Virus record (IMG/VR): IMGVR_UViG_3300032331_001807 | Location: 1-55,643 of that record | Length of the DNA stretch: 55,643 nucleotides | From: a virus | Lineage: Duplodnaviria > Caudoviricetes | Strand: one strand, 5' to 3' | Shown: positions 1 through 55,643 of the stretch, piece by piece | Layout: every line of letters starts with the position of its first letter | Position numbering within the stretch: position 1 is the stretch's first letter | Made by a program: the position numbers and the translations under genes | The notes under the pieces: model-generated | The model's input: only the letters and a program-made list of their open reading frames with translations | Told to the model about the DNA's origin: nothing | Database searches by the model: none

Positions 1-369
1 CTCGCCCAAGGCCACGCCCTTCCCGGTCAGTAGGTCGCAGTCCACCAAGTCGTAGGACCGCAGGTGCTCACGGGCACCCTTGAGCCCCGCCGCCGTCGCC
101 GGGAACTGGTTGCCCCACGAGAGTTCTCGCCCTCGCTGGGCGACGCACCGAACGACGGCCTCGTAGGTGAGGTGGTCCACGTCGGACTCCCACTTCGTCC
201 GCAGGACGGCGGAACGGACGAAGCCCCCGTTGAAGCTGGAGTCGATCCACAGCAGCCCCTTGTTCGACGTGACGAGGTACGGAGCCGTGTCGGGGTGGAC
301 AGGTAGCTCCACGAACAGCGGGACACCCTTGCCGGGAGCCGGGACGGAGACGACATGAAGGAGGCTCAC
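1..369 (-). CDS. hypothetical protein, runs off the window edge (3' partial)
   Basis: Read manually: GTG at 369 overlaps the stop of 366..896 (GTGA); frame MSLLHVVSVPAPGKGVPLFVELPVHP... is open to position 1 with typical GC3-rich codons. Confidence 0.7.
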   Translation of the reverse strand, partial: MSLLHVVSVPAPGKGVPLFVELPVHPDTAPYLVTSNKGLLWIDSSFNGGFVRSAVLRTKWESDVDHLTYEAVVRCVAQRGRELSWGNQFPATAAGLKGAREHLRSYDLVDCDLLTGKGVALGE

Positions 370-896
370 GACACGGCTCCGAACGTGAGGTTGTAGATGA
401 CGGCGCGGTGGCCCGTGAACGGACCTACGGCGGGGGTGATGACGGCCCCCTCCCCGGTGAAGTAGATGATGTTGTAGGCGGGCTTGGGTGGTTCCGGCGC
501 TTCGGGCTCCTCGATGGGCACCGGGGCCGTGTCATCGAGGGTCCACAACAGCGCCGCCACGTCGGGGTACTCGGCGGCGATGGTCGCCACGTCGGACGTA
601 CTCAAGAACTCCGCGAACTCGGCCTTCACGGACTCCTTGGTGGTGGCACACGCGAACTGCGGGCACTTGGCAGCACGCTCCAGACCCCCGTGCCGTTCGT
701 CGCACGGCACGAAGTCCCCGTCGGAATCCTCCATCACGGTGCAGAACCGCACCTCGGACCCCATCACCGGGAGCTTCACGCGGCGGTTGTTCTCGCAGTT
801 CTCGGGGCGACGAGAGAGGGCCGTGCGAATCTCCCGCTGGAGGTGGCGGTAGGTCACCTGCTGGAGCTTGTGCCGTACCTGCCCTTCGGTCTTCAT
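366..896 (-). CDS. hypothetical Cys-containing protein
   Basis: 176-aa ORF translationally coupled (ATGA) to the upstream SbcC C-half. Confidence 0.75.
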   Translation of the reverse strand: MKTEGQVRHKLQQVTYRHLQREIRTALSRRPENCENNRRVKLPVMGSEVRFCTVMEDSDGDFVPCDERHGGLERAAKCPQFACATTKESVKAEFAEFLSTSDVATIAAEYPDVAALLWTLDDTAPVPIEEPEAPEPPKPAYNIIYFTGEGAVITPAVGPFTGHRAVIYNLTFGAVS

Positions 897-1528
897 TGCG
901 TGATCCTCTGGAACGTGCAGAACCCTCTGTCCCGCCGGATACGGTACGCACGGTCCCCGGCGTCTACGAGGGCGGGGTTGTGCGTCACGAGCAGGATGTC
1001 CACGCCCATGCGCTTGCAGAGCACCTTCAGAAACGACGCCATGTTGTGAACGTAGCGGTCGTCGAAGGCAGGGAGCGTCTCGTCGAGGAACAGCACGGGG
1101 CGAAGGCCGCGCCGGAAGATGATGGCCAGCCGTAGCAGGATGCCCTGCACGGTGCTGACCGCCCCGCCGAACCCGTCGAGGGCCATTCCCTCGATCACGT
1201 CGCCGTTCTCCTTGCGCTGGGTGGTGACGAGGTTGACGTTCACCTTGCCCCTCGACACCTCCACGTCGGCCCGCACCGTGAGTTCTTGGTCGTTGAACAC
1301 GGCGCGCACCCCTTCGGTCTGGAGCGACTCAATTGCTCTTACACCTTCGGTGATCTCTCCGTCGATGAGGGTACGGAGGATCACTTCGACGTGGTCGAGC
1401 AACTGCGAGTCGTCCTCGATGCGGGAGACCGAGGCACGGGCATCACGGAGCGATGCCCGCACCCCTTCCCGACGACCTTGGACGAGACGGAGCGACGAGA
1501 CGAGGGATTTTAGGCGTTCTTCAGCCAT
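893..1528 (-). CDS. SbcC/Rad50-like ABC ATPase, C-terminal half
   Basis: Coiled coil, then degenerate signature (FGGA), Walker B (VLFLDE) and H-switch (LLVTHN); no Walker A. Confidence 0.85.
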   Translation of the reverse strand: MAEERLKSLVSSLRLVQGRREGVRASLRDARASVSRIEDDSQLLDHVEVILRTLIDGEITEGVRAIESLQTEGVRAVFNDQELTVRADVEVSRGKVNVNLVTTQRKENGDVIEGMALDGFGGAVSTVQGILLRLAIIFRRGLRPVLFLDETLPAFDDRYVHNMASFLKVLCKRMGVDILLVTHNPALVDAGDRAYRIRRDRGFCTFQRITQ

Positions 1529-2625
1529 GCGACCGTGGTGAGGTAGGTGTCCCCGTTACGGTCGTCACGGAGGCGGACCCACCCGCCAGCACCCTTCCTC
1601 GACACACCAAGGCTGACCTTGGTGTTGCCGTTCCCGTTGAGGATCTTGGAAAGGTAGGCGTCCGTGACGGCGAACGTCGGCATCTCCGTTACGCCCCCCT
1701 CCTTCTGGTGGAACTCCACGATGGGGATCGTGAGGGGCAGGGGCTTGCCGCTGACCGCGACCATCGAGAGGTGGAGGTTGTTGCCGTCCCGGGTGAAGCG
1801 CACCTTGGGCTCGTCGGTGCGGGCTCCCGACTGGAGGAACTTGACGCCGTCGAGGAGCTCCTCTTGGAAGAGGTCCCACGTCTGGTCGTCCTCCAGCGTC
1901 CAGTCCACCGTGATGTCGGGGAACCTGTGAGCGTACAGGGCCTCACCGAACACCGCCCCGTCCTTGCGACGGAGGAAGCTCGCCCGGTCGGACTCCAGAA
2001 CTTCCACGTCGTCGCCCTTGGCCGTGGCGAGGAACGACAGGACGTTGGGGAGGTCTTTCACGAACACGCGGAGGTTGGACTTCTCCATCCCCGGCACCTT
2101 CACGAAGCTCACCGCCATCTGGTCGGTCGAGAAGAGCACGCCGCCCCGGAACTCGGCCACGCACAGGCTCGGGTTCTTGGACTCTTGGTCGTAGATGAAC
2201 TGCTTGGCGTGCGAGAGCGCCCCGTGGAGGCGGTCGGACAGGATCTTCGCTGTCAGCGTCGCGCCACCCAGCACGTCATCCCAGTACGGGAACAGGGACG
2301 GGTCGAGGGACGAGAAGGTCATCTTCCCACGGGGGGCGGCGAACACCACCTCGGTGTCCGAGACGGACACGTTGAGGGCTTGGTTGTCGCCCACGCTGTC
2401 GAGCAGGACGTGGATGCGCCGCGCCTCGACGGTGAACGTGAGGTCCTCCTCCGTCTTGGTGTGCGGCACGAGGCACGACGAGAACGTCCGCCCGTCGTAG
2501 GAGAGCACCTCCAGACCGCTCTCCCGCGAGCGGAAAACATAGTGGGACGAGATGTCGCTGGAGGAACCCACGGTGGTGCGGACCACCTTGAGCGCGTTGT
2601 TGAGGTCGGTGCTGTTGAGGTTCAC
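1510..2625 (-). CDS. dnaN: DNA polymerase III beta-type sliding clamp
   Basis: 371 aa, DnaN-like size and pattern (DLNNALKVV, SYDGR, TD motifs, FP turns between three domains); replication context. Confidence 0.75.
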   Translation of the reverse strand: MNLNSTDLNNALKVVRTTVGSSSDISSHYVFRSRESGLEVLSYDGRTFSSCLVPHTKTEEDLTFTVEARRIHVLLDSVGDNQALNVSVSDTEVVFAAPRGKMTFSSLDPSLFPYWDDVLGGATLTAKILSDRLHGALSHAKQFIYDQESKNPSLCVAEFRGGVLFSTDQMAVSFVKVPGMEKSNLRVFVKDLPNVLSFLATAKGDDVEVLESDRASFLRRKDGAVFGEALYAHRFPDITVDWTLEDDQTWDLFQEELLDGVKFLQSGARTDEPKVRFTRDGNNLHLSMVAVSGKPLPLTIPIVEFHQKEGGVTEMPTFAVTDAYLSKILNGNGNTKVSLGVSRKGAGGWVRLRDDRNGDTYLTTVAWLKNA

Positions 2626-2629
2626 GGAG

Positions 2630-2908
2630 TCACTTCCTGTTGGTGAAGGGTTCTAGGGCCTTCTCGGCCTCGGTTAGCTTGGACTCCAAGCTCGCGACAG
2701 ACTGCTCCAGAGACGTGCCCAGCTTGGCGAGCACCTCGTCGAGCTTGTCGGGGTCGATGTTCTTCGCCCGACACTTCGCCCGGAGCTCTTCCAGCGAGCG
2801 TTCAGCTTCCTCCAAACGAATGATGAGGCGCTGGCGCTTCGCCGCGAGGTCATCCCGCCGCTTGACCGCGAGGTCAAGACGGGCCTTCAAGTCAGTCTGG
2901 TTGGTCAT
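2630..2908 (-). CDS. small coiled-coil protein
   Basis: 92 aa, heptad-rich, inside the operon. Confidence 0.75.
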   Translation of the reverse strand: MTNQTDLKARLDLAVKRRDDLAAKRQRLIIRLEEAERSLEELRAKCRAKNIDPDKLDEVLAKLGTSLEQSVASLESKLTEAEKALEPFTNRK

Positions 2909-3876
2909 GGCTTGGTGGTGCCCTTTACGCCCGCACCGAACCCGAACTCCACGATCCCGTCCGACGTGGAAATGGTGTGCTCCACCGTGCCCTCCACCAC
3001 CACGGGCAGGGACTTGGACTTGCGTGGCGTCGGTTGATGCGCCGCGTCACACACCGTCTTGTAGTCGCAGAACTTGCACGCCTTGGCCGACGGCGACGGG
3101 TCGAAGAGCTCCTTCTGAAGAGATCGAACGGTCTCCTTGGCCCGGACGCCCAGCGTCTTGAGGTCTTCTCGTGTGAACGGCACCTCCACCAGCCCCGTCC
3201 ACGGGGTGCCCTCGGGATGGTCCTTCGGTGGCGTCCCCTCGGGGTACCGAAAGTACACGAAGGCGAGGCGGTTGGGCAGGGTGTTGTACGCGAGGTAGAA
3301 ACAGAGCGCGTACCACCGAAGCTGGTCGGGGTTGGTGTACTTGCCGGGGGTGAGAGAGTTCTTGCCGTCGAGGATGGTGATCCCTGTGTCCTCGCGGCGC
3401 ACGATCACGTCGGGACGCCCGCCCACGGGCGTGTACTGGTCCACCCATGCGGTCAGGTCCACCTCGCTCTTGGCGTAGGGACCCAAGAGCCTGTTGGCCT
3501 TCATCGTCTTGAGGTAGCCCGTCACCCCCTTCAAGCACACGTCCAGCATTTCCGACTTGGGCGGGGCCTCGTTCCAATCGATGTAGTTCTCGTTGAGGGC
3601 GAAGGTGAACTCGCGGGTCACGAGGTCGATGAGCCGCTGGACGAGAAGCTCGGCCTCGCGCCAGAGCTCGTCGTTGTAAAGGTGCTCGATGGCTCGGGCA
3701 AGGACGATGCCCATCACCGCGTGGTGCTTGCTGTCCTTCTCGGGCTTGGCCTTGGATCGCCCCGGACCGCGCCCAAGGTCGATGGTCCCGTGCCCGTGCC
3801 CCCAGAGAAAAGACCGGGGGCAGAGCTCGTACTGCTCCAGCGAACTCCAGTAAAGGTGGCGTTGAGTCACGGGCAA
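2905..3876 (-). CDS. PD-(D/E)XK exonuclease, Cas4/RecB/AddB-like, probable Fe-S cluster
   Basis: CPR near the N-terminus, GRPD...ILDGK, QLRWY and C-terminal CKFCDYKTVC. Confidence 0.85.
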   Translation of the reverse strand: MPVTQRHLYWSSLEQYELCPRSFLWGHGHGTIDLGRGPGRSKAKPEKDSKHHAVMGIVLARAIEHLYNDELWREAELLVQRLIDLVTREFTFALNENYIDWNEAPPKSEMLDVCLKGVTGYLKTMKANRLLGPYAKSEVDLTAWVDQYTPVGGRPDVIVRREDTGITILDGKNSLTPGKYTNPDQLRWYALCFYLAYNTLPNRLAFVYFRYPEGTPPKDHPEGTPWTGLVEVPFTREDLKTLGVRAKETVRSLQKELFDPSPSAKACKFCDYKTVCDAAHQPTPRKSKSLPVVVEGTVEHTISTSDGIVEFGFGAGVKGTTKP

Positions 3877-3878
3877 CT

Positions 3879-4856
3879 CTACCGCCCGCCTGCCCTCTCG
3901 ATGTAGTCGATGGCCCGCTCACGCACGGAGTCGGGCACCCCGGGGATGTCTCTCACGGCGTCGGTGAGGGACTTCTGGGCGGACGGGGCGAAGGTCTGCG
4001 ACAGGTGCTCGACGAACTCCTCGATCATCGTCTGCTGGAGCTCTTCCTTGTCCCGCTTCAAGAGGTCGAACACCTCGCTGGCCGGGGCGTGAGGGACGGA
4101 GAGTTTCTCGATGGTGAGCCCGCTGGTGTCGAAGCGCAGCACCGCCACGGAGGGAACCCGGTCGAGGGAGTCTTGGGAGAGCGCCCCTCGGGTGAGGCTC
4201 CCGATGTTGACCACGGGCTTCCCACCGGGAGTGTGTTCGATCCCTTGGTCCTTGTGCCAGTGACCGAACGCCCACGCATCTACAACGGAGTACTGGTCGA
4301 GGGTGTCATAGCGAATCACGTCCTCGGCGTCGAACATGGTAGATTGTGTCGGGCTGGCGAGGAGGTGGCCCACCACCATGAGGTAGTCCTCGTCGCCACG
4401 GGTGATCCGGGCGAGGCGGTCGAGCTCGTACTTCACCCCGTGGTACGGGACGCCCACCACCCGCACCTTGACACCGGGGAGGGTGAACACGGCCTCGTGC
4501 TCGTCGTACAGGCGTCGAAACGTCCCGGCCTCGTACAGCACCCCCAGCGGTTGCTGCGGAAGGTAACTGTAGTCCCCGTACACGCAGTCATGGTTGCCCA
4601 CGTTCGCGAACACCGGGCACGGGTAGTCCCGGTGAACCTCGATGGCCCGACGAATGAGGGCGTGAGAGTTCCGGCCCGGAGCCTTGATGTCGAAGAAGTC
4701 CCCACCGTCGATCACGGCGGCGGCACCCACGTCACGGGCGATCTTGCCGATGGCGGTGAGCTTGCGAAGAACCGTGTCGGTCCAGTTGTCGGTGCGGGAG
4801 CGGGGCGTGTGGTCCGACAGGTGAACGTCGGTCCGCCAGACGAGAGTGACGGGCAT
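3879..4856 (-). CDS. sbcD: SbcD/Mre11-like metallophosphoesterase nuclease
   Basis: DVH, GGDFFD, GNHD and GHWH motifs; next to the SbcC halves. Confidence 0.85.
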   Translation of the reverse strand: MPVTLVWRTDVHLSDHTPRSRTDNWTDTVLRKLTAIGKIARDVGAAAVIDGGDFFDIKAPGRNSHALIRRAIEVHRDYPCPVFANVGNHDCVYGDYSYLPQQPLGVLYEAGTFRRLYDEHEAVFTLPGVKVRVVGVPYHGVKYELDRLARITRGDEDYLMVVGHLLASPTQSTMFDAEDVIRYDTLDQYSVVDAWAFGHWHKDQGIEHTPGGKPVVNIGSLTRGALSQDSLDRVPSVAVLRFDTSGLTIEKLSVPHAPASEVFDLLKRDKEELQQTMIEEFVEHLSQTFAPSAQKSLTDAVRDIPGVPDSVRERAIDYIERAGGR

Positions 4857-4887
4857 GGTGGACGTTACGCCCACGTCACCCGTTCAC

Positions 4888-5388
4888 TCACGCCACGAAG
4901 CGTTCAAGGTTGTCCAGAACGAAGTCTTGGTGGAAGAGGACGGCCCTGCTGAAGCTCTTGATGTCCTCGGCGTACCGCTTGAAGTCAGCGCCTTGGGTCG
5001 GACCTTCCGCCTTGTTGAGTCGTTCCGCCTTGTCGGCCTCGGACAGGATGGCCCCGAAGTACTTCTCGACGACGCCCTTGGGATTGCCCCTCCCAGCGAG
5101 GAGCGCCTTGCGAAGCGCGGCCCCGCCCCCCTCAAGGTCGATGAAGGTGGGCATCACGTCGGCCCCGCCTTTCTTGCCCAAGTAGGCGTCGAGGATCTTC
5201 ACGACCTTCGCGCCACGTTGGAGGACATCTGAATCCCGGTCGCCCGTGCTGGTGAACTCGTCGAGAAGCTCACCAAGCTCCGGGCTCACGCCCGCCGTGC
5301 GAGCGCCCAGAAGAGGCAGGAGATGCGGTCGGAGGTCGGGCTGCTGATACGCGAGCCGGATGACCTTGGAGCGAAGGGTGTTGGACAT
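4888..5388 (-). CDS. putative virion internal protein with shared leader
   Basis: Starts MSNTLRSKVIRLAYQQPDLRPHLLPLLGARTA. Confidence 0.75.
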   Translation of the reverse strand: MSNTLRSKVIRLAYQQPDLRPHLLPLLGARTAGVSPELGELLDEFTSTGDRDSDVLQRGAKVVKILDAYLGKKGGADVMPTFIDLEGGGAALRKALLAGRGNPKGVVEKYFGAILSEADKAERLNKAEGPTQGADFKRYAEDIKSFSRAVLFHQDFVLDNLERFVA

Positions 5389-5400
5389 GACTGTATCCGT

Positions 5401-6003
5401 TCAGCGAACGGCACCCTTGAGGTCGGGGTAGTTCTTGGTGAGGAAGTCGATGGCGCTGCGGGCCGAGCGGGTCATGTACAGCCCCGCCCCGATGCTCGCC
5501 ATGTGGGACTTGAGAGCCGTCTCGGCGTAGGGCTTGTCCTCGGGCTTGAGGTGGTAGCTCTGGACGAGAGTGTCCAGCACCCACGGGATGCTGTCGGTCG
5601 GGGCTTGGCCCGTGAGCCAGCTACGAACGGCGATCCCACTGGCGTAGGCGTCGGCCTCAAACTGTGCCCGTGCCACCGAGTCCGTGAGGTAGAACCACGC
5701 GAACTCGACGTTGGTGTCGATGAACTGGAGGACGTGCTCGTTCTCGTGGGTGACCACCTCGCAGAGCGAGAGCGGGTTCTCACGGATCGACTTGGGCAGG
5801 TAGATGGTCTTGGCGAGGGTGGTGGCGAAGCGGGTCATGAAGTCGGCCCCGCCCGGGAGCCCACTGGAGAAGTTCGACCCGATGTCCATGCCGAAGGACA
5901 CGGCCTTCATGAGGGTCGAGTCCTCTTTGTTCTCGACGGTCGAGCCGTACTCGACCGAGAGGTGCTCTTGGAGCTTCTTGGCGACGATGGCGAGGTCGGT
6001 CAT
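5401..6003 (-). CDS. putative zinc metallopeptidase (HExxH)
   Basis: VVTHENEHVLQF with a downstream FEADAY glutamate. Confidence 0.6.
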   Translation of the reverse strand: MTDLAIVAKKLQEHLSVEYGSTVENKEDSTLMKAVSFGMDIGSNFSSGLPGGADFMTRFATTLAKTIYLPKSIRENPLSLCEVVTHENEHVLQFIDTNVEFAWFYLTDSVARAQFEADAYASGIAVRSWLTGQAPTDSIPWVLDTLVQSYHLKPEDKPYAETALKSHMASIGAGLYMTRSARSAIDFLTKNYPDLKGAVR

Positions 6004-6005
6004 GG

Positions 6006-6281
6006 TCAGTTACCTCCCGAGGTGGTGGGGGCGCAGCGGTCTTGGGGGAGGCAGGCATGGACGCCCGTCGCCGGGTCGAGGCAGCACATGCCGCCCGAGG
6101 CCGAACAGCTACCGACGGTCCCGACGGGACGCCAGAGGTTGCCGCCGCAGACGTAGGGATGGCCGTTGAGGCACGTCGAAGTGCCGTTGACGCACGACCC
6201 GGATTGAGGAGTGACGGTCCCGGTCTGTTGGCAGGGACGGCAGGACATGACGAACAAGACGAGCGGGAGCAGCCTCTTCAT
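6006..6281 (-). CDS. small Cys-rich secreted/lipoprotein
   Basis: MKRLLPLVLFVMSC signal/lipobox-like start, followed by about 9 more Cys. Confidence 0.6.
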   Translation of the reverse strand: MKRLLPLVLFVMSCRPCQQTGTVTPQSGSCVNGTSTCLNGHPYVCGGNLWRPVGTVGSCSASGGMCCLDPATGVHACLPQDRCAPTTSGGN

Positions 6282-6292
6282 GCGACCACCTT

Positions 6293-7489
6293 TCAAGCAT
6301 GGCCGCAGATAGGGCAACTACCAGCATCCCCGAGGATCTCCTGCACCTCATGGACGGCTTTCTCGTACTCCTCCGTGGTGCGATGAAGCTCGCGGGTGGT
6401 CTCCGAGAAGGACTTGGCCCGGGAGGCGAGGGCCTCCTGCAACGCTTGGTAGTCGGCCAGCCCCGCGATCCCCTTGGCGATGGCCTCCGGGTCGGGGAGA
6501 GGGACCGCCACGGCGGCACGAAGACCCTCCCCGTGCTCGACCGCCGCCGCGAACGGTTCCATCCTGTCGCGGAGGTCGGTGAGGAGGGCGATGGCGTCTG
6601 ACACCTTGCGGACGCGGGTGGCGTCGGCTTCGTCGGGGACCGTGATGCCAGCCACGGGGGCGAGAACTTCGATGACCCGGGTGACCTCCCCGAGCTTGGC
6701 TTGGAGCTCCCGAGCCTCGTCGAGCGCGGCGAGCCCCGTGCGGATGTCCGCCACCCCGTCGGGCACCCCCACGTCCCGAACGGGACGGAGGTTGGATGCG
6801 GTCAGAGACAGGGAGAGGTGCGCGTCGTGGAGGGCACGGGTCTCGTCGTCTTGGCGACGGAGGTCGGCCACGAGGGCGTCGAGGGCTTCGGCCTCTTGGG
6901 CGAGAGCCTCTACGTCGTCCAGCCCCGCATAGCTGGCATCCTGTGCCTCGTACCGGGCCACGTCTCCGAGGCGGACCTTGAGCTCCGAGGCCAGCGTGCG
7001 CTTGTCGCTCTGGGTGTTCCGCAGGGCCTCGTTGAGCACCCCCACCCGCGTCACGTCGGCTACGGACTCCGCGAGAACGGAACCCGGTTGATCGAGGAGG
7101 AACACCTGCCCGGTGAACTGCTGGGCGAACTGGGGCCACACCTCCCGGCCAGCGGCGGTGATCGGGACCACCCCGAAGGACTCCACCTCCACGGGGACGC
7201 CCGAGCCCACCTTGTCCAGCACCTTGCCGTCCACGGTGTAGCGGTTGACCTTCTCGCCCTTCTCCCACGAGAGTGAGCGCCCGTCACCGAACGTCACGTC
7301 CACTCGGCACTGGTCCTTGCCGTAACGGACGTACTTGGTGCCCCGTGCGTTGGTGAACGCGCCGTGGACGGCCCGGAGCATGGCGCTCTTGCCCGTGTTG
7401 TTCTGGCCCGTGATGACGGTCAGACCCGAGACCTCGATCTCGGCATCCTCGATGGATTGGAAGTCCCGCACCCGGATCTTGACCGTCAT
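6293..7489 (-). CDS. SbcC/Rad50-like ABC ATPase, N-terminal half ending at the zinc hook
   Basis: RDFQSI, Walker A GQNNTGKS, Q-loop (FAQQF), long coiled coil, terminal CPICG. Confidence 0.85.
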   Translation of the reverse strand: MTVKIRVRDFQSIEDAEIEVSGLTVITGQNNTGKSAMLRAVHGAFTNARGTKYVRYGKDQCRVDVTFGDGRSLSWEKGEKVNRYTVDGKVLDKVGSGVPVEVESFGVVPITAAGREVWPQFAQQFTGQVFLLDQPGSVLAESVADVTRVGVLNEALRNTQSDKRTLASELKVRLGDVARYEAQDASYAGLDDVEALAQEAEALDALVADLRRQDDETRALHDAHLSLSLTASNLRPVRDVGVPDGVADIRTGLAALDEARELQAKLGEVTRVIEVLAPVAGITVPDEADATRVRKVSDAIALLTDLRDRMEPFAAAVEHGEGLRAAVAVPLPDPEAIAKGIAGLADYQALQEALASRAKSFSETTRELHRTTEEYEKAVHEVQEILGDAGSCPICGHA

Positions 7490-7501
7490 CACCCGCTCCT
7501 A

Positions 7502-8722
7502 TCAGTCTTCGCTCTCGACGGCGACAGGAGCCTTTACGCCGGGGACGGAAGAAAGGAGCTCGTCGAGCTCGCCGTCCGTGGTGTCACCCTCCTCGACGAC
7601 GGTGGCGGGGGGGACCTGCATGAGCTTGGGCGTCACCTGCGAGAAGAGGGTCTGGAGGTTCTTGGGGTCTTCGTTGATGGACTTGAGGAGGGCGTCCATG
7701 CCCTGCCCACGGACCTCACCCTTCGGACCCGTCGGCCACGAGTACCACGCCCCGGACTTGTTGATGATCTTGTGGTTGATCGCGAGCTCGACCACCGAGC
7801 GGGTGTTGTCGATGCCCACGCCCGACTTGAGGTAGAACTTGAACTCGTTGTTCACCGAGTCGCTGACCTTGCACTTGTCGAGCTTGAGCATGACGATGGT
7901 TCCCACCACCTTCTCCTCCAGCTTGTTCGTGAGCGGGTCGAACTGCTTGGCCTTCTCCTTCTGGTAGACCCGCAGCTTCATGCGGACGCTGGTGTAGAAC
8001 TTCCACGCATCGCCGCCTTGCGGGGCGCTGTCGGGACCACCGCTCATCGTGTTGATCGTCTTGCGAAGCTGCGAGATGGCGAGGATGGTGGTCTGCGACT
8101 TGGACATCATCGCCTTCACTTGAGGGAGGTACTCGGACCACTTTGAGGCGACGATGCCCACGCGCGTCTGGTCACCGATCTCCGACACCTCCCGGTTGAT
8201 CTGTGCTTCGGGCTTGCCTGCGCCCACGGAGTCGAGAACGATGAGGTCCACGCCCTCGTGGATCATCACGGCCATGATCTTCATCCCGTCCTCCAGCGTG
8301 TCGGGCTGGATGAGACTGAAGCGGGACTCGTCGGAGATGGGCACGCCGAGGGTGCTGGCGTAGCGGGGCTCCACCTCGTGCTCCCAGTCGATGTACGCAA
8401 CGGTGCCGCCCGCCGCACACACGCTGGCGGCGATGGTGAGAGCCAGCGTGGTCTTGCCCGCCGAGTTCTCTCCGTACAACTGGGTGATGCGGCCACGGGG
8501 GATGCCGGGGCACGGGGCGATCCCGTACTTGTTGATCTTCCCGCCGATGGCCCAGTCAACGATGATGCTTCCCGTGGGGATGTGCGGGGTGGACTGCTTG
8601 AGGAGGTCCTCGGAGAGCGGGACCGTGGGGTCTTCCTTGAGGACGGTCTTGATCGCGCCACGGGCGCGGGTGAGAGCGGATGTCTTGGCGGGGGAGGTTG
8701 CGGACTTCTTGGCTGCGGCCAT
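7502..8722 (-). CDS. recA: RecA/UvsX recombinase
   Basis: PTGS, GIPRGRITQLYGENSAGKTT, YIDWEH, IVLDSV, ISQLR, GGDAWKFY, GAWYS. Confidence 0.95.
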   Translation of the reverse strand: MAAAKKSATSPAKTSALTRARGAIKTVLKEDPTVPLSEDLLKQSTPHIPTGSIIVDWAIGGKINKYGIAPCPGIPRGRITQLYGENSAGKTTLALTIAASVCAAGGTVAYIDWEHEVEPRYASTLGVPISDESRFSLIQPDTLEDGMKIMAVMIHEGVDLIVLDSVGAGKPEAQINREVSEIGDQTRVGIVASKWSEYLPQVKAMMSKSQTTILAISQLRKTINTMSGGPDSAPQGGDAWKFYTSVRMKLRVYQKEKAKQFDPLTNKLEEKVVGTIVMLKLDKCKVSDSVNNEFKFYLKSGVGIDNTRSVVELAINHKIINKSGAWYSWPTGPKGEVRGQGMDALLKSINEDPKNLQTLFSQVTPKLMQVPPATVVEEGDTTDGELDELLSSVPGVKAPVAVESED

Positions 8723-8725
8723 GAG

Positions 8726-9073
8726 CTACTCCTTGGGTTGAGCGGGCGGTTGAGCGGGTTGAAACGAGAGCGTTACGCCCGCGTCGGCGGTCTCCCGCAA
8801 CCAATCTCGGAAGGCCAGCCAGTCACGGGTGTCGAAGTCCATCCCGAGCTTCCCGCCACGGATGCGGTGCTCGTCGTCGATCTCGTCGGCCAACTGACGG
8901 AGCATCTCGTTGGTGAACACCTCCCGGTACTGCTTGATGAGATCTTGGATCAGCCCCGGCATGTAGGTCATGCGTCCAAGGGAGTAGCGCAGGGTGCTGT
9001 GTAGGAGGATCAAAAGGTTATGGGGTTTCACGGGAACCAATCTGCGACCAGCGGAAGAACCTGTCCTCTTCAC
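8726..9073 (-). CDS. hypothetical protein (start uncertain)
   Basis: ORF filling the gap between ruvC and recA. Confidence 0.55.
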   Translation of the reverse strand: MKRTGSSAGRRLVPVKPHNLLILLHSTLRYSLGRMTYMPGLIQDLIKQYREVFTNEMLRQLADEIDDEHRIRGGKLGMDFDTRDWLAFRDWLRETADAGVTLSFQPAQPPAQPKE

Positions 9074-9677
9074 GGTAAATCAGCCCTTTCTTCTCGGTCT
9101 TCCCGGCCTTCTTGCCCCGGGAGTAGGTGTGGACTTCTGCGAACAGCTTACGCTCCTCGGCAGTGAGGTCGGTCTCTGGGAGGCTCCCGTCGAGGTAGGT
9201 CCAGAACCGCCCCGCTAGGCGACCCACCAAGTAGGCGTCAGCCTCGTTGTGGTTGACGTTCTTGCCGCCCCCGAGGTCGTGCTTCACCGCCGCGACCATG
9301 TCGGGCTTCAGCATCTTCCACTTGTCCGGGCGACCGAGGGACTCGCGGGCGTGCGCCTTCACTTGGAGCGGCGAGAAGAACACCACGTCCTTGCGCTCCA
9401 GCTTGAGGGCCTCGTTGGAGTACAGGAACAGCCCGTACATCCCCTCGCTGAACGTCCCGCCGAAGAACGGGCTCTCGATCCCCACCCGGTCGGGGCGCAG
9501 AGAAGTGATGAGCCCCCGCAGCGTGTCCCGCATGAACGTGTAGCGGTCCACGAAGGTCATGTCGGCGGGGGTTGAGTACCGCCCACGGTCAATGCACCGC
9601 GCCTTGCCCGTGGCCGAGGAGTCGTGCAGCGCCCAGCCGTAGTTGGTGAGGGAGGGGTCGAGGCCGAGGATCAGCAT
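9018..9677 (-). CDS. ruvC: RuvC-like Holliday junction resolvase
   Basis: ILGLDPSLTNYGW, VGIESPF, PLQVK, HNEADA. Confidence 0.9.
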   Translation of the reverse strand: MLILGLDPSLTNYGWALHDSSATGKARCIDRGRYSTPADMTFVDRYTFMRDTLRGLITSLRPDRVGIESPFFGGTFSEGMYGLFLYSNEALKLERKDVVFFSPLQVKAHARESLGRPDKWKMLKPDMVAAVKHDLGGGKNVNHNEADAYLVGRLAGRFWTYLDGSLPETDLTAEERKLFAEVHTYSRGKKAGKTEKKGLIYREEDRFFRWSQIGSRETP

Positions 9678-9697
9678 GGCGTCTCCTAGATAGGCGA

Positions 9698-9725
9698 AAG
9701 GCCCGGTGGCGAACCACCGAGCCTT
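9698..9725 (-). terminator. probable intrinsic terminator after the SSB gene
   Basis: Minus-strand hairpin AAGGCTCGGTGG-TTCG-CCACCGGGCCTT followed by TC; short U-tract. Confidence 0.6.
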
Positions 9726-9784
9726 CGTGCGTGATGAGGGTTTAGAGCGGTGCGCTGCCCGCTCGACGGGTCATCACCACCCGA

Positions 9785-10495
9785 TCACTTGAGGATGTCG
9801 TCCAGCATCCCGTCGAAGTCGGCGCTGGTGCTCGACGTGGTGCCGCTGTGGGCGACGGGGGACGCCCCACCCTTGCCCATCTTTTCGCGGATCTGGTCGA
9901 GGGTGAGGTCTTGGGCGAGGTCGCGGGGGAGCTCCTTGGCGACCGCCGTCGCCTCCGCGATGATCGAAGCCGCCCGAGCCGGGTCCTTCTCGACGATCTT
10001 GCGGAACAGGCTCTCACGGCACGGCGAGATGTCGATCTTCTGGAACTGCGTGTCCGTGCAAGCGAGGGTGAGGTCGTGCTCGCCCAGCGGGAACTCCTTG
10101 TGGCGGGCCTCGATGGCGCGGTACTTGTCCACCGACATCACCCACGAGTTGATCTCAAAATCGCCGTTGGCGAACCGGGCCTTGTCGAGGTTGCCCCGGC
10201 TGTCCGTGGGCCACTTGCAGATGATGGTGCCGACGTAGATCTTCGCGTTACCCCCCGCGAGGCGCTCGTACTCCGGGCTCTTGCTGATGAAGTAGCCGAC
10301 GCCTTGGATGTACAGGCGCTTCGCGCCGATGAAGCGCGGGGTCGTGGCGTTGAGGTCGGGCTTGCCCTCCTCCAGACCGGGCCACCAGACGAAGCTGACG
10401 CGGTACGTCTCGCCCTCCTTGGCCTTGAACCGCTTGCCCTTGACTCCGATGTTGGAGTCGTTGACGCCGAAACCGATATCCATGTAGCCACTCAT
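9785..10495 (-). CDS. single-stranded DNA-binding protein (gp32-like)
   Basis: Aromatic-rich core, Ser/Thr linker and acidic tail DFDGMLDDILK; context. Confidence 0.65.
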   Translation of the reverse strand: MSGYMDIGFGVNDSNIGVKGKRFKAKEGETYRVSFVWWPGLEEGKPDLNATTPRFIGAKRLYIQGVGYFISKSPEYERLAGGNAKIYVGTIICKWPTDSRGNLDKARFANGDFEINSWVMSVDKYRAIEARHKEFPLGEHDLTLACTDTQFQKIDISPCRESLFRKIVEKDPARAASIIAEATAVAKELPRDLAQDLTLDQIREKMGKGGASPVAHSGTTSSTSADFDGMLDDILK

Positions 10496-10589
10496 TGTCG
10501 TTTTCCTTCTTGCGAGCTTGGTCAGTTGGTTGGGGGACAGTGCTCGCAGGGGGTCTTACGCCCGTGGTGGGCACCCCAGCGATTTTTTT

Positions 10590-11381
10590 TCAGAGAGAGT
10601 TCAGAATGTCGTCGATGCTCTGGTCGGTGAAGACAGACTCGTCGGGGTGACGGACGACAGGGACATCGTCGGTCGGGTTGTCGGGCAGGGCGTCCAGTAC
10701 CACATCCGTCGGAGCGGAAGCGTCTCCTTGGAAGTCGGGGAGGGACGCGGGAGCCAAGGGCTCGACCGTGTCGGGGAGCTCCTCCGTCTCCTCCGTGGCT
10801 TCGGACTTCTTGACGAGCTCGCCCAAGAGCGCGTTCACCGAGTCGCCAGCGTGGTCGGGAGCGCGGCGGAACGTCGGGAGAGATCGCCCCCAGCGGCCAC
10901 CAAGAGAGATTTCCTCTTGGCAGACCTTGAGTTGGTCCTTGAGTCGCCCTTGGATGTCCTTGAGGTCAGCCCTCTTGGTGCGGACCACCGTGAGAACCGC
11001 CGCCAAGTCCTCGACACACGCCGTGAGACGGTCGATTTCTTCGGCCTCTGCCCGTAGGCGGTTGGCCGCGATGGCCTCGCGGTCGGTCACGTTGCGCCCC
11101 ATGCGGACCTCGGGGTCGTTGGTGAGGAGCTCACGCATCTGGAGCTTGAAGTCCGCCGACGCGCCCCGGAGCTCCCGCTTGTAGCGATGAAGCGTCTGGG
11201 ACACGTCAAGGAAGATTTTCTCGCACCGGGAGAGCATCCCCCGGCACAGGGCGATCTTCTCGTTCAGACGCTTGGGGCCGAGCTCCAAGGGGTCCGCGTC
11301 GAGCTCCACCTGCATCTCACCGAGGGAGGTGTACAGCCCCTCGATGTGCGAGGGGTCGAGGGCTGGGTCACTTGTTGCCAT
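10590..11381 (-). CDS. helical protein with acidic tail, possibly a UvsY-like recombination mediator
   Basis: Coiled-coil core and tail IDDILNSL; lies between SSB and helicase; function is inference. Confidence 0.45.
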   Translation of the reverse strand: MATSDPALDPSHIEGLYTSLGEMQVELDADPLELGPKRLNEKIALCRGMLSRCEKIFLDVSQTLHRYKRELRGASADFKLQMRELLTNDPEVRMGRNVTDREAIAANRLRAEAEEIDRLTACVEDLAAVLTVVRTKRADLKDIQGRLKDQLKVCQEEISLGGRWGRSLPTFRRAPDHAGDSVNALLGELVKKSEATEETEELPDTVEPLAPASLPDFQGDASAPTDVVLDALPDNPTDDVPVVRHPDESVFTDQSIDDILNSL

Positions 11382-11757
11382 CACCGAGAGCCTGCACCAG
11401 CATCTTGCTGTAGTTGGCGCGGATGGCCGCGATGGCACTGTCCGCGTAGGACTGCGAGACGTTCCCGCTCGCCGCCGCGTTACGGTACGCAGCGATGTCG
11501 GCCTCGCGGGCGAGGAGGATGCTGGCGACGATGCCCTCCTGCATGGTCATCCCCGTGGCGGACTGGGCCTCCTCGCCCTCGTCCATCGCGTTGACGAGCC
11601 CCTGCCCGCCATCCTCCTGCACGGAGTTCCACGCGGCAGAGAAGCCCACGAAGGTGTCGCCCGCCTTGCCCTTGATGGAACGGGTGGCGACCACCTTCGT
11701 GATCTTCAACCCCGCCTTGACCCTCTGCACCAATGCCCGAAGCTCGTCGTTGCTCAT
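11368..11757 (-). CDS. hypothetical protein
   Basis: 129-aa ORF in the operon, typical codon bias. Confidence 0.7.
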   Translation of the reverse strand: MSNDELRALVQRVKAGLKITKVVATRSIKGKAGDTFVGFSAAWNSVQEDGGQGLVNAMDEGEEAQSATGMTMQEGIVASILLAREADIAAYRNAAASGNVSQSYADSAIAAIRANYSKMLVQALGDGNK

Positions 11758-11779
11758 GTGTGTGTCCTCTCACGGACCC

Positions 11780-14098
11780 TTACGCTCGCAGACGGGCCGC
11801 GAACAACGTGTTCCGAGCATCTTCGCGGTTGTTGAGCACCGCACGCTCTATCGCACGGTAGGTGCCCACCAGCAGCACCTTCTTCTTGGCGCGGGTGATG
11901 GCCGTGTAGAAGAGGTTGCGCTGGAGTTGGTGAGAGAAGCTCTCCACCAAGGGCATCACCACCACGTCGTACTCAAGCCCTTGGCAGCGGTGGACCGTCA
12001 CGGCGTAGGCCAGACGGAGAAGTTTGCCAGCCTCGGAGAACGGGATGGAGACCATCACCACGGGCGGGCCGTGGATCTTGATCTGGATGATCTTGGCCTT
12101 CTTGTCGATCCGATTGACCTTGGCCACGTCGCCGTTGAACACTCCGAGCTTGTAGTCGTTCTTGCTGACGATCACCCGGTCGCCTTCACGGAGCACCTCA
12201 CCGTCCACGGTCATCTCGGGGAGCCCGTGCTGGGCGGGGTTGAGGATCGCCCGGAGACGAGTGTTGAGATTGGTGACACCGAGGGTGCCAGCGTGCCGGG
12301 GGGAGAGAACTTGGAAGTTTTCCCGCTGCGTGTACAGCTTCTCGGACAGCTTCAGCACGAGCTTCAGCACCTCCTCCTCGTCAGCCAGCGGGAACAGACG
12401 GAAGTCCGACTGAAGGGGGGCTTCGGGCACGCGCCCGTGGTAGATGTCGTGCGCCGCCGTCACGATGGGTGAGGTATCTGCTTGGCGGAAAATCTCCGTG
12501 AGGGCCACGGTCGGGAACCGCCCCGATGCGAGGAGGTCGCGGAGTACGTTGCCCGCGCCCACCGAGGGTAGCTGCGCGGCGTCTCCGACGAACACCAGTC
12601 GGCAGTCCGGGCTGGTACACGTCAGCACCCGGTAGAGAAGTGCTTGGTCCACCATGCTCGACTCGTCGATGACCACCACTTCGGCGGTGTGAGGGTACTT
12701 GGGTCCGAACCCCCACTCCTCGCCAGAGCCGTCCGACACGGGGGCGTCCCCACGCTCACCTACCACCCCCGCGTAGGTTGACTCACGCCCGTCCTCGACG
12801 GTGATGCCCCGGGCCTCAAACGCCCGGTGGATGGTGCTGGCAGTGACCCCGGTGACGGAGGCGACCCGCTTCGCCGCGATGCCCGTCGGAGCCACGACCA
12901 ACGGAACAATCCCCGCCTCGTGGAGCAGGGTGAGGGCCATGCGGAGGGAGGTCGTTTTGCCCGAGCCCGGGAGGCCCGTGATGATGGACACGGACTCGGT
13001 GAGGGCGTTGAGCACCGCCTCCGTCTGCATGGGGGAGAGGGCGATGCCGAGGTTCGATCCCACCTTGGAGAGGTACTGGACCCCGGCCTCGCGGAGAGTG
13101 ACCCCCGGCACCTCCTCGCCAAGGAGAGACTTCGCGTACTGGGCGGCACGGTCGGGAGGGATGGCAGCGGTGGTGACTCGCTCCAACAGGATGCGAGAGG
13201 ACTCGCACTCCGTCTCGTAGGCCCACGGGTCGTAGATGGCCGTGAGCCCCGGCTGCGTGCGGTCCACCACCACCCGGTCCTCCTCGATGAGAGCCTTGAG
13301 GCCCACGGCGATGTCCCGGTCGGTCATGAGCGGGTCGAGGGGACGCACCGCCCCGAGGAGTTCTCCCGACGACAGGTACAGGTGCCCCATCCCCTTGCTG
13401 GACTTGGCCGCATGGAGCACCGCCCCCTTCACCCGGTTGATGTTCGACGGGGAGCAGTCCAGCCCGAGGCGCTGGGCCACGGTGTCGCAGTCCGAGAACG
13501 TCACCCCGTCAATCTCCAGCAGCGACCACGGGTTGGTGGAGAGAACGTCGCGGGCTTCGTCCCCGAACTGACTCCAGACTTGGCGCACCTTCCCCTGCGG
13601 GAGCCCGAGGTCACCCAAGAAGTCCAGCGTGCGGAACAAAGCCGTGGCCGTGCGCCACTTGTGGACGACGAGCTCCGCGATGAACGTGGTCATCCCCGGG
13701 ACCGCCTTGATCTGCTCCGGGTCCAAGAGGGCGGCGGGCATGTCGCCCTTGAAAGCCTCACGGAGCTTGGCCGCGATGGAACTGCCGATGCCCTGCGACA
13801 CCAGAACCTTCTCGCACGTCACCTCGTCCCACCCGGACTTCAGCACCGGGGCACGGGTGATCTTGAGTTGCCGCCCGTACTTGGGGTGGTCGTCCCAGAC
13901 ACCCTCCCACCCGAACCACGTCCCGACGGCGATCTTCACGCCGGGGATGTCCCCCCGCACGGTGACGATGGACTCGTCCTGCACGGACTCGGCGTCGAGG
14001 GTCATGCGGAGGACGTAGAAGGCTTTGGCCTCGTTTGAGAAGTTGATCGTGTGGACGCGACCCGAAAAATAGGTCGCGGAAGGCTTGGTCGGAGGCAT
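11780..14098 (-). CDS. recD2: RecD2-like SF1B helicase
   Basis: N-terminal HPKYGRQ OB/HhH region, GLPGSGKTT, APTGIAA, TIHR, IDESSMVD, VGDAAQLPSV, YAVTVHRCQGLEY, YTAITRAK. Confidence 0.92.
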   Translation of the reverse strand: MPPTKPSATYFSGRVHTINFSNEAKAFYVLRMTLDAESVQDESIVTVRGDIPGVKIAVGTWFGWEGVWDDHPKYGRQLKITRAPVLKSGWDEVTCEKVLVSQGIGSSIAAKLREAFKGDMPAALLDPEQIKAVPGMTTFIAELVVHKWRTATALFRTLDFLGDLGLPQGKVRQVWSQFGDEARDVLSTNPWSLLEIDGVTFSDCDTVAQRLGLDCSPSNINRVKGAVLHAAKSSKGMGHLYLSSGELLGAVRPLDPLMTDRDIAVGLKALIEEDRVVVDRTQPGLTAIYDPWAYETECESSRILLERVTTAAIPPDRAAQYAKSLLGEEVPGVTLREAGVQYLSKVGSNLGIALSPMQTEAVLNALTESVSIITGLPGSGKTTSLRMALTLLHEAGIVPLVVAPTGIAAKRVASVTGVTASTIHRAFEARGITVEDGRESTYAGVVGERGDAPVSDGSGEEWGFGPKYPHTAEVVVIDESSMVDQALLYRVLTCTSPDCRLVFVGDAAQLPSVGAGNVLRDLLASGRFPTVALTEIFRQADTSPIVTAAHDIYHGRVPEAPLQSDFRLFPLADEEEVLKLVLKLSEKLYTQRENFQVLSPRHAGTLGVTNLNTRLRAILNPAQHGLPEMTVDGEVLREGDRVIVSKNDYKLGVFNGDVAKVNRIDKKAKIIQIKIHGPPVVMVSIPFSEAGKLLRLAYAVTVHRCQGLEYDVVVMPLVESFSHQLQRNLFYTAITRAKKKVLLVGTYRAIERAVLNNREDARNTLFAARLRA

Positions 14099-14189
14099 GA
14101 GTGATGTTACGCCCGGTTGGAGAGGCTATAACCGCGCCAGAGTGATGCCCGTCTGGTTGCGGGCGAACATCCACAGACGAGGTAGTTCA

Positions 14190-14957
14190 ATGTCGGATCT
14201 GAAGATCAAGCTCCTGCGTGTTGCCAACAGCCTCCCCAAGGGAGACCCCAAGCGTCGCGCCATCGCCCACCTGTTCCGCGAGGAGGAGGCCGAGACGGCC
14301 CTCCGCACCGCCGCGTCGAAGATGCCCACGGTGCTGGTGCAGGGCTACGATGGGTTCACGAACCAGATTCGTGACCTGTCGGCTGCGGAGACGCACCTCA
14401 AGACCATCCAAGCGGAGATCGACGCGGTGGCGGGCGACCTCCTCAAGCGTCTGAAGGAAGCCGACAAGACCTACAAGGACGCCGTCGAGGCGATCAAGGA
14501 CGCCTACAAGGAGAACTTGGAGGCGCAGGGCAACGTCATCATCGAGCGCAAGACCGCGCTCGTCGAGGCGCAGGCGAAGCTCAAGGTCGTGGCGGTCAAG
14601 GGCACCCTCAACTCCGTGCAGGAGCAGATGCTCGCGGCGGTGACCGAGAAGTACGGCAAGGAAGTGGCCGACTTCATCATGACCACCAACGAGTCGCTCC
14701 AAGAGCAGCACAAGTCGATGCGCGTGTCGCTCGACGGCTTCGTGCTGGAGGCCCGCGAGGCGTCCCCGAGCAAGACCGCTGCCCAGAAGCAGGCGTTCAG
14801 CATCGTGAGCGTCCTGTCGAAGTTCCGCGACTACATCAAGAACGGCTGGGACAAGATCATCCAGATCGCCAAGACGGCGACCGACGTGATCTTCGGCAGC
14901 GGCAAGAAGGTCGAGAAGGCCCACAACGAGTTCATGTCGGCGCTCAAGAGCGTCTGA
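14190..14957 (+). CDS. putative virion protein with a variant leader
   Basis: MSDLKIKLLRVANSLPKGDPKRRAIAHL...LRTA; lone + strand gene with RBS GAGG and its own terminator. Confidence 0.75.
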   Translation: MSDLKIKLLRVANSLPKGDPKRRAIAHLFREEEAETALRTAASKMPTVLVQGYDGFTNQIRDLSAAETHLKTIQAEIDAVAGDLLKRLKEADKTYKDAVEAIKDAYKENLEAQGNVIIERKTALVEAQAKLKVVAVKGTLNSVQEQMLAAVTEKYGKEVADFIMTTNESLQEQHKSMRVSLDGFVLEAREASPSKTAAQKQAFSIVSVLSKFRDYIKNGWDKIIQIAKTATDVIFGSGKKVEKAHNEFMSALKSV

Positions 14958-14980
14958 ACCCACCGGGTCGGAACGAAGAG

Positions 14981-15008
14981 GGCCGGGGCACCGCAAGGTG
15001 TCCCGGCC
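14981..15008. terminator. hairpin between convergent genes
   Basis: GGCCGGGGCACC-GCAA-GGTGTCCCGGCC stem-loop. Confidence 0.7.
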
Positions 15009-15031
15009 TTCGTCATTTCTGGATCAGAGGG

Positions 15032-16981
15032 TCAAATCTCACACACGCCACCGACGCAGGCGGCTTCACGGGCACCGTCGCCCTCGTCACGGGTCTCGTA
15101 GTGGGTGAGCAGGGTGAAGTCCACGGCGGGCATCGTCCGCTGCGACTCGCGGTACTCCTCCTCGGTGATCTCGACGTAGGGGGCGAGGCGGTACTTGGTC
15201 GGGTCGTAGGGGAGGAACGACAGGCCCGTCACCTCGTCAAAGTTCTTCCAGAGCCACTCGCCCACCTCCCGCCACTCCTCCTCGCGGACGTAGACGGTGG
15301 CGGACTGATTGTGGCCCTTGTCGCCACACCACGTCCGCATGATCTGGCGGTACCGCTCCAGTTGCTCCAGCGCCTTCTCGTGCTCGCGGAGCTTGGCACC
15401 GTCGGGGGACTTCACCGGGAAGCGGGCGACCCACACGTCCACGGCGTCGTCCTCCAAGTTCTCCTGCCCGTTCTCCTTGAACAGCGGCACGCCTTGGTCG
15501 CGGACGAGGTGGTACAGCGGGTCCTTCGACGAGATGCGAACGTGGCGGTGGTAGTACTTGGCGTACCGGGTGTGGAACCCCGAGGCGCAGTCCACGAACT
15601 GCGACGAGTTCCCCGAGGGCTTGCCGCAGGTGATCGCCGCAGGGCGGTTCTGCTTGAGGGCGTCCGCCGCGATGAGGGCCGTCGAACGGGCGATGGCGTT
15701 CAAGTACGTCATCGCGTCCTCGTCGCCCGAGAGCGCCGGGTTGTCGCACTGCCCGGTGATGTCCACGCCGAGAAGTCGGTCCTCGTCGCAGAGCTCCTTC
15801 CAAGCAGGACGGAGATACGGGAAGTGCGTGTAGCTGGACTGGATCACGCCGAGCCAAGCCGCCGTGCGGACCTTCTCGGACATCGTCTCCAGCGTGTCGT
15901 GCGGGCGCATCACGGCAGCGGTGAGGTTGCAGAACTGTCCGCCGCCCCCCTCGCCCGTCCACGGGTCGGTCGCCCGCTTGAAGCGCAGGAGGATCTCGCC
16001 GCAGGGGTTGCTACGGAACTCCCCGCCGCGCTTGGCCACGTTCTTCGGGCTGACGATGTAGAAGCCCCGCTCGCCCGAACCCGACTTGGCGAGGGAGTCC
16101 CACTCGCGCCAGAACACCTCCTCGGTGGGGCGGTCGAGGTACACGGCGCTGTTGTTCGCCATGTAACGGATGGACGGGAAGGTGCCCTTCGACCAATCCT
16201 TGGCGTCACGCATCTCGGCGTCGTCCACGTCGCTGAACGAAATGAGGGACGCGCGGCGGAAGCCACCCACCATCACGATCTCCGCGATCATGCACATGAT
16301 GTCGTGCGCCTCGACGGGCTTGAGGCGACGCCCCGCCGCCTTGGCGATGGTCTCCCCGGCGAAGTCCAGCACCCGCTTGAGGGGTTCCGGCCCGCTGGCC
16401 CGCCCGCCCTTGGTGTGGAGGCGTTCGCCCTTCGCCCGGATGAGTGAGTAGTTCCAGTTGACCCGGTGCCCGAGGTGGTACTGCACCATCCCGAAGTACA
16501 CGGCGTCCGCCCAGCCTTCGGTCGAGTCTTGGATGATGTAGTCGATGGTGTCGTTCGTGGGAGCAGCGATCACCGGGAGGTTGTCGGTGAACGTCCGCTC
16601 GACGGAGAAGCCAACGCCCGTCCCCTGCATGAGAATGTAGAGCGCCTCGCTGAACGCCCGGAGGTTGTCCACGGGCAGGAACGAGCAGTTGTACCCGCAC
16701 ACGTTGTCGCGGTCCATCGCAGGACCAGCGCACCACAGCGCCCGCATCGACCCCAGCACGTCGAAGTCGAGGATGGCCTTCTCGGTCTTCTCACGGAGCC
16801 CGTGCGGCACGGGCTTGTCCTTGAAGATGTAGCTGACGTAGCGGTGGACGGTCTCGGGCCACGTCTCGCGGCGCTTCTGGTCCTCCAGCCAGCGCGCGTA
16901 GGTGCGCGTGTACACGAATTCACTCAACAAATTGGGGAAAGGACTCCCATCGAGCATGAGTTGACTCCTCACTCGTTCCAA
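15032..16981 (-). CDS. nrdJ: class II (adenosylcobalamin-dependent) ribonucleotide reductase
   Basis: YTRTYAR, YNCSF, GTGVGF, NPCGEI, FCNLT, KPSGNSSQ, C-terminal CVGGVCEI; no small-subunit gene nearby; start may be 16958. Confidence 0.9.
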   Translation of the reverse strand: MERVRSQLMLDGSPFPNLLSEFVYTRTYARWLEDQKRRETWPETVHRYVSYIFKDKPVPHGLREKTEKAILDFDVLGSMRALWCAGPAMDRDNVCGYNCSFLPVDNLRAFSEALYILMQGTGVGFSVERTFTDNLPVIAAPTNDTIDYIIQDSTEGWADAVYFGMVQYHLGHRVNWNYSLIRAKGERLHTKGGRASGPEPLKRVLDFAGETIAKAAGRRLKPVEAHDIMCMIAEIVMVGGFRRASLISFSDVDDAEMRDAKDWSKGTFPSIRYMANNSAVYLDRPTEEVFWREWDSLAKSGSGERGFYIVSPKNVAKRGGEFRSNPCGEILLRFKRATDPWTGEGGGGQFCNLTAAVMRPHDTLETMSEKVRTAAWLGVIQSSYTHFPYLRPAWKELCDEDRLLGVDITGQCDNPALSGDEDAMTYLNAIARSTALIAADALKQNRPAAITCGKPSGNSSQFVDCASGFHTRYAKYYHRHVRISSKDPLYHLVRDQGVPLFKENGQENLEDDAVDVWVARFPVKSPDGAKLREHEKALEQLERYRQIMRTWCGDKGHNQSATVYVREEEWREVGEWLWKNFDEVTGLSFLPYDPTKYRLAPYVEITEEEYRESQRTMPAVDFTLLTHYETRDEGDGAREAACVGGVCEI

Positions 16982-17072
16982 GGCGTTGTAGGTTGGTGGA
17001 GGTGGCGACGCCTCGACCCGGACGCGCCCTCGGGGGGCACATCGGGAGAGGTATCAAAGGGCAAACGGGAGG

Positions 17073-18032
17073 TCAGAGGGCCATGCGGAGAAGGCCCGAT
17101 TCCAGAACGTCCCAAGGGCTGACGGCACCGTCGAACACGGCGGTCTGTGCCTTCGCGATGACGTTCACCAGCCCCCTGCACCCCTCGACCCCCCAAGCTC
17201 TGGCGCAGGGGAGCACCTTGTGCTCCCAGTACCACGGATTCGACCCTACCCGTCCAGCGGCGGTCGCCACGGACATACCCTTGGCGTGCAGGTAGGATGC
17301 TTGGAGCCAGCGGAAGGCCGTGGGGGTGAGCGTCCGTCCGCAGAGCTCAATCGTCGGGTCGCCCTTCTTGGAGTTCTTGTACCGGGCGAGCTCGTCGGAG
17401 ATGAGCTTCGCGTTGCGTGTCCCGAGGGCGTCTGCCACCGAGCCTCCATCGAGCTCCGTGAGCGGGGCGAGCGTGCCCTTGAGGTGGGAGGGCTCCAGCA
17501 GCGTCACGCCGAGGGTCGTGGCGTACCGAACCACTTTGTCCACTTCGTAGGAGACCACCCCGAGGTCGTTGCCCACGAGCTTCACGAGCGCCCTCGCCAG
17601 ACCGTCGGGGAGGTCCACGCCACGGGACTTGGAGAGCTCACGGGCGTACTCGGCGGCGTACTCGTCCAGCTTGTAGAACGGGGGGAGGGTGAAGGTCTTG
17701 GTCTGCGCGGCGGGGAACCCGTCGAGGATGCCCCCCGAAGGCTTGTCGGCCTCGCTCACCAGCAGCAGGGTGAGCAACGGGTTGGGGTCACGGAGGTGGT
17801 CGGCCACGTCCCCCGGGACCAACTTCTCCGGGTGGGTCACGATGGCGAGGGTGGGCTTGGAGGACAGCACCCCCACGAAGCCCATGAGAGACTGCAACCC
17901 GCCCCGGTCGGTGCCGTCCAACGGAACCGTGTCGTACCCCTCTCGGACGAACTTGGCGACGGTCTCGCGGACGAACGTCCTGCGACGGTGAGCGTCGGAC
18001 CCGCCCACCAAGAGTGCCGCAGGGACCTTCAC
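17073..18032 (-). CDS. DNA polymerase III delta (HolA)-like clamp-loader subunit
   Basis: GTG coupled to the upstream stop; LVKLVGNDLGVVSYEVDKV pattern; about 320 aa. Confidence 0.7.
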   Translation of the reverse strand: MKVPAALLVGGSDAHRRRTFVRETVAKFVREGYDTVPLDGTDRGGLQSLMGFVGVLSSKPTLAIVTHPEKLVPGDVADHLRDPNPLLTLLLVSEADKPSGGILDGFPAAQTKTFTLPPFYKLDEYAAEYARELSKSRGVDLPDGLARALVKLVGNDLGVVSYEVDKVVRYATTLGVTLLEPSHLKGTLAPLTELDGGSVADALGTRNAKLISDELARYKNSKKGDPTIELCGRTLTPTAFRWLQASYLHAKGMSVATAAGRVGSNPWYWEHKVLPCARAWGVEGCRGLVNVIAKAQTAVFDGAVSPWDVLESGLLRMAL

Positions 18033-18667
18033 GATGCGGCCCGGTGGTCGGCTACGAGGAAGGCCGCGACCATGCGGGCGGGCGTCAAGGGAGACCCGCT
18101 GAACAGCGGTCGGAGGCTCTCCCACAGGGACGTGTGCTTCACGTCGGGGTCGGGCCGGGACAGCTTGGGTGCGAGGGCGTCCACGACGGCGCGGAGCAGG
18201 AGGTCGGAGCTCTCGGCCTCCTTCAGCATCTCGACCACCGTCACCCAGTCCCCCTCGTGGTACGCCGCGAGGAGGGACTCGGCCACGGTGTCGTAGCCCT
18301 CCGTGCGGGCATCCACCCCCGGACAGAACTGGAGGATGCACCGGGAGCGGAGGGTGAGGGACACCCCGCCGAGGTCCCATGCCCAGAGGAACGGGCGCGT
18401 GCCCTCCGGGTCGAACTCCTCGATGGTCTTGAGGAGCACGTCGCTGGTGGCAGGGTTCACCTCGTCCACGGGACCGACGAGCACCGAGGAACGGCCCCCT
18501 CCGACAGCCCGCTGGGACAGCAAGGCCACCAACTCCCGCGCCCCCTCCTTCTTGAGCGAGGAGCCCGTGAAGGGGAGCAGTCGCCCGAAGGCGAGGGCCG
18601 CAGCGTGACCCACGGACTCCGCACCGGGTCCGTGGTAGAGGATGCAGGACGTGGGCGTGTAGGTCAC
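18029..18667 (-). CDS. DNA polymerase III delta' (HolB)-like clamp-loader subunit
   Basis: ILYHGPG, LLKTIEE, TLRSRC (SRC motif); degenerate Walker A. Confidence 0.7.
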   Translation of the reverse strand: MTYTPTSCILYHGPGAESVGHAAALAFGRLLPFTGSSLKKEGARELVALLSQRAVGGGRSSVLVGPVDEVNPATSDVLLKTIEEFDPEGTRPFLWAWDLGGVSLTLRSRCILQFCPGVDARTEGYDTVAESLLAAYHEGDWVTVVEMLKEAESSDLLLRAVVDALAPKLSRPDPDVKHTSLWESLRPLFSGSPLTPARMVAAFLVADHRAAS

Positions 18668-18705
18668 CGGGTCACCGTACAGGGGGCTGGAGGGACACCC
18701 CTCCG

Positions 18706-19164
18706 TTACGCCCCCAGTGCGACCCCGTCATCGCCCAAGGCAACGCTGTAGGAGGAGACCACCATCGGTCGGGTGTACTCGTCGTAACGGACGATCTCAC
18801 AGACGCTCGCCCGGGACACCCCGAGGTGGTCGATGATGTACTGGAGGGCGGCTTTCCCGTCGAAGTCCTTGCAGGAGAACACGTCCAACTGGAAGAACCG
18901 TCGGAGCGTCCATGTGTGGATCGAGACGTGAGAGGTCGAGATGACCACCATCCCGGTGGTGCCCCCTTCGTCTTGAAACCGTCCCCCGGCTTGAACCGCT
19001 GCCAGCTTGGCAGGGTCGAGCTCCACGTCCTTGAACACGGGTCCGTGGATGATCTCCATGTCCAGCCTCTCACAGAGACCGACAAAGAACTCTCGGAGGT
19101 GCTCGTGGGTGAACACCGAGGGGTCACGAACCGAAGCGTCAAGGGTGATGTGCCTACCAGCCAT
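18706..19164 (-). CDS. speD: S-adenosylmethionine decarboxylase proenzyme
   Basis: GRHITLD, ISTSHVSIHTW autocleavage motif, LDVFSCK. Confidence 0.88.
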   Translation of the reverse strand: MAGRHITLDASVRDPSVFTHEHLREFFVGLCERLDMEIIHGPVFKDVELDPAKLAAVQAGGRFQDEGGTTGMVVISTSHVSIHTWTLRRFFQLDVFSCKDFDGKAALQYIIDHLGVSRASVCEIVRYDEYTRPMVVSSYSVALGDDGVALGA

Positions 19165-19181
19165 TCCAGTGGTCCTCCCGG

Positions 19182-19505
19182 CTACGAGCCGAAGTCAACC
19201 CACGAGGACCAGACTGATCCTGTGAGGGTGCGTCGCAGATACGCCTCCACGAGGTTCCTCGCGAGGGGGTTCCTCCACCCGAACTGATAGGGAGGGGTCA
19301 CCACCACCAACTCCGCGAGGGATGGGACCACAGCCCCCTCCCAGAAGTCCCCCGGCCAGACGTACCCGTAAGGCTGGAGGTTCACCTCCCGCGAGGGATG
19401 AGCTCTGGAACCCAGAGGGAACGTGGCCAACAGGTCACCCCTCAACAGGCCCCAGCAGTTATCCACCAGCCCTCGGAAGGACAGCAGGGTGTCAGTATCA
19501 CTCAC
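19182..19505 (-). CDS. hypothetical protein
   Basis: 107-aa ORF preceded by a class-3 motif (19519-19534). Confidence 0.5.
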   Translation of the reverse strand: MSDTDTLLSFRGLVDNCWGLLRGDLLATFPLGSRAHPSREVNLQPYGYVWPGDFWEGAVVPSLAELVVVTPPYQFGWRNPLARNLVEAYLRRTLTGSVWSSWVDFGS

Positions 19506-19685
19506 GCTACAAGGCAGTCCATAGGACCGTTAGGTACACGTCCCCCTACCTCCCCCTCCTCGGAAGGGTCGGATCGAAGGTCTAGGTCTGTCCCGAGCCG
19601 TCGTAGCTGTTCGTCGGTGTGTGTCTACTACTACTTGAACTGGATGTACTGGAACGACTGGTTGTGGAAGTAGTGGTACGAGGAG

Positions 19686-19721
19686 TGAGTGAGGGAGGAT
19701 TGAGTGAGGGAGGATTGAGTG
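19686..19721. repeat. tandem 15-bp repeat TGAGTGAGGGAGGAT x2.4 in a non-coding stretch
   Basis: Read directly. Confidence 0.85.
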
Positions 19722-20276
19722 TGAGGTGGTGATGGTTGTTGCTGTTGAAATTATTGGTACCAACTACTTCCACCCTTGATCTCCCTTATCTACCTCTCCC
19801 TTACGGTGAGAGTCTGTTCCCTTCTAGCCAACGGGAACGGGAGGATGGATGCAGGGAGAGCTAGTCTTTCGTACCTCTCTCCGGGGGCCTCTTGACGTAG
19901 GCACCTAGCAGCTTGGTCTTCGTCGTGGGGAGGGGAAGGTGGAACCCTTACTCACCGGGAGATTGGGAACGGACCCTACTGGCCTTTACAGGGGCTTGGG
20001 GGTCTGCCTCGTCGGTGTCTACAGGTAGCCTCGTACTCTCACGGGATCGCCGGTAGCTCCAGCTTGACTGTTCATCACAGCCCTCTACGACCTTTCGGTC
20101 TGGAATCCGTCAGACACCCCTGTTGGAGAGGTGCCCGTCTTTCCCCGGGTGATTTTCCACGCAGCCGAAGCTCGTGGGTTCCCAACCGGGAGGGGTTTCC
20201 ACAACCCGTCACCTCCCTCGCAAGGGGGGTGGGGGTGACGATCCGAGGCGGACCTATCACGGGGTCGGTCGGGATG

Positions 20277-20639
20277 TCAACCGGGCGATGAGAGGACGTA
20301 GAGGTGCCAGAGGAACACGGACAGGAACACCACGAACAGCCCGTGGAGGAGACCCTCACGGGTGCGGTGGTCAAGGGTCGCCCGCTCCAAGCACTTCAGC
20401 CCGAACCAGAACAACCAGAACTTGGCCGTCCCGTAGAGCAGGGGTGACACGTTCCAGAGCGAGCGCATGAGGAGGTTCAACTCCGTGTGCCTCCCCCCTG
20501 TGAGCGCACGGGACGTGAGGATGGCGTCGATGAAGTTGAGCCACTTGCACCACTCCTCCAGCCCAGAGATCCCCACGGGCCTCGGCACCCAGTGCCAACT
20601 GGGCCTCGGTGCTGGAGTTTTGTTCTCGTCGTCGTCCAT
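20277..20639 (-). CDS. small membrane protein
   Basis: GGAG RBS; NFIDAILT...ELNLLM motif and 2-3 hydrophobic segments. Confidence 0.6.
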   Translation of the reverse strand: MDDDENKTPAPRPSWHWVPRPVGISGLEEWCKWLNFIDAILTSRALTGGRHTELNLLMRSLWNVSPLLYGTAKFWLFWFGLKCLERATLDHRTREGLLHGLFVVFLSVFLWHLYVLSSPG

Positions 20640-20793
20640 CTCTCCTCCGTGAGACGATAGGGTAACCCGCGAACCACGGGGGAGCCTTCCACGGGCTCGC
20701 CAGAGCCTCCCGAGGAGCCCGGACGGGTGGTAGGGGCAGGGGGGTCGTCGGAGCGACCAGAAGGGGCCGTCCCGCTCGACGGAGAGGGGGGGT

Positions 20794-21429
20794 CTACGGG
20801 AGCTCAACCCACTGGAGGGTCGTGGCGCTGTTCACGAAGGTGACGCCCATGTGCTCGACGCGCTTGCCGCCGTCCCTGTGGGCGTGCCCGAAGAAGTGAT
20901 GGGTCACCCTGTGCGGGCGGTAGGTGAGGGCGCTGGTGATCGGGCCGATGCCCGGGTAGAGCCCGTTGAGGATGCCGTCCGGGGGGCTGTGGGTGAGCAG
21001 CACGTCCGGGTCGCAGTCGAAGCACCGCTGCGTGAGGTCGATGAGCTCCGAGTAGGTGGCCTCCCGGTTCCACTCCCCGGCGATGAGCGGGATGTGGCCG
21101 AACCCAGCGAACTTCAGACCCCCGAAGGTGCAGCCCTCGGGGGTGACCTCGCGGGCGTCCACTCCCTCGCGGCGCAGGAGGGAGGCGAGGTGGGCGTAGT
21201 CATGGTTGCCGGGGACCAACAGCACGGGTGCGCCCAAGAGCCGTCGCCGGATGCTGAACGACTTGTAGCCGAACCAGTTGGTCTGCCAACGCACCTCGAC
21301 CTCTCGGTTGCCACGGGTCTTGTTGGGGAAGAAGTCACCCGTGAGCACCCACAGGTCCGGGGCGATCCCGTTCACCCGGTCGAAAACGTTGTAGTGGCCG
21401 TGGAGGTCCGATGCGTGTGCGACTCTCAT
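20794..21429 (-). CDS. metallophosphoesterase
   Basis: SDLHG, TGDFF, PGNHD, THSPP, FGHAH. Confidence 0.88.
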   Translation of the reverse strand: MRVAHASDLHGHYNVFDRVNGIAPDLWVLTGDFFPNKTRGNREVEVRWQTNWFGYKSFSIRRRLLGAPVLLVPGNHDYAHLASLLRREGVDAREVTPEGCTFGGLKFAGFGHIPLIAGEWNREATYSELIDLTQRCFDCDPDVLLTHSPPDGILNGLYPGIGPITSALTYRPHRVTHHFFGHAHRDGGKRVEHMGVTFVNSATTLQWVELP

Positions 21430-22097
21430 AGTCCCAAGGCTTCCACGAAGCGTGTGATCTGCCCCCGGCCAGCGGGTGACACGAGGTGCAGCCCGACGTG
21501 CGGGCGGTTCGATCCATCACCCTGTTCGACGTTGAGGTCGAAGGTGCGCTGCCAGACCATCTGGGCGTCGAGCGGGACGGTGAAGCCCAGCCGGATGAAC
21601 ACTTCTTGGAGGCAGATGGCGACCTTCTGGCCCTCGTAGTGCTGCCCCGCCACGAGCACCCCGGCGAGTTTCCCGGCGAGGGGGTTGGCCTCCCCGTACA
21701 CGGAGGCCCGGTTCTCCAGCGTGTTCATGCGCTCGATCACCCGCTGGAGCAGGGACGAGTGGGACATCCACCGCACGCTCGTCGCCCACAGCACCACGTC
21801 GGCGTCCGCGATCCCGTCGTAGAGGACGGGCATCTCGTCCTCACCGCCGTACTTGGCGGGGTCGTCCACGGAGTTCTTGTGCGCCCAGCAGCGGTACGGA
21901 CCCGCGTCGGGACTCGCACAGTTGCGCCCCCCGCCCGCGTAGCACGAGAGGTTCTGGACGACGTGGAGCTTCGCCGCGTCGAGGAGGGTGACATCGTGCC
22001 CACGGGAGGCGATCACCCGCAGGGATGCCTCTAGCATCATCCCGCTGGCGGACTCTTCAAGGGCGTGCGTGGTGGTCGAAATTCCAAGTACCTTCAT
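21426..22097 (-). CDS. flavodoxin-fold protein (NAD(P)H-dependent FMN reductase / iron-sulfur flavoprotein-like)
   Basis: MKVLGIS, Cys cluster, ADADVVLWATSVRW, IERM, LAGKLAG. Confidence 0.75.
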   Translation of the reverse strand: MKVLGISTTTHALEESASGMMLEASLRVIASRGHDVTLLDAAKLHVVQNLSCYAGGGRNCASPDAGPYRCWAHKNSVDDPAKYGGEDEMPVLYDGIADADVVLWATSVRWMSHSSLLQRVIERMNTLENRASVYGEANPLAGKLAGVLVAGQHYEGQKVAICLQEVFIRLGFTVPLDAQMVWQRTFDLNVEQGDGSNRPHVGLHLVSPAGRGQITRFVEALGL

Positions 22098-22459
22098 GGC
22101 GTCAACATAGGGTGAACGATAGGCGCGGCGTTGACGACCCGTTCGTTCGCCGCATGGGCGTCGGCCTCGATGGCTTCGCAGTCTTCGAGGGCCGTCACCA
22201 CCCGGAACAGCGGGTGCGACCCGTGCCTACCCAACCCGCCGAAGAACACCAACGAGCCCGTGGGGGTGAGCTTCGGGAGGGCGCGGAGGAAGATGCCCGA
22301 CAACCAATCCGCGAACTCACGGTCGCTCGCCCACTGGTTGTCCCAAGCGGCATCAGCGATTCCGTAGTACGGGGGGTCGGTGAGCAGCAGGTGAACGGTG
22401 CCGTCTTTCAACGTCGGGATGAAGTCCTCGGCCCGTGAAGGTAGAACGTAGGAACCCAT
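22094..22459 (-). pseudogene. N4/N6 DNA methyltransferase with an apparent internal deletion
   Basis: DGTVHLLLTDPPYYG catalytic motif present, but only about 121 aa and no FxGxG SAM-binding motif. Confidence 0.6.
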
Positions 22460-22685
22460 GCCCGACGATACGTCTCGCGTCACCTTCGTGATCCAACTCG
22501 ACAAGCTGAAGTCCTGCGTCCAGTGCAAGGGCAAGGTGACGCTGGGTGAGGTGAAATGGAAACGGGGGCGCGACGAGATGTCGTGCCCCCGTGGGGTGTG
22601 CGCCGGGTGCGGGTGGTTGTACTACTCGATCCCGGCGTTCTCGTACTGGGACTACTTCGTCGGCGGCGGGAAGCGACCGACGTGA
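22458..22685 (+). CDS. small zinc-ribbon protein
   Basis: CVQC...CAGC. Confidence 0.55.
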   Translation: MPDDTSRVTFVIQLDKLKSCVQCKGKVTLGEVKWKRGRDEMSCPRGVCAGCGWLYYSIPAFSYWDYFVGGGKRPT

Positions 22686-22689
22686 GCCG

Positions 22690-23991
22690 TCACAGACCCA
22701 TCATCTTGCGGTACTTCTTGTTGTACTCGCGACGCGCCGCCGAGCCGTTCGTGCCCGAGTTCGCCGTCCCGTAGCCGCTGTACATGTCCGTGTGCTCGTA
22801 GCAGCCACCCTCGCCGTCGGGGGTGCAGGGAGGCGAGCCCGGACCCGGGGCGGGGTCGTCGTAGTCCTTCGCCTTCGGCTTGTAGCCGGGACCGCCCCAC
22901 GGACGGCCCGCCATGATCTCCTCCGCGACCTGTTCCGCCGAGGGGTGCGCGTCCGCCTGCTTGAGCAGGGGCAGGAGGTGGGGACGGAGCTCCGGGCGCT
23001 GGTGGGCGAGACGGATGACCTTGTTGCGGAGGTCTCGCTCCGCTGCGGTGATGTTGCGTGCCATGATGTTCTTCCTTGCTGCCTTCCTACGAAATGCGTT
23101 GGCGAGAGCGAGAGCCTCTTGGGCGTCAGCGATGAACTTGGGGTACTGCCCGGTGTCGGACATCCTCTTGAAGTTCGCCTCCATCCACTTCTTGAACTTC
23201 CCCTTGATCGCCCCGAACTGCGGGCGACTCATGCCGATGCTATCGGCGTACTCCGTGTCCGAGATGTGCGTACCCTTCACCACCTCGTCGAAGAAGGGAC
23301 GGAACGCATCCCCCTCGTGCTTGGTGAGGGCGGCGGGGATCGCAGTGTCGTGGACCCACTCGGCGTACCCGCGACCGAACGCGCTGTTGGGGTCCTCCAT
23401 CGCGGTCTGCTCCAAGTCCGCGAGCGACGAGAACGCGAGCTCCGACTCGTCCGCCTCCATCCCAGAGGCTCCCCAGCTTTCTTGGCGCTTGCCCCGGCTC
23501 TTCTCGGAGCGGATCACGTCGATGCCCCGCTTGCGGGCGTAGGAAACCACACGGCCAGCCACGTCCCCGAGGGCCTTCTCGGGGTCGGACTTCACGGCCT
23601 CGGGGGTGAAGTGCGTCCCGGCTTGGTAGAAGAAGTTGCCCTTGCCCGAGGAGAGCCCGTTCACGAAGCTCTCTTGGAGGACCTCCTCACCCGTGCCACC
23701 CTTGCCACGCAGCATCGCGTCGATGCCCCGGACCACCGTGTCGTACACGCCCGTGTTGGGCTTCATCCACGGCGAGTGCTTCACGTCCATCGTCGGGTCG
23801 CCGTAGAGCTCCGTGAGCATCTGGGCGATGGCCCGCGTCGGGTTCCGGCCCGACAGGCTGTTGAAGGGCTTGCCGAGCACCCCTTCCAAGAACTGGGCAC
23901 GGGCCAGCATGTCGTCGCTGGCTCCCGCCTTCTTGATGCGCTGGAGGGCTGCGAGGGCCATCCCGAACTTGATGCTCGCCAGACGGTTCAT
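22690..23991 (-). CDS. divergent sigma-factor-like protein fused to a leader-bearing C-terminal module
   Basis: EEVLQESF and SYARKRGIDVIRSE (region 2-like); SDTEYADSIGMSRPQF (region 4 HTH-like); internal MARN...DLRNKVIRLAHQRPELRPHLLPLLKQA. Confidence 0.55.
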   Translation of the reverse strand: MNRLASIKFGMALAALQRIKKAGASDDMLARAQFLEGVLGKPFNSLSGRNPTRAIAQMLTELYGDPTMDVKHSPWMKPNTGVYDTVVRGIDAMLRGKGGTGEEVLQESFVNGLSSGKGNFFYQAGTHFTPEAVKSDPEKALGDVAGRVVSYARKRGIDVIRSEKSRGKRQESWGASGMEADESELAFSSLADLEQTAMEDPNSAFGRGYAEWVHDTAIPAALTKHEGDAFRPFFDEVVKGTHISDTEYADSIGMSRPQFGAIKGKFKKWMEANFKRMSDTGQYPKFIADAQEALALANAFRRKAARKNIMARNITAAERDLRNKVIRLAHQRPELRPHLLPLLKQADAHPSAEQVAEEIMAGRPWGGPGYKPKAKDYDDPAPGPGSPPCTPDGEGGCYEHTDMYSGYGTANSGTNGSAARREYNKKYRKMMGL

Positions 23992-24079
23992 GTAGGTCAA
24001 TCCTCGATGGGGCTGTGACACCGAGCCCGCCGTCACCGGGGGCACACGAGAGCGAGGGTATAAGCCCGCTACCGAGGTC

Positions 24080-24114
24080 GATTCTCGGTTACACCCCGGC
24101 CCCCGGCTTCGTGG
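24080..24114 (+). promoter_or_regulatory. class-1 promoter GGTTAC-N17-CGTGG
   Basis: One of 13 copies with identical spacing. Confidence 0.75.
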
Positions 24115-24220
24115 GGGAGGTGTCCCGGTCGAATCCGCTTGCCAAGGACGACCGATTCCATTATGGTCCCCCCTCGTAACCCAAGGGTCTTTGACCCCAC
24201 GGGACACCACGGGAGCTCTC

Positions 24221-24949
24221 ATGACCACTGCTGTTTTCGGGGGATCTGCTGTCTGTGCGGCCTACCGCGAGGCCGTCGCGAAGGACGAACTCCTCGCGTT
24301 CGCGAAGGGGTCTACGCCTCTGGCGGTCGCGGTGCGGGAGGCTCTCGCACCTGCGCCCAAGCCCGAGCCGAACCTCACGGCTCGATGGCTCGCGGCCAAC
24401 CCCGGGGTCTACCAGACCCTCGTCCACCACATCGGCATGAAGATGCCGTTGTCGAGGAAGCTCGACGTGGTGGAGGATCACGTCCAGACGTTCCTCGCCC
24501 GGATCGTCGAGCGGGACACCCTCGCCCCGTTCCTCCGGGGAGGGAAGTCCGTGCAGATGTCCGTGCTTCGCATCTGGGCCTACCAGAGCGCCAGCACCGA
24601 CTTCCGCCGCTGGGGCGTGGACGCCAGCCTCCGCACGACCCGTGGGGCGAAGACCTCGCGTGAGGTCCAGAAGGGCAAGGCGTTCCGTCCCGTGGTGTCG
24701 CCCACCGCTGCACGGACGATCCCCCAAGAGGGCACCGACCCCGACTACCATGACCCCAACGAGGCGTCGCCCGAGGATGCACTCGCCCGCAAGTCGCGGG
24801 TGGACGTGGTGCGCCGCCACCTCGCTCGACTCGGCAAGAGCGACCTCGTCGCCGCCGTGGACCACCTCCTCGACGGGGGCTCCCTGTCCGACCTCGACGG
24901 GGGCATCGCGGCGCAGTTGACCGCCGCCCTCCGCACCGTCCGGGCGTAA
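24221..24949 (+). CDS. ECF-like sigma factor, divergent
   Basis: VVEDHVQTFLARIVE and LRIWAYQSASTDFRR resemble ECF region 2; SPEDALARK linker; region 4 looks short or degenerate. Confidence 0.5.
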   Translation: MTTAVFGGSAVCAAYREAVAKDELLAFAKGSTPLAVAVREALAPAPKPEPNLTARWLAANPGVYQTLVHHIGMKMPLSRKLDVVEDHVQTFLARIVERDTLAPFLRGGKSVQMSVLRIWAYQSASTDFRRWGVDASLRTTRGAKTSREVQKGKAFRPVVSPTAARTIPQEGTDPDYHDPNEASPEDALARKSRVDVVRRHLARLGKSDLVAAVDHLLDGGSLSDLDGGIAAQLTAALRTVRA

Positions 24950-24958
24950 CCCTTCACC

Positions 24959-25132
24959 ATGAAGGTCTGGATCGTGACGGCGGGTTGGAACCGCGAAGAG
25001 ACGTGGATTCTCGGCGTGTTCGCCACGGAGCAGGGTGCCCAAGCGTTCGTGGGAACCCTCCCCGTGGACGGACGTGGCATGTTCGACGGATACGACTTCG
25101 TGCGGGTCCATGCCTACGACGTGACGCTGTGA
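24959..25132 (+). CDS. small hypothetical protein (57 aa)
   Basis: MKVWIVTAGWNREETWILGVFATEQGA...; below the ORF-track cutoff, read manually. Confidence 0.7.
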   Translation: MKVWIVTAGWNREETWILGVFATEQGAQAFVGTLPVDGRGMFDGYDFVRVHAYDVTL

Positions 25133-25317
25133 ACAACCCCAAGCCCAAGCCCAAGCCCAAGCCCGACAACCTCCCCCGCGTGTATCGCGGCGGGTCGTGG
25201 TTCAGCACGTCCGCCACCCTCGTGCGCGCGGCTTCTCGCTACGACTTCACGTCGTCGATCCGTCACTACATCTTCGGGTTTCGCTGTGTGCTGCGGGGAA
25301 GGGAACCCCGAGTATGA
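25129..25317 (+). CDS. stand-alone FGE/CLec C-terminal variable segment, cassette A
   Basis: RVYRGGSWF...VRAASR...FGFRC; GTG overlaps the upstream TGA. Confidence 0.8.
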   Translation: MNNPKPKPKPKPDNLPRVYRGGSWFSTSATLVRAASRYDFTSSIRHYIFGFRCVLRGREPRV

Positions 25318-25484
25318 GCCCGATCAAAACCCCGCGTGCCATCCGTGGCACCAGTTGGGCCTATCGCGACCCCGGCGAGGACCGCGCCGAGATTCGCGTC
25401 TGTAACGGCATTGAGGATCGCCTACCCGTCGTGGGCTTCCGTTGCTCGCTGCGGGCAAGGGCACCCGTAGAGGCTGATCCGTGA
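25314..25484 (+). CDS. stand-alone FGE/CLec C-terminal segment, cassette B
   Basis: RAIRGTSWAY...RAEIR...VGFRC; ATGA coupling. Confidence 0.75.
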   Translation: MSPIKTPRAIRGTSWAYRDPGEDRAEIRVCNGIEDRLPVVGFRCSLRARAPVEADP

Positions 25485-25663
25485 GCAATCCCGCCTCCCT
25501 CCGTAACGGAGGTTGGGCCGAGGAGGAGCCCGAGACCTTTCGGGCGGCTCACCGTCGCCAAGGCGTGCGCGCCTACCGATGCTGGGGAGCACCCTCGTAC
25601 CGTGACGACGAGACCGGGTTCCGCACCGTGCTGACGGCGGCACGGCAACCCGTCCGGGCGTAA
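25481..25663 (+). CDS. stand-alone FGE/CLec C-terminal segment, cassette C
   Basis: LRNGGW...VRAYR...TGFRT; GTGA coupling. Confidence 0.65.
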   Translation: MSNPASLRNGGWAEEEPETFRAAHRRQGVRAYRCWGAPSYRDDETGFRTVLTAARQPVRA

Positions 25664-25671
25664 CAATCCCC

Positions 25672-26025
25672 GTGACCCCCCTCACCCACGCCAAGAACTC
25701 CGTGAAGCTCCACGGCGGGACGGTGGACGACTACCTCCCGCTGCACTTGTGGATGGATCAAACCAAGCTCCACGTCGCGGACCTCCGACACCGGGTTGTG
25801 CTCCACAACTCATTCGGTATCGGTCTGTGCGAGGAACGCTTCGGCCCGTACCTCACGAACAGCGACGGGAAGAAGGTGCCGACTCGCAAGCTCGCAGAGC
25901 AACACGTCATCGAGGACGTTGGGTTCATCCCGACCCTCGATCAGTCTCTCAAGCACACCCCGATCACCAAGCTGGTAGCCCCGAGGCTACGGAAGGTGAT
26001 CGTCACCCACGACAAGGACGAGTGA
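25672..26025 (+). CDS. conserved hypothetical protein (DUF6915-like, from memory)
   Basis: HAKNSVKLHGG...DYLPLHLWMD...RHRVVLHNSFG...AEQHVIED. Confidence 0.65.
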   Translation: MTPLTHAKNSVKLHGGTVDDYLPLHLWMDQTKLHVADLRHRVVLHNSFGIGLCEERFGPYLTNSDGKKVPTRKLAEQHVIEDVGFIPTLDQSLKHTPITKLVAPRLRKVIVTHDKDE

Positions 26026-26026
26026 T

Positions 26027-26560
26027 ATGCCCAGCGTCAAGAAGGTCACCCCCAAGAAGCCCGCCGCGAAGTCCTCCAAGAAGTCCTCCAAGTCCCGCAA
26101 GCCCAAGGTCTTCGGCTACGTCATTGAGGAGACGGTCTTCGACTTCAACGACGAGTACTACTCCACCTACCGGGACGATGCCGCGCAACTCGCCACCAAC
26201 CGGGTGTTCAAGGACAAGGCCGAGGCCGACGAGCTTTGCCGAAACAAGAACCGTGGCCAAGTGGACACCGTCCTCGCCTCCCCCCGTTCGTGGGCTGGGT
26301 ACGGGGAGAGCTTCGGGCAGTACCTCAACGACAACATTCACGACTCTGACGGGACCAAGTTCGTCAAGGTGTGCGACGTGCTGCTCCCCAAGAAGAAGTA
26401 CCCGGACCTCGACCGGGACGACCACAAGGCGTGCGCGGACGAGCTCGACGCCATCGTCGAGTTCGACCTCGACCTCACGGACGCCCAGAGGGACAAGCTC
26501 ATCAAGAACGGCCCGGACATCTTCTCGATCTTCCGGGTGTCGAAAGTCGAGATCGTCTAG
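26027..26560 (+). CDS. hypothetical protein with a Lys-rich N-terminus
   Basis: 177-aa ORF, typical codon bias. Confidence 0.75.
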   Translation: MPSVKKVTPKKPAAKSSKKSSKSRKPKVFGYVIEETVFDFNDEYYSTYRDDAAQLATNRVFKDKAEADELCRNKNRGQVDTVLASPRSWAGYGESFGQYLNDNIHDSDGTKFVKVCDVLLPKKKYPDLDRDDHKACADELDAIVEFDLDLTDAQRDKLIKNGPDIFSIFRVSKVEIV

Positions 26561-26925
26561 CTCAAGTAGGCGACGATCTCGTACTGCTCATCCCCAAGCT
26601 GGTACCACTGGAACGCCAGCGCCGAGTTGGCGATGTCCGTGGGCGAGAACGAGTCCTCGGGGTTCGTGAGGGCGAGGTCGATCACCATGCGCCCCTGCGG
26701 CTGACGCAGGGGGAAGCTCTGGATCACCTCACCCCACTCGATCCCGTGCGTGGCGAGCACCTCGCTGATGCGGGCGAGGGCCATCCCGGGCGAACGGAAC
26801 CGCCCGTTGCCGTCCATTCCGGCTTTGATGAGCGCGGCGTTGGTCGTGGTCTTGACCTTCGGGTCGAGACGGGCCGAGGCGGCGGACAGGTAACGTGCGG
26901 CGACCCTACGAGAACTCACAGGCAT
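26557..26925 (-). CDS. putative virion protein with a short RRVAARY leader
   Basis: AGGAG RBS and class-3 upstream motif. Confidence 0.7.
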   Translation of the reverse strand: MPVSSRRVAARYLSAASARLDPKVKTTTNAALIKAGMDGNGRFRSPGMALARISEVLATHGIEWGEVIQSFPLRQPQGRMVIDLALTNPEDSFSPTDIANSALAFQWYQLGDEQYEIVAYLS

Positions 26926-27011
26926 GGCTGACTCCTACCCCATTGCGGGGATAGGTGAGGAAACGAAGGGCGGGTTGTTACACTCTCGCCCGCATCTCCA
27001 TGGAGACTTCA

Positions 27012-27590
27012 ATGGAACCCATCATTCGCATCTACCTCGACACCGAAACCACTGGCCTTGACCCGGCGACTGCCGAGGTCATCGAAGTCGCCGTGGTGCG
27101 GGAAGAGGTCGAGTACCCGTACACCCAGCCCGGGACCATCACCTTGTCGTGGTGCCGCAAGGTAGCACCCCAGCACATCGAGACGGCTGAACCCGTCGCG
27201 TTGAAGGTCAACGGGTACACGCCCGAGGCGTGGGCAGACGCCGTGCCCTTCAAGGACATCGCGGAGGAACTGGTGGCGCACCTCAAGGGCGGGACCATCA
27301 TCGGCCACAACCCCAAGTTCGACACGGGGTTCATCACCGCCGAGCTCAAGCGGGCGGGTGTGGAGCCCCGCATCTCGCACCGCACCATCGACACCACCAC
27401 GGTGGCGTTCATGGCGTGGGGCCTCGACGGGAAGCTCAAGCTCTCCCTCGACAACCTCCGCAAGCACCTTGGTCTGTCGAGCGAGGGGGCGCACACGGCG
27501 CTGCAAGACGCCCTCGACTGCCGCGAGGTGTTTTACCGGGCGCTCGCCGCCCGGATGGAGTCCCCGGACTTCAGCCGCGAGGACGACTGA
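27012..27590 (+). CDS. DEDDh 3'-5' exonuclease (DnaQ-like)
   Basis: LDTETTGL, GHNPKFD, HTALQDA. Confidence 0.9.
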   Translation: MEPIIRIYLDTETTGLDPATAEVIEVAVVREEVEYPYTQPGTITLSWCRKVAPQHIETAEPVALKVNGYTPEAWADAVPFKDIAEELVAHLKGGTIIGHNPKFDTGFITAELKRAGVEPRISHRTIDTTTVAFMAWGLDGKLKLSLDNLRKHLGLSSEGAHTALQDALDCREVFYRALAARMESPDFSREDD

Positions 27591-27914
27591 CTACATCCCA
27601 ACGGACAGGTTTCGGTCTCTGAACTCGATCCAGCGGATCTCGCGAGCCGCGAGCACCTTGCGGAGGTCCTCCGGGTCCATGCGCCCCGGCAGCGTGAAAT
27701 CCACGCTGTAGCCGAAGCCTCCGAGCCAGACCATCTCGGCCTTCACCCCGAGGGTTTTCTCGATCATCTTCACCAAGTTGAGATAACTGGGCGACAGGTC
27801 GTACAGGTCGATCTCGTCCGCAGCGGTCTTGTCTCGACCGAGCAGCGGGAGAAGTTCACCCCGCAGAGCGGGTTGTTGGTGCGCGAGACGGATGAGCTTG
27901 GAACGAAGTGACAT
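27591..27914 (-). CDS. putative virion internal protein with shared leader
   Basis: MSLRSKLIRLAHQQPALRGELLPLLGRDKTA. Confidence 0.75.
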   Translation of the reverse strand: MSLRSKLIRLAHQQPALRGELLPLLGRDKTAADEIDLYDLSPSYLNLVKMIEKTLGVKAEMVWLGGFGYSVDFTLPGRMDPEDLRKVLAAREIRWIEFRDRNLSVGM

Positions 27915-27943
27915 CTGATCCTCCACCGGGTCCGACTGATAGG

Positions 27944-28741
27944 TCAGTCACCGGGGCGATTGACCATCAACCCGTGCTTGTATCCCGCCGCGAGAAGAGC
28001 CTTCTGGGTGTCCCGACCGGGGATGCCGTCAGCGGGGGAGACACCGAGACGGGTCTGGATGTCCTTCCAGAACGTCACGTCGTCCTTGGTCTCAAGGTTG
28101 AAGCCCTTGTAGCCCGCCCGGAGCAGCGCGTCGAAGATGAAGTCGCCGGGGTCACCCGCGCCACGGTTGGACGTTTGGTTCCTGTGCCCGTACACGCCCA
28201 CCACTTGCTTCGCCATCTCGGCGTTGGCGATGCGGGAGATCACGCCCTTCACGGGCGTGCCGTTCACCGACATGGGCACCTGCCGCTGGATCGGGTGCCC
28301 CCGGTCCGCGAGCTCACGGGTGAGACAGTCGAGGAACTGCACGGCCACGGCGATCTGCCCCTCGTACAGGTCGCCGTTGTCCTCCTGCACGAGCTCGATC
28401 CCGAGGGTGAAGGGGTTCACGCTCGTCGCCTGCCAAGTGTAGAACTTGAGCGGGTCGTTGGAGACGATGATCGTTCCGTCTGTGTCGATGGTGTAGTCCC
28501 ACGACACGTCCCGAGACGTATTCGCTTGGTACTTGGCGTAGGACTCCGCACGGGTGCTGGGCTTGGAGAGACCCGGAAGGAGCTTCCCGACCTTGCCGTG
28601 GACCGTGTGCATCACGATGGCCCGGAGCCACACGGTGCGAGGGTTCACGTCCGTGGTCTTCGGAACCTTCGGGTCGTCCAGCCACGAGACGGTTTCCAGA
28701 CCCGGCGTGGCGACCTTCTCGCCGTTGAGAACGATGGACAT
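27944..28741 (-). CDS. N-acetylmuramoyl-L-alanine amidase (endolysin) with C-terminal peptidoglycan-binding domain
   Basis: IVMHT, SWDYTIDTDG, LGIEL, YGHR, DPG; IQTRLGVSPADGIPGRDT. Confidence 0.8.
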   Translation of the reverse strand: MSIVLNGEKVATPGLETVSWLDDPKVPKTTDVNPRTVWLRAIVMHTVHGKVGKLLPGLSKPSTRAESYAKYQANTSRDVSWDYTIDTDGTIIVSNDPLKFYTWQATSVNPFTLGIELVQEDNGDLYEGQIAVAVQFLDCLTRELADRGHPIQRQVPMSVNGTPVKGVISRIANAEMAKQVVGVYGHRNQTSNRGAGDPGDFIFDALLRAGYKGFNLETKDDVTFWKDIQTRLGVSPADGIPGRDTQKALLAAGYKHGLMVNRPGD

Positions 28742-28778
28742 GGTGGGCTCCTCTACGAAGTGCCCACCTATAGCCCCG

Positions 28779-31208
28779 TTAGGCAGGGGCGAGCGTCTGC
28801 TTCCGAGGGACGAGGAACGTCGCGTAGGGGATGCCCGTCAGCGGGTCCAAGTCCGACCCGCACACGATGCCGCCGTTGGCGGGGCCGGGACTGGCCAGCT
28901 TCACCCCGAGGGAGCCCGCGACCGTGGCGAGTCCCGACACGGCCCGGATCGTCACGTCGGTCTGCCCGGTGATCGTGACGCCTCCCGTGTTGACCGTCGT
29001 GCTGTGGTTGCCCGTCCCCACGGTGTGCGTGGAGCCCGCCACCGAGTCGAGCTCAAACGAGTTCGCGCCCGCCCGAGCCCGCCACTTCCCTTGGTTGGTC
29101 TCGTAGGTGAGGTTGCCGATGCCGATGACGCTCGTGCTGTGGTCACCCGTCTGGAATTCTTCCTCGCGGTTGCCGAACACCATGCGGTAGCGGTCCACGA
29201 CAGACTGCGTGACGTTGCCCGTGGCGGGTGTGCTGGAGAACGTCACCAGCCGGGACGGCCCACTTGCCGGGTTGCCGTTCTCTGGTCCCGCGTAGTTGAT
29301 GGTCTCCGCGCCCGTCACCACGACGCTGTGCGTCGAGGTGGTCATGGTGACGTTGCCGCCCGAGCGGATCGCCACTTGGTTCTGGGCGTCGATGGACGCC
29401 GCGTTCGTGTTGGAGATGCTGACCGCCTGCGAGGCGGAAAGATTGACGTTGGCGTCCGAGCGCACCACCACGCCCTGCGACCCGTCCACCACCACGCTGG
29501 GGGTGTTGGGATTGAGGTTGTTGGGTGTCGCCGCCTGCGCCGCCGAGTTGGCATTGAGCGCCCCGCCGCCCGAGATCACCACGGCACCCGTGGCGCTCCC
29601 GAGGTTCAGTCCGACATTCCCCGGCCCGGAAGCGCCGTTGATGCTGATGCCCCCCGTGAGGTTGAGGGCGAGCACCCCTCCCACGGTGAGGGCGAGGTCT
29701 CCCGACGTGGCGACTTCTGCCGACACGGGTCCGCCTGCGAGGTACGCCTTGAAGCGCCCGTCCTTGGTGAAGCTCGTGAAGCTCGCTGCCGTGCTCCCGT
29801 TGGGACCGGGCACTTGGGACACCACCCGGAACAGCGTCGCCGCGTGGTCCTTCAACGGCGACGTGAGCGCCGACACCATCGCGGGAGACACGTTGCCCGA
29901 GGGGTCACGGATCTGGGGCTTGAGAGGGACGCCGTAGAGAGGACGGCCCATGAAGCTGTACGGGTCGTTGCCGATGACGGACCCGAGCACCCACTCCAAG
30001 AACGGCTGGCGTCCGAGTCCAAGGGGGCTCCCCGAGGTCGAGGCCGTCGTGGGCAGTCTCTCCGCGTCGAACCCGTCCGTCTGCTCCGTGACCGGGAGAA
30101 CTCCATCCGAGGTGTGCGTCACCTCGACCCGGTACTCCGTGAGGGCCTCGACGGGCGGGGTGTTGATGTCGGCGGAACGGGCGATGGCGTTGTCGAGCGT
30201 GCCGTCGGGCTTGAGACCCACCCGGTACATGGCCTTGCCGCCGTAGACGGTGTTGGACCGCCCCCCGGGCAGTGCCTCGTCTGACCTGTACCCGTTCGTG
30301 TCGATGAGCCCTCCCCACTGGAGGAACACGAACGGGTCGATGCGCGGGGGGACTGACCCGTCACGGTCTTGGACGAAGTCCGAGGCCACGTTGGCACTCG
30401 TCCGGGTGAAAATCTGCCCCGGCGTGAGGAAGCCTTCGGGGTACGGGGAGTCTCCGAACGTGTCCTCGCTACGAGGTGTGGTGTCGTCCGACATCTGCGG
30501 GGACACCGTCCAGTTCCGCCCGTCGCTGAACAGCGTGCTGGGAAGCAATCGGGCTTCCCGGTGGACCATGCCCGAGTACACCCGAGCACCCGCCATCGCT
30601 TGGTACGTCTGGAGGGACCGGGTGACGATGGCTTGGTCGCTGTCTCGGAGACGGATCTCGTTCCCACGACGGTTGGCGAGGAGGACGTTCTCGTCCAGCA
30701 CGAGGTCACTGCCCTGCGCGCTCGACGCGAACACGTTGCCGGGGGCGAGGTGGCGCATCTTGAAACGCACCCGGTCGAACGTGCCCGAGGTCACGACCCG
30801 GTCCCGCACCGAGTCCATGTTCTCGCCCCGCTCCATCGCTTGGTGGGGAATCCACTCGTGCCCCATCCACGCCGCCTGCGGCACCCACCCGAGGATGATC
30901 GGGGACTTGGCGCTGGCCGTGCCCGCGCTCTCCCGAGCTCCCCACCCGACGTAGCAGAGGTCGCCACGTTCTGGGAGAGCCCCGAAGAAGTGACGTTTCC
31001 CGCCACACGGGACGGTGATGTCCACCCCGGTGTACTCGGCCACTTGGGACTCGCCTTGGAGGACGACCAGCGTGACCTTGAGCTCCTCGTACTGGACCTC
31101 CTTCACCCGGGCGATGCCCACGGCCAACGCCGCCCAGTTCGTGGACGGGTTCGTCGCGGAGGCCGAGTTCAAGGCCGAGCGAATCTCGTGGTTGGCTACT
31201 TTGGTCAT
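28779..31208 (-). CDS. baseplate hub/spike protein (gp5/VgrG-like)
   Basis: N-terminal OB-like region (LPERGDLCYVGW) and C-terminal beta-helix-type Val/Ser/Thr/Gly repeats. Confidence 0.6.
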   Translation of the reverse strand: MTKVANHEIRSALNSASATNPSTNWAALAVGIARVKEVQYEELKVTLVVLQGESQVAEYTGVDITVPCGGKRHFFGALPERGDLCYVGWGARESAGTASAKSPIILGWVPQAAWMGHEWIPHQAMERGENMDSVRDRVVTSGTFDRVRFKMRHLAPGNVFASSAQGSDLVLDENVLLANRRGNEIRLRDSDQAIVTRSLQTYQAMAGARVYSGMVHREARLLPSTLFSDGRNWTVSPQMSDDTTPRSEDTFGDSPYPEGFLTPGQIFTRTSANVASDFVQDRDGSVPPRIDPFVFLQWGGLIDTNGYRSDEALPGGRSNTVYGGKAMYRVGLKPDGTLDNAIARSADINTPPVEALTEYRVEVTHTSDGVLPVTEQTDGFDAERLPTTASTSGSPLGLGRQPFLEWVLGSVIGNDPYSFMGRPLYGVPLKPQIRDPSGNVSPAMVSALTSPLKDHAATLFRVVSQVPGPNGSTAASFTSFTKDGRFKAYLAGGPVSAEVATSGDLALTVGGVLALNLTGGISINGASGPGNVGLNLGSATGAVVISGGGALNANSAAQAATPNNLNPNTPSVVVDGSQGVVVRSDANVNLSASQAVSISNTNAASIDAQNQVAIRSGGNVTMTTSTHSVVVTGAETINYAGPENGNPASGPSRLVTFSSTPATGNVTQSVVDRYRMVFGNREEEFQTGDHSTSVIGIGNLTYETNQGKWRARAGANSFELDSVAGSTHTVGTGNHSTTVNTGGVTITGQTDVTIRAVSGLATVAGSLGVKLASPGPANGGIVCGSDLDPLTGIPYATFLVPRKQTLAPA

Positions 31209-31266
31209 GGCTCACCTTACGGGGACGAAAGACGGGCTAGGGATGCGGCGCAGGCGTAACTGGGAC

Positions 31267-31404
31267 ATGGACTTGAGAGACCGAGAGCGCATCCTCCCTA
31301 GCTGGGATGAGCTCACCCCCGCCGAGCAATGGGAGGCGAGGCTCGCCCCGTTCACCCTGCTCGTCTTCTGTGGCCTGCTCTACCTGTTGTTTGGCGGGGA
31401 ATGA
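31267..31404 (+). CDS. small membrane protein
   Basis: Single C-terminal hydrophobic helix; coupled to the next gene. Confidence 0.5.
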   Translation: MDLRDRERILPSWDELTPAEQWEARLAPFTLLVFCGLLYLLFGGE

Positions 31405-31997
31405 CCGTGGTCGAAGGCACCTACTACACCCTGTCGAGCGAACAGGTGGCATACCTCCGCACGGTGGTCGAGGGACGCACGGTCGCGGACCTTGGGTGCG
31501 GGAGCGGAGCACTCGCCGTCACGATGGCCAACATGGGGGCCAAGCTCGTCCACGCCGTGGACAAGGCTCCCTGTCCCGTCGAGCACCCGAGGATCGAGCA
31601 CCACCAGAGGATCGAGCACCACCAGAGCTACTTCAAGCACTGGCCCTGTCCCGAGGGCGTCGAGGTGGCAGTGGTGTGCTGGCCCCAGAACTACACGCTC
31701 ATGGGACTCACGGAGATCCTCCGTGCCGTCCCAAACATCGTGTACGTCGGCAAGAACACGGACGGGACGGCGTGCGGGACACCCCCGTTGTTCGCCTACC
31801 TGTCCCGACGCGAGCCCGTGCGGTGTCTACCGCGCCAGACGAACGTGCTCATCCACTACGGGAACGAGCCCCGCCGAGAGCCCACCCTCTACCATGAGGA
31901 GTTCGCCGCCCTCTGGAACGATCATCCCCACCCCTACCTTCCGAGCGACGTTCGACAGGACGTGAGCTCGTGGCTACAACCTTCCACGAGGGCATGA
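31401..31997 (+). CDS. class I SAM-dependent methyltransferase
   Basis: VADLGCGSG, VHAVD, CWP. Confidence 0.8.
   Translation: MTVVEGTYYTLSSEQVAYLRTVVEGRTVADLGCGSGALAVTMANMGAKLVHAVDKAPCPVEHPRIEHHQRIEHHQSYFKHWPCPEGVEVAVVCWPQNYTLMGLTEILRAVPNIVYVGKNTDGTACGTPPLFAYLSRREPVRCLPRQTNVLIHYGNEPRREPTLYHEEFAALWNDHPHPYLPSDVRQDVSSWLQPSTRA
31590..31625 (+). repeat. perfect 18-bp in-frame tandem duplication (RIEHHQ x2)
   Basis: AGGATCGAGCACCACCAG twice. Confidence 0.9.
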
Positions 31998-32000
31998 AAC

Positions 32001-32300
32001 ATGGACTCCTTCACGTTCCTCTTCCAACTCGCCGCGATCACGGACCCGTCGTTCCTCGGTGACGACGACACCGCCACGATTCTCACGATGGAAGCCAACC
32101 GTCTGCGGTGGCCCGACATCCCCGGCAAGGACAAGTCTGCGTTCGCCACGGGGTACATCATGGGCCGCGAGAAGATGGGCCGCGATCCGCACCTCCCAGA
32201 AGGAGAGAACTTGGACTACGACCTCGGGTACGAGCGGGGGATGGCTGTCGGGGAGGGAGCGCCCCGTCCCGAATGGGACAGGGCCGTATCGGTCAACTGA
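32001..32300 (+). CDS. hypothetical protein
   Basis: 99-aa ORF. Confidence 0.7.
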   Translation: MDSFTFLFQLAAITDPSFLGDDDTATILTMEANRLRWPDIPGKDKSAFATGYIMGREKMGRDPHLPEGENLDYDLGYERGMAVGEGAPRPEWDRAVSVN

Positions 32301-32303
32301 CGG

Positions 32304-34691
32304 TCAGACCGTCTCTTCGTCGGCGGTCTCGTCGTCCGCCGTCTCGTCGTCCTGCGCCGCCATGAAGTCAGCGGCGATCTTCGCCGCCAGCCTCGACTCG
32401 ACGGTGTGGGCCTTCTTCTTCTGCGCCGGGATGGCGTCGAGCCACTCGTCCTTGGCCTTCTCGGCTTCCGCCTCCGAGCCGTGGGCCGAGTAGACGAACT
32501 TCGACGGCTTTCCGATCACGGACCAGATACCGTCGTCCTCCTCGACCACGAAGTCGGTGTCGGGCTTCGCGGGCTTCTTCTTGGATGCCGCGAGCTTGTC
32601 GATCACCATCTCGTTCGCTTCCGGGGCGACCTCCGCGAGCAGGGCGCTGTACGCGCACTTGCCCTTCTTGGCGTTCGCCGTGAGGTAGCCAGCCACCTTC
32701 ACCGGGTCCGAACCATTCCGGGCGAACAGGTCAGCGGCAATCACTCCCGCCTCGTGGTGCAGGGCGCTGCAAGCATCGAGGCCCAGCTTGGCGGTCTTCT
32801 CGCTGAAGCCGTACAGGCCGTTGCCCGACTTGCCAGCGGTCTTGCCAGCCTTGAGCGCCGCAGCGGGGCCGATGTCCTCCATCGCCTTGAGGAGCATCGA
32901 GGCGGTCTTGCTGCCCGCCTTCGCGGCGTGCTTCTGGAGGAACGCCACCGAGCCCTCGTCCTTGGCGTACAGGTTCGACGCGATGCGCTTGGCGGACTTC
33001 GCCAGCTTGTTCACGCCCGCCGTACACGCGCTCTCGGTGCTCTTCGTGAAGCCCCACTTGCCGCCAGCGGTCACGGCGGCGGTCTTGCCCTTGCCCGCTT
33101 CGTCGATGAGTTCTTCCCGGGCCTTGGCCGCGCCCTTGAACTTGGAGACGAGGTGCTTCGCCGTGGCGCTGTCGTCCGAGATGATCGCCCGGAGGTACGC
33201 CCGGTAGTGAAGGTCGTCCTCGGTCATCCCCTTGTTGGCCTTCATGAGGGCTGTGGCGACGGTCGTCCAGTCGAGGGCGGCGGTGCGGTTGAAGAACAGG
33301 TTGAACGGGACCGTGCCGTCGTCCTCACGGTGCATGACCGATTCGATGTCGGCGGTCTTGCCCTCCATGTCCTTGCGGAGCTTGACGACCGACTCTGGGG
33401 GATCTTCGTTCATCTCCTTGAACTCGGGGCCAACCACCTTGGCGACCTCGTCCACGGTCATCGACTTGCCCTTCTCAAACTTGGTCGTCTTCAGCATTTC
33501 TGCAAAGGCGTCCATCGCGATGAGGGGCTTGGCCTTCTTCTGCATCTCCTCGCGGACCTTCACCACCGACGCGGGCGGGTCTTCGTTCATCTCCTTGAAC
33601 TCGGGACCGACAACGTCAGCCACCTCGTCCACGGTCATCGACTTGCCCGCCGGGAACTTGGCCGTGCGCCCCGGGAAGTAGTCCGAAGCGTCCTGCTGGC
33701 AGTGCTCGCTGCCGGGGTCGCGGTACTTGCAGTGGATGCTCCACGCCGTCGCCCACGCCTGCCCCTCGGAGTAGTCGGGGTTCTTCTTCTTGATCTCCTC
33801 GACATCCTTCTCGACCTCCGGGGGGAGGTTGACGGCGTACTTGAGGATGCTGGCGTAGTCGCTGGCCTTCATGGATGCAGTCACTCCGTAGTCTCGACGA
33901 GTCATGAGAGGTTGGGTGAGGCTCCCGGCCTCTCGTTCGACGCTCTTCTCACGACCCCGGTCGTACCGAGACTTGTCCTTGTGGTAGCCCGCGCCGAGGC
34001 CAGCACCGGGGAGGCCCGCACGGCCCTCGTCCTTCCGGGCTTCCCACTGGACCTTGGACATGGCCTTCGCAGCGTCGGACTTCTCCGTGGGGCGGACAGG
34101 CCCGTGCTGGAGAAACCGGGCCATCCCCTTGTCCTTGAGGGACCGCCGCTCCTTCTTGCCCGCGTCGTGCTCGGATGCCATGACCTGTCTTCCTTTCGGG
34201 GTGACCTCACGCTCGATGGCCATCGCAGGGCGACGGACGAGGTACTTGGGCCACTTCTCGTACCACTTGGCGTAGAACTCGGACTTGGACACCACCCGCA
34301 CGGTCTCGTCCGGGTCGGGGATGTTGGGGTCCGCCACATGGACGTTCCACTCGTCATCCACGTCGAACACCACCGAGGCGTGCGACCACTCCCGCCCCTC
34401 GGGATTCCACGCGATGATGACGGGCGTTCCTGCGTCCGTCCACGCCTTGAGTTGCTTGAGGGTGCAGGGTGAGGTGAGGGTGCCCCGCATCCCGTAGTGC
34501 TGGGCGCAGGCAAGGGCCTGCTCCCACGTCGCCCCCTGCATCGGGCGAGCACCCATCACCCGGTTCACCTCGTCCTCGTCGCACCCGTGCCCGTGTGCTT
34601 GGAGGCACATGGACATCGACGCGGACATGCAGGTGTACTGGGTCCGCTGTCGGACGGGGGTGAGGTCAGCTTTGGCGGTCTTCGCAGCCAT
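32304..34691 (-). CDS. multi-module protein: N-terminal C39-like cysteine peptidase plus internally repeated modules
   Basis: RQRTQYTCMSAS, HASVV, VADP; duplicated GKSMTVDEVAxVVGPEFKEMNEDPPxSVVK; duplicated GxxGF helical module. Confidence 0.75.
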   Translation of the reverse strand: MAAKTAKADLTPVRQRTQYTCMSASMSMCLQAHGHGCDEDEVNRVMGARPMQGATWEQALACAQHYGMRGTLTSPCTLKQLKAWTDAGTPVIIAWNPEGREWSHASVVFDVDDEWNVHVADPNIPDPDETVRVVSKSEFYAKWYEKWPKYLVRRPAMAIEREVTPKGRQVMASEHDAGKKERRSLKDKGMARFLQHGPVRPTEKSDAAKAMSKVQWEARKDEGRAGLPGAGLGAGYHKDKSRYDRGREKSVEREAGSLTQPLMTRRDYGVTASMKASDYASILKYAVNLPPEVEKDVEEIKKKNPDYSEGQAWATAWSIHCKYRDPGSEHCQQDASDYFPGRTAKFPAGKSMTVDEVADVVGPEFKEMNEDPPASVVKVREEMQKKAKPLIAMDAFAEMLKTTKFEKGKSMTVDEVAKVVGPEFKEMNEDPPESVVKLRKDMEGKTADIESVMHREDDGTVPFNLFFNRTAALDWTTVATALMKANKGMTEDDLHYRAYLRAIISDDSATAKHLVSKFKGAAKAREELIDEAGKGKTAAVTAGGKWGFTKSTESACTAGVNKLAKSAKRIASNLYAKDEGSVAFLQKHAAKAGSKTASMLLKAMEDIGPAAALKAGKTAGKSGNGLYGFSEKTAKLGLDACSALHHEAGVIAADLFARNGSDPVKVAGYLTANAKKGKCAYSALLAEVAPEANEMVIDKLAASKKKPAKPDTDFVVEEDDGIWSVIGKPSKFVYSAHGSEAEAEKAKDEWLDAIPAQKKKAHTVESRLAAKIAADFMAAQDDETADDETADEETV

Positions 34692-34751
34692 CGCAAGGCG
34701 GCGGGGTATAGGGCGGGAAACGGGTGGGTGCCCTACCTAGCCCGTGATGAG

Positions 34752-35318
34752 CTAGGATATCACCGGCTGAACGTATGCGGCGTAGGCCGGATCGTTCGTG
34801 GCGGGAAAGCCGACAAAAGCCCCGGCGAAGACCTGTGCCCCGGCACCCACGGTGTACGTTGGGAAGGATATCGGCAGGTATCCCAGAGGGACAATCTGCG
34901 AGTACGGGAAAGGCCCGAACCCGCCAATCAAGCTGACGCTTGCGATGTATTGCTGACCCGGAATCAGCGGCACTCCGAGAGGAGCAAAAGCTCCGGTCGT
35001 GGACACCTTCGTCCCAAACATGGACGGCGCAAACGGGATCGTCTCCGATGCGAGGTTGGTGCTACCAACGACGCTCCACAAGTCGAAACGGATGTCGTTG
35101 GGGTCAGTACCGCTGTCGAGAGCAACAAGGTGCTCGATCCCGGTGCAGGATGTTCCGATTGCGGTAAACAGCGTGCCAATCACGATCTGGAAACCGGGAT
35201 TGTAATTCATGTTTCCGACCGGATAGGCCGCGTTCAACGTCGTCAAGTAATCGGTCACCGGGGGCGGTGCGGCGTTCGCCGTGGCGATGGCTGCGGTGGC
35301 TCCGAGCAGGTAGATCAT
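34752..35318 (-). CDS. putative virion/fibre-associated protein
   Basis: Beta-rich, last gene of the fibre operon. Confidence 0.55.
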   Translation of the reverse strand: MIYLLGATAAIATANAAPPPVTDYLTTLNAAYPVGNMNYNPGFQIVIGTLFTAIGTSCTGIEHLVALDSGTDPNDIRFDLWSVVGSTNLASETIPFAPSMFGTKVSTTGAFAPLGVPLIPGQQYIASVSLIGGFGPFPYSQIVPLGYLPISFPTYTVGAGAQVFAGAFVGFPATNDPAYAAYVQPVIS

Positions 35319-35321
35319 CGG

Positions 35322-37280
35322 TCAGTACCCAAGGGTCTCCCAAGAGTTCGCCGCCGATACGCGGACAACGAGAGCCCCCCCGTCCGTGGAGATCGTCGCC
35401 GTCCCGCCCGCCGATCCGTTCAGCGTATCCGTCCCGACCAAGAGGCTGATCGTGATGGGACCGGCACCAGAAGCGTCCCTTGCAGCGTCGAAGACCACCC
35501 ACTGCTTTCCAACATCCCCAGCAACCGGAGAGAACAGCGCCACAGTCTTCGCGCTACCCGCAGTCTCCATGCGGACCAAAGGTGCGCTCGTATCGACGAG
35601 GTTGTACGAAGCCCCACCGTTCACCGCGTCGGGAATCGCCGCGCGGTTGAACTGCGTCGTGTAGAACGTCTGCTGCCCGCCCGAGGCGTTCCAAGTGTTG
35701 TCGCTCGACGTGCTCGCGACCTTCGCCCACGCCGCAGAGCGACGGACGTACAGGGCGTTTTCGTCCGTAGCGTAGGCCAGACAACCATCCGGCGACCCTC
35801 CCGTGAGAACGGGAAGGTTGGCGAACGGGTACGAACCGAGGAACGTCCCTGCCGTGGCAAGGAGGTTCACGGTGGCTGCTCCCAGTACGGTGTACAGGGT
35901 GCCCGCCGCCGCGAGGCCCGACGTGCTGAGGCTCCCCGAGAGGTTCAAGCTGAACGCGGCGCTGCCGGGGAACAGGAACACCTGCGACGGGCCTCCATTG
36001 AGGCCGAACGAGCAATCCTTGACGTTGATGGAGTTCAATCCCGTGGTGTCGCGGAGATTCAACGTCATGTTGAAGGAACACTTCTCAAGGTACGCCTCCG
36101 TGAAGGAGCCATCGAGGCAGAACCCCGCAGACGTGTTCAGTTCGCAACCAATCGCGGTCAACCTCACCTCGAAGGTGCCCGTGGAGAGCGCAGCGGTGCC
36201 GGGATTCGTACTTCTGATAGTGACCCTTTCGAGGCTGATCTCCCACCCGCTGTCCGAGACAGAGATGGGGGCCACAGCACCGCTCACTTGGAAGGCGCAG
36301 TTGGCGATGTACAGGGACGCCGTGGTGGTGGCTCCACCGGGGTTATCGAGGAGTGCGTACCCTTGGACGTACAGCCCCGAGATGACTTGAGTCCCGCTGT
36401 CCGCCGTGCAGGTGATGTTCCCCGTGAGAAGGGTGGACCCAAAACCCCCGCTCGCGACCAGCGAGACGTTCTTGGAGAGGGTGAGGCTTTCCGTATACGA
36501 GCCGGGGAGGACCACCACCGTCGCCGCTGCGAGTCCGCCCGTGATCGCAGCACCCGCTGCGGTGATGGCGTCTTGGATCGCCGTCGCGCCCCGGTACTGG
36601 GCCGTGGAGTTGGAGGTTCCCGCCACGAACGTCGGAGGGCTCACCCACTCCGGGGCCGTCGCTCCGCTGTTGACCGTGAGAACTTGCCCCGCCGTTCCGA
36701 TGCCTCGCCGGGTGACCGTGCCCGCCCCGGTCCCGTAGATGAGGTCTCCCGCCGTCGTGACGGTGCTTGAAGGCACCGCGCCCACGTCGGACGCGCCGAT
36801 GGTGTCCCACTCCGGGGCCGTAGCCCCTCCGTTCACGCGGAGGAACTGGTTGGCCGTCCCGATTGGAAGGTTCGTGACCGTAGAGGCACTGCTCGCGTAC
36901 ATGAGGTCGCCCAACGCCGAGACGGGCAGGGCGTGGACGTGATCTTGGTGCGCCGCCTCCGTGGAGGTGCCCGCAGCAGCCGAGAGGCCCAGAGCGGCTG
37001 GGAGCGTCGTGCTGAACAGGGTCGTCCAAGCGGGGATACCACCGCCAGACACCCCGAGGAACTGACCCGTCGTGCCGATGGGCAGAGCCGCCGGGGTGCT
37101 CGCCCCCGAGGCGTACAGAAGTTGCCCCGTCGCCGTGAAGATCGACGAGTTGATCGGGCTGGACGTGGTCCCCCCATCGTTCAAGACGTAGAGAAACCCG
37201 CCCTGCGTGTAGAGGACGGTCGTACCCGATGCGGGGGTCGCCGGGGTCGAGGCTTCGTCAGTCAGAACGATCTTGGACAT
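35322..37280 (-). CDS. tail fibre-like protein
   Basis: Three G(D/Q)L(L/M/I)Y...IGTxxQxL repeats, DHVH motif, central beta-helix-like region. Confidence 0.7.
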   Translation of the reverse strand: MSKIVLTDEASTPATPASGTTVLYTQGGFLYVLNDGGTTSSPINSSIFTATGQLLYASGASTPAALPIGTTGQFLGVSGGGIPAWTTLFSTTLPAALGLSAAAGTSTEAAHQDHVHALPVSALGDLMYASSASTVTNLPIGTANQFLRVNGGATAPEWDTIGASDVGAVPSSTVTTAGDLIYGTGAGTVTRRGIGTAGQVLTVNSGATAPEWVSPPTFVAGTSNSTAQYRGATAIQDAITAAGAAITGGLAAATVVVLPGSYTESLTLSKNVSLVASGGFGSTLLTGNITCTADSGTQVISGLYVQGYALLDNPGGATTTASLYIANCAFQVSGAVAPISVSDSGWEISLERVTIRSTNPGTAALSTGTFEVRLTAIGCELNTSAGFCLDGSFTEAYLEKCSFNMTLNLRDTTGLNSINVKDCSFGLNGGPSQVFLFPGSAAFSLNLSGSLSTSGLAAAGTLYTVLGAATVNLLATAGTFLGSYPFANLPVLTGGSPDGCLAYATDENALYVRRSAAWAKVASTSSDNTWNASGGQQTFYTTQFNRAAIPDAVNGGASYNLVDTSAPLVRMETAGSAKTVALFSPVAGDVGKQWVVFDAARDASGAGPITISLLVGTDTLNGSAGGTATISTDGGALVVRVSAANSWETLGY

Positions 37281-37354
37281 GGGGTCTCCGTGGGGGTGTC
37301 GCTTCTACGGTGGCGATATAGTGTGTACCGCCCGTTAGTCGGTCACGCGATGCT

Positions 37355-37600
37355 CTAGGTCGTCGTGATTCTGTAGATCGTCGCGCCCGCCGGGACGGGG
37401 AGGCTCGTCGTGCTGCCGTACACCCAAGCGTTCGTGCGGTAGTAGTAGGTCGTCATACCCCCACCTCCACCACCGCCCCCCGGAGTGAACGAGACGGGAG
37501 TGATGGCCGATACCGTCGCGATCCCCGGGCTGTGGCTCCCACCGACGACGTAGCTCGTCGGCGTGATCGCAGGGACGATGCTGATGTTCTCCACCGCCAT
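37355..37600 (-). CDS. small virion-type protein
   Basis: MAVENISIVPAITP..., poly-Gly linker. Confidence 0.55.
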   Translation of the reverse strand: MAVENISIVPAITPTSYVVGGSHSPGIATVSAITPVSFTPGGGGGGGGMTTYYYRTNAWVYGSTTSLPVPAGATIYRITTT

Positions 37601-38808
37601 CAGAAGCTCACATAGGTGCCGGGGGTGATGTTCAATCCGGGGGTGGTCGCCCCGTCCCACGGGAGGACGACCGAGGGGTAGTTTGGATCAGTGACGATCT
37701 GAAACACGGCCAAGGTCAAGCCCACGTTCGTCGAGTGCGTGAGCACCTTCGACGTACCGAGCAGGAAGCTCCCCAGCACACCCGTGCGACCGTTCAGCCC
37801 GTCCGTATCGGACACCGCCGTGGTCCACGGACCCGCGTTGTAGCTGATGGGCGAAAGCTGCTTGTTGGGTTGGTACGGAGAATCTTGGTACGGAGGTGCT
37901 CCGATGTACAGGTTCACCGAGTCGAACGAGCGAGGAGGTCCAACGTCGATCAGCCCCAGCGTGCCGCCGTTTTGAGTGCTGTTATATGGGTTGTAGTTGG
38001 GGTAGGCCGTACTTGCGAGAGCCGCCTCCACTTGGTTGAAGATCATCGACACCTGCGGGACCGGGAGGTCGATGCCCGTATCCGGGGTGCCCGTGAAGAA
38101 CCCCGAGAACATGTACTTCCCGTTGTCAACCCACGAGGTCACCGCCGCGAAGTTGTTCTCATCGAACACCATGTGGCAGCGGGTCTGCGCCGAGTAGCCG
38201 TCGATGTTCGTGAAGATCGGGATCATGTCGGCGGTATCGCTCGCACGAGGTCCGTCCGCCGCGTTCGAACGGGGGAGGACGTACCGCTTGGTGGCGTCCC
38301 ACACAGGCCCGGTGCCCGGTGTCGCACCCTTGGTGTCGTTGGCGGCGGCGACGGCCCCCGAGGAGGCGTTCGTCGTGCCCGTCCACGGGGACGTGTCGTT
38401 CCCAGCCCCGTCATCCCCCATCGCCACGGCGATCCCGACGCACTGGGTGTAACCCGGGTTGCTGAAGATGAACGCCGGGGCGACCGTGCTGATGGCCCCG
38501 CTTCCCGCGTACTGGATCAGCAGGTAGATCGAGTGCGTGCGGGTCGTGGTGATGCCCGTCTCGCCCGACTTCTTCCAGCGGAACACCGCGAACGCCCCGT
38601 CACCGAAGCTGGGTGGAGCGTCGAGGTCCCCGGTGCCGCCGCTGCCACGGTTCGCGGCGATGAGCTCCAGCGGCATCGTCCCCGGGCCGTTCAGCGGGTT
38701 CTGGTCGCAGTACTCGTAGAGCTTGGAGTAGATCGCCGTGAAGAAGAAATTGACGCGGGCGGTGATCGCCGCCGTGTCGTACATCTCGATTACGCCGTGA
38801 ACGGTCAT
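37600..38808 (-). CDS. putative virion structural protein
   Basis: 402 aa, Gly/Thr/Asn-rich, fibre operon. Confidence 0.6.
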   Translation of the reverse strand: MTVHGVIEMYDTAAITARVNFFFTAIYSKLYEYCDQNPLNGPGTMPLELIAANRGSGGTGDLDAPPSFGDGAFAVFRWKKSGETGITTTRTHSIYLLIQYAGSGAISTVAPAFIFSNPGYTQCVGIAVAMGDDGAGNDTSPWTGTTNASSGAVAAANDTKGATPGTGPVWDATKRYVLPRSNAADGPRASDTADMIPIFTNIDGYSAQTRCHMVFDENNFAAVTSWVDNGKYMFSGFFTGTPDTGIDLPVPQVSMIFNQVEAALASTAYPNYNPYNSTQNGGTLGLIDVGPPRSFDSVNLYIGAPPYQDSPYQPNKQLSPISYNAGPWTTAVSDTDGLNGRTGVLGSFLLGTSKVLTHSTNVGLTLAVFQIVTDPNYPSVVLPWDGATTPGLNITPGTYVSF

Positions 38809-38830
38809 CGTCTATCTCCGAGTCTCCGGG

Positions 38831-39751
38831 CTACGCCCACGTCACTTGCAACGCCGAGCCATTCACCGTCAGAACGTCGCCCACCGTCCCGCCTGTGACG
38901 GACATCCGCACCTCGTACAGGGTCGGAGCCAGAGGGGATGGGACGGGGGCGCTGTACGAAGCCGGGGAGGTCGTGTTGATCGGACCCAAGCTCACCAATA
39001 GCGAGGGTGCCGCCGTCACGTCCCAGAGCTCGATGGTCCCTGTCTGCGCCGGGGCCGTGCTCACCGCCGCCGTGGCGATGAAGTTCCACGTTGTCGTCCT
39101 GCCCGTGAAGGTGTACGCGGTGTCCACGATGGCACCGGGGGAGCCTCCCACGGCCACCGTCCCGAGCGTCCCGTCCACCGACACGAGTCCCGAGAGCGGG
39201 ATGTACGCCGGGGGGAACGCTGGCATTGCGTGGACGTGTCCCGCATCGCTCACGTCCCCCGTGCTCCCGGCGGATGCTGTCCCGAGGTCTTGCGGGTTGG
39301 AGCTCGACAGTTGGACGACGCCAGCCGCCGACGTGGTGGCGGCATCCACCGAGAGGTTGAGGTCTCCCGAGAGACCTCCACCGCCCGACAGAGGGGAGGT
39401 GGTGTTGACGTTCCGGGTCGTGGGGACTGCGCCCACGTCACTGGCCGAGGGGAACGGGTGAACGTGATCGAGACGGGCCACGTCCGACGAAGACCCCGGC
39501 GCGGCCAAAGACCCAAGGGATGCCGGATTGCTGACCGTGAGGGCAGTCGTCGGAATCGCCCCCACGTCGCCCGCGTTGGGCATCTGGTGGACGTGATCCG
39601 ACGCGCTCGCATTCAGTGCGCTGCCGGGAGCGGGCGACCCCAAGTTCTGTGGGTTGCTCGTGCTGATCGTGCGAAGGCTTCCCGTCCCTTGAGGGCCGTC
39701 CGTCGTGAGCGTGGTGGGCGTGGTCGTGAGTACCGGGTACCGAGTGGTCAT
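38831..39751 (-). CDS. tail fibre-like protein with HxH repeats
   Basis: Three SNPxxLG...(D/G)HVH repeats. Confidence 0.7.
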   Translation of the reverse strand: MTTRYPVLTTTPTTLTTDGPQGTGSLRTISTSNPQNLGSPAPGSALNASASDHVHQMPNAGDVGAIPTTALTVSNPASLGSLAAPGSSSDVARLDHVHPFPSASDVGAVPTTRNVNTTSPLSGGGGLSGDLNLSVDAATTSAAGVVQLSSSNPQDLGTASAGSTGDVSDAGHVHAMPAFPPAYIPLSGLVSVDGTLGTVAVGGSPGAIVDTAYTFTGRTTTWNFIATAAVSTAPAQTGTIELWDVTAAPSLLVSLGPINTTSPASYSAPVPSPLAPTLYEVRMSVTGGTVGDVLTVNGSALQVTWA

Positions 39752-39752
39752 G

Positions 39753-40898
39753 TCAGTTCACCAGTGCCGTGCCCGCGAGGTTCCAGCGCACGTTGGTAGC
39801 CGCCGCCCCGGTGACCTTCACCAACACGTTGGGCGCGGTGGCCGTCACCGTCACCGTCCACACGGTTCCCGGGTCCGTGGGAGTGATGACCACGTCCCGA
39901 ACCGTCACCACGCCCGCCGCGTTCGTGACCGTCGCCCACACCTTGAACGCCACCTGCGCGGAGAGGTCCGTCTTGTAGGCGTTGACGGTGAGGTCGTAGA
40001 AGTGCGCCCGGTTCGCCGTCGTGGGGGTGACCGTGAGGGTTTGAGTCACGGCGTTGGTGGTCAGCAACGTCGCCGTGGGGAGCACATCCGTCCAAGGCAC
40101 CGGGGGATCACCGAGGATCACCAAGTCGGCGTTGCCCAGCAACACCATGCTGGCCGAGCCCAAGAACGTGATCGAGTCCGCGACGAGGTACTGGCACCCG
40201 TCGGGGACCGTCACCACTTCCGGGTCGGGGATGACCTTCCGGGTGAGCCCCGGCACCCCGCCGCTACCGCCACCGACGGAGTTCCAGCCCCACGCGCTGC
40301 CGTCGTAGTAGCAGAGGGTGAGGGCGCTCGTGTCCGTCGCCCAGTAGAACACCCCTTGGTAGTACGGACCCGCTGTCGGTCGAGACGCAAGGGTGCCCGA
40401 GAGGGTCGTGCTACCCCACTCCGGGTTGACGACCCCGGCGCGGAGGGACTGACCGAGGGTGCCGAGGGGCAACCGTTCCGAGGTGGTGATCCCACGGAAC
40501 AGGAGGTCGCCCTGCGTCGTGAGGAGGGACTGCGGGATCGCCCCGATGACCGAGGGCGTCACCGGGCTCCACGTCCCGTCGCCCCTCAAGAAGTTGCCAC
40601 GGCTGGCGACGGGCGTCGTGGGGACGAGGCCCCGCTCCCCGCTCTCCGTCGGAGACGCACCCGTGAACGTGCGACCCACCGGGGCTTGGTTGAGGTTCGT
40701 GCCCGAGACGAACTGCGTGGTGACACGCCCCGCGATGAGTAGGGAGTTGAGGCTCCCGTACTCCAGCGAGTTCTGCACGTCGTTGACGTACAGGAGGTCG
40801 CGAGACTCGCCCGGTGCCAGCGGGGCCAACGACGGCAAGTCGGGCACCGCCACAACAGAGGCGGACACGTTCGTGAGTCGGAGGGTTAGGCCGCGCAT
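39753..40898 (-). CDS. putative fibre/virion structural protein
   Basis: GERGLVP, FLRGDGTW and GDLLFRG...LPLGTLGQ fibre-shaft motifs. Confidence 0.65.
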   Translation of the reverse strand: MRGLTLRLTNVSASVVAVPDLPSLAPLAPGESRDLLYVNDVQNSLEYGSLNSLLIAGRVTTQFVSGTNLNQAPVGRTFTGASPTESGERGLVPTTPVASRGNFLRGDGTWSPVTPSVIGAIPQSLLTTQGDLLFRGITTSERLPLGTLGQSLRAGVVNPEWGSTTLSGTLASRPTAGPYYQGVFYWATDTSALTLCYYDGSAWGWNSVGGGSGGVPGLTRKVIPDPEVVTVPDGCQYLVADSITFLGSASMVLLGNADLVILGDPPVPWTDVLPTATLLTTNAVTQTLTVTPTTANRAHFYDLTVNAYKTDLSAQVAFKVWATVTNAAGVVTVRDVVITPTDPGTVWTVTVTATAPNVLVKVTGAAATNVRWNLAGTALVN

Positions 40899-40995
40899 CT
40901 ATATCTCGTGTTCCGAAATGCACCGCGCCCCCCGTACAGCGGGAGCTATACGAGGGGCACCATAGAACCATTAGGGAGCGCGGACTCCCCCGAGG

Positions 40996-41211
40996 TCACA
41001 CCCGCACGGGCGGGGTGCGCGCCGCCGCCGCGTGGATGGCGTCCCACATCGCCCGGTGGTAATCCGGGCCGACCGTCGGGCTGACGCCCACGGGGATCTC
41101 GTAGACGCCGTCCTCGTCCCGCTCGTAGGTCCAGCGGACGAGCTCGACGCCGCCGTTGATGACGAAGGTGGTGGAGTTGATGGCGTAGCGGGTGCGGGGG
41201 TTGTAGCTCAT
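40996..41211 (-). CDS. small hypothetical protein (probably leaderless)
   Basis: ATG sits 7 nt after the CGTGG box of a class-1 promoter. Confidence 0.7.
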   Translation of the reverse strand: MSYNPRTRYAINSTTFVINGGVELVRWTYERDEDGVYEIPVGVSPTVGPDYHRAMWDAIHAAAARTPPVRV

Positions 41212-41218
41212 GTCATCA

Positions 41219-41253
41219 CCACGGAGGCACCCCCTCACCCGTAACCGGGAATC
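41219..41253 (-). promoter_or_regulatory. class-1 promoter
   Basis: GATTCCCGGTTAC-N17-CGTGG on the minus strand. Confidence 0.75.
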
Positions 41254-41254
41254 G

Positions 41255-42793
41255 TCACTTGGCGAGCACGACACCCGTGAGCAGCACCTCGCACGCCACG
41301 GACATCGCCGCCCGGAGAGACCCCAGCACCACGCCCACGGGGTCTGCCACGGCGGGGGCCTCCCAGAAGTTCTCCACCGACTCCCGCACCGGGCACCAAC
41401 CCACCCACGGGTCGTCCCCCAAGTTGCCCAAGGCGTCGAACGACACGCCCGCCCGAGCACACAGAACCCGTGCAGGCTCCTCCAGCGCCCGTGACAATAC
41501 GCTACCAGCCATGCTGTGACGTAACTCGTCTTGCACGCTAACATAGTGTAGTGTACGGCCAGCCCCCGGAACCACCCCTCCCTTGAGGGTCTCGCGGACG
41601 GCGTGGAGGGTGTCTTCGACTCTCGACCGTCGTTCCACGGCCTCGGCGTTCGTGTAGCCGCCGACCTTGAGGACGCACAGGCCACCGTCCATCGCACCTG
41701 CCCTCTCCCGGTACCTGTCTCGGTCGTAGTCGGAGGTTGTCTCGTCCGCACGTCGAAGGAGCTCTGCTACCCGTGCGGCGATACGGTCTTCCGAATCGGG
41801 GTAGGAGAGGATCTCCGTGCGGTTCTTCTCGACGGTGATCTTCCGGGCGCAGCCGAGCCACTCGGCCTTGAAGTTCTGCACGTTGTCACCCGCGACGGGG
41901 TCCACCAAGAGGCAGTTTGAGACCGCCGCCACGTCCTCCAACCAATCGTGGGTTTCGTAGAGGGAGGGGTTGAGGTAGGTGACGGCGATGCAGGGGAGCA
42001 CCCCCTTGGCGTCGTTCATCACCATCGTCGTGAGGGCGCTCCCACCCAGCCTCGGGCAGAACAGCACGAGCCCGCGCCCCGGCCACTGGGAGGCTTCCTC
42101 CATGAGCGTCTGCACGTCGTCGAACGAGAGCAGGGGCGCGTTGACCACGGCCACCAACGGGCCGTCGAACACCCTCGGCACCCCGTCGCCCTTCGCCATC
42201 GCGACTGCTGCCCATCCCACGTCGAGCACCAGCCCGTCCCGGTAGTCGGCCTCGATGCCCACCCCGTCACCGGGCTGGATCAACACGGTGCCGTTCTCAC
42301 CGACCCGCAGGACGGCGTCCACCACCGTGGAGCTCACCAACTCGTCGCCGTGGGAGGCCATGAGGGCCACGCGGCGCAGGACGGCCTCGTCGGGCTCCCG
42401 GGCCATCTCGGTGATGAGGCTCTCGACGGGGTGGAGATAGTCGCGCAGTTCTTGGACGAGGGCCACCGGGTTCCACGTCCGAGGGGTGTAATGGTCCAGC
42501 GCAGCTTGGACCAGAGCATTTGCCAACAGGATGGTGGTGCTCGTACCATCCCCCGAACTGCCATCCACCACGGAGGTCGCCGCACGAACCAGAGAAACAC
42601 CGAGTCTCTCGTACCCTTGAAAACGTACCTCACGCGCAAGTGATGACCCATCGGTCGTCACCAGCACTCTGCCCTTCTTGTCCACTGCCACCTTGGACCC
42701 GTGTGGCCCGTAGGTGGTCGCTACCAGCTTTGCAAGCTCCGTCATCCCGCGCGTGAGGGACCCCAATGCGCGCTTGCCTTCGATGACCTTCAT
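41255..42793 (-). CDS. GroEL-like chaperonin, divergent
   Basis: TYGPHG, VTTDG, GDGTSTT, LKVGG, RVEDTLHAVR, GGVVPGAG, DPVGVV. Confidence 0.88.
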   Translation of the reverse strand: MKVIEGKRALGSLTRGMTELAKLVATTYGPHGSKVAVDKKGRVLVTTDGSSLAREVRFQGYERLGVSLVRAATSVVDGSSGDGTSTTILLANALVQAALDHYTPRTWNPVALVQELRDYLHPVESLITEMAREPDEAVLRRVALMASHGDELVSSTVVDAVLRVGENGTVLIQPGDGVGIEADYRDGLVLDVGWAAVAMAKGDGVPRVFDGPLVAVVNAPLLSFDDVQTLMEEASQWPGRGLVLFCPRLGGSALTTMVMNDAKGVLPCIAVTYLNPSLYETHDWLEDVAAVSNCLLVDPVAGDNVQNFKAEWLGCARKITVEKNRTEILSYPDSEDRIAARVAELLRRADETTSDYDRDRYRERAGAMDGGLCVLKVGGYTNAEAVERRSRVEDTLHAVRETLKGGVVPGAGRTLHYVSVQDELRHSMAGSVLSRALEEPARVLCARAGVSFDALGNLGDDPWVGWCPVRESVENFWEAPAVADPVGVVLGSLRAAMSVACEVLLTGVVLAK

Positions 42794-42847
42794 CACGCGG
42801 ATTTTACCGCACGAGGTCACCGAGGGGAGTGCGAGAAGGACTCCACC

Positions 42848-43333
42848 ATGACTGAATCCATCGTAGCCCTTTGGCTCACGGTGATGCTCTCCTTCGCCCG
42901 CCACGAGCCTCGTGAGCGGTTGGAGACCATCGCCCGTACCGTCGTCGAAGCGACGAGTGACCCGCAGGAGCAAGCTCTCCTGCTGACCATCTCGTTCTAC
43001 GAGACGGGGTTTGGCCGAGCGGGCATTCCCTTTGGCCTCTCGTCGGTGAACCGCCGGGGACACACGCTGGCGGACGACTCCCAGTCGTCCCTGCGTATCC
43101 TCCGACGGTCCTACGCCCGCTGCGAGCGTGGCTTGGCCCAGATCCTCGGGCACTACCACCACGGCAACGGGTGCCGACCAGACCCGTACTCCTACAACGA
43201 GGCCGAGACCGTCCGCCGCATGGTGGGCCTCTACTACCGTCGCGCCTACGCCACCGGGGTCACAGTGTCCCCGGCACCAGTGTTCCTTCGGTACGCCGAC
43301 AATCGGCCCCGACCGGGAGGTAGGCGACGCTGA
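42848..43333 (+). CDS. hypothetical protein, possibly lytic transglycosylase-like
   Basis: AAGGA RBS; ISFYETGF and HYHHG resemble lysozyme-like motifs; hydrophobic N-terminus. Confidence 0.45.
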   Translation: MTESIVALWLTVMLSFARHEPRERLETIARTVVEATSDPQEQALLLTISFYETGFGRAGIPFGLSSVNRRGHTLADDSQSSLRILRRSYARCERGLAQILGHYHHGNGCRPDPYSYNEAETVRRMVGLYYRRAYATGVTVSPAPVFLRYADNRPRPGGRRR

Positions 43334-43359
43334 CGGTAGAAGGACGGCCCCGGGAGCGT

Positions 43360-44085
43360 GTGTCCCCGGGGCCGTTCGCTTTCGTAGAGTCCCAGACCGT
43401 GCCCAAGGGTGTTCACAAGCGAGGGTTGCTGGAGCGCCCCATCCGAACCTTTGAGGCGTTCGCCGCCAACGACCGCAACATCGGCCACGACTTCTGGCTC
43501 TTCCACGGCATCAACTACCTCTCGGGCAACCCGTTCCCCGGCATCTACCGAGGGGACCAGATTTTCCGAGGGCGGATCTTCACCCACATCATGGACGCGC
43601 ACCTCGACGCGGAGGGAGCCCTCACCCCGCGAGGGCGGGAGTGCCTCGTGTGGGCCAGCACCCTCCCCCGCGAGCTCTACCGGGCGTCCGTGTACGTCAA
43701 GGCGTTCGCCCGGAAGTACAAGCGCGACCCGCTGAAGCCCGACGACCCCTACGTCGAGATGGCCATCGTCGCCGTGGCAGAACTCATGGTCGCGCCGACC
43801 AGCGGGTGGGGCCGGAAAGACCCGCCGACGGCGAGGGAGTACTACTTCCGCCCGTCTCTGCTGTACCACTGGCAGATCGCCCGCGCCGCCAAGAACGTGC
43901 TGCGCCACGACCCCCGCAGTCGCGAGGGGTGGGCGTTCTGGGCCGACCTTCATCGTCGGACCATCGAGAAGTACGGGTTGCCCCCCGGCGTCGAGCCCTT
44001 CCGGCTGGACTACAAGGAGCGGAACAACGGCGGGTACTTGGTGGGGATGGGCGACATCCGAGGCCACAAGACCAAGGTGCGCTAG
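43360..44085 (+). CDS. hypothetical protein
   Basis: 241-aa ORF, typical codon bias; start uncertain. Confidence 0.65.
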   Translation: MSPGPFAFVESQTVPKGVHKRGLLERPIRTFEAFAANDRNIGHDFWLFHGINYLSGNPFPGIYRGDQIFRGRIFTHIMDAHLDAEGALTPRGRECLVWASTLPRELYRASVYVKAFARKYKRDPLKPDDPYVEMAIVAVAELMVAPTSGWGRKDPPTAREYYFRPSLLYHWQIARAAKNVLRHDPRSREGWAFWADLHRRTIEKYGLPPGVEPFRLDYKERNNGGYLVGMGDIRGHKTKVR

Positions 44086-45284
44086 CGGATCGCCTTGATC
44101 TGATCGTGGGTGGGGTTGAACACCACCTTGAGGCCAGCCTTGCCAGACGTAGGCGAGGTGATCGGGGTGATCTTCACCTTCACCTTGCGAGCCATATCTG
44201 CCTGCTCGCCCGAGATGGTCAGAGCGATCTCGGCGTTGGGCGTGTCGTTGCCTTGGAAGTACTCCGAGTCCATTGCGTACTGCTCCCCGTAATCGTCCGC
44301 GATGCGTTGTTCAAGTGCCTTCTCGACCGCAGCGAGGCCCGCCGCCGTGAACACCTTGTTCTGGTCGAGGACGTAGGCCACTCCACCCTTCGCCGCGTCG
44401 AACAGCGGTGCCATGTACTGGGCTACGTCGTAGGGGACCATCTTGCCCGCCGTGCCCCACGTCAACGGGACGGCCATCGCGTTCCCCTCGTACACGGGCT
44501 TGTAGCCCTTGGGTTGACGCAGTGCAGCGAAGTGGTCGGTGCTGGCCACCCTCACTCCCACCTCTTGGAATCGGGCTTTGACCGGGTCTGGTACGTCTAC
44601 TGGAGAGAGAACCTTCCACCGAAGCAGATCCCTCTCTGGGAGAGTTGTCTGCTTGGCTTTGCTGGGTTTGGTGCTGTCCACCCAGACGATGGTCACGATG
44701 TGCCCCTTGGCCGTGTTGCTCTTGGTCACCGAAGAGGGGATGAACCAGAACTCGTGCCCCGCCGCTTCGTCGGTGAACACCTTCCCCAATTGGGTCTCCA
44801 ACCACGTCTTCGCCGGGGGGAGCGCAGCGGTCTTCGCGCTCGCCGCCTTGGGGCGGTTGCGCTGACGGAGCAGGTACAGCGCCGTCTCGTGAGCGTTCGC
44901 CGTCGCCATGAGGAAGTCGTCGAGGCCGAGGGACATCTCCCCGCTGGCCTTGAGCTCGTCGTAGGCGAGCTTGAGCGCCCGCTGGAGGTGCTCCTCCATG
45001 AGCAGGGCGCACTGGTAGGGGTTGTCCCCCACGCCCGACGCCGCGTGGTTGGCGACGAACTTGTGCGTGTCCGAGAGGAGCGACAGGTTCGTGATCGCGC
45101 CCGGGCCGTAGATCCCGACGATCTTCTCGGCCAGCGTGTCGATCTCCTCGCCCACAGCCTCGTAGAGCTTCTGGAAGAGCAGGTGGTCCCCGTAGAACGG
45201 CTCGCCACGGACCTTCCAGTGGGCGGTCTGGTGCGACCACTGAAGGGCGCGGAGGATGGCGAGAAGTTGCAGCAGGATATTCAT
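44082..45284 (-). CDS. Dps/ferritin-like domain fused to further modules
   Basis: HQTAHWKVRGEPFYGDHLLFQKLYE...IDTLAEK. Confidence 0.75.
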   Translation of the reverse strand: MNILLQLLAILRALQWSHQTAHWKVRGEPFYGDHLLFQKLYEAVGEEIDTLAEKIVGIYGPGAITNLSLLSDTHKFVANHAASGVGDNPYQCALLMEEHLQRALKLAYDELKASGEMSLGLDDFLMATANAHETALYLLRQRNRPKAASAKTAALPPAKTWLETQLGKVFTDEAAGHEFWFIPSSVTKSNTAKGHIVTIVWVDSTKPSKAKQTTLPERDLLRWKVLSPVDVPDPVKARFQEVGVRVASTDHFAALRQPKGYKPVYEGNAMAVPLTWGTAGKMVPYDVAQYMAPLFDAAKGGVAYVLDQNKVFTAAGLAAVEKALEQRIADDYGEQYAMDSEYFQGNDTPNAEIALTISGEQADMARKVKVKITPITSPTSGKAGLKVVFNPTHDQIKAIR

Positions 45285-45299
45285 GGGTGAGAGGTTCCT

Positions 45300-45581
45300 T
45301 CAGAGTTTGAGGATGTACTTCGCGTAAATGCGGTCGATCTCCTCGTCGGTGGCGTCTTCCAGCACTACGGTGTTGTAACCCTCGACGGCGAGCATGATCT
45401 TGTGCTTCCCGCCACGGACCATCCCATCACCGATCCCTTTGAACCTCTTGAAGATCTCGGCAACCTTCTTCTTTCGGTCCGCAGGGGGCATAGCCGCTTC
45501 CTTCAGGAGAGGGAGAAGGTGGGGGCGGAACTCTGGGCGCTGGTGCGCGAGCCGGATGACCTTGGAACGAAGAGTGCTCAT
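45300..45581 (-). CDS. putative virion internal protein with shared leader
   Basis: MSTLRSKVIRLAHQRPEFRPHLLPLLKEA. Confidence 0.8.
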   Translation of the reverse strand: MSTLRSKVIRLAHQRPEFRPHLLPLLKEAAMPPADRKKKVAEIFKRFKGIGDGMVRGGKHKIMLAVEGYNTVVLEDATDEEIDRIYAKYILKL

Positions 45582-45596
45582 GTGTTGGGTTTCTTC

Positions 45597-46415
45597 TCAG
45601 CGCAGGACGGATTTGAGGTAGTCGAACCACACGTCGTCCCGCGCCCACTGGGTTGCTTGGCTGTCAATCGCGTCGAGGTCCACGCCCTTGGACTTGACGT
45701 AGGCGTCCACGGCGTCGAGGTTGAGGAGCTTCTCGTAGAGCTTTCCCGTGACGTAGGACTTCATCTGCCGCTCGACGGGAAATCCACCGGGGTCTGCCTT
45801 GAAGCCCAACGGGGTCGCACCCCGCTCCACATCCCGAACCGCCCGGTCCATCACGGGGCGGACCTTCGTGTCGAAGTACTCTCGCACGAGGGCGTCCACG
45901 TCACGCTGGGCGTTGGTCTTGGTCTCCTCGACCCACTGCTCCAGCGCACGGGTGTGGGCATCCTCTTGGGCGCGCATCGCCGTCTCGATGGCCCGGAACT
46001 GGGCACCCGACACACGGTTGAGCTCGCCCTTCTTGTCGAGCTTCACGAGGAGGGCGGTCTGGGACTTGGCCGACCCATACTCCTTCTCGTTGCCGTCCGA
46101 CACCCGCCACATGGCCAGAACTTGATGGTCCGTGTCGTAGGCCCAGAGGTACTTCCACGGGTCGTCGGGTCGAACGTGGATGATGCGAGCCCCTTCCTCG
46201 GCCTCCTCGGGGAGCTCCATGAGGTCGCCCATCAGCCCGCCAGAATGGGTGGACAGGACGTACTTGTCGCCCGCGAGGGTCACCGTGTGCGGGTTGCGCG
46301 GCGCGCGGCCCACGAACGGGATCACGTCCCCCGCCGTCTTGAGGAGGGGCAGGAGGAGAGGACGGAGACCGGGCTGGGCATGGGCGAGGCGGATGACCTT
46401 GGATCGCAGGTTCAC
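45597..46415 (-). CDS. putative virion internal protein with shared leader
   Basis: MNLRSKVIRLAHAQPGLRPLLLPLLKTA. Confidence 0.8.
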   Translation of the reverse strand: MNLRSKVIRLAHAQPGLRPLLLPLLKTAGDVIPFVGRAPRNPHTVTLAGDKYVLSTHSGGLMGDLMELPEEAEEGARIIHVRPDDPWKYLWAYDTDHQVLAMWRVSDGNEKEYGSAKSQTALLVKLDKKGELNRVSGAQFRAIETAMRAQEDAHTRALEQWVEETKTNAQRDVDALVREYFDTKVRPVMDRAVRDVERGATPLGFKADPGGFPVERQMKSYVTGKLYEKLLNLDAVDAYVKSKGVDLDAIDSQATQWARDDVWFDYLKSVLR

Positions 46416-46428
46416 GGGAGGAGCTCCT

Positions 46429-47337
46429 TCAGCGCCCGTAGAGGCGGTTTTGCTTCTCGTAGAAGCTCTGCTGGTCCTTCGGGCTCAAGCCCTTGAGGTA
46501 GGCCATGTAGCGGGCGATCCCCACCTTCGCGTCCTGCTCGCCGTCTTGCGTGAGGTCTTCGTAGTCGTAGTGACTGCCCACCCAATCCGCGAGCTCACGC
46601 TGGCTCATCTCCGAGAACACGGCAGACACCACGGGCTCGGGACGACTCGGGAGTTCCCGCACCACGTCGCCCATCCACCTGTCTTGGATCGCGTGGTACT
46701 CGGGAACCGGGATCTGCCACGCCTTCTTCGACGGGTTCCACTTCCACCCGTACTTCTTCATGACCGCGACGAACGGGTAGGTGTTGCCGCTCACGGTCAC
46801 TGTGCCCTCGGTCACGTCGTAGCGACCGGGGTAGGTGTGCTCGACCTTGAGCCCCGCCGCCTCCAGCTTGGGCTGCATCCGTTCAAGCCGCTGCCAGTGC
46901 TCGACGACCTCGCGGTCGTCACCGCCACCACCGGGACGGACCCCACGGTTGAACGCCTCTGCCGCCTCGTTGTGCTTCTTGGCGAGGGCTTGCACCACCG
47001 GGAAGGCAGCTTCTTGGAGCTTGCGGTTCTTGTAGAACTCCGCGTTGCGCCGCCCGCCGTACTTGTACAGCGTCGCGTCGATGCTCCAAACCTTGCTGGC
47101 TGAGTTCCAACGGAAGCCCAGACGCTTGAGCTCGTCACGGTAGTCGAACGTCGGCCCAGCGACATCCAGCACCCAAGAGTCTTCCACGGGGTCGGTCCCG
47201 CCGAAGTCCCCAAGGTTGACGTACTTCACCCGGATGAGTTCTTGGGTGACGCGCGCCGCCTTGAGGAGAGGGAGAAGCTGCGGACGGAGAGACGGCTGCT
47301 GGTGGGCCAGACGGATGAGACGGGTGCGGAGGGTCAT
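46429..47337 (-). CDS. putative virion internal protein with shared leader and two HARP-like/GxTF...GFRWN modules
   Basis: MTLRTRLIRLAHQQPSLRPQLLPLLKAA; GPTFDYRDELKRLGFRWN and GNTYPFVAVMKKYGWKWN. Confidence 0.75.
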   Translation of the reverse strand: MTLRTRLIRLAHQQPSLRPQLLPLLKAARVTQELIRVKYVNLGDFGGTDPVEDSWVLDVAGPTFDYRDELKRLGFRWNSASKVWSIDATLYKYGGRRNAEFYKNRKLQEAAFPVVQALAKKHNEAAEAFNRGVRPGGGGDDREVVEHWQRLERMQPKLEAAGLKVEHTYPGRYDVTEGTVTVSGNTYPFVAVMKKYGWKWNPSKKAWQIPVPEYHAIQDRWMGDVVRELPSRPEPVVSAVFSEMSQRELADWVGSHYDYEDLTQDGEQDAKVGIARYMAYLKGLSPKDQQSFYEKQNRLYGR

Positions 47338-47368
47338 ACCCCCTGCCGGGAATAGACTCTCTACCGGG

Positions 47369-47857
47369 TCACGAGCTCCGGGTCATGGCCCGGGAGTAGT
47401 CCCAAGTGAGCTCCTCGCCAGCTTTGATGCTCCGCATGGCGCGGAACTCGATGGCCGAGAGACCCTGCCGAAGCACACACACGAGGTTGGGTTCCCGCCC
47501 CGTCGTGTCGAAGCGGTCGAAGTTATAGAGGAGCCCCTCGCCAGAAATGATGCACCGCTTCCCGTTCACCCACGGGAACAGGTAGCGGTTCACCGTCGGC
47601 ATGGAGAGGGACTGGAGGGACTCGTCCTCGGGCAACGGCATCACCCAGCACCGCTCGACGGTCACGCCACGCTCGATGTCGTCACGGGCGAACACGCCCC
47701 TGCCACGCTCCCGGCTGATCCACCGGGCGATGATCGGCCACCCGCCCGGAGGTTCCGGCTTCGCCGCCTTGAGGCAATCACCACAGACGAACGCCGCTTT
47801 GTGTTGCCAGTCGTTGGTGGGTGTCGGGCTTTTCAACCCGCAGTCGGGGCAGATCAT
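47369..47857 (-). CDS. SET-domain protein with N-terminal zinc ribbon
   Basis: CPDC...CGDC; GRGVFARDDI; RAMRSIKAGEELTWDY. Confidence 0.85.
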   Translation of the reverse strand: MICPDCGLKSPTPTNDWQHKAAFVCGDCLKAAKPEPPGGWPIIARWISRERGRGVFARDDIERGVTVERCWVMPLPEDESLQSLSMPTVNRYLFPWVNGKRCIISGEGLLYNFDRFDTTGREPNLVCVLRQGLSAIEFRAMRSIKAGEELTWDYSRAMTRSS

Positions 47858-48039
47858 AGCTTCCTTCCCAAGACGTGCAGCATCTTGGCTTGCTGGGAGT
47901 CGAGCCTTCGACCCTCACGGAGCGTCTCACGGAGCTTCTGATACTGGACGTGGTCCTCGGGCGGTAGGGAAGCCAGACGCTTCTCGATCCGATCCAACCA
48001 CCGCTCTGCCTTCTCGTTGGAGAACTTGATCTCGGGCAT
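47854..48039 (-). CDS. hypothetical protein
   Basis: 61-aa coupled ORF. Confidence 0.6.
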   Translation of the reverse strand: MPEIKFSNEKAERWLDRIEKRLASLPPEDHVQYQKLRETLREGRRLDSQQAKMLHVLGRKL

Positions 48040-48040
48040 C

Positions 48041-48319
48041 CTACGGGTGAGGCTCCTTCAGCAGGGCTACCGTACCGACGCGCACCTCACCCCTCGGCAC
48101 CCACTCCCGAATGAACAGGGCCACGAGCTTCCCGTCGGGACGGGCAAGGTGACCGACGCACCCGGACATCATCGTGGCGATGTTCCGGGTCCGCACGAGC
48201 TCCTCGCCCAGCACGTTCCGAAGGTGATCGTTGTAGTCCTCGGGATGGACGACGACGGTCGTACACCCAGAGACGGTAGGGATGAGCCCCCGCAGGAAGT
48301 CCGCGAACTTGGTATCCAT
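48041..48319 (-). CDS. hypothetical protein
   Basis: GAGGA RBS, 92 aa. Confidence 0.65.
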   Translation of the reverse strand: MDTKFADFLRGLIPTVSGCTTVVVHPEDYNDHLRNVLGEELVRTRNIATMMSGCVGHLARPDGKLVALFIREWVPRGEVRVGTVALLKEPHP

Positions 48320-48367
48320 CTCTCGTCCTCGGTGGGCGAGTTACCGTTCACCGATGAGAGCGTCGGA

Positions 48368-48730
48368 TCACTTGGCGTTGTGGACCGCCGAGATCACCGA
48401 AGCGATGAGATCGTCGTGGAACAGTTCGGCGCTCCCCCCGCTGAAGAACTTGTTGAACTTGCCGCTCTCCCAAAGGGCCTTCTTTACCAAGGCCGCGACA
48501 TTTCGCGACGTGTCCTCCACGATCCCTTGGAGGTCGTTGCTCGCGTTGTCGAGGTTCTCTTGGGCCTCTTCCATGTCCTCCTCGGACGCGGGCACCTTGT
48601 CGAACTCCAGAAGGTACGGGTTGAGCTCTTCGCCCAGATTGCCCGCCGCCTTGAGGAGAGGGAGAAGCTGCGGACGGAGATGCGGCTGCTGGTGAGCCAG
48701 CCGAATGAGGGAGGATCGCAGGGAGCTCAT
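48368..48730 (-). CDS. putative virion internal protein with shared leader
   Basis: MSSLRSSLIRLAHQQPHLRPQLLPLLKAA. Confidence 0.8.
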   Translation of the reverse strand: MSSLRSSLIRLAHQQPHLRPQLLPLLKAAGNLGEELNPYLLEFDKVPASEEDMEEAQENLDNASNDLQGIVEDTSRNVAALVKKALWESGKFNKFFSGGSAELFHDDLIASVISAVHNAK

Positions 48731-48794
48731 GCCCCGCACGGGGCATAGGGTATCTACCGTAGGCGTTTTCGGTAGTAGTCCCATGGATTTTCCC

Positions 48795-49556
48795 TCACAG
48801 TTCGATCTCCTTCTGTCGGTCGAGCTCCCGGCCAATCGCCGCCCTCACCAACGCCCAATCCTCACGGTGGAGGAGGGCGCACGACGCCAGCATCGGGAAG
48901 CCGTTGATCGCACGTCCCCCCATGGAGTCCTTGTAGTAGCCGTAGACCACACCAAGGTCGGACTTCAGCTTGTCGAAGTGGGCGTCCCGCCCCGCCTCCC
49001 ACTCCTTCACCTTGGTCTGGAGGGCGTCGCACTCCTCCCGCCACACCTTCATCCGCCCGCGCCACTCGGCCAGCTTCGCACGGTGCCTTGAGAGGTTCGC
49101 CCGGTGCTCGGTGAGTGCCGCCTCATGGGCAGCGTCCGCAGCACGGTTCGCAGCAGCCTCGGCATCCCGCAGGGCATCCTCGGCACGGGTGAGAGCCTCA
49201 CGGGCAGCTTCTACCTCACTGTCCTCCACCTCGCCCCAGCGGGCACGGAACTCGGCACGGGCGAGAGCCTCGCGGGCTTCCGCCACCGCCGCCTTCAGAC
49301 CCTCGCGCGCCGCACCCACGTCGGGCTCCGGGCGCTTCGGGCGGGTGAACCCGCGCACGGGCTTCGCGGGCTCCTTGGGGAGCTCGGGCTCGTCCACGGG
49401 GTAGGCGAGACCGCCCAGCGCGATGGGCATGAAGACCATGCTGATGAGGTTGTCGGGTACCTGTGCCGACAACAGCACTTGGTTCGCGATTACATCGCGA
49501 ACCAGTTGCTTGAGGTCTTCCTTGGGTTGGCGGGGGATGTCCATTGCAGTCTCCAT
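48795..49556 (-). CDS. hypothetical coiled-coil protein
   Basis: Downstream of a class-1 promoter; start is 49556 or 49544. Confidence 0.7.
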   Translation of the reverse strand: METAMDIPRQPKEDLKQLVRDVIANQVLLSAQVPDNLISMVFMPIALGGLAYPVDEPELPKEPAKPVRGFTRPKRPEPDVGAAREGLKAAVAEAREALARAEFRARWGEVEDSEVEAAREALTRAEDALRDAEAAANRAADAAHEAALTEHRANLSRHRAKLAEWRGRMKVWREECDALQTKVKEWEAGRDAHFDKLKSDLGVVYGYYKDSMGGRAINGFPMLASCALLHREDWALVRAAIGRELDRQKEIEL

Positions 49557-49592
49557 CACCCCAACGGAGACACCGTGGGGCTTGTAACCGGG

Positions 49593-50375
49593 TTACGCCC
49601 GGGACAGAGCCCGTTGGAGCTTCCCCATCGCGTCGGCCTCGACTTGTTGAACGCGCTGACGGGTGACCCCCCACTCGTCGGCCATTTCTTGGAGCGTCGG
49701 GACGGTGTCCCCCTCACCGACGAGATCAGGTAGCACCCGGCGCGTCACGATCTCCCGCTCCCTTGGGCGCAGCTTCCCAAGGGCCTTCCCCACCGCCCGC
49801 TCGATATCGCCCGCGCGCATCTGGTCTTCGATGTCCTGCAACAGCCTCGGGTCTTCCACCGTCTAGTGCCGTGGGATCTTCGCACCCGGGGAGTCCACCC
49901 CCTCACGGTGGTCCCATGTCTCGTCAAGGGAGTCCTCGGGGTGAAGGTACATGGAGGCCGCGACGAAGCAGTCCCAATCCGTGGGGTGCGCCCAGTGGCG
50001 GTTCTCCCGCAGGAAGATCCGCACCGTGCTTGCCTCGCAACTGCCCCCTTCCCGAAGGTGCCGCCGCAACCCGCGACTCAGCCCACGCTGGTTCCGTGTG
50101 CCCGTCATCCCCACCCGGCGGTAGAAATGCACCACCCCCGACAGGTGGTTGCGAATGAGCCGCCCCGCCCAAGTGCTGAAGGCGTACCCCCGGTCGGGGT
50201 CGAAGGTGCGGGCAGCGGCACAGAGCGCCGTCAACGCTTCCTGTTCGATGTCCGACCGCTCAAGGTGGAGGCAGGTGAACCCCCGGGAGATGTCCACCGC
50301 CAAGCCGTAGTGCCGCACGGGGTCCTCCCGGTACGGCCCAAGGCGCGACACGTCCCGGTAGGCGTACTCAGTCAT
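49593..50375 (-). CDS. sigma-70-family factor interrupted by one in-frame TAG (49863-49865)
   Basis: Region 2 DIEQEALTALCAAARTFDPDRGYAFSTWA lies before the stop; region 4 LRPREREIV...TLQEMADEWGVTRQRVQQVE lies after it in the same frame. Confidence 0.8.
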
Positions 50376-50595
50376 TGATGAACCCGCACCACGGTTCAAA
50401 CAGGGGTGCGGGGAGCGGGAGCCCCAATGCTTCGTGCAGGACCATGCCGCTGTCGGCGGCGTTGGTACCACACGCAGTGCAGGGGGTCAGCCCCACGTCC
50501 CCCTCGCCACACGCGGCGCAGGGGAGGCGCTCACCCGCGAGGATGCGGGCGGTGTCGTGGGCGCGGCCAGCGATGACGATGTCTTCAAGAGTCAT
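50368..50595 (-). CDS. small zinc-ribbon protein
   Basis: CAAC...CTAC; ATG 7 nt after a class-1 CGTGG box. Confidence 0.65.
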   Translation of the reverse strand: MTLEDIVIAGRAHDTARILAGERLPCAACGEGDVGLTPCTACGTNAADSGMVLHEALGLPLPAPLFEPWCGFIND

Positions 50596-50635
50596 GACTG
50601 CACCACGAAGGGCGGTTTGGGGTTGTAACCAAGAA

Positions 50636-50815
50636 TCAACCACCGGGACGTGGGGCGGGAGTCTCGACGGGCGGGGCGATCTCACGCAAGGGGAGCGTGC
50701 GGTTCTGCTCCTCCAAGGCGTCCGCGATGCGCTCCAGCGCCCGCACGAGCCTCGGGAGGGTGCCCTCGTAGTACACCCTCCCCATGAGGGTCTGGAAGAA
50801 GCTAGGCCCGCTCAC
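50636..50815 (-). CDS. small hypothetical protein
   Basis: SFFQTLMGRVYYEGTLPRLVRALERIADALE; GTGA coupling. Confidence 0.6.
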   Translation of the reverse strand: MSGPSFFQTLMGRVYYEGTLPRLVRALERIADALEEQNRTLPLREIAPPVETPAPRPGG

Positions 50816-51162
50816 GACGCCCCCTCCAGTTCGTGGCGCTCGACGTAGAGCAGCACCCGCGTACGCACCGACCCCCCTCGGTCGAAGTCGTCGTCGAACA
50901 GGTACATGGCCATGGCCGGGTACGTCGCCGGGAAGTATGGCTCCTTGCCGTGGCGGTAGGTGGCGAAGTCCACGGGCTGGTCCTCCCACGACCAGTCCCC
51001 ATCGTAGGGGGTGGCGTCTTCGAGGTCACTGGGGTAGCGACCGTCCGCGAGGGCGAACTCGACCCCCAGCATCCTCTCGATGCACTCGGGAGACTCTCCC
51101 GACGCTTGGCGAACCACGAGGGCGACGATCTCGCCCTCGTTCCTCACGAGCTTGCGGTTCAT
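50812..51162 (-). CDS. hypothetical protein
   Basis: 116-aa coupled ORF. Confidence 0.7.
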   Translation of the reverse strand: MNRKLVRNEGEIVALVVRQASGESPECIERMLGVEFALADGRYPSDLEDATPYDGDWSWEDQPVDFATYRHGKEPYFPATYPAMAMYLFDDDFDRGGSVRTRVLLYVERHELEGAS

Positions 51163-51527
51163 GACGCCACGTCCACGCTGGCGTCGAGGGCCGTGCGGCC
51201 CGTGTACCGGGCGATGATCTCGGCCAGCACCACGGCGTCGCCCTCGCTCACGCCCAGCTTGGAGGCGACGTAGCCCGGAGACAGGTACCCGCCCGTGTCC
51301 GCGACGGTCATGCAGGTGCCGTGACCCGCCGTGTAGAGGGCCACGAAGAACGCGCCGTGCCCTGCATAGGCGTTCACGGCGGGCGGGGCACCGTTGAGGT
51401 GCGCCCGCATGTCGGTGACGTGGAGCAAGTACCGGGTGCCGTTCCCCGGCTGGTACTCGATCACGGTCACGGGGGCGGGGGCCGTGTGCTCGGCCTTGGT
51501 GGCCGCTTCGATGGACTTTGTCCTCAT
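51159..51527 (-). CDS. hypothetical protein
   Basis: AAGGAG RBS, class-1 promoter upstream. Confidence 0.75.
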   Translation of the reverse strand: MRTKSIEAATKAEHTAPAPVTVIEYQPGNGTRYLLHVTDMRAHLNGAPPAVNAYAGHGAFFVALYTAGHGTCMTVADTGGYLSPGYVASKLGVSEGDAVVLAEIIARYTGRTALDASVDVAS

Positions 51528-51586
51528 GGGGTCTCCTTACGCCTCACCAACGGAGGCACTTGTGGGGGTGTAACCAAGAACCGGGA

Positions 51587-51868
51587 TCACCCTCGGGGGT
51601 TGCGGGCGAAGTGAGCCTTGGACCCGACGACGGGGGCGACCTCCTCCCAATGGGCGCGGCCCACGGGCGAGATGCCCGACGCCGCGATGCGGTCCCGCAG
51701 CGCCCGGATGCTCTCGGGAGCCCGCTCCACCAGCGCCTTGACGGACACCGCATGGTCGTGGCGGAAGCGCCGACCGTCACGGGCAGTCGCCACCACCGAC
51801 CAGAAGGTGGTGACGGCCCCGCCCACGAAACGACAGGTGGGCTCGACGGCGAAGGTAAACGCGGTCAT
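51587..51868 (-). CDS. hypothetical protein
   Basis: ATG 7 nt after a class-1 box. Confidence 0.7.
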   Translation of the reverse strand: MTAFTFAVEPTCRFVGGAVTTFWSVVATARDGRRFRHDHAVSVKALVERAPESIRALRDRIAASGISPVGRAHWEEVAPVVGSKAHFARNPRG

Positions 51869-51875
51869 GCCCCCA

Positions 51876-51966
51876 CCACGGAACCGACCCCTCGGCTGTA
51901 ACCGGGAATCGTCGGGGAGCCCAAGAACTTCGATTCTTGGTTACGGGGGAACCCCTGTCTCCGTGG
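51876..51966. promoter_or_regulatory. back-to-back class-1 promoters
   Basis: GGTTAC-N17-CGTGG on - (51903) and + (51939). Confidence 0.8.
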
Positions 51967-51973
51967 TGAGGGC

Positions 51974-52309
51974 ATGACCACCGAAGTCACCCTCACCGAG
52001 TCTGCCCGCGCCTCCTACCGCATTGCCCGTCTCAACGGGGCGGGCATCCAGACCGCGCTGGAGGCAGCGTGGAAGGAGGTGCGGAGGGCCATGAAGCACC
52101 TCCGCGCCCCCTCGGGCATCGAGGCCATCGGGACGCTCAACACGTCCCGTCGCCGCAACTACCGAAGCCCCCTCGGGCAAGCCCTCAACATCCCCGGCTG
52201 CACGGGGTGCTACGGGCAGTACTGCTCTCTCTGGCGGCGGACGGAGACCTCGTGGCGGGAGCGCGAGGAAACCGTGCAGGCTCTCGTGGCCTTCATGGAG
52301 GAGGCGTGA
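51974..52309 (+). CDS. hypothetical protein
   Basis: ATG 7 nt after a class-1 box. Confidence 0.7.
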   Translation: MTTEVTLTESARASYRIARLNGAGIQTALEAAWKEVRRAMKHLRAPSGIEAIGTLNTSRRRNYRSPLGQALNIPGCTGCYGQYCSLWRRTETSWREREETVQALVAFMEEA

Positions 52310-52503
52310 TGACCCCCCGCGAGCATTCGTGTGTGGGCGGGTACCCGTCCAAGGAGCCGAGTTGGTGGGCGACGGACGGGCGGGGCATCGAGCTCTGCCG
52401 CGTCTGTGACCTGTGCCGGGACGAGAAGCTCGCCCGGTACCGCCCGGAGATCCTCCGTCCCTACGACGAGAGCGACGTGAACGAGCCCATCGAGCCCGAG
52501 TGA
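52309..52503 (+). CDS. small Cys-containing hypothetical protein
   Basis: GGAGG RBS; DGRGIELCRVCDLC. Confidence 0.65.
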   Translation: MTPREHSCVGGYPSKEPSWWATDGRGIELCRVCDLCRDEKLARYRPEILRPYDESDVNEPIEPE

Positions 52504-52610
52504 GGGCGCGGCCCCGCGAGGGGTGGGGCACCCAAGTTCTCCGTGGGAGCCCCACACCAAGAACTTGGATGGCAGCGGAAGGGGCGGGGGAGCACCCCGC
52601 CCCGGGACGG

Positions 52611-52751
52611 TCAACCCTCGGCCACCGCCGCCTTCACCGCCTTGCGGGCGGCTTGACGGGCGCGGGACCGACCCGCCTTGGCCCGACGAGCCACCTCCTT
52701 GCGGGAGGTGGACGCGATGTCGTACTTGGAGCGTGTACCGAGAGGTGCCAT
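52611..52751 (-). CDS. small basic protein (46 aa)
   Basis: MAPLGTRSKYDIASTSRKEVARRAKAGRSRARQAARKAVK...; ATG 7 nt after a class-1 box; not in the ORF track. Confidence 0.6.
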   Translation of the reverse strand: MAPLGTRSKYDIASTSRKEVARRAKAGRSRARQAARKAVKAAVAEG

Positions 52752-52758
52752 GAACATC

Positions 52759-52837
52759 CCACGGAGACAGGGGTGACTCCGTAACCGAAAATCGACCGTG
52801 ACGAATCTTGGTTACGAACCGAGGGTGCTCTCCGTGG
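52759..52837. promoter_or_regulatory. back-to-back class-1 promoters
   Basis: GGTTAC-N17-CGTGG on - (52786) and + (52810). Confidence 0.8.
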
Positions 52838-52844
52838 TGAGGGC

Positions 52845-53162
52845 ATGAACACCCCGAACGCCCAGATCCAGATCGACGACCCCTGCACCGTCTCCGTCGG
52901 CTCCGACCGATACGGAGCCACGGTCATCTCCGTGGCTCCCAAGCGCATCGTCGTCCAGTACGACGACGCCCGCCAGACGGGCGACTACTTCGGCAACCAG
53001 CAGTGGGAGCACACCCGCAACCCCAACGGGCGGACGGTGACCTTCACCCTCCGCACCCTCAAGGGAGGGCGGCTCTGCTGGGCCGAGGAGGGGCGCTCGT
53101 GGAGGGAGTCCCTGCGCCTCACGGTGGGGGTGCGGGACACCTACCAAGACCCGAGCTTCTAG
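52845..53162 (+). CDS. hypothetical protein
   Basis: GSDRYGATVI...YQDPSF; leaderless-type start. Confidence 0.75.
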   Translation: MNTPNAQIQIDDPCTVSVGSDRYGATVISVAPKRIVVQYDDARQTGDYFGNQQWEHTRNPNGRTVTFTLRTLKGGRLCWAEEGRSWRESLRLTVGVRDTYQDPSF

Positions 53163-53324
53163 GCCGGGGCGGGGGGTGGAGGAACCCCCCCGAGAGGGCA
53201 CCAAGTTCTCGGTGTGAACCCCCCACCCCCCAGAGAGAACTTCGGCCCGCCGCCGTGCGGTGTCCACCATCGAACCACGGTTACACAAACGGCCCCGGCT
53301 CCGTTGGGGGCGTAAGGAGTCACC

Positions 53325-54149
53325 ATGAAGATCCAAGTCTGCATCGTCGAGGGACCCAAGGGGGTCTGGCTCGACTACGAGCCCTCCACACCCCTCCCCA
53401 ACACGGATCATCCCGACGAGGTCGCCGGGGTGGTCAACACCATCCGCCTGCCCGAGGGTGTCACCGCCCTGCGGGTACTCACGGCGACGGAGGTGTGGAG
53501 CTTCCACTACCACCCCTCCTACGGGTGCGTCCCGCGCCTCCGCATCGAGGCGGGTGAGGTGGTGATGGAATGGCCGACGAACGCCGAGGTGGGCGGCGTC
53601 TGGACGGTCCACCACGTCCTGCCCGACGGGAACCTCCTGCCCCATTGCTACGTCGAGGGAGCCACGTCCTTCATGATGGGCGACGACGAGAGCCAGACCC
53701 GTCGCAAGGTCGTCGTCGAGGCGGGCTTCATGGCCTTCACCCCGACGACCGTGAGGCAGTGGAACTGGTACGCCACGGACATGGGCAAGGAGCTCAAGCC
53801 CACCACCGTCACGGACAAGTCGGGCGCGACGGTGGACCTGAGCGACCACCCGGTGGTGGAAGTCTCCTACTGGGAATCGTGCGAGTTCGCCAAGTGGGCG
53901 GGCGTCGGCCTCCCCACGGAGGAGGAGTGGGAGCGCGCCGCGCGCGGCAACGACGGGCGCAAGTTTCCGTGGGGCAACGACGCCCCCAAGGATGAGCTCT
54001 GCTGGTCGAGCATTCACTCCCAGAAGGAGCGCACCGCGCCGTGCTTCAACCCGGACGGCACCCCCGCCCGCCCCAAGGGTGCCTCCCCCTACGGGCTGCT
54101 CGACATGAGCGGCAACGTCTGGGAGTGGACCAGCACCGTCCACAAGTGA
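53325..54149 (+). CDS. FGE-sulfatase (SUMF1)/C-type-lectin-fold protein lacking its C-terminal segment
   Basis: FMMGDD, HPVVEVSYWES, LPTEEEWERAARG, FPWGN, SPYGLLDMSGNVWEW, then a stop 6 codons later. Confidence 0.9.
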   Translation: MKIQVCIVEGPKGVWLDYEPSTPLPNTDHPDEVAGVVNTIRLPEGVTALRVLTATEVWSFHYHPSYGCVPRLRIEAGEVVMEWPTNAEVGGVWTVHHVLPDGNLLPHCYVEGATSFMMGDDESQTRRKVVVEAGFMAFTPTTVRQWNWYATDMGKELKPTTVTDKSGATVDLSDHPVVEVSYWESCEFAKWAGVGLPTEEEWERAARGNDGRKFPWGNDAPKDELCWSSIHSQKERTAPCFNPDGTPARPKGASPYGLLDMSGNVWEWTSTVHK

Positions 54150-54319
54150 GACGGGCACAGCCCCCGGACCCCAACCTCCCCCGCGTACTGGTGGGAGGAG
54201 GTTGGGAACTCTCCTACGCCCCGTTCATGCGGCCCGCCGACCGGGGCTCGTACGAGCCCGAGTGGCGCGAGACCGACATTTTTCGCACCCACCTCGCAGG
54301 AAGGGAACCCCGAGTATGA
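54146..54319 (+). CDS. stand-alone FGE/CLec C-terminal segment, cassette D
   Basis: NLPRVLVGGGW...MRPADR...IFRT; GTG overlaps the FGE stop. Confidence 0.75.
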   Translation: MRRAQPPDPNLPRVLVGGGWELSYAPFMRPADRGSYEPEWRETDIFRTHLAGREPRV

Positions 54320-54489
54320 AGCCCCCTACCAAGCCCACCGACACCCGCCTCCGCATCCTCCGCGGCGGCTGTTGGTACAACTATGGACCGTCGAGGGTGC
54401 GCGCGGCGTATCGCAACGCGAACGTGCCTGCGCTCCGAAACTTCCACATCGGGTTTCGGTGCGCGCTGCGGGGTAGGGAACCCCGGTGA
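54316..54489 (+). CDS. stand-alone FGE/CLec C-terminal segment, cassette E
   Basis: RILRGGCWYN...VRAAYR...IGFRC; ATGA coupling. Confidence 0.8.
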   Translation: MKPPTKPTDTRLRILRGGCWYNYGPSRVRAAYRNANVPALRNFHIGFRCALRGREPR

Positions 54490-54532
54490 CGATTCTCGGT
54501 TACAGCCCCGACCCCGTCTCCGTGGTGCTGGC

Positions 54533-54943
54533 ATGACGACCAACATCGAGTGGAAAGACGGGCTGCGGCCCCGTGGCCGCAACGCATGGCTCCTCATCGT
54601 CACCCCGGCGGGTGAGGTCATCCCCTTCAAGGGGACGGACATCCCCGGCACCGTGGTGATCCGTGGCACCTCCTTCCAAAAGAACGGGAAGTGGAGCAAC
54701 ACCACCTACCGTCTGGTGCTCGCCACGGGGGTGAGCCCCATCGCGGGGGTGGACGGCTGGGAGACGGGCACGTTCCGAGAGGGATTGGCCAAGGCCACGG
54801 GGGTGAGCCCCATCGACACTTGGGAAGAGTGCGCCCGGGCGCTTAGGGTCACCTTGGAGTCGGCCAAGCGGTTCCTCACGGCTTGGCGTCCCAAGGCTGC
54901 GGCCCACTTCGACGAGGTCGAGGCCAAGCTGGCCTCCCTGTGA
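54533..54943 (+). CDS. hypothetical protein
   Basis: ATG 7 nt after a class-1 box; KNGKWSNTTY. Confidence 0.75.
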   Translation: MTTNIEWKDGLRPRGRNAWLLIVTPAGEVIPFKGTDIPGTVVIRGTSFQKNGKWSNTTYRLVLATGVSPIAGVDGWETGTFREGLAKATGVSPIDTWEECARALRVTLESAKRFLTAWRPKAAAHFDEVEAKLASL

Positions 54944-55046
54944 GGTGCCGGGGGGCCACTCACCCCCCGCCGTGGGCGGACAAGAAATCGCTGTCAGCAT
55001 CCCCGCCCCGCCCGCGTCTACAGAGCATGACCACCAACGATTTCCT

Positions 55047-55089
55047 GTTACACCACACCCACCGTCTCCGTGGGGAGAGCATGACCACC
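55047..55089 (+). repeat. 43-bp perfect direct repeat (promoter plus first codons); second copy at 55601-55643
   Basis: GTTACACCACACCCACCGTCTCCGTGGGGAGAGCATGACCACC twice. Confidence 0.95.
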
Positions 55090-55530
55090 ACCGTCACCGT
55101 CCTCGTAGGCGTCCCCGGCAGCGGCAAGTCTCACCACACGGAGTCCCTCACGGGTGCCGTGGTGGTCAGCGCCGACCACTACTTTGTCGAGTTGGGAGGT
55201 GGCACCTACGCCTTCGACCCGTCGAAGTTGGGAGCGGCCCACGGGCAGTGCCTTCGCAGGTACACGGAAGCCCTGCAACGGGGTGAGAGCCACGTCGTCG
55301 TGGACAACACGAACACGACCAGCTTGGAGATGGCCCCCTACGTCTCGCTGGCCCTCGCCTACGGGTACCGGGTCGAGATCGTCCGGGTGACCTGCGACCC
55401 CGCCGTGGCAGCGGCGCGCAACACCCACGGGGTCCCAGAAGGGGCCATCCGGGCGATGCACGAACGGATCACGGCCACGTTCCAGACCGGGCTCCCGCCC
55501 TTCTGGCCCGTGACCGTGCGGATGGTGTGA
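55081..55530 (+). CDS. P-loop kinase (AAA_33 / polynucleotide kinase-like)
   Basis: VGVPGSGKS, SADHYF, VVVDNTN, RNTHGVP. Confidence 0.85.
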   Translation: MTTTVTVLVGVPGSGKSHHTESLTGAVVVSADHYFVELGGGTYAFDPSKLGAAHGQCLRRYTEALQRGESHVVVDNTNTTSLEMAPYVSLALAYGYRVEIVRVTCDPAVAAARNTHGVPEGAIRAMHERITATFQTGLPPFWPVTVRMV

Positions 55531-55600
55531 GGGTCAGCCCGCGTCTACCAGCATAACACGCGCCCCGCTCGTTGACCGTCAGCCCCAGTGACGATTCCCA

Positions 55601-55643
55601 GTTACACCACACCCACCGTCTCCGTGGGGAGAGCATGACCACC
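55601..55643 (+). repeat. second copy of the 43-bp repeat; next gene starts at 55635
   Basis: Identical to 55047-55089. Confidence 0.9.

Follow-up and report, generated by a model that had tools for sequence, protein, structure and literature searches.

A portable 25-residue peptide on unrelated proteins of uncultured huge phages, a candidate address tag for the phage head

A shared peptide on unrelated proteins

Why do proteins with nothing else in common begin with the same short peptide? The question is raised by the window, here the whole stretch of 55,643 nucleotides of IMG/VR record IMGVR_UViG_3300032331_001807. It covers about 13% of a huge, uncultured phage with a capsid protein similar to the one in Bacillus phage G. 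The original prediction had described a leader of about 28 residues on scattered genes and read it as a capsid-targeting and ejection signal. A six-frame regular-expression search retrieved the peptide, LRSKVIRLAHQQPxLRPxLLPLL, seven times and on the minus strand only, six copies standing at gene starts and one internally. When an HMM of 25 positions, trained on these seven copies, was run against the 1030 stop-to-stop six-frame segments of the window, it gave seven matches (E 8.5e-18 to 2.5e-14; next best E 0.5), and the pattern [LIV]IRLA occurs in the six frames at those seven sites only. The six predicted starts (5388, 27914, 45581, 46415, 47337 and 48730) and the internal copy predicted near 23040-22965 were all recovered by both methods; the peptide is indeed shared, with a conserved core of about 25-27 residues rather than 28. 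The tagged genes and the neighbours discussed below are as follows, tag cores being given in reading direction.

4888..5388, minus strand: tagged gene 1, 166 aa; core 5376-5302 (protein residues 5-29)
22690..24228, minus strand: internal-tag gene, open frame of 512 aa; core 23031-22957, then an 88-aa C-terminal tail
27591..27914, minus strand: tagged gene 2, 107 aa, ATG at 27914; core 27908-27834
45300..45581, minus strand: tagged gene 3, 93 aa; core 45572-45498
45597..46415, minus strand: tagged gene 4, 272 aa, GTG start; core 46409-46335
46429..47337, minus strand: tagged gene 5, 302 aa; core 47331-47257
48368..48730, minus strand: tagged gene 6, 120 aa, ATG at 48730; core 48721-48647; helical body
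27944-28741: amidase/endolysin gene (amidase Pfam hit), ending 29 bp upstream of tagged gene 2
32304-34691: C39-like peptidase protein, 795 aa (C39-family peptidase domain, E 1.6e-7)
41255-43162: GroEL-like chaperonin
49593-50471: sigma-factor genes

Thirteen of the 25 tag positions, including two prolines and three arginines, are invariant among the window copies. As predicted, the bodies behind them are unrelated, BLASTP between different tagged bodies giving no match below E 0.03. Averaged over the copies, amino-acid identity is 75% and nucleotide identity 70%, and different codons are used in 205 of 392 codon pairs that encode identical residues. This bears out the predicted protein-level conservation; comparison of the copies shows the tag to be under protein-level selection. 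None of the seven proteins matched a Pfam-A or PHROGs v4 family over the tag. A further variant had been proposed at 14190, with no strand given; the plus-strand ORF 14187..14957, which starts MSDLKIKLLRVANSLP, lacks P13, R16 and LLPLL, receives -3.4 bits from the HMM (E 0.48 even with Z=1) and is not a member.

Several of these genes have counterparts in databases or in related contigs. The body of tagged gene 1 matches no Pfam or PHROG family and is identical in database protein P0134. The internal-tag gene likely starts at 23991, giving 433 aa; database protein P0179 (433 aa) is identical to the 512-aa frame from residue 80 on, the layout is kept in orthologs P0210 and P0185, and the ortholog in contig G001 carries the tag at residues 460-492 of 555. 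Tagged gene 2 is preceded by a GGAGG ribosome-binding site. Relatives G001 and G002 carry the 33-aa leader of tagged gene 3 at 100% identity, and tagged gene 4 has orthologs P0183, P0197 and P0254. The body of tagged gene 5 contains two GFRWN/GWKWN..K.W.I repeats and a weak Pfam match to DUF5710 (E 0.0022, below cut-off), while that of tagged gene 6 recurs in P0171 and P0079 after a second tagged module. Four of the seven tagged genes form a cluster adjoining the sigma-factor genes, a SET-domain gene and a DNA-binding-like gene, in what looks like an early or middle region. In the window as in G001, the majority of tagged genes lie outside the head module.

A large family confined to one phage clade

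The HMM scan of genome and databases suggested with the original prediction extended the seven window matches to 3200 tag-bearing protein clusters at E<=1e-3, and to 340 at E<=1e-10, out of 1.84 billion representatives. Each of the related contigs (G001-G008, G010 and LR745208.1) carries 5-17 copies, and Bacillus phage G and Tunturiibacter phage Tunturi_5 have none. In 596 Gb of prokaryote genomes there were three tag-pattern matches, every one on MAG contigs. The tag is conserved over contigs spanning 50-65% GC, and its distribution follows one narrow capsid clade, not any host group. By these matches the tag is a large undescribed family, and they show it to be confined to a single clade of huge, uncultured phages.

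The logo of 394 unique instances reads (S/T)LRSKLIRLAHxNPELRPHLLPLLK(K/E)AA, and then comes a stretch in which A, G, E, P and K abound; at several positions conservation reaches 90% or more, and the alanine is invariant. No cleavage motif is conserved behind K(K/E)A(A/G) in these instances. The tag has no match among Pfam, PHROG or PDB folds; in a Pfam search of 63 multi-copy relatives, DUF6193 and LRV_2 matched over it below threshold only.

Modular layout, predicted fold and cargo

An N-terminal copy is present in 211 of 249 tagged proteins. Where the copy is alone it is N-terminal in 83 of 91 proteins, which are small (median 129 aa), and C-terminal in none. Two to five copies occur in the other 158 proteins, 66 with an N-terminal plus internal and 42 with an N-terminal plus C-terminal layout; C-terminal copies form the protein end. 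Charged K/E-rich spacers separate the tags of multi-copy proteins, and at least 13 proteins carry tandem doubles with linkers of 8-10 residues. P0171 and P0079 seem to consist of two tag-plus-body modules fused together. These arrangements show a modular tag, N-terminal by default and also internal, C-terminal or repeated. Given the additional internal or C-terminal copies in many proteins, the tag appears to be a portable docking module, more than a leader.

AlphaFold2 predicts a helix-kink-helix for each tag unit (pLDDT 73). In the model of the tagged gene 6 protein (mean pLDDT 59.5), helices at residues 4-14 and 16-29 are followed by a stretch with pLDDT <50 at 30-46 and then by the helical body; a natural tandem gave four helices (pTM 0.53). 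In the low-confidence model of tagged gene 6, the terminal helical peptide on a flexible linker expected of a docking tag is found. The predicted portable tag on diverse cargo is well supported by the unrelated bodies here, by the 3200 clusters elsewhere and by a hairpin predicted as a separate unit ahead of a low-confidence linker.

Among relatives, tagged bodies include ART-PolyVal (P0233), 2H-SAK (P0239), GNAT (P0011, and P0154 below the Pfam cut-off) and DUF2958 (P0172) domains, and one gave a weak RelA/SpoT match. Domain types such as these are attributed by Iyer et al. (2017, PMC5512222) to proteins that are injected along with the phage DNA. Pfam and PHROG searches found no effector domain in the window's seven bodies, and most tagged bodies of relatives have no recognisable Pfam domain.

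Possible links to the phage head

The capsid protein of the window phage is of HK97/phage-G type (PF25209; PDB 6wkk, E 1.5e-60). Its conservation is 85-94% over contigs of 50-65% GC, against 51-72% for the decoration-like protein, and a capsid protein this unusually conserved would suit as an invariant receptor. In the 485-kb relative LR745208.1, a 134-aa tagged gene lies in the head operon, with the scaffold-like gene on one side and the genes for the decoration-like and major capsid proteins on the other. The FDPxEIG domain of a 240-aa head-module protein of G001 occurs in 15 of the 249 tagged proteins (BLASTP E 3e-12 to 1e-4); in other lineages this head-module family carries several tags per protein, and in contig L069 a tagged FDPxEIG protein is encoded 2.7 kb upstream of terminase and portal. 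None of the nine tagged genes of G001 lies in its head module, and in the closest relatives a canonical tag is missing from both the scaffold-like protein and the FDP protein of the head module.

A further link concerns the prohead protease. Among the 233 predicted proteins of G001, the large contig most closely related to the window, [LIV]IRLA occurs nine times, eight in tags and one in the prohead protease, against 0.3 expected by composition. The protease copy lies in the C-terminal helix, 20 residues from the C-terminus, and the protein ends ...EARTLIRLA(K/S)L... both in G001 and in LR745208.1. In SPN3US, the protease is proposed to be directed into the prohead by a C-terminal propeptide (PMC7411985). 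The LIRLA match may however be a coincidence, since the tag HMM does not score on the protease helix (-1.8 to -4.3 bits) and the helix varies in orthologs (LLRLG, LVKLC, VLKLG, ILKLA) whereas the alanine of the tag is invariant.

What the tag may do

On circumstantial grounds the peptide is most likely an address tag, probably for head loading, and the capsid-targeting and ejection signal originally proposed is plausible. We favour, with slightly less than even confidence, a portable docking tag that most probably directs its cargo to the interior of the assembling head, from which the cargo would enter the host with the DNA. The tag would bind a partner rather than act alone, its hairpin on a flexible linker bringing many unrelated phage proteins to one shared, highly conserved partner. 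That partner would be a head component, possibly at the site used by the C-terminal helix of the prohead protease. Multi-tag proteins, including the head-module FDPxEIG family, may be adaptors or core proteins, and tagged cargo would be packaged in the head and then ejected with the DNA into the host.

A wider form of this proposal, which we think rather doubtful as a whole, is a proteome-scale address system in a clade of 450-530-kb phages. A single ultra-conserved hairpin would derive from or mimic the prohead-protease targeting helix and the FDPxEIG core-protein segment, a tenth of the gene products would be loaded into the capsid, multi-tag adaptors would tie cargo to the core, and a large, swappable effector arsenal would be delivered with the DNA. 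If true, no larger natural cargo-loading code would be known for any protein shell, and this one would be directly re-usable for engineering.

Other readings have to be weighed against head loading. The hairpins might bind each other, with single-tag proteins as clients and multi-tag proteins as cross-linkers, in an assembly that could be a cytoplasmic replication or assembly factory or a condensate and not necessarily the capsid. We consider this unlikely. The two to five copies with charged spacers, the tandem doubles and the four-helix tandem model speak for it, as does the resemblance to linker proteins of carboxysomes and pyrenoids, which have a sticker-spacer layout. A symmetric sticker would not, however, require lone tags to be N-terminal, and mutual binding does not conflict with capsid loading, of which it may be a part. 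A tag docking early phage proteins on a conserved host machine (RNA polymerase, ribosome or chaperone) would fit its conservation across the GC range, the position of four tagged genes beside sigma-factor, SET-domain and DNA-binding-like genes, and the small size of many tagged proteins, like that of host-takeover proteins. This is nevertheless improbable: the tag is missing from the related phages G and Tunturi_5 and tracks a narrow capsid clade and no host group; copies at the C-terminus or in multiples, and those on a head-module family, are hard to explain; and no known host-binding motif is similar, just as Pfam, PHROG and PDB folds gave no match.

The presence in the window of both a C39-family peptidase domain and a chaperonin brings in a recognition handle for a phage processing or folding enzyme, internal copies being cut points in fused precursors. 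C39 peptidases cut N-terminal leaders off bacteriocins, and P0171 and P0079 resemble fused modules of this kind. We give this reading little chance, as there is no double-glycine or other conserved cut site behind the tag and C-terminal copies sit at the protein end; moreover, the C39-like domain may be lysin-type, since it heads the 795-aa protein within a block of large, possibly virion, proteins. Least probable is a membrane-targeting amphipathic helix pair. The tag does have a basic, amphipathic character, with Arg/Lys at positions 2, 4, 7 and 16 and Leu/Ile/Val at 1, 5, 6, 8, 15, 19, 20, 22 and 23; it also prefers termini and occurs in multiple copies. Known membrane-targeting helices conserve physical character only, and the invariant positions in the window and those at 90% or more in the 394 instances are conserved far more strictly than that.

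Comparison with known systems

A close parallel to head loading by a shared peptide is the capsid targeting sequence found on IPI-III and Alt, internal proteins of T4 (Mullaney and Black 1996, described in PMC7411985). Like the tag, it is a short N-terminal peptide that proteins of one phage share although they are otherwise unrelated. There is also a parallel in cargo, since Alt of T4 is an ADP-ribosyltransferase and ART or GNAT domains occur in some tagged relatives. As that description has it, the T4 sequence is about 10-20 residues long, N-terminal only, attaches to the prohead core and is removed by gp21, whereas the tag is a 25-residue two-helix unit that also occurs internally, C-terminally and in two to five copies and has no conserved cut site. 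The extra positions and copies, the lack of a conserved cut site and the location of most tagged genes outside the head module misfit the T4 model, and judged by its capsid protein the head is of HK97/phage-G type, not of the T4 type with genes like gp21, gp22 and gp23. The T4 sequence is a working analogy, not a case of family membership.

In the C-terminal propeptide of the SPN3US prohead protease (gp245), as described, a terminal helix is likewise thought to carry a protein into the prohead. The protease helix of G001 and LR745208.1 has LIRLA in common with helix 1 of the tag and lacks the tag's second half (PxLRxxLLPLL). The HK97 protease has a C-terminal targeting propeptide of the same kind. 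The scaffolding protein of P22 docks on the inner face of the HK97-fold coat through a C-terminal coat-binding helix-turn-helix, which has been engineered as an encapsidation tag for foreign cargo. Like the tag, it is a small basic terminal helix-turn-helix, with no sequence relation; unlike in P22, the scaffold-like protein of the tag clade lacks a canonical tag. Encapsulation peptides of bacterial microcompartments and encapsulin cargo-loading peptides are terminal amphipathic helices, N- or C-terminal, on flexible linkers and unrelated cargo, and encapsulin shells have the HK97 fold. They differ from the tag in being cellular, in sequence, in usually occurring once per protein and in the much smaller number of cargo families that they serve.

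MuF-domain effector fusions and polyvalent proteins, as Iyer et al. (2017, PMC5512222) describe them, join a constant head-associated module to variable effectors (ART, 2H phosphoesterase, GNAT) thought to be injected. MuF spans several hundred residues as a complete domain, whereas the tag is a 25-residue peptide on mostly small single-domain bodies. LRV repeats (PF01816/PF25591) resemble the tag as helix-Pro-helix units of about 24-26 residues. The tag is not an LRV repeat: Pfam LRV_2 matches over it are sub-threshold (E 0.008-0.6), hhalign gives a probability of 0.34%, and neither the window nor four relatives encode LRV proteins. As a separate observation, two tagged proteins additionally carry true LRV repeats.

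A conserved peptide on unrelated proteins

Exactly seven copies of a peptide tag of about 25 residues (LRSKVIRLAHQQPxLRPxLLPLL) are encoded in the window, all on the minus strand, and a six-frame regular expression search and a profile HMM agree on each of them:

5388, minus strand, gene start, N-terminal tag
27914, minus strand, gene start, N-terminal tag
45581, minus strand, gene start, N-terminal tag
46415, minus strand, gene start, N-terminal tag
47337, minus strand, gene start, N-terminal tag
48730, minus strand, gene start, N-terminal tag
23031-22957, minus strand, internal tag in a gene most likely starting at 23991

HMM E-values for these copies range from 8.5e-18 to 2.5e-14, and the next best of the 1030 six-frame segments reaches 0.5. 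Thirteen of the 25 positions are invariant among the window copies. The remainders of the tagged proteins, hereafter bodies, show no mutual similarity beyond a best cross-hit of E 0.03, and neither Pfam nor PHROGs yielded a match over the tag in any of the seven proteins. Codons differ in 205 of the 392 identical-residue codon pairs, so that selection is on the peptide. The six N-terminal copies and the internal one, the unrelatedness of the downstream bodies and the conservation at the protein level, all parts of the original prediction, are thus borne out; the variant that it placed at 14190, at the start of the ORF at 14187, scores -3.4 bits with the HMM and does not belong to the family.

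A DNA-level explanation, either a recombination site or a regulatory element, was ruled out since the copies agree at no more than 70% of nucleotides and half of the identical residues differ in their codons. Paralogy of the bodies was likewise ruled out by comparing them. A scan of positions 44000-51000 revealed no site resembling a promoter, and terminator-like sites were fewer there than in shuffled sequences; no obvious common motif was seen by eye upstream of the tagged genes. Looking up the 46429-47337 body in the ESM Atlas yielded no usable match. An ORF encoding a SET-domain (lysine methyltransferase-like) protein, at 47369-47857 on the minus strand, lies within the cluster of tagged genes.

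Anatomy and architecture of the tag

The consensus of 394 unique instances is (S/T)LRSKLIRLAHxNPELRPHLLPLLK(K/E)AA, with Leu1, Arg2, Leu8, Ala9, Pro13, Arg16, Leu20 and Pro21 each conserved in at least 91% of them. Past the tag, conservation is lost and A, G, E, P and K are abundant; no cleavage motif was found there in these instances. AlphaFold2 predicts a helix-kink-helix for each tag unit; the model of a natural tandem, database protein P0051, has a pLDDT of 73 and a pTM of 0.53. In the model of a 120-aa window protein, which is indicative only given its overall pLDDT of 59.5, tag helices 4-14 and 16-29 precede a low-confidence stretch (30-46) and a helical body. Foldseek retrieved no PDB match for the tandem-tag model at E<=0.001. 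Assignment of the tag to the LRV repeats was ruled out (hhalign, 0.34%; no LRV protein in the window or four relatives).

Architectures were counted in 249 proteins, the top-scoring database matches only, a sample in which multi-copy proteins are overrepresented, as the scores of their copies sum. Among the 91 proteins with a single copy, the tag is N-terminal in 83, internal in 8 and C-terminal in none. The other 158 carry two to five copies, most commonly in N-terminal plus internal (66) or N-terminal plus C-terminal (42) layouts; tandem double tags recur, and some multi-copy proteins resemble fusions of tag-plus-body modules. Taken together, these layouts show that the N-terminus is the default position, yet that the tag is a free-standing module. 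The tag was originally described as a shared leader, which holds for its default position but not as an exclusive property, in view of the many internal and C-terminal copies.

A trait of one huge-phage clade

When 1.84 billion representative proteins were searched with the seven-copy profile, 3200 matched at E<=1e-3, of which 340 reached E<=1e-10. Ten tagged proteins that were looked up are all metagenomic, one of them on a 530-kb contig. Related contigs harbor 5 to 17 copies each: 11 in LR745208.1, 10 in G001, 15 in G002, 10 in G003, 5 in G004, 9 in G005, 17 in G006, 5 in G007, 8 in G008 and 5 in G010. Bacillus phage G and Tunturiibacter phage Tunturi_5 have none. Among 50,697 phage records, two tag-carrying tblastn queries matched the tag in LR745208.1 alone, and a degenerate DNA pattern of the tag returned only 3 matches, all MAG contigs, in 596 Gb of prokaryote genomes. 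Based on the copy numbers in relatives, the absence from phage G and Tunturi_5 and the near-absence from prokaryotes, the tag is a trait of a single uncultured huge-phage clade. In CC-licensed PubMed Central papers and bioRxiv, we found neither a description of the motif nor one of capsid-targeting tags of this kind in huge or jumbo phages.

The window itself is an entire record of 55,643 bp (65% GC), estimated by CheckV to be 13% complete. Its close relatives are contigs of far greater length; parts of the window are 75-97% identical in nucleotide sequence to G001 (266 kb) and G002. Its replication and recombination genes encode RecA/UvsX, SbcCD, a RecD-like helicase, ribonucleotide reductase, a sliding clamp and a clamp-loader-like ORF, along with a GroEL-like chaperonin, sigma-factor pieces, a SET-domain protein, an amidase and a C39-like peptidase-domain protein. 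No capsid, portal or terminase gene was detected in the window with Pfam or PHROGs. G001, in which, as in the other loci, genes are our own GC3-based or longest-ORF calls, provides the head module that the window lacks; it consists of terminase, portal, a K/E-rich 599-aa protein, a 240-aa protein with an FDPxEIG domain, a zinc-ribbon protein, protease, a 508-aa scaffold-like protein, a 226-aa protein and the 293-aa major capsid protein.

Is the tag a head-loading signal?

Strong conservation, unrelated bodies and the linker that follows mean that the tag is best read as a docking module for one shared partner. Several features point to the head as the location of this partner. The head operon of LR745208.1 runs protease, scaffold-like gene, tagged 134-aa gene, decoration-like gene and capsid gene. 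The FDPxEIG domain (~60 residues) of the G001 240-aa head-module protein is also found in 15 of the 249 tagged proteins (E down to 3e-12), typically in a tag-FDPxEIG-tag layout; one such protein, at locus L069, has its gene 2.7 kb upstream of those for terminase and portal, and in G006 the domain ends a 1523-aa protein whose gene closely precedes the protease gene and the scaffold-like, decoration-like and capsid genes. The BLASTP alignment of the G001 protein with tagged protein P0032 reaches the latter half of the tag (LRCDLLSDSI versus FRSDLLPLIQ), which hints at a degenerate tag within the head protein itself. The pattern [LIV]IRLA occurs nine times in the 233 predicted proteins of G001, eight times in tags and once in the prohead protease, 20 residues from its C-terminus, where composition predicts 0.3 occurrences; EARTLIRLA is shared by the G001 and LR745208.1 proteases. 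A C-terminal propeptide is proposed to bring the SPN3US protease into the prohead (PMC7411985). Finally, a few relatives have ART-PolyVal, 2H-SAK, GNAT or DUF2958 bodies, domain types that Iyer et al. ascribe to proteins injected with phage DNA (PMC5512222, PMC7824862).

Other comparisons were less telling. Three of the five G007 tags have K where its protease helix has K, and the protease helices of G001, LR745208.1 and G006 have R, as do most of their tags; one position in four lineages is too little to count as co-variation. A two-chain prediction of capsid protein and tag gave an ipSAE of 0.00 with a capsid alignment built from database proteins only and the tag alignment of the window, a result that speaks neither for nor against binding. 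In the G001 scaffold-like protein (L040:5840-7363), basic helices come after KKAA and KKAS sites (e.g., KKASLRRQAKK, KAAIRRLAG), and there is a CIRIAQ helix; these are a loose echo of the tag start, and none scores with the HMM.

Against head loading, none of the nine tagged genes of G001 lies within its head module, and four of the seven tagged window genes sit beside sigma-factor and SET-domain genes. The canonical tag is absent from the scaffold-like and FDPxEIG proteins of the closest relatives, and the protease helix varies among orthologs and gives no tag-HMM score. The missing cleavage motif also counts against loading and, unlike a removable leader of the T4 type, the tag occurs in multiple and C-terminal copies. 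Weighing both sets of observations, we put loading of the tagged proteins into the capsid, as originally predicted, at slightly under an even chance. Its chief rival, in which tags would stick to one another, appears rather unlikely, and such homotypic contacts could also be how capsid loading works. Binding to a host hub, recognition by an enzyme and membrane targeting would each rank below self-association.

Should capsid loading be correct, the proteins that an abundant, never-cultured giant-phage clade packages and ejects could be recognised from sequence alone. They would number about 10-25 per genome and fall into thousands of families, mostly without known function and likely to serve as anti-defence or host-takeover factors in the opening minutes of infection. 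The tag would then also be a compact natural 25-residue device for cargo loading into very large HK97-fold shells. Whatever its destination, the presence of a nearly unchanged peptide in over 3000 protein clusters suggests that the biology of these phages has a single central hub.

Capsid and other genes of the clade

The clade capsid protein matches phage G gp27 (PDB 6wkk; E 1.5e-60), with 38% identity to phage G and 47.6% to Tunturi_5; the phage G gene upstream of that for the capsid carries a capsid-decoration annotation. Major capsid proteins (L055-L059, L040:8265-9143) of G001, G003, G006-G008 and LR745208.1 are 85-94% identical despite GC contents of about 50-65%, while the decoration-like 226-aa protein is only 51-72% identical. 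Neighbouring head genes are much less conserved, at 51-72% and 45-80%. Capsid protein homologs number 1938 at E<=1e-10, and identity is 88% or higher in each of the best 120. Judged by its capsid protein, the closest cultured relative (PP885688.1) infects Tunturiibacter (Acidobacteriota), and two of the three MAG contigs with the tag pattern (L032-L034) are labelled Acidobacteria or Terriglobia, a hint as to the host.

The prohead protease gene encodes 474 aa in LR745208.1 (L001:2163-3587), 918 aa in G001 (L040:3071-5824) and 1371 aa in G006 (L050:10763-14875). The extra G001 sequence, inserted exactly between ...LSMGC and SIDGS... and ending in ...VHNC, looks like an intein. Downstream of the G001 capsid gene, the translation of L040:12941-13351 (about 107.9-108.4 kb) is made of GRLDG and (G/N)FRYG repeats and is probably a DNA tandem repeat rather than a gene.

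Sigma-70 regions 2 and 4 are encoded by two adjacent minus-strand ORFs in the window (49593-49859 and 49863-50471) and by a single 260-aa ORF in G001 (L035:16544-17323); in the former, the gene could be split or frameshifted, or the sequence could contain an error. The 795-aa protein encoded at 32304-34691 (minus strand) begins with a C39-like peptidase domain (E 1.6e-7). It belongs to a block (28779-40898) whose large proteins fall into no known family; one of their counterparts in G001 weakly matches a "virion structural protein" PHROG. The ribonucleotide reductase of G001 contains an insertion, at 1002 aa versus 649 aa in the window.

What the first reader, a model, noticed from the sequence alone, without database searches (positions are those of the whole stretch)
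25129..25663. Remote array of three orphan variable-segment cassettes with DGR-like codon footprints
Seen: cassettes A and E align without gaps from R-x-x-RGG to GREP. At many variable positions both use NNC codons (A: TTC AGC; TAC GAC TTC; CAC TAC ATC TTC. E: TAC AAC; AAC x AAC; AAC TTC CAC ATC). A and D share AACCTCCCCCGCGT at the 5' side and a 21-nt end, GGAAGGGAACCCCGAGTATGA. Established: DGR adenine mutagenesis of AAC template codons gives NNC, and targets share a 3' IMH sequence. Inference: these are present or former DGR targets reduced to the VR alone. No reverse transcriptase or template repeat is visible in this window. A and E also differ at non-A positions, so E is not simply the template of A. 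High GC3 partly explains NNC usage.
Basis: partly seen in the sequence, partly recalled or inferred. Interest (0 to 1): 0.82.

Follow-up and report, generated by a model that had tools for sequence, protein, structure and literature searches.

The report
Phage minigenes matching bacterial DGR templates
A large phage carries tiny stand-alone genes that encode only the variable tip of a binding protein, and their sequences fit hypermutation templates found in bacterial genomes rather than in the phage, which suggests that the phage borrows its host's mutator.

Summary
25129-25663 holds three translationally coupled mini-ORFs: A (62 aa), B (56 aa) and C (60 aa). D and E lie at 54146-54489, just behind a 274-aa gene (53325-54149) that encodes only the first three quarters of an FGE-sulfatase/C-type-lectin domain. 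A and E encode the missing C-terminal quarter.

The split is conserved in all 6 bodies examined. Related phage contigs hold about a hundred such cassettes, and the four virus records hold one body each.

No RT, Avd or template repeat was found in the window or in three related records. One of these, of 266 kb, is probably complete.

A framework motif search in GTDB genomes found two classical DGRs (RT plus template repeat) in two delta-proteobacterial MAGs.
- Cassette A differs from one template at 6 of 84 non-adenine and 17 of 27 adenine positions.
- Cassette E differs from the other at 6 of 85 and 13 of 26.
- Two relatives' cassettes match at 88 of 88 non-adenine positions.

B, C and D fit neither template.

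So A and E are DGR variable regions reduced to minigenes, and their template and RT lie outside the phage. Diversification in trans by a host DGR is inferred, not shown. Cassette A looks static across samples.

The parts
24959..25132 (+). 57-aa DUF7336 gene; its TGA stop overlaps the GTG start of cassette A (GTGA)
   Evidence: Pfam PF24024, E 4.7e-8. The same gene end precedes the syntenic cassette arrays in G001 and G002.
25129..25317 (+). Cassette A: a 62-aa minigene with a PK-rich linker, then the C-terminal segment of the FGE/CLec fold
   Evidence: Pfam FGE-sulfatase profile positions 207-254 of 255, E 2.2e-5. 8 of 8 NNC codons at template AAC positions.
25185..25286 (+). Variable-region core of A, homologous to the template repeat TR_A of MAG G206 contig C291
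   Evidence: Inside this block there are 3 non-adenine mismatches (25233, 25252, 25256) against 17 adenine mismatches. Over the 111-nt comparison the counts are 6 of 84 non-adenine and 17 of 27 adenine, Fisher 1e-8.
25297..25317 (+). 21-nt end shared with D: SD-like GGAAGGGA, a spacer, and the ATGA stop/start overlap with B
25314..25484 (+). Cassette B: a 56-aa diverged paralogue that fits no template found
   Evidence: Family HMM E 5e-17. 35 of 83 and 30 of 85 non-adenine mismatches to TR_A and TR_E. No Pfam hit at E<=1.
25481..25663 (+). Cassette C: a 60-aa diverged paralogue of the GFRT type that fits no template found
   Evidence: Family HMM E 5e-14. 33 of 83 and 35 of 85 non-adenine mismatches.
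53325..54149 (+). Body gene: 274 aa, an N-terminal part of unknown function plus the FGE-sulfatase domain cut off after GNVWEWTSTVHK
   Evidence: Pfam PF03781 profile positions 15-193 of 255, E 6e-31. One copy per virus record. The same truncation is seen in 6 of 6 bodies.
54146..54319 (+). Cassette D: a 57-aa minigene that is conserved, not hypervariable. Its start overlaps the body's stop (GTGA).
   Evidence: 94-97% nt identity among the window, G001 and G002 copies. The start codon is GTG in the window and G001 and ATG in G002. It fits neither template.
54316..54489 (+). Cassette E: a 57-aa minigene of the canonical GFRCALRGREP type
   Evidence: Pfam profile positions 206-254 of 255, E 6.6e-7.
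54349..54466 (+). Variable-region core of E, homologous to the template repeat TR_E of MAG G035 contig C74
   Evidence: 6 non-adenine mismatches (54355, 54384, 54394, 54405, 54410, 54438) and 13 of 26 adenine mismatches. blastn to G035:C74:1163-1280 gives 84% identity, E 3.7e-28.

Best explanation
Shown. A, B and C are intact minigenes of a multi-copy family specific to one clade of large phages. Each minigene encodes only the last ~45 residues of an FGE-sulfatase/C-type-lectin fold, the part that carries the variable ligand-binding residues in DGR proteins. The rest of the fold is encoded once, at 53325-54149.

Shown. A (and E) carry the adenine-specific footprint of diversity-generating retroelements. 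They fit two template repeats that sit beside DGR-type RT genes in two delta-proteobacterial MAGs. No RT, Avd or template was found in this phage record or in its relatives.

Inferred. (1) cDNA made from such a template by a DGR outside the phage genome, most likely the host's, is or was copied into the phage cassettes in trans. This rewrites the adenine-templated codons and resets the framework. (2) Each minigene product completes the truncated body non-covalently, so one scaffold gene can present many binding surfaces. (3) In the window's own lineage A and E are older, currently quiet targets. B, C and D are paralogues that have left the system or never belonged to it.
For: Split gene.
- The body matches Pfam positions 15-193 of 255; A and E match 206/207-254.
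- Against PDB chain 6muj_A the body covers residues 142-244 and the cassette profile covers 264-307. The cassette profile also matches TvpA (2y3c_A) residues 252-293 of 294.
- 6 of 6 bodies end at the same point.

Minigenes look real.
- 58 of 58 HMM matches in four virus records have no internal stop.
- In the window, all five cassette starts overlap the preceding stop as ATGA or GTGA, and most starts listed for relatives do too. Those that follow a canonical cassette sit behind an SD-like GGAAGGGA.
- In framework codons third positions vary while positions 1-2 do not.

Footprint in 52 canonical cassettes.
- Eight hypervariable codons are NNC, with C at the third base in 46-52 of 48-52 sequences. 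Other variable codons are G-N-N, N-C-G, G-N-G and N-G-T.
- 82 of 89 four-fold-family codons at the NNC positions end in C, against 43.5 expected.
- K, E, Q, M and W make up 2 of 411 residues there, against 16.8% in the background.

Templates.
- The template I inferred exists in full at G035:C74, beside an RT with LGNLTSQ and YMDD motifs and an unsplit target.
- Over 114 nt, two phage cassettes (one in G002, one in L111) match it at 88 of 88 non-adenine positions and differ at 11 and 18 of 26 adenines.
- 12 of 97 cassettes have 2 or fewer non-adenine mismatches. 23 of 97 have at least 75% of their mismatches at adenines.
- Window A against TR_A (G206:C291, with an avd-like ORF, RT and TR) shows 6 of 84 and 17 of 27. 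That bacterium's own VRs show 4 of 84 with 14 of 27, and 5 of 84 with 19 of 27.

No RT in the phages.
- The RVT_1 search found nothing in 4 of 4 records, and the Avd family search found nothing.
- The cognate RT protein as query hit 0 of 4 phage records, while both MAG controls rang.
- hmmscan of 161 ORFs of G002 found no RT.
- The window bridges G002's two contig ends, so G002 is probably complete.

Plausibility. A donor on one replicon can retrohome into a recipient phage or plasmid (passages of PMC3240598).
Against: - No run with raw reads was available. In Logan contigs from three other runs (two studies, possibly one campaign), cassette A at 25174-25308 shows 1 other letter in 135 nt, against 5 in 429 nt of the upstream gene. 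A is therefore not diversified between those samples at consensus level.
- A and E each carry 6 non-adenine mismatches, so neither was rewritten recently from exactly these templates.
- The host is unknown. No spacer-like match of the window was found in G035.
- The RT and TR contigs are short MAG contigs (2.4 kb), so their binning could be wrong.
- The two templates lie in two different MAGs.
- CheckV rates G002 only 59% complete and the window 13% complete, so a phage RT in unsampled DNA is not excluded.
- The small hairpin after the VR folds no better than shuffled sequence, z -0.05 and -0.49.
- Binding of a minigene product to the body was not tested.
Confidence: 0.65

Rival explanations
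1. The phage has its own DGR (RT, Avd, TR) in a part of the genome not sampled here. The cassettes would then be ordinary remote targets of a phage DGR.
For: The window is a fragment, rated 13% complete by CheckV. G001-G003 are rated 39%, 59% and 24% complete. Phage DGRs are common, and an RT was detected by the same search in another viral record, G005, at E 4.7e-22.
Against: No RT was found in 593 kb of four related records by three methods. The window joins G002's two contig ends with only 1.9 kb between them, so G002 is probably a closed 266-kb genome. Exact 36- and 38-nt stretches of both templates are absent from 2.9 million IMG/VR contigs. The RT/TR contigs have 71-72% GC against 65-68% in the phages, and they carry unsplit targets. 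One such target lies on a 14-kb contig beside CHAT-TPR and caspase domains.
Confidence: 0.15
2. The cassettes are refreshed by homologous recombination or gene conversion with the host's already diversified VR-bearing genes, so the phage copies host VR alleles. No retrohoming into phage DNA occurs.
For: The phage encodes RecA, a RecD2-like helicase, RuvC-like and PD-(D/E)XK nucleases. Three cassettes of G002 share some variable patches and differ in others, which is a mosaic pattern. This route would also keep frameworks identical to the template.
Against: No phage cassette was seen to repeat a host VR allele, although only three or four host VRs are known. The phage-specific flanks are retained. 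The cassettes keep the target-type GC-rich end CGGGG where the template has CGAGG, which retrohoming requires and recombination does not.
Confidence: 0.15
3. The cassettes, at least B and C, are decaying relics of former targets with no present function.
For: B, C and D fit no template. Their GC3 is lower, 0.70-0.75, than that of the body (0.93) or of A and E (0.81-0.83). They have no Pfam hit at E<=1. No close counterpart of B or C was noticed among the cassettes listed from relatives; this was not tested separately.
Against: All cassettes keep open frames, start codons and stop/start overlaps. D is conserved at 94-97% nt identity across three genomes, with a GTG/ATG change at its start codon. 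Parts of B and C are nearly unchanged in contigs of other samples.
Confidence: 0.1
4. No DGR is involved: ordinary duplication plus diversifying selection on binding residues in a genome with high GC3.
For: High GC3 favours NNC codons. The framework residues (R, G, W, V, A, P, F, C) need no adenine in GC-rich codons, so the lack of adenine in the framework is partly trivial.
Against: Column-specific codon skeletons: D but never E at NNC columns, and E but never D at G-N-G and G-N-A columns. Third bases are fixed in 162 of 176 four-fold codons at hypervariable columns, against 826 of 990 in the framework. Paralogue pairs have 0-2 framework differences but 10-18 differences at 28 variable positions. 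Real templates with adenine at exactly those positions exist.
Confidence: 0.02

Closest known systems
DGR variable proteins with a C-terminal FGE-sulfatase-type C-type lectin fold (class CLec1; e.g. Treponema denticola TvpA, PDB 2Y3C)
   Same: The same fold and the same place for the variable region: the cassette profile matches TvpA residues 252-293 of 294. The same AAC-rich template logic applies. Wu et al. 2018 name this the largest target category (passages of PMC5758913).
   Different: Here the fold is cut in two. The variable part stands alone as ~57-aa genes in arrays, with many per genome against one scaffold gene. All bacterial targets of the matching templates that I saw are unsplit.
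Remote DGR targets diversified in trans within one genome (Thiohalocapsa PB-PSB1; Dore et al. 2024, PMC10907252)
   Same: The same criterion and the same result: VRs that match a distant template at all non-adenine sites (passages). The bacterial target here (caspase + FGE beside CHAT-TPR) is of the conflict-system sensor type that paper describes.
   Different: In that work the template and targets share one bacterial genome. Here the targets lie in phage genomes and the templates in bacterial MAGs.
Bordetella phage BPP-1 DGR (Mtd tropism switching)
   Same: A phage gene segment rewritten at template adenines. Donor and recipient can sit on different replicons, including a recipient phage (passages of PMC3240598).
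   Different: BPP-1 encodes its own avd, TR and RT next to one full-length target. None of these was found here. The hairpin after the VR (GC stem of 7-10 bp, GRNA loop) is not clearly present.
Dispersed DGR variable-protein paralogues without a nearby RT in cyanobacteria (e.g. all3226 of Anabaena PCC 7120; PMC7517822)
   Same: Copies of a target that keep remnant TR-VR homology with no RT nearby (passage). This is a model for the older, quiet cassettes.
   Different: Those are full-length bacterial genes in a bacterial genome, not minigenes in a phage.

Membership tests
Diversity-generating retroelement target (VR) | The VR differs from a template repeat almost only at template adenines | tested here: met
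   A against TR_A: 6 of 84 non-adenine and 17 of 27 adenine mismatches (74% at adenines, Fisher 1e-8). E against TR_E: 6 of 85 and 13 of 26 (68%, Fisher 4e-6). Relatives' cassettes reach 0 of 88 non-adenine mismatches. B, C and D do not meet this feature.
Diversity-generating retroelement target (VR) | A DGR-type reverse transcriptase in the same genome | tested here: not met
   0 of 4 phage records by RVT_1. 0 of 4 with the cognate RT protein as query, while both MAG controls matched. 0 of 161 ORFs of G002. The records may be incomplete.
Diversity-generating retroelement target (VR) | A template repeat in the same genome | tested here: not met
   All 58 cassette-like stretches in the four records are VR-like; the richest has adenine at 16 of 30 variable positions. 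No pair among the 186 pairs of at least 80% identity has its mismatches confined to adenines of one partner. The templates were found only in MAGs G035 and G206.
Diversity-generating retroelement target (VR) | Accessory protein Avd | tested here: not met
   PF05635 matched 0 of 4 phage records. A 124-aa ORF upstream of the RT in G206:C291 is avd-like by size and place only; it was not scanned.
Diversity-generating retroelement target (VR) | An IMH at the 3' end of the VR that differs from the template's IMH* | tested here: inconclusive
   After GFRC the targets read ...GCGCGC(GC/TG)CGGGG, in both the host VRs and the phage cassettes, while the template reads ...GCGCGCGCGAGG. I did not define functional limits.
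Diversity-generating retroelement target (VR) | A hairpin/cruciform downstream of the VR | tested here: inconclusive
   A CGGGG-N7-CCCCG stem is predicted in A and E but folds no better than shuffles, z -0.05 and -0.49.
Diversity-generating retroelement target (VR) | Variation at VR positions within or between populations | tested here: inconclusive
   Only assembled contigs could be laid. A shows 1 other letter in 135 nt across three runs. Contigs drop rare variants.
FGE-sulfatase domain (PF03781) | A match over the family's curated cut-off | tested here: met
   Body 108.5 bits, A 24.7 bits and E 29.7 bits against a cut-off of 23.3, on complementary parts of the profile. B, C and D have no match.
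FGE-sulfatase domain (PF03781) | Formylglycine-generating catalytic residues and activity | not tested
   I did not examine this. By analogy with TvpA, a binding role is assumed (passage of PMC5758913).

The most novel reading that the evidence does not exclude
The phage's minigene arrays are live substrates of the host's chromosomal DGR. Host-made, adenine-mutagenised cDNA retrohomes across replicons into infecting phage DNA. An RT-less phage would thereby gain a modular, hypervariable binding protein made of one scaffold and dozens of exchangeable tips. Because the same templates diversify caspase/CHAT-linked sensor proteins in the bacterium, the phage products may act as effector-less mimics of the host's own hypervariable immune sensors.
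Probability: 0.4. Interest if true: 0.95.

Novelty: new variant of a known kind. Interest (0 to 1): 0.88.

Why it matters
DGRs are understood as self-contained cassettes in which RT, template and full-length targets share one genome. This case shows three departures.
- The variable region is detached from its fold and multiplied as minigenes.
- The minigenes sit in large phages where no RT was found.
- They match templates of bacterial DGRs, down to synonymous sites.

If the host link holds, hypermutation machinery is shared or hijacked across the phage-host boundary. This would involve the same kind of DGR that has been proposed to diversify bacterial antigen sensors.

The case also exposes a blind spot. 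A global DGR survey clustered only targets longer than 300 nt (passage of PMC8144416), which would drop ~170-nt genes like these.

Tried and rejected
- Complex prediction (body + cassette) was not available.
- As a substitute I folded the natural cassette-body fusion ORF of G003. The model was too poor to read: mean pLDDT 43.5, pTM 0.41. Complementation therefore remains untested, and no fold search was made.
- The phage collection (INPHARED) gave no DNA match for either locus.
- The alignment of all cassette types was too diverse for the search for related loci; I used closer sets instead.
- Metagenome records could not be searched whole, so only their loci were scanned.
- As a positive control for RT detection, RVT_1 was searched in 30 other FGE-bearing viral records. 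Only 1 of 30 was over the cut-off, so most phage FGE domains are not DGR-linked and the control is weak.
- A clade-specific intergenic motif used to fish for more contigs of the clade found only G001 and G003.
- The hairpin after the VR has no support against shuffles.
- A search for CRISPR-spacer-like matches of the window in G035 found none. One 33-nt hit at 91% identity was not followed up.
- A programmed -1 frameshift joining the body to D was considered and dropped. The junction codon is a start codon that changes GTG/ATG between genomes, and G003 and L110 have no D-type cassette there.
- E as the template of A, or any cassette as a template, was rejected.
- PHROGs added nothing on function.

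Full report
**1. What is at the coordinates**

The window is a whole IMG/VR virus record of 55,643 nt at 65% GC, which CheckV rates 13% complete. Its genes are those of a large phage: RecA, a RecD2-like helicase, ribonucleotide reductase, a chaperonin, a SET domain and sigma-factor pieces.

25129-25663 holds three small ORFs in a row.
- A: 25129-25317, 62 aa.
- B: 25314-25484, 56 aa.
- C: 25481-25663, 60 aa.

Each starts with GTG or ATG overlapping the previous stop codon (GTGA or ATGA). A is coupled in this way to a DUF7336 gene upstream.

They are coupled in the same way to a 274-aa gene at 53325-54149.

**2. A split domain**

The 274-aa gene matches Pfam FGE-sulfatase over profile positions 15-193 of 255 (E 6e-31). 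A and E match positions 207-254 and 206-254.

Against solved structures, the body profile covers chain 6muj_A residues 142-244 and the cassette profile covers 264-307. The cassette profile also matches the C-terminal variable part of the DGR protein TvpA (2y3c_A residues 252-293 of 294).

The split is not an accident of this record. Six of six bodies end directly after the WEW motif: five with WEWTSTVH(K) and the G003 body with WEWCDSLYYR. The six are the window, three IMG/VR relatives with 87%, 75% and 48% protein identity, and two metagenome contigs.

D's first codon is GTG in two genomes and ATG in a third. It is therefore a start codon, not a frameshift site.

**3. A large minigene family**

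A profile of the cassettes finds 5, 16, 25 and 12 copies in the window and in the relatives G001, G002 and G003. None of these 58 copies has an internal stop. Each record has exactly one body.

Further metagenome contigs hold arrays of up to 12 cassettes in about 3 kb. In the large protein collection, 18 called proteins of 56-72 aa belong to the family.

Most cassettes start on the stop of the previous gene. Those that follow a canonical cassette sit behind an SD-like GGAAGGGA. This explains much of the conserved 21-nt end.

In framework codons the third positions vary while positions 1-2 do not. That is the mark of selection on a translated product.

**4. The footprint**

In 52 canonical cassettes, eight hypervariable codons are NNC, with C at the third base in 46-52 of 48-52 sequences. 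Other variable codons have the skeletons G-N-N, N-C-G, G-N-G and N-G-T.

At the NNC codons, 82 of 89 four-fold-family codons end in C, against 43.5 expected from the window's genes. K, E, Q, M and W together make up 2 of 411 residues, against 16.8% in the background.

Paralogue pairs with 0-2 differences at 92 framework positions differ at 10-18 of 28 variable positions. Over the same span, four-fold sites of the body genes in the same genome pairs are only 58-75% identical.

From these columns I inferred a template encoding RGGSW-NNN-E-PSWVRAASR-N-T-N-E-PA-N-R-NNN-I-GFRC (note).

**5. No RT in the phages**

- RVT_1 was found in 0 of 4 records.
- The Avd family was found in 0 of 4.
- No pair among the 186 cassette pairs of at least 80% identity behaves as template and VR.
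- hmmscan of 161 ORFs of at least 160 aa in G002 found no RT.
- The window is colinear with G002 and runs across G002's two contig ends. Window 50.8-51.5 kb matches G002 4.1-3.4 kb, and window 53.4-54.5 kb matches G002 264.6-263.6 kb. G002 (265,895 nt) is therefore probably a closed genome, although CheckV says 59%.

**6. The templates are in bacteria**

A 27-nt framework motif was searched in one genome per GTDB species. It hit a 2,470-nt contig of a delta-proteobacterial MAG (G035:C74).

That contig holds three parts.
- An RT gene (RVT_1, with LGNLTSQ and YMDD motifs).
- A non-coding repeat that encodes exactly the inferred template.
- An unsplit FGE-domain target on the other strand.

A second target of the same template is a 571-aa caspase + FGE protein beside a CHAT-TPR protein, on a 14-kb contig.

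Over 114 nt, two phage cassettes match this template at 88 of 88 non-adenine positions and differ at 11 and 18 of 26 adenines. Twelve of 97 cassettes have 2 or fewer non-adenine mismatches. Window E has 6 of 88 and 13 of 26.

A motif from cassette A led in the same way to a second MAG of the same order, G206. Its contig C291 holds an avd-like ORF, an RT and a second template.

Window A differs from that template at 6 of 84 non-adenine and 17 of 27 adenine positions. This is as close as the bacterium's own two VRs, at 4 of 84 with 14 of 27 and 5 of 84 with 19 of 27. Inside 25185-25286 only three non-adenine positions differ.

B, C and D fit neither template.

The two templates are unique to these two MAGs among the GTDB representatives searched. 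They are absent as exact strings from IMG/VR. The cognate RT protein finds no relative in the four phage records.

**7. Reading**

A and E are DGR variable regions reduced to minigenes, and their RT and template lie outside the phage. Identity to a bacterial template down to synonymous sites, in several phage genomes whose other genes have diverged, calls for repeated transfer of sequence from the bacterial system to the phage.

Retrohoming in trans is the simplest route. It is known to work between replicons, including onto a phage (passages of PMC3240598). The "all non-adenine sites match" criterion is the one used for trans targets within a genome (passages of PMC10907252).

Gene conversion from host VRs is the main alternative. 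The identity of the host is not shown.

In the window's lineage, cassette A is unchanged in contigs of other samples, and both A and E carry a few non-adenine changes. They look like older, quiet targets.

That minigene products complete the body is an inference from the complementary domain halves and the coupling.

**8. Novelty in print**

Four literature searches gave listings only. I read passages of five papers.

I found no description of stand-alone VR minigene arrays, of a split CLec target, or of phage targets matched to bacterial templates. Two passages bear on this. Wu et al. 2018 report targets as small as 44 aa. Roux et al. 2021 clustered only targets longer than 300 nt. I did not see their supplements.

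Noticed in passing
window 24078, 51930, 52801, 54489, 54983, 55037, 55591: A ~53-nt intergenic element (CGATTCTYGGTTAC, about 12 nt, TCTCCGTGG, then GCATGAC at the start codon) is listed at seven places; the six in the stretches I read lie just before a + strand start codon. It also occurs in G001 and G003. It is probably a clade-specific promoter or leader.
   Followed up: partly
window 25138-25164: A (CCCAAG)4 repeat encodes the PKPKPKPK linker of cassette A. Logan contigs of three other runs break at this repeat, and a relative's cassette has a longer PK run.
   Followed up: no
L003:5680-6714 (G003): One cassette has lost its stop codon and reads into the body ORF. This is a natural N-terminal cassette-body fusion, in effect a circular permutation of the domain. 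Its AlphaFold model was unreadable (pLDDT 43.5).
   Followed up: partly
window 21373-54485 against G002: The window is colinear with relative G002 and spans the junction of that contig's two ends. This suggests that the 265,895-nt record is a complete, circularly permuted genome despite CheckV's 59%.
   Followed up: partly
G002 (L134-L136, L140): The relative carries Tet/JBP oxygenase and amino acid:DNA transferase genes (DNA hypermodification), two TnpB (OrfB_IS605) genes, inteins in ribonucleotide reductase, ThyX and an SNF2 helicase, a Volactin homologue and a bactofilin-domain protein.
   Followed up: no
window 49596-50471 (- strand): Sigma-70 region 2 and region 4 lie in two adjacent ORFs here. 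In G002 one 260-aa ORF holds both regions.
   Followed up: no
L146/L156 (Terriglobia MAG contig RGPS01000530.1, 1349 nt): This is a phage-type cassette pair at 65% GC, with short ORFs and the KPTTKP linker, binned into a bacterial MAG. It is likely a mis-binned contig of this phage clade.
   Followed up: no
G035:C407 (L155:4568-7567 and 12287-13999): The bacterial DGR target is a caspase (Peptidase_C14) + FGE protein. A CHAT-TPR protein of 1,000 aa lies on the same 14-kb contig. This is the conflict-system architecture described for DGR-diversified sensors.
   Followed up: partly

What the first reader, a model, noticed from the sequence alone, without database searches (positions are those of the whole stretch)
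53325..54489. Split C-type-lectin (FGE) protein: one scaffold gene plus a library of separately encoded variable C-terminal segments
Seen: the FGE-sulfatase ORF ends at GNVWEWTSTVHK*, just before the RVxRGGSW...RxAxR...GFR segment. Two coupled mini-ORFs (D 54146-54319, E 54316-54489) follow, each encoding only that segment. Three more (A-C) sit 29 kb away. All five have their own start overlapping the upstream stop, a short (mostly Pro/Lys-rich) N-terminal stub, and a related tail (REPR(V) in A, D and E). Established: in FGE-type CLec proteins such as Treponema TvpA, this segment is the ligand-binding variable region diversified by DGRs, and it is normally part of the same polypeptide. Inference: one scaffold is completed in trans by interchangeable ~57-aa peptides, giving several binding specificities at once. 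The class-1 promoter and the lack of a signal peptide suggest an early, intracellular role such as host takeover or anti-defence. I do not know of a description of this arrangement.
Basis: partly seen in the sequence, partly recalled or inferred. Interest (0 to 1): 0.92.

Follow-up and report, generated by a model that had tools for sequence, protein, structure and literature searches.

The report
Split lectin-fold protein with hypervariable mini-genes
A family of large freshwater phages encodes one constant protein body that lacks its last piece, plus many tiny genes that each supply a different, hypermutated version of that piece, apparently giving a modular set of binding proteins.

Summary
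The 274-aa FGE/C-type-lectin ORF (53325-54149) stops 6 residues after GNVWEW. So do 41 of 41 aligned homologues, down to 45% identity.

Five ~57-aa mini-ORFs (D, E; A, B, C) each begin on the upstream stop codon (ATGA/GTGA). Three related phage contigs each hold one scaffold and 8-15 cassette copies.

A complex model places cassette E into the gap of the scaffold: ipSAE 0.95, best of three controls 0.01. In a sister lineage a cassette is fused in frame to the N-terminus of the scaffold.

New here: the variable cassettes carry the mark of diversity-generating retroelements (DGRs). All 182 of 182 hypervariable codons are NNC, A is the commonest base at their first two positions, and the framework DNA barely varies. 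A and E are of this type. D is a conserved, non-variable partner. B and C are divergent singletons.

No reverse transcriptase, Avd or template repeat was found in the four partial genomes, so DGR action is inferred. Translation and binding are untested.

I judge it a new architectural variant of DGR variable proteins.

The parts
52801..52853 (+). Promoter-like repeated motif ahead of the operon that holds the scaffold
   Evidence: Direct-repeat family D2, 7 copies, each ending at an ORF start. Promoter function is inferred only; the sigma-70 scan finds nothing.
52845..53162 (+). First ORF of the operon (105 aa, unknown function)
   Evidence: GC3 0.95; phrog_33370, E 3e-9.
53325..54149 (+). Scaffold. 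An N-terminal domain of unknown fold (about residues 1-85) plus an FGE-type C-type-lectin body that lacks its last ~50 residues.
   Evidence: PF03781 positions 15-193 of 255, E 6e-31. AlphaFold2 pLDDT 90.1. Best structural match is TvpA 2y3c_A, Z 13.8, rmsd 3.0, 167 aligned, tied with PvdO at 13.6. 41 of 41 homologues end 5-8 residues after GN.WEW.
54146..54319 (+). Cassette D: constant, non-hypervariable C-terminal segment, coupled to the scaffold stop (GTGA)
   Evidence: Orthologues with 79-90% protein identity directly follow the scaffold in L003, L004 and L114. The start is ATG in L004. No Pfam hit.
54316..54489 (+). Cassette E: hypervariable C-terminal segment (RGG.W ... GFRC), coupled to the D stop (ATGA)
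   Evidence: PF03781 positions 206-254, E 6.6e-7. NNC codon signature. Predicted to dock on the scaffold: ipSAE 0.95 against 0.01 for the best control.
54489..54541 (+). Next promoter-like motif, which marks the end of the scaffold-D-E unit
   Evidence: Family D2.
24959..25132 (+). DUF7336 ORF whose stop overlaps the start of cassette A
   Evidence: PF24024, E 4.7e-8. The order 252-aa ORF, DUF7336, cassette(s), DUF6915 is kept in G001, G002 and L116.
25129..25317 (+). Cassette A: hypervariable segment of a second framework subtype
   Evidence: PF03781 positions 207-254, E 2.2e-5. NNC-type codons. Relatives at L005 1979-2167 and in L116.
25314..25484 (+). Cassette B: divergent segment (ATGA-coupled), status uncertain
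   Evidence: Keeps RG.SW and GFRC. GC3 0.70. Its only hits are about 45% identical to E-type cassettes, so no orthologue was found.
25481..25663 (+). Cassette C: divergent segment (GTGA-coupled), status uncertain
   Evidence: Keeps GGW and GFRT. GC3 0.75. No tblastn hit in any fetched locus.

Best explanation
The locus is a naturally split variable protein of the FGE-type C-type-lectin fold, the fold of DGR variable proteins such as TvpA.

One gene encodes the invariant body, which ends just after the GNVWEW strand. The last ~45 residues of the fold (RV.RGG.W ... R.A.R ... GFRC) form the ligand-binding variable region in intact relatives. Here they are encoded separately, as ~57-aa mini-ORFs.

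Each mini-ORF carries its own ribosome-binding stretch and a start codon that overlaps the preceding stop (ATGA/GTGA). It would therefore be made by termination-reinitiation and would then dock into the open body to complete the fold.

D is a conserved default partner. E, A and their many paralogues in related phages (up to 15 detected on one contig) are alternative partners that differ almost only at surface positions. Those positions carry the codon signature of adenine-specific mutagenesis, so a DGR has written, and probably still writes, new variants into the mini-ORFs.

The result would be one scaffold plus a growing, hypermutable panel of binding specificities at about 170 bp each.

Shown: the conserved split, the coupling, the copy numbers, the NNC signature and the natural fusion. 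Inferred: translation, docking, current DGR activity and the ligand.
For: 1. The split is conserved, not a lesion. 41 of 41 aligned homologues (45-99% identity) end 5-8 residues after GN.WEW. No C-terminally fused form appeared among proteins of 150-480 aa or among longer relatives of E.

2. The parts complement each other. The scaffold covers PF03781 positions 15-193 and the cassettes cover 206-254. The cassette profile aligns to the last ~45 residues of solved FGE-family chains and of TvpA (253-293 of 294).

3. Co-occurrence. G001, G002 and G003 each hold one scaffold and 9, 15 and 8 cassette matches. L113 and L114 also hold a scaffold followed by arrays.

4. Coupling. 39 of 41 cassette ORFs found in 10 loci start on an ATGA/GTGA overlap. 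The overlap persists where the tail sequence differs.

5. Natural fusion. In L005, P0045 and P0046 a cassette is fused in frame to the N-terminus of the scaffold.

6. Complex model. ipSAE was 0.95 in each of 3 runs, and the best of 3 controls was 0.01. There were 229-242 contacts, partner pLDDT was at least 84, and the runs agree in at least 95% of contacts. This mark was reached by 58 of 80 solved complexes and by 2 of 110 mismatched pairs. The scaffold alone folds at pLDDT 90.1, with its last two ten-residue blocks at 70 and 56.

7. DGR signature in 26 canonical cassettes from 4 phage records.
- 182 of 182 codons at 7 hypervariable sites end in C (log10 P = -20.4 given the same amino acids and the window's codon usage).
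- None of the 182 encodes K, E, Q, M or W.
- At codon positions 1 and 2 the bases are A 164, T 89, G 91 and C 20, of 364.
- Other codons vary at one position only (NCG, GNG, NGG).
- Framework DNA is nearly identical between phages whose scaffolds share only 47% of residues.

8. Hypervariation on an identical background. P0045 and the L005 fusion are identical over 297 of 297 scaffold residues, while only 32 of the 57 aligned cassette columns are identical.
Against: - No reverse transcriptase (PF00078, 0 of 4 records) and no Avd-like protein (PF05635, 0 of 4).
- No A-rich template copy. Every BLAST copy in G000-G003 is a cassette ORF. Pattern and profile scans of IMG/VR found no further copies.
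- No YxDD motif (a rough regex screen for a reverse transcriptase) in the high-GC3 open frames of 200 aa or more next to arrays in 5 metagenome loci.
- The records are only 13-59% complete, so these absences are weak. Still, the retroelement itself is not shown.
- There are no RNA, ribosome or protein data.
- dN/dS of D is 0.41-0.87 on very few changes. The 3' half of the scaffold plus D is a high-identity mosaic block, so selection on D as a protein is not demonstrated.
- The complex score may reflect the model's memory of intact FGE folds (one search states this).
- One scaffold for up to 15 cassettes, mostly at distant loci among non-structural genes, is an odd stoichiometry.
- A contig of a relative about 92% identical joins 54145 directly to 54486, so it lacks D and E at this site.
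- Cassette-only concatemers exist in other lineages, so cassettes might act without a scaffold.
- The 3' hairpin is no more stable than in shuffled sequence (z -0.42 to +0.58).
Confidence: 0.65

Rival explanations
1. The cassettes are autonomous small proteins or repeat modules that act without the scaffold, for example as decoys or as binders of another partner. On this view the truncated scaffold has a separate role.
For: - Most cassettes lie far from the single scaffold, among Toprim, metallopeptidase and HTH genes.
- Other lineages have proteins made only of 2-4 fused cassette-like segments: 17 of the best 150 representatives are 100-290 aa long with 2-4 matched stretches.
- A relative lacks D and E next to its scaffold.
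Against: - The scaffold is cut exactly at the domain boundary in 41 of 41 homologues.
- The two parts tile the Pfam profile without overlap.
- Cassette-scaffold fusions occur naturally.
- The docking model scores 0.95 against 0.01.
- A 45-residue stretch of buried beta-strands from a lectin fold is unlikely to fold alone (inference).
Confidence: 0.12
2. The cassettes are silent donor copies that are not translated. They would be moved by recombination next to the scaffold, as in pilin or VlsE antigenic variation.
For: - There is one expression-like site and many scattered copies.
- Paralogues within one genome share mosaic segments (L084, L086 and L004 copies).
- Cassette number varies at the same locus, 1 to 3, and a deletion removes D and E exactly.
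Against: - Even the copy next to the scaffold is a separate ORF in another frame.
- 39 of 41 cassettes keep a start codon that overlaps the previous stop, behind a purine-rich stretch.
- No cassette found has an internal stop.
- Gene callers of several sources predict them as 54-72-aa proteins.
Confidence: 0.08
3. The scaffold and D, or successive cassettes, are joined into one polypeptide by programmed -1 frameshifting or another recoding event.
For: Each unit lies in the -1 frame of the previous one, and the D frame is open for 35 codons before the scaffold stop.
Against: - I see no X XXY YYZ slippery heptamer in the last codons of the scaffold (read).
- In L113 about 110 nt separate the scaffold stop from the first cassette.
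- The stop context differs in L003.
- Fusing cassette to cassette makes no structural sense.
Confidence: 0.05
4. A recent frameshift, a pseudogene or an assembly error in an ordinary FGE-domain gene.
For: A single base change near 54146 would fuse the scaffold to D.
Against: - The same break occurs in 41 of 41 homologues from JGI, ENA, NCBI and Logan assemblies.
- A Logan contig of the likely source run matches the whole stretch with 0 differences (record 1).
- The start codon of D is conserved as GTG or ATG.
Confidence: 0.02

Closest known systems
TvpA (Treponema denticola variable protein 1, PDB 2y3c) and other FGE-type DGR variable proteins
   Same: Same fold: Z 13.8, rmsd 3.0, 167 aligned, the top row though tied with PvdO. 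The variable segment sits in the same place, the last ~45 residues (TvpA 253-293 of 294). The variable codons are of the same NNC type.
   Different: In TvpA the body and the variable region are one polypeptide, and its reverse transcriptase and template are known (recalled). Here they are separate genes, with many variable segments per body, and no retroelement was found.
Mtd of Bordetella phage BPP-1, the founding phage DGR target
   Same: A phage-encoded C-type-lectin fold with a C-terminal variable region. It is a weak structural match (1yu0_A, Z 6.2).
   Different: Mtd is a single-chain tail-fibre tip protein with an adjacent avd-TR-brt unit (recalled). Here the protein is split, there is no structural-gene context, and the genomes are jumbo-sized.
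Multi-target DGRs
   Same: Several variable regions per genome, some in tandem and some remote. Wu et al. 2018 report up to eight tandem targets in a Stenotrophomonas and target genes as small as 44 aa (PMC5758913, passages seen). Schillinger et al. 2012 report up to four variable regions (PMC3521204, passages seen).
   Different: [quoted passage not shown] They describe no separate shared scaffold.
Formylglycine-generating enzyme, EgtB and PvdO (PF03781 enzymes)
   Same: Sequence family and fold.
   Different: In the alignment the two cysteines of the 6muj segment aligned to the cassettes have no counterpart in the cassette profile. The only invariant cysteine is the one in GFRC. A binding role is more likely than catalysis (inference).
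Silent-cassette antigenic variation (pilE/pilS, vlsE) and fragment complementation (lacZ alpha) as functional analogies
   Same: One constant part and many interchangeable variable parts. The protein would be completed non-covalently by a small fragment.
   Different: There is no homology. Here the choice would be made at the protein level among co-translated peptides, not by DNA recombination. These comparisons are recalled, not tested.

Membership tests
FGE-sulfatase / SUMF1 domain (Pfam PF03781) | Match to the family profile above the curated cut-off | tested here: met
   Scaffold 108.5 bits, E 29.7 bits, A 24.7 bits, against a cut-off of 23.3. B, C and D: no hit at E <= 1.
FGE-sulfatase / SUMF1 domain (Pfam PF03781) | Whole domain within one polypeptide | tested here: not met
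   The scaffold covers profile positions 15-193 and the cassettes cover 206-254 of 255. The break is conserved in 41 of 41 homologues.
Formylglycine-generating enzymes (catalytic members) | Pair of catalytic cysteines in the C-terminal segment (their catalytic role is recalled) | tested here: not met
   In the alignment to 6muj, the chain's C...C stretch faces non-cysteine profile positions and a 2-residue gap. The invariant cassette columns are G17, G18, G46, F47, R48 and C49 only.
DGR variable protein (C-type-lectin-fold target) | C-type-lectin / FGE-type fold | tested here: met
   TvpA Z 13.8, TaqVP Z 8.2, Mtd Z 6.2.
DGR variable protein (C-type-lectin-fold target) | Variable region whose differences fall on template adenines (AAC to NNC) | tested here: inconclusive
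   The signature is present: 182 of 182 hypervariable codons are NNC, and A is the plurality base (164 of 364) at positions 1-2. No template repeat is at hand, so the TR-VR comparison that defines the feature could not be made.
DGR (whole element) | DGR-clade reverse transcriptase, template repeat and accessory protein in the genome | tested here: inconclusive
   PF00078 matched 0 of 4 records and PF05635 matched 0 of 4. No A-rich copy was found. The records are 13, 39, 59 and 24% complete.
DGR (whole element) | Conserved 3' target element (IMH plus hairpin) after each variable region (recalled from work on BPP-1) | tested here: inconclusive
   A conserved GC-rich 3' end carries a 5-6-bp stem (CGGGG...CCCCG) in A, E and the L004 copy, and a 4-bp stem with a GAAA loop in the L005 type. 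None is more stable than shuffled sequence. The same bases also supply the ribosome-binding stretch and start of the next ORF.

The most novel reading that the evidence does not exclude
These phages run a two-chain binder system: one invariant lectin-fold body and a genome-wide, DGR-fed array of hypervariable ~57-aa peptides that complete it non-covalently. A single infection would then make a panel of different binders at once. New specificities would cost about 170 bp each and could spread by tandem duplication, because every cassette carries the ribosome-binding stretch and start codon of the next. Most arrays lie among non-structural genes, so the panel may work inside the cell, for example against variable host defence proteins, rather than on the virion. 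Cassette-only concatemers in other lineages suggest that detached variable segments are a wider, overlooked class of DGR targets.
Probability: 0.45. Interest if true: 0.92.

Novelty: new variant of a known kind. Interest (0 to 1): 0.82.

Why it matters
DGR variable proteins are the most variable proteins known, and each has been treated as a single chain.

A split form would show three things:
- The lectin-fold variable region can be delivered as a separate peptide.
- It would explain very short "targets" that surveys set aside. Roux et al. 2021 kept genes under 300 nt out of their de novo clustering (PMC8144416, passage).
- It would give a natural template for modular binder libraries: one scaffold and swappable ~50-residue hypervariable inserts.

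It also raises a testable question about phage biology. What does a jumbo phage do with 15 or more alternative specificities that are not linked to tail genes?

Tried and rejected
- D and E as a template/variable pair of each other: rejected, since they share only about half of their bases.
- Close relatives among isolated phages: none by DNA. The scaffold protein gives only distant FGE hits under 37% identity, and cassette E gives none.
- Reference prokaryote genomes: only two weak cassette hits.
- Search for the retroelement, all negative:
  - PF00078 in G000-G003 and in three further records. Two of those three, L089 and L094, proved to be chance pattern matches.
  - PF05635.
  - Pfam on 30 window ORFs other than the scaffold and cassettes.
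  - Framework DNA patterns in IMG/VR.
  - The cassette profile in IMG/VR and in JGI/ENA metagenome contigs.
  - A YxDD screen of flanking ORFs.
- Folding the natural fusion P0045 without an alignment failed (pLDDT 34.8). A mixed alignment for it (A4) misplaced the scaffold N-termini onto the cassette, so I did not fold it.
- dN/dS of D was uninformative.
- Hairpin stability was not above shuffles.
- Read laying returned contigs only, so within-population variation could not be read. Parts without cover in runs X2, X6 and X8 are not evidence.
- The N-terminal domain (about residues 1-85) has no structural match above Z 4.6. It was not folded alone, so this does not show a new fold. BFVD gave one hit at E <= 0.001, an unnamed 602-aa protein.
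- Not in print as far as I could search: five full-text searches and passages of four papers gave no description of a split DGR target with a shared scaffold.
Full report
CONTEXT. The window is a whole IMG/VR virus record of 55,643 bp. It has 65% G+C and CheckV estimates it 13% complete, so it is a fragment of a very large phage genome. It encodes a RecD2-like helicase, class II ribonucleotide reductase, RecA, an SbcC-like ATPase, a GroEL-like chaperonin, a C39 peptidase, an amidase and nucleases. Public runs that hold parts of the locus are labelled mostly freshwater or lake metagenomes. Only X1, X2, X6 and X8 were laid.

- The ORF 53325-54149 ends ...GNVWEWTSTVHK* and matches Pfam PF03781 only over profile positions 15-193 of 255.
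- D (54146-54319) starts at a GTG inside AAGTGA. E (54316-54489) starts at an ATG inside GTATGA.
- A (25129-25317), B (25314-25484) and C (25481-25663) form a second chain of overlapping starts behind a DUF7336 ORF.
- E and A alone match PF03781 positions 206-254 above the curated cut-off. B, C and D do not.

NOT A FRAMESHIFT.
- A search of 5.8 billion proteins gave 46 close homologues of the scaffold. I aligned 41.
- I left out four short or partial ones (P0013, P0033, P0036, P0037) and the two N-terminal fusions.
- All 41 end 5-8 residues after GN.WEW, across 45-99% identity and four data sources. The two fusions end at the same point.
- No C-terminally fused form appeared among proteins of 150-480 aa or among longer relatives of E.
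- A Logan contig of the probable source run covers 53325-54600 with no difference.

RELATIVES SHOW THE SAME ARCHITECTURE, ENLARGED.
- Three IMG/VR contigs are related: G001 (167 kb), G002 (266 kb) and G003 (106 kb). Their scaffolds are 87, 74 and 47% identical to the window's.
- Each holds exactly one match to the N-terminal part of the FGE profile, and 9, 15 and 8 BLAST matches to cassette E.
- The cassettes stand in tandem arrays after the scaffold, before it in G003, and at several distant loci. Two metagenome contigs, L113 and L114, show a scaffold followed by arrays.
- Of 41 cassette ORFs that my motif search found in 10 loci, 39 start on an ATGA or GTGA overlap. The script prefers such starts, so this count leans that way.
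- The overlap is kept in L113, where the cassette tails have a different sequence.
- The A-C locus is syntenic in G001, G002 and L116: 252-aa ORF, DUF7336, cassette(s), DUF6915. It holds one to three cassettes.

THE CASSETTES ARE OF THREE KINDS.
- D has orthologues of 79-90% protein identity directly after the scaffold in L003, L004 and L114. Its residues at the variable positions include E, W, M and K. It is a constant partner.
- E and A belong to hypervariable families.
- B and C have no orthologue in any fetched locus and have a lower GC3 (0.70 and 0.75). They may be decaying.

THE HYPERVARIABLE CASSETTES CARRY A DGR SIGNATURE. I collected 26 canonical E/A-type cassettes, 25 of them unique, from the window and nine loci of G001-G003, and lined them up by codon.
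- At seven codons the third base never varies: it is C in 182 of 182 cases. The first two bases have 1.2-1.9 bits of entropy.
- With the same amino acids and the window's own codon usage, the chance that all end in C is about 10^-20. None of the 182 encodes K, E, Q, M or W, which needs a chance of about 10^-15.
- These figures ignore shared ancestry of paralogues, so they overstate independence. The pattern is nonetheless absolute.
- At positions 1-2 the bases are A 164, T 89, G 91 and C 20, of 364.
- Other codons vary at a single position (NCG, GNG, A/TGG, NGT).
- From recalled knowledge, this is what mutagenesis of AAC and other A-containing template codons by a DGR produces, with A-to-C the rarest change.
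- Framework codons are nearly identical in DNA, synonymous sites included, between phages whose scaffolds share only 47% of residues. That fits repeated overwriting from a conserved template, or frequent exchange of cassettes.
- P0045 and the L005 fusion ORF are identical over 297 of 297 scaffold residues, while only 32 of the 57 aligned cassette columns are identical. The variable segment of P0045 matches neither L005 cassette. This points to recent change.

THE RETROELEMENT ITSELF WAS NOT FOUND.
- PF00078 and PF05635 match none of the four records. The same searches do find hits in control genomes, including Bacteroides thetaiotaomicron.
- Every cassette-like DNA copy in G000-G003 is an ORF of the array type, and none has A at all variable sites.
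- Scans of IMG/VR and of metagenome contigs gave no template-like copy and no reverse transcriptase next to arrays.
- The records are 13-59% complete and all overlap the scaffold region. The element may therefore lie in unsampled DNA, act from another replicon, or have been lost recently.

DO THE PIECES FIT?
- The scaffold and the cassette tile the Pfam profile without overlap.
- The cassette profile aligns to the extreme C-terminus of solved FGE-family chains and of TvpA.
- The scaffold alone folds with pLDDT 90.1, but its last two ten-residue blocks fall to 70 and 56.
- Its lectin part (residues 85-274) is closest to TvpA, Z 13.8. This ties with PvdO at 13.6 and lies near EgtB at 12.7. The DGR proteins TaqVP and Mtd follow at 8.2 and 6.2.
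- A complex model of the scaffold (41-row alignment) with E (37-row alignment) scored ipSAE 0.95 in all three runs. The best of three controls scored 0.01.
- The model has 229-242 contacts, partner pLDDT of at least 84 and at least 95% agreement between runs. The mark was reached by 58 of 80 solved complexes and by 2 of 110 mismatched pairs.
- The GFR strand (cassette 45-47) and the strand at cassette 14-16 pack against scaffold 265-271.
- Because intact FGE folds are in the training data, this pass shows that the two halves look like one split domain. It does not show that they bind in a cell.
- The natural N-terminal fusion in three sequences of the G003 lineage is independent, Rosetta-stone-type evidence for a functional link.

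MECHANISM PROPOSED.
- Transcription (inferred): it starts from the repeated motif at 52801 and gives an mRNA for the 105-aa ORF, the scaffold, D and E. The next motif starts at 54489.
- Translation (inferred): the scaffold has an AAGGAG stretch 7 nt before its ATG. D and E are then made by reinitiation at the overlapping stop-start.
- Assembly (inferred): each peptide completes one scaffold molecule. The hypervariable residues lie in three blocks of about four, after the W, after the first conserved R and after the second conserved R. In TvpA these positions form the binding surface (recalled).
- Array growth (inferred): the 3' end of every cassette carries the purine-rich stretch and the start codon of the next (D12). 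Unequal crossing-over can therefore lengthen arrays, and deletions remove whole units. A relative joins 54145 to 54486 exactly.
- The ligand and the site of action are unknown. Flanking genes are non-structural.

COMPARISON WITH PRINT.
- Surveys report multi-target DGRs, tandem targets (up to eight) and targets as small as 44 aa. They describe the smallest as whole Ig or lectin folds (PMC5758913, passages).
- Another survey reports up to four variable regions per DGR (PMC3521204, passages).
- The global survey kept genes under 300 nt out of its de novo clustering (PMC8144416, passage).
- A review of jumbo phages found none of the reverse-transcriptase-diversified C-type-lectin-fold domains (which it calls FGS domains) in 224 jumbo phages (PMC7824862, passage).
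- Five full-text searches gave no split-target description.
- A profile search of 1.84 billion representatives shows the segment is common as the end of ordinary FGE domains (20,189 hits at E <= 0.001). Among the best 150 it also gives 11 stand-alone proteins of 54-71 aa and 17 proteins of 100-290 aa that hold 2-4 cassette-like stretches and no room for a body. Detached variable segments may therefore be more widespread.

VERDICT. The finding is extended by the DGR signature and by the scale of the arrays. The retroelement, expression, binding and function remain to be shown.

Noticed in passing
window 24078-24130, 51930-51982, 52801-52853, 54489-54541, 54983-55035, 55037-55089, 55591-55643: Seven + strand copies of a 53-nt motif (direct-repeat family D2). 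Six of the seven run into an ORF start (ATGAC/ATGAA); the copy at 24078-24130 does not show it. It looks like a phage-specific promoter plus leader. The sigma-70 scan of 51800-55643, which holds six of the seven copies, finds nothing.
   Followed up: partly
window 5296-5378, 22951-23033, 27828-27910, 45492-45574, 46329-46411, 47251-47333, 48641-48723: Seven copies of an 83-nt repeat (60-86% identity) within minus-strand genes, which suggests a family of paralogous proteins that share one conserved segment (family D1).
   Followed up: no
window 24918-24950 and 25632-25664: A 33-nt direct repeat (76% identity). The first copy ends one base after the stop of the 252-aa ORF and the second one base after the stop of cassette C, so the pair brackets the DUF7336-A-B-C block. 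This may be a trace of how the block was inserted or duplicated (family D18).
   Followed up: no
L005 5626-6711; proteins P0045, P0046: In the G003 lineage a hypervariable cassette is fused in frame, through a linker of about 12 residues, to the N-terminus of the scaffold. This is a natural circular-permutation-like form of the domain.
   Followed up: partly
run X2, record 8, laid on window 53325-54598: A 1,159-nt contig of a relative about 92% identical joins 54145 directly to 54486, so it lacks exactly cassettes D and E (tables 5 and 8).
   Followed up: no
proteins P0144, P0156, P0177, P0166, P0154 (representative library): Proteins of 143-263 aa made of three or four fused cassette-like segments with DGR-like composition and no lectin body, from other, unknown lineages.
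   Followed up: partly
window 53796-54319 compared with L003, L004, L114: Nucleotide identity to the relatives is 0.48-0.92 in the ten 60-nt windows of the 5' part of the scaffold gene and 0.78-1.00 in the six windows covering its 3' part and D. This mosaic suggests recombination or a mobile module.
   Followed up: partly
window 41255-43162: A GroEL-like chaperonin gene (PF00118, E 2.3e-30) in a phage that also carries class II ribonucleotide reductase, RecA and a RecD2-like helicase.
   Followed up: no
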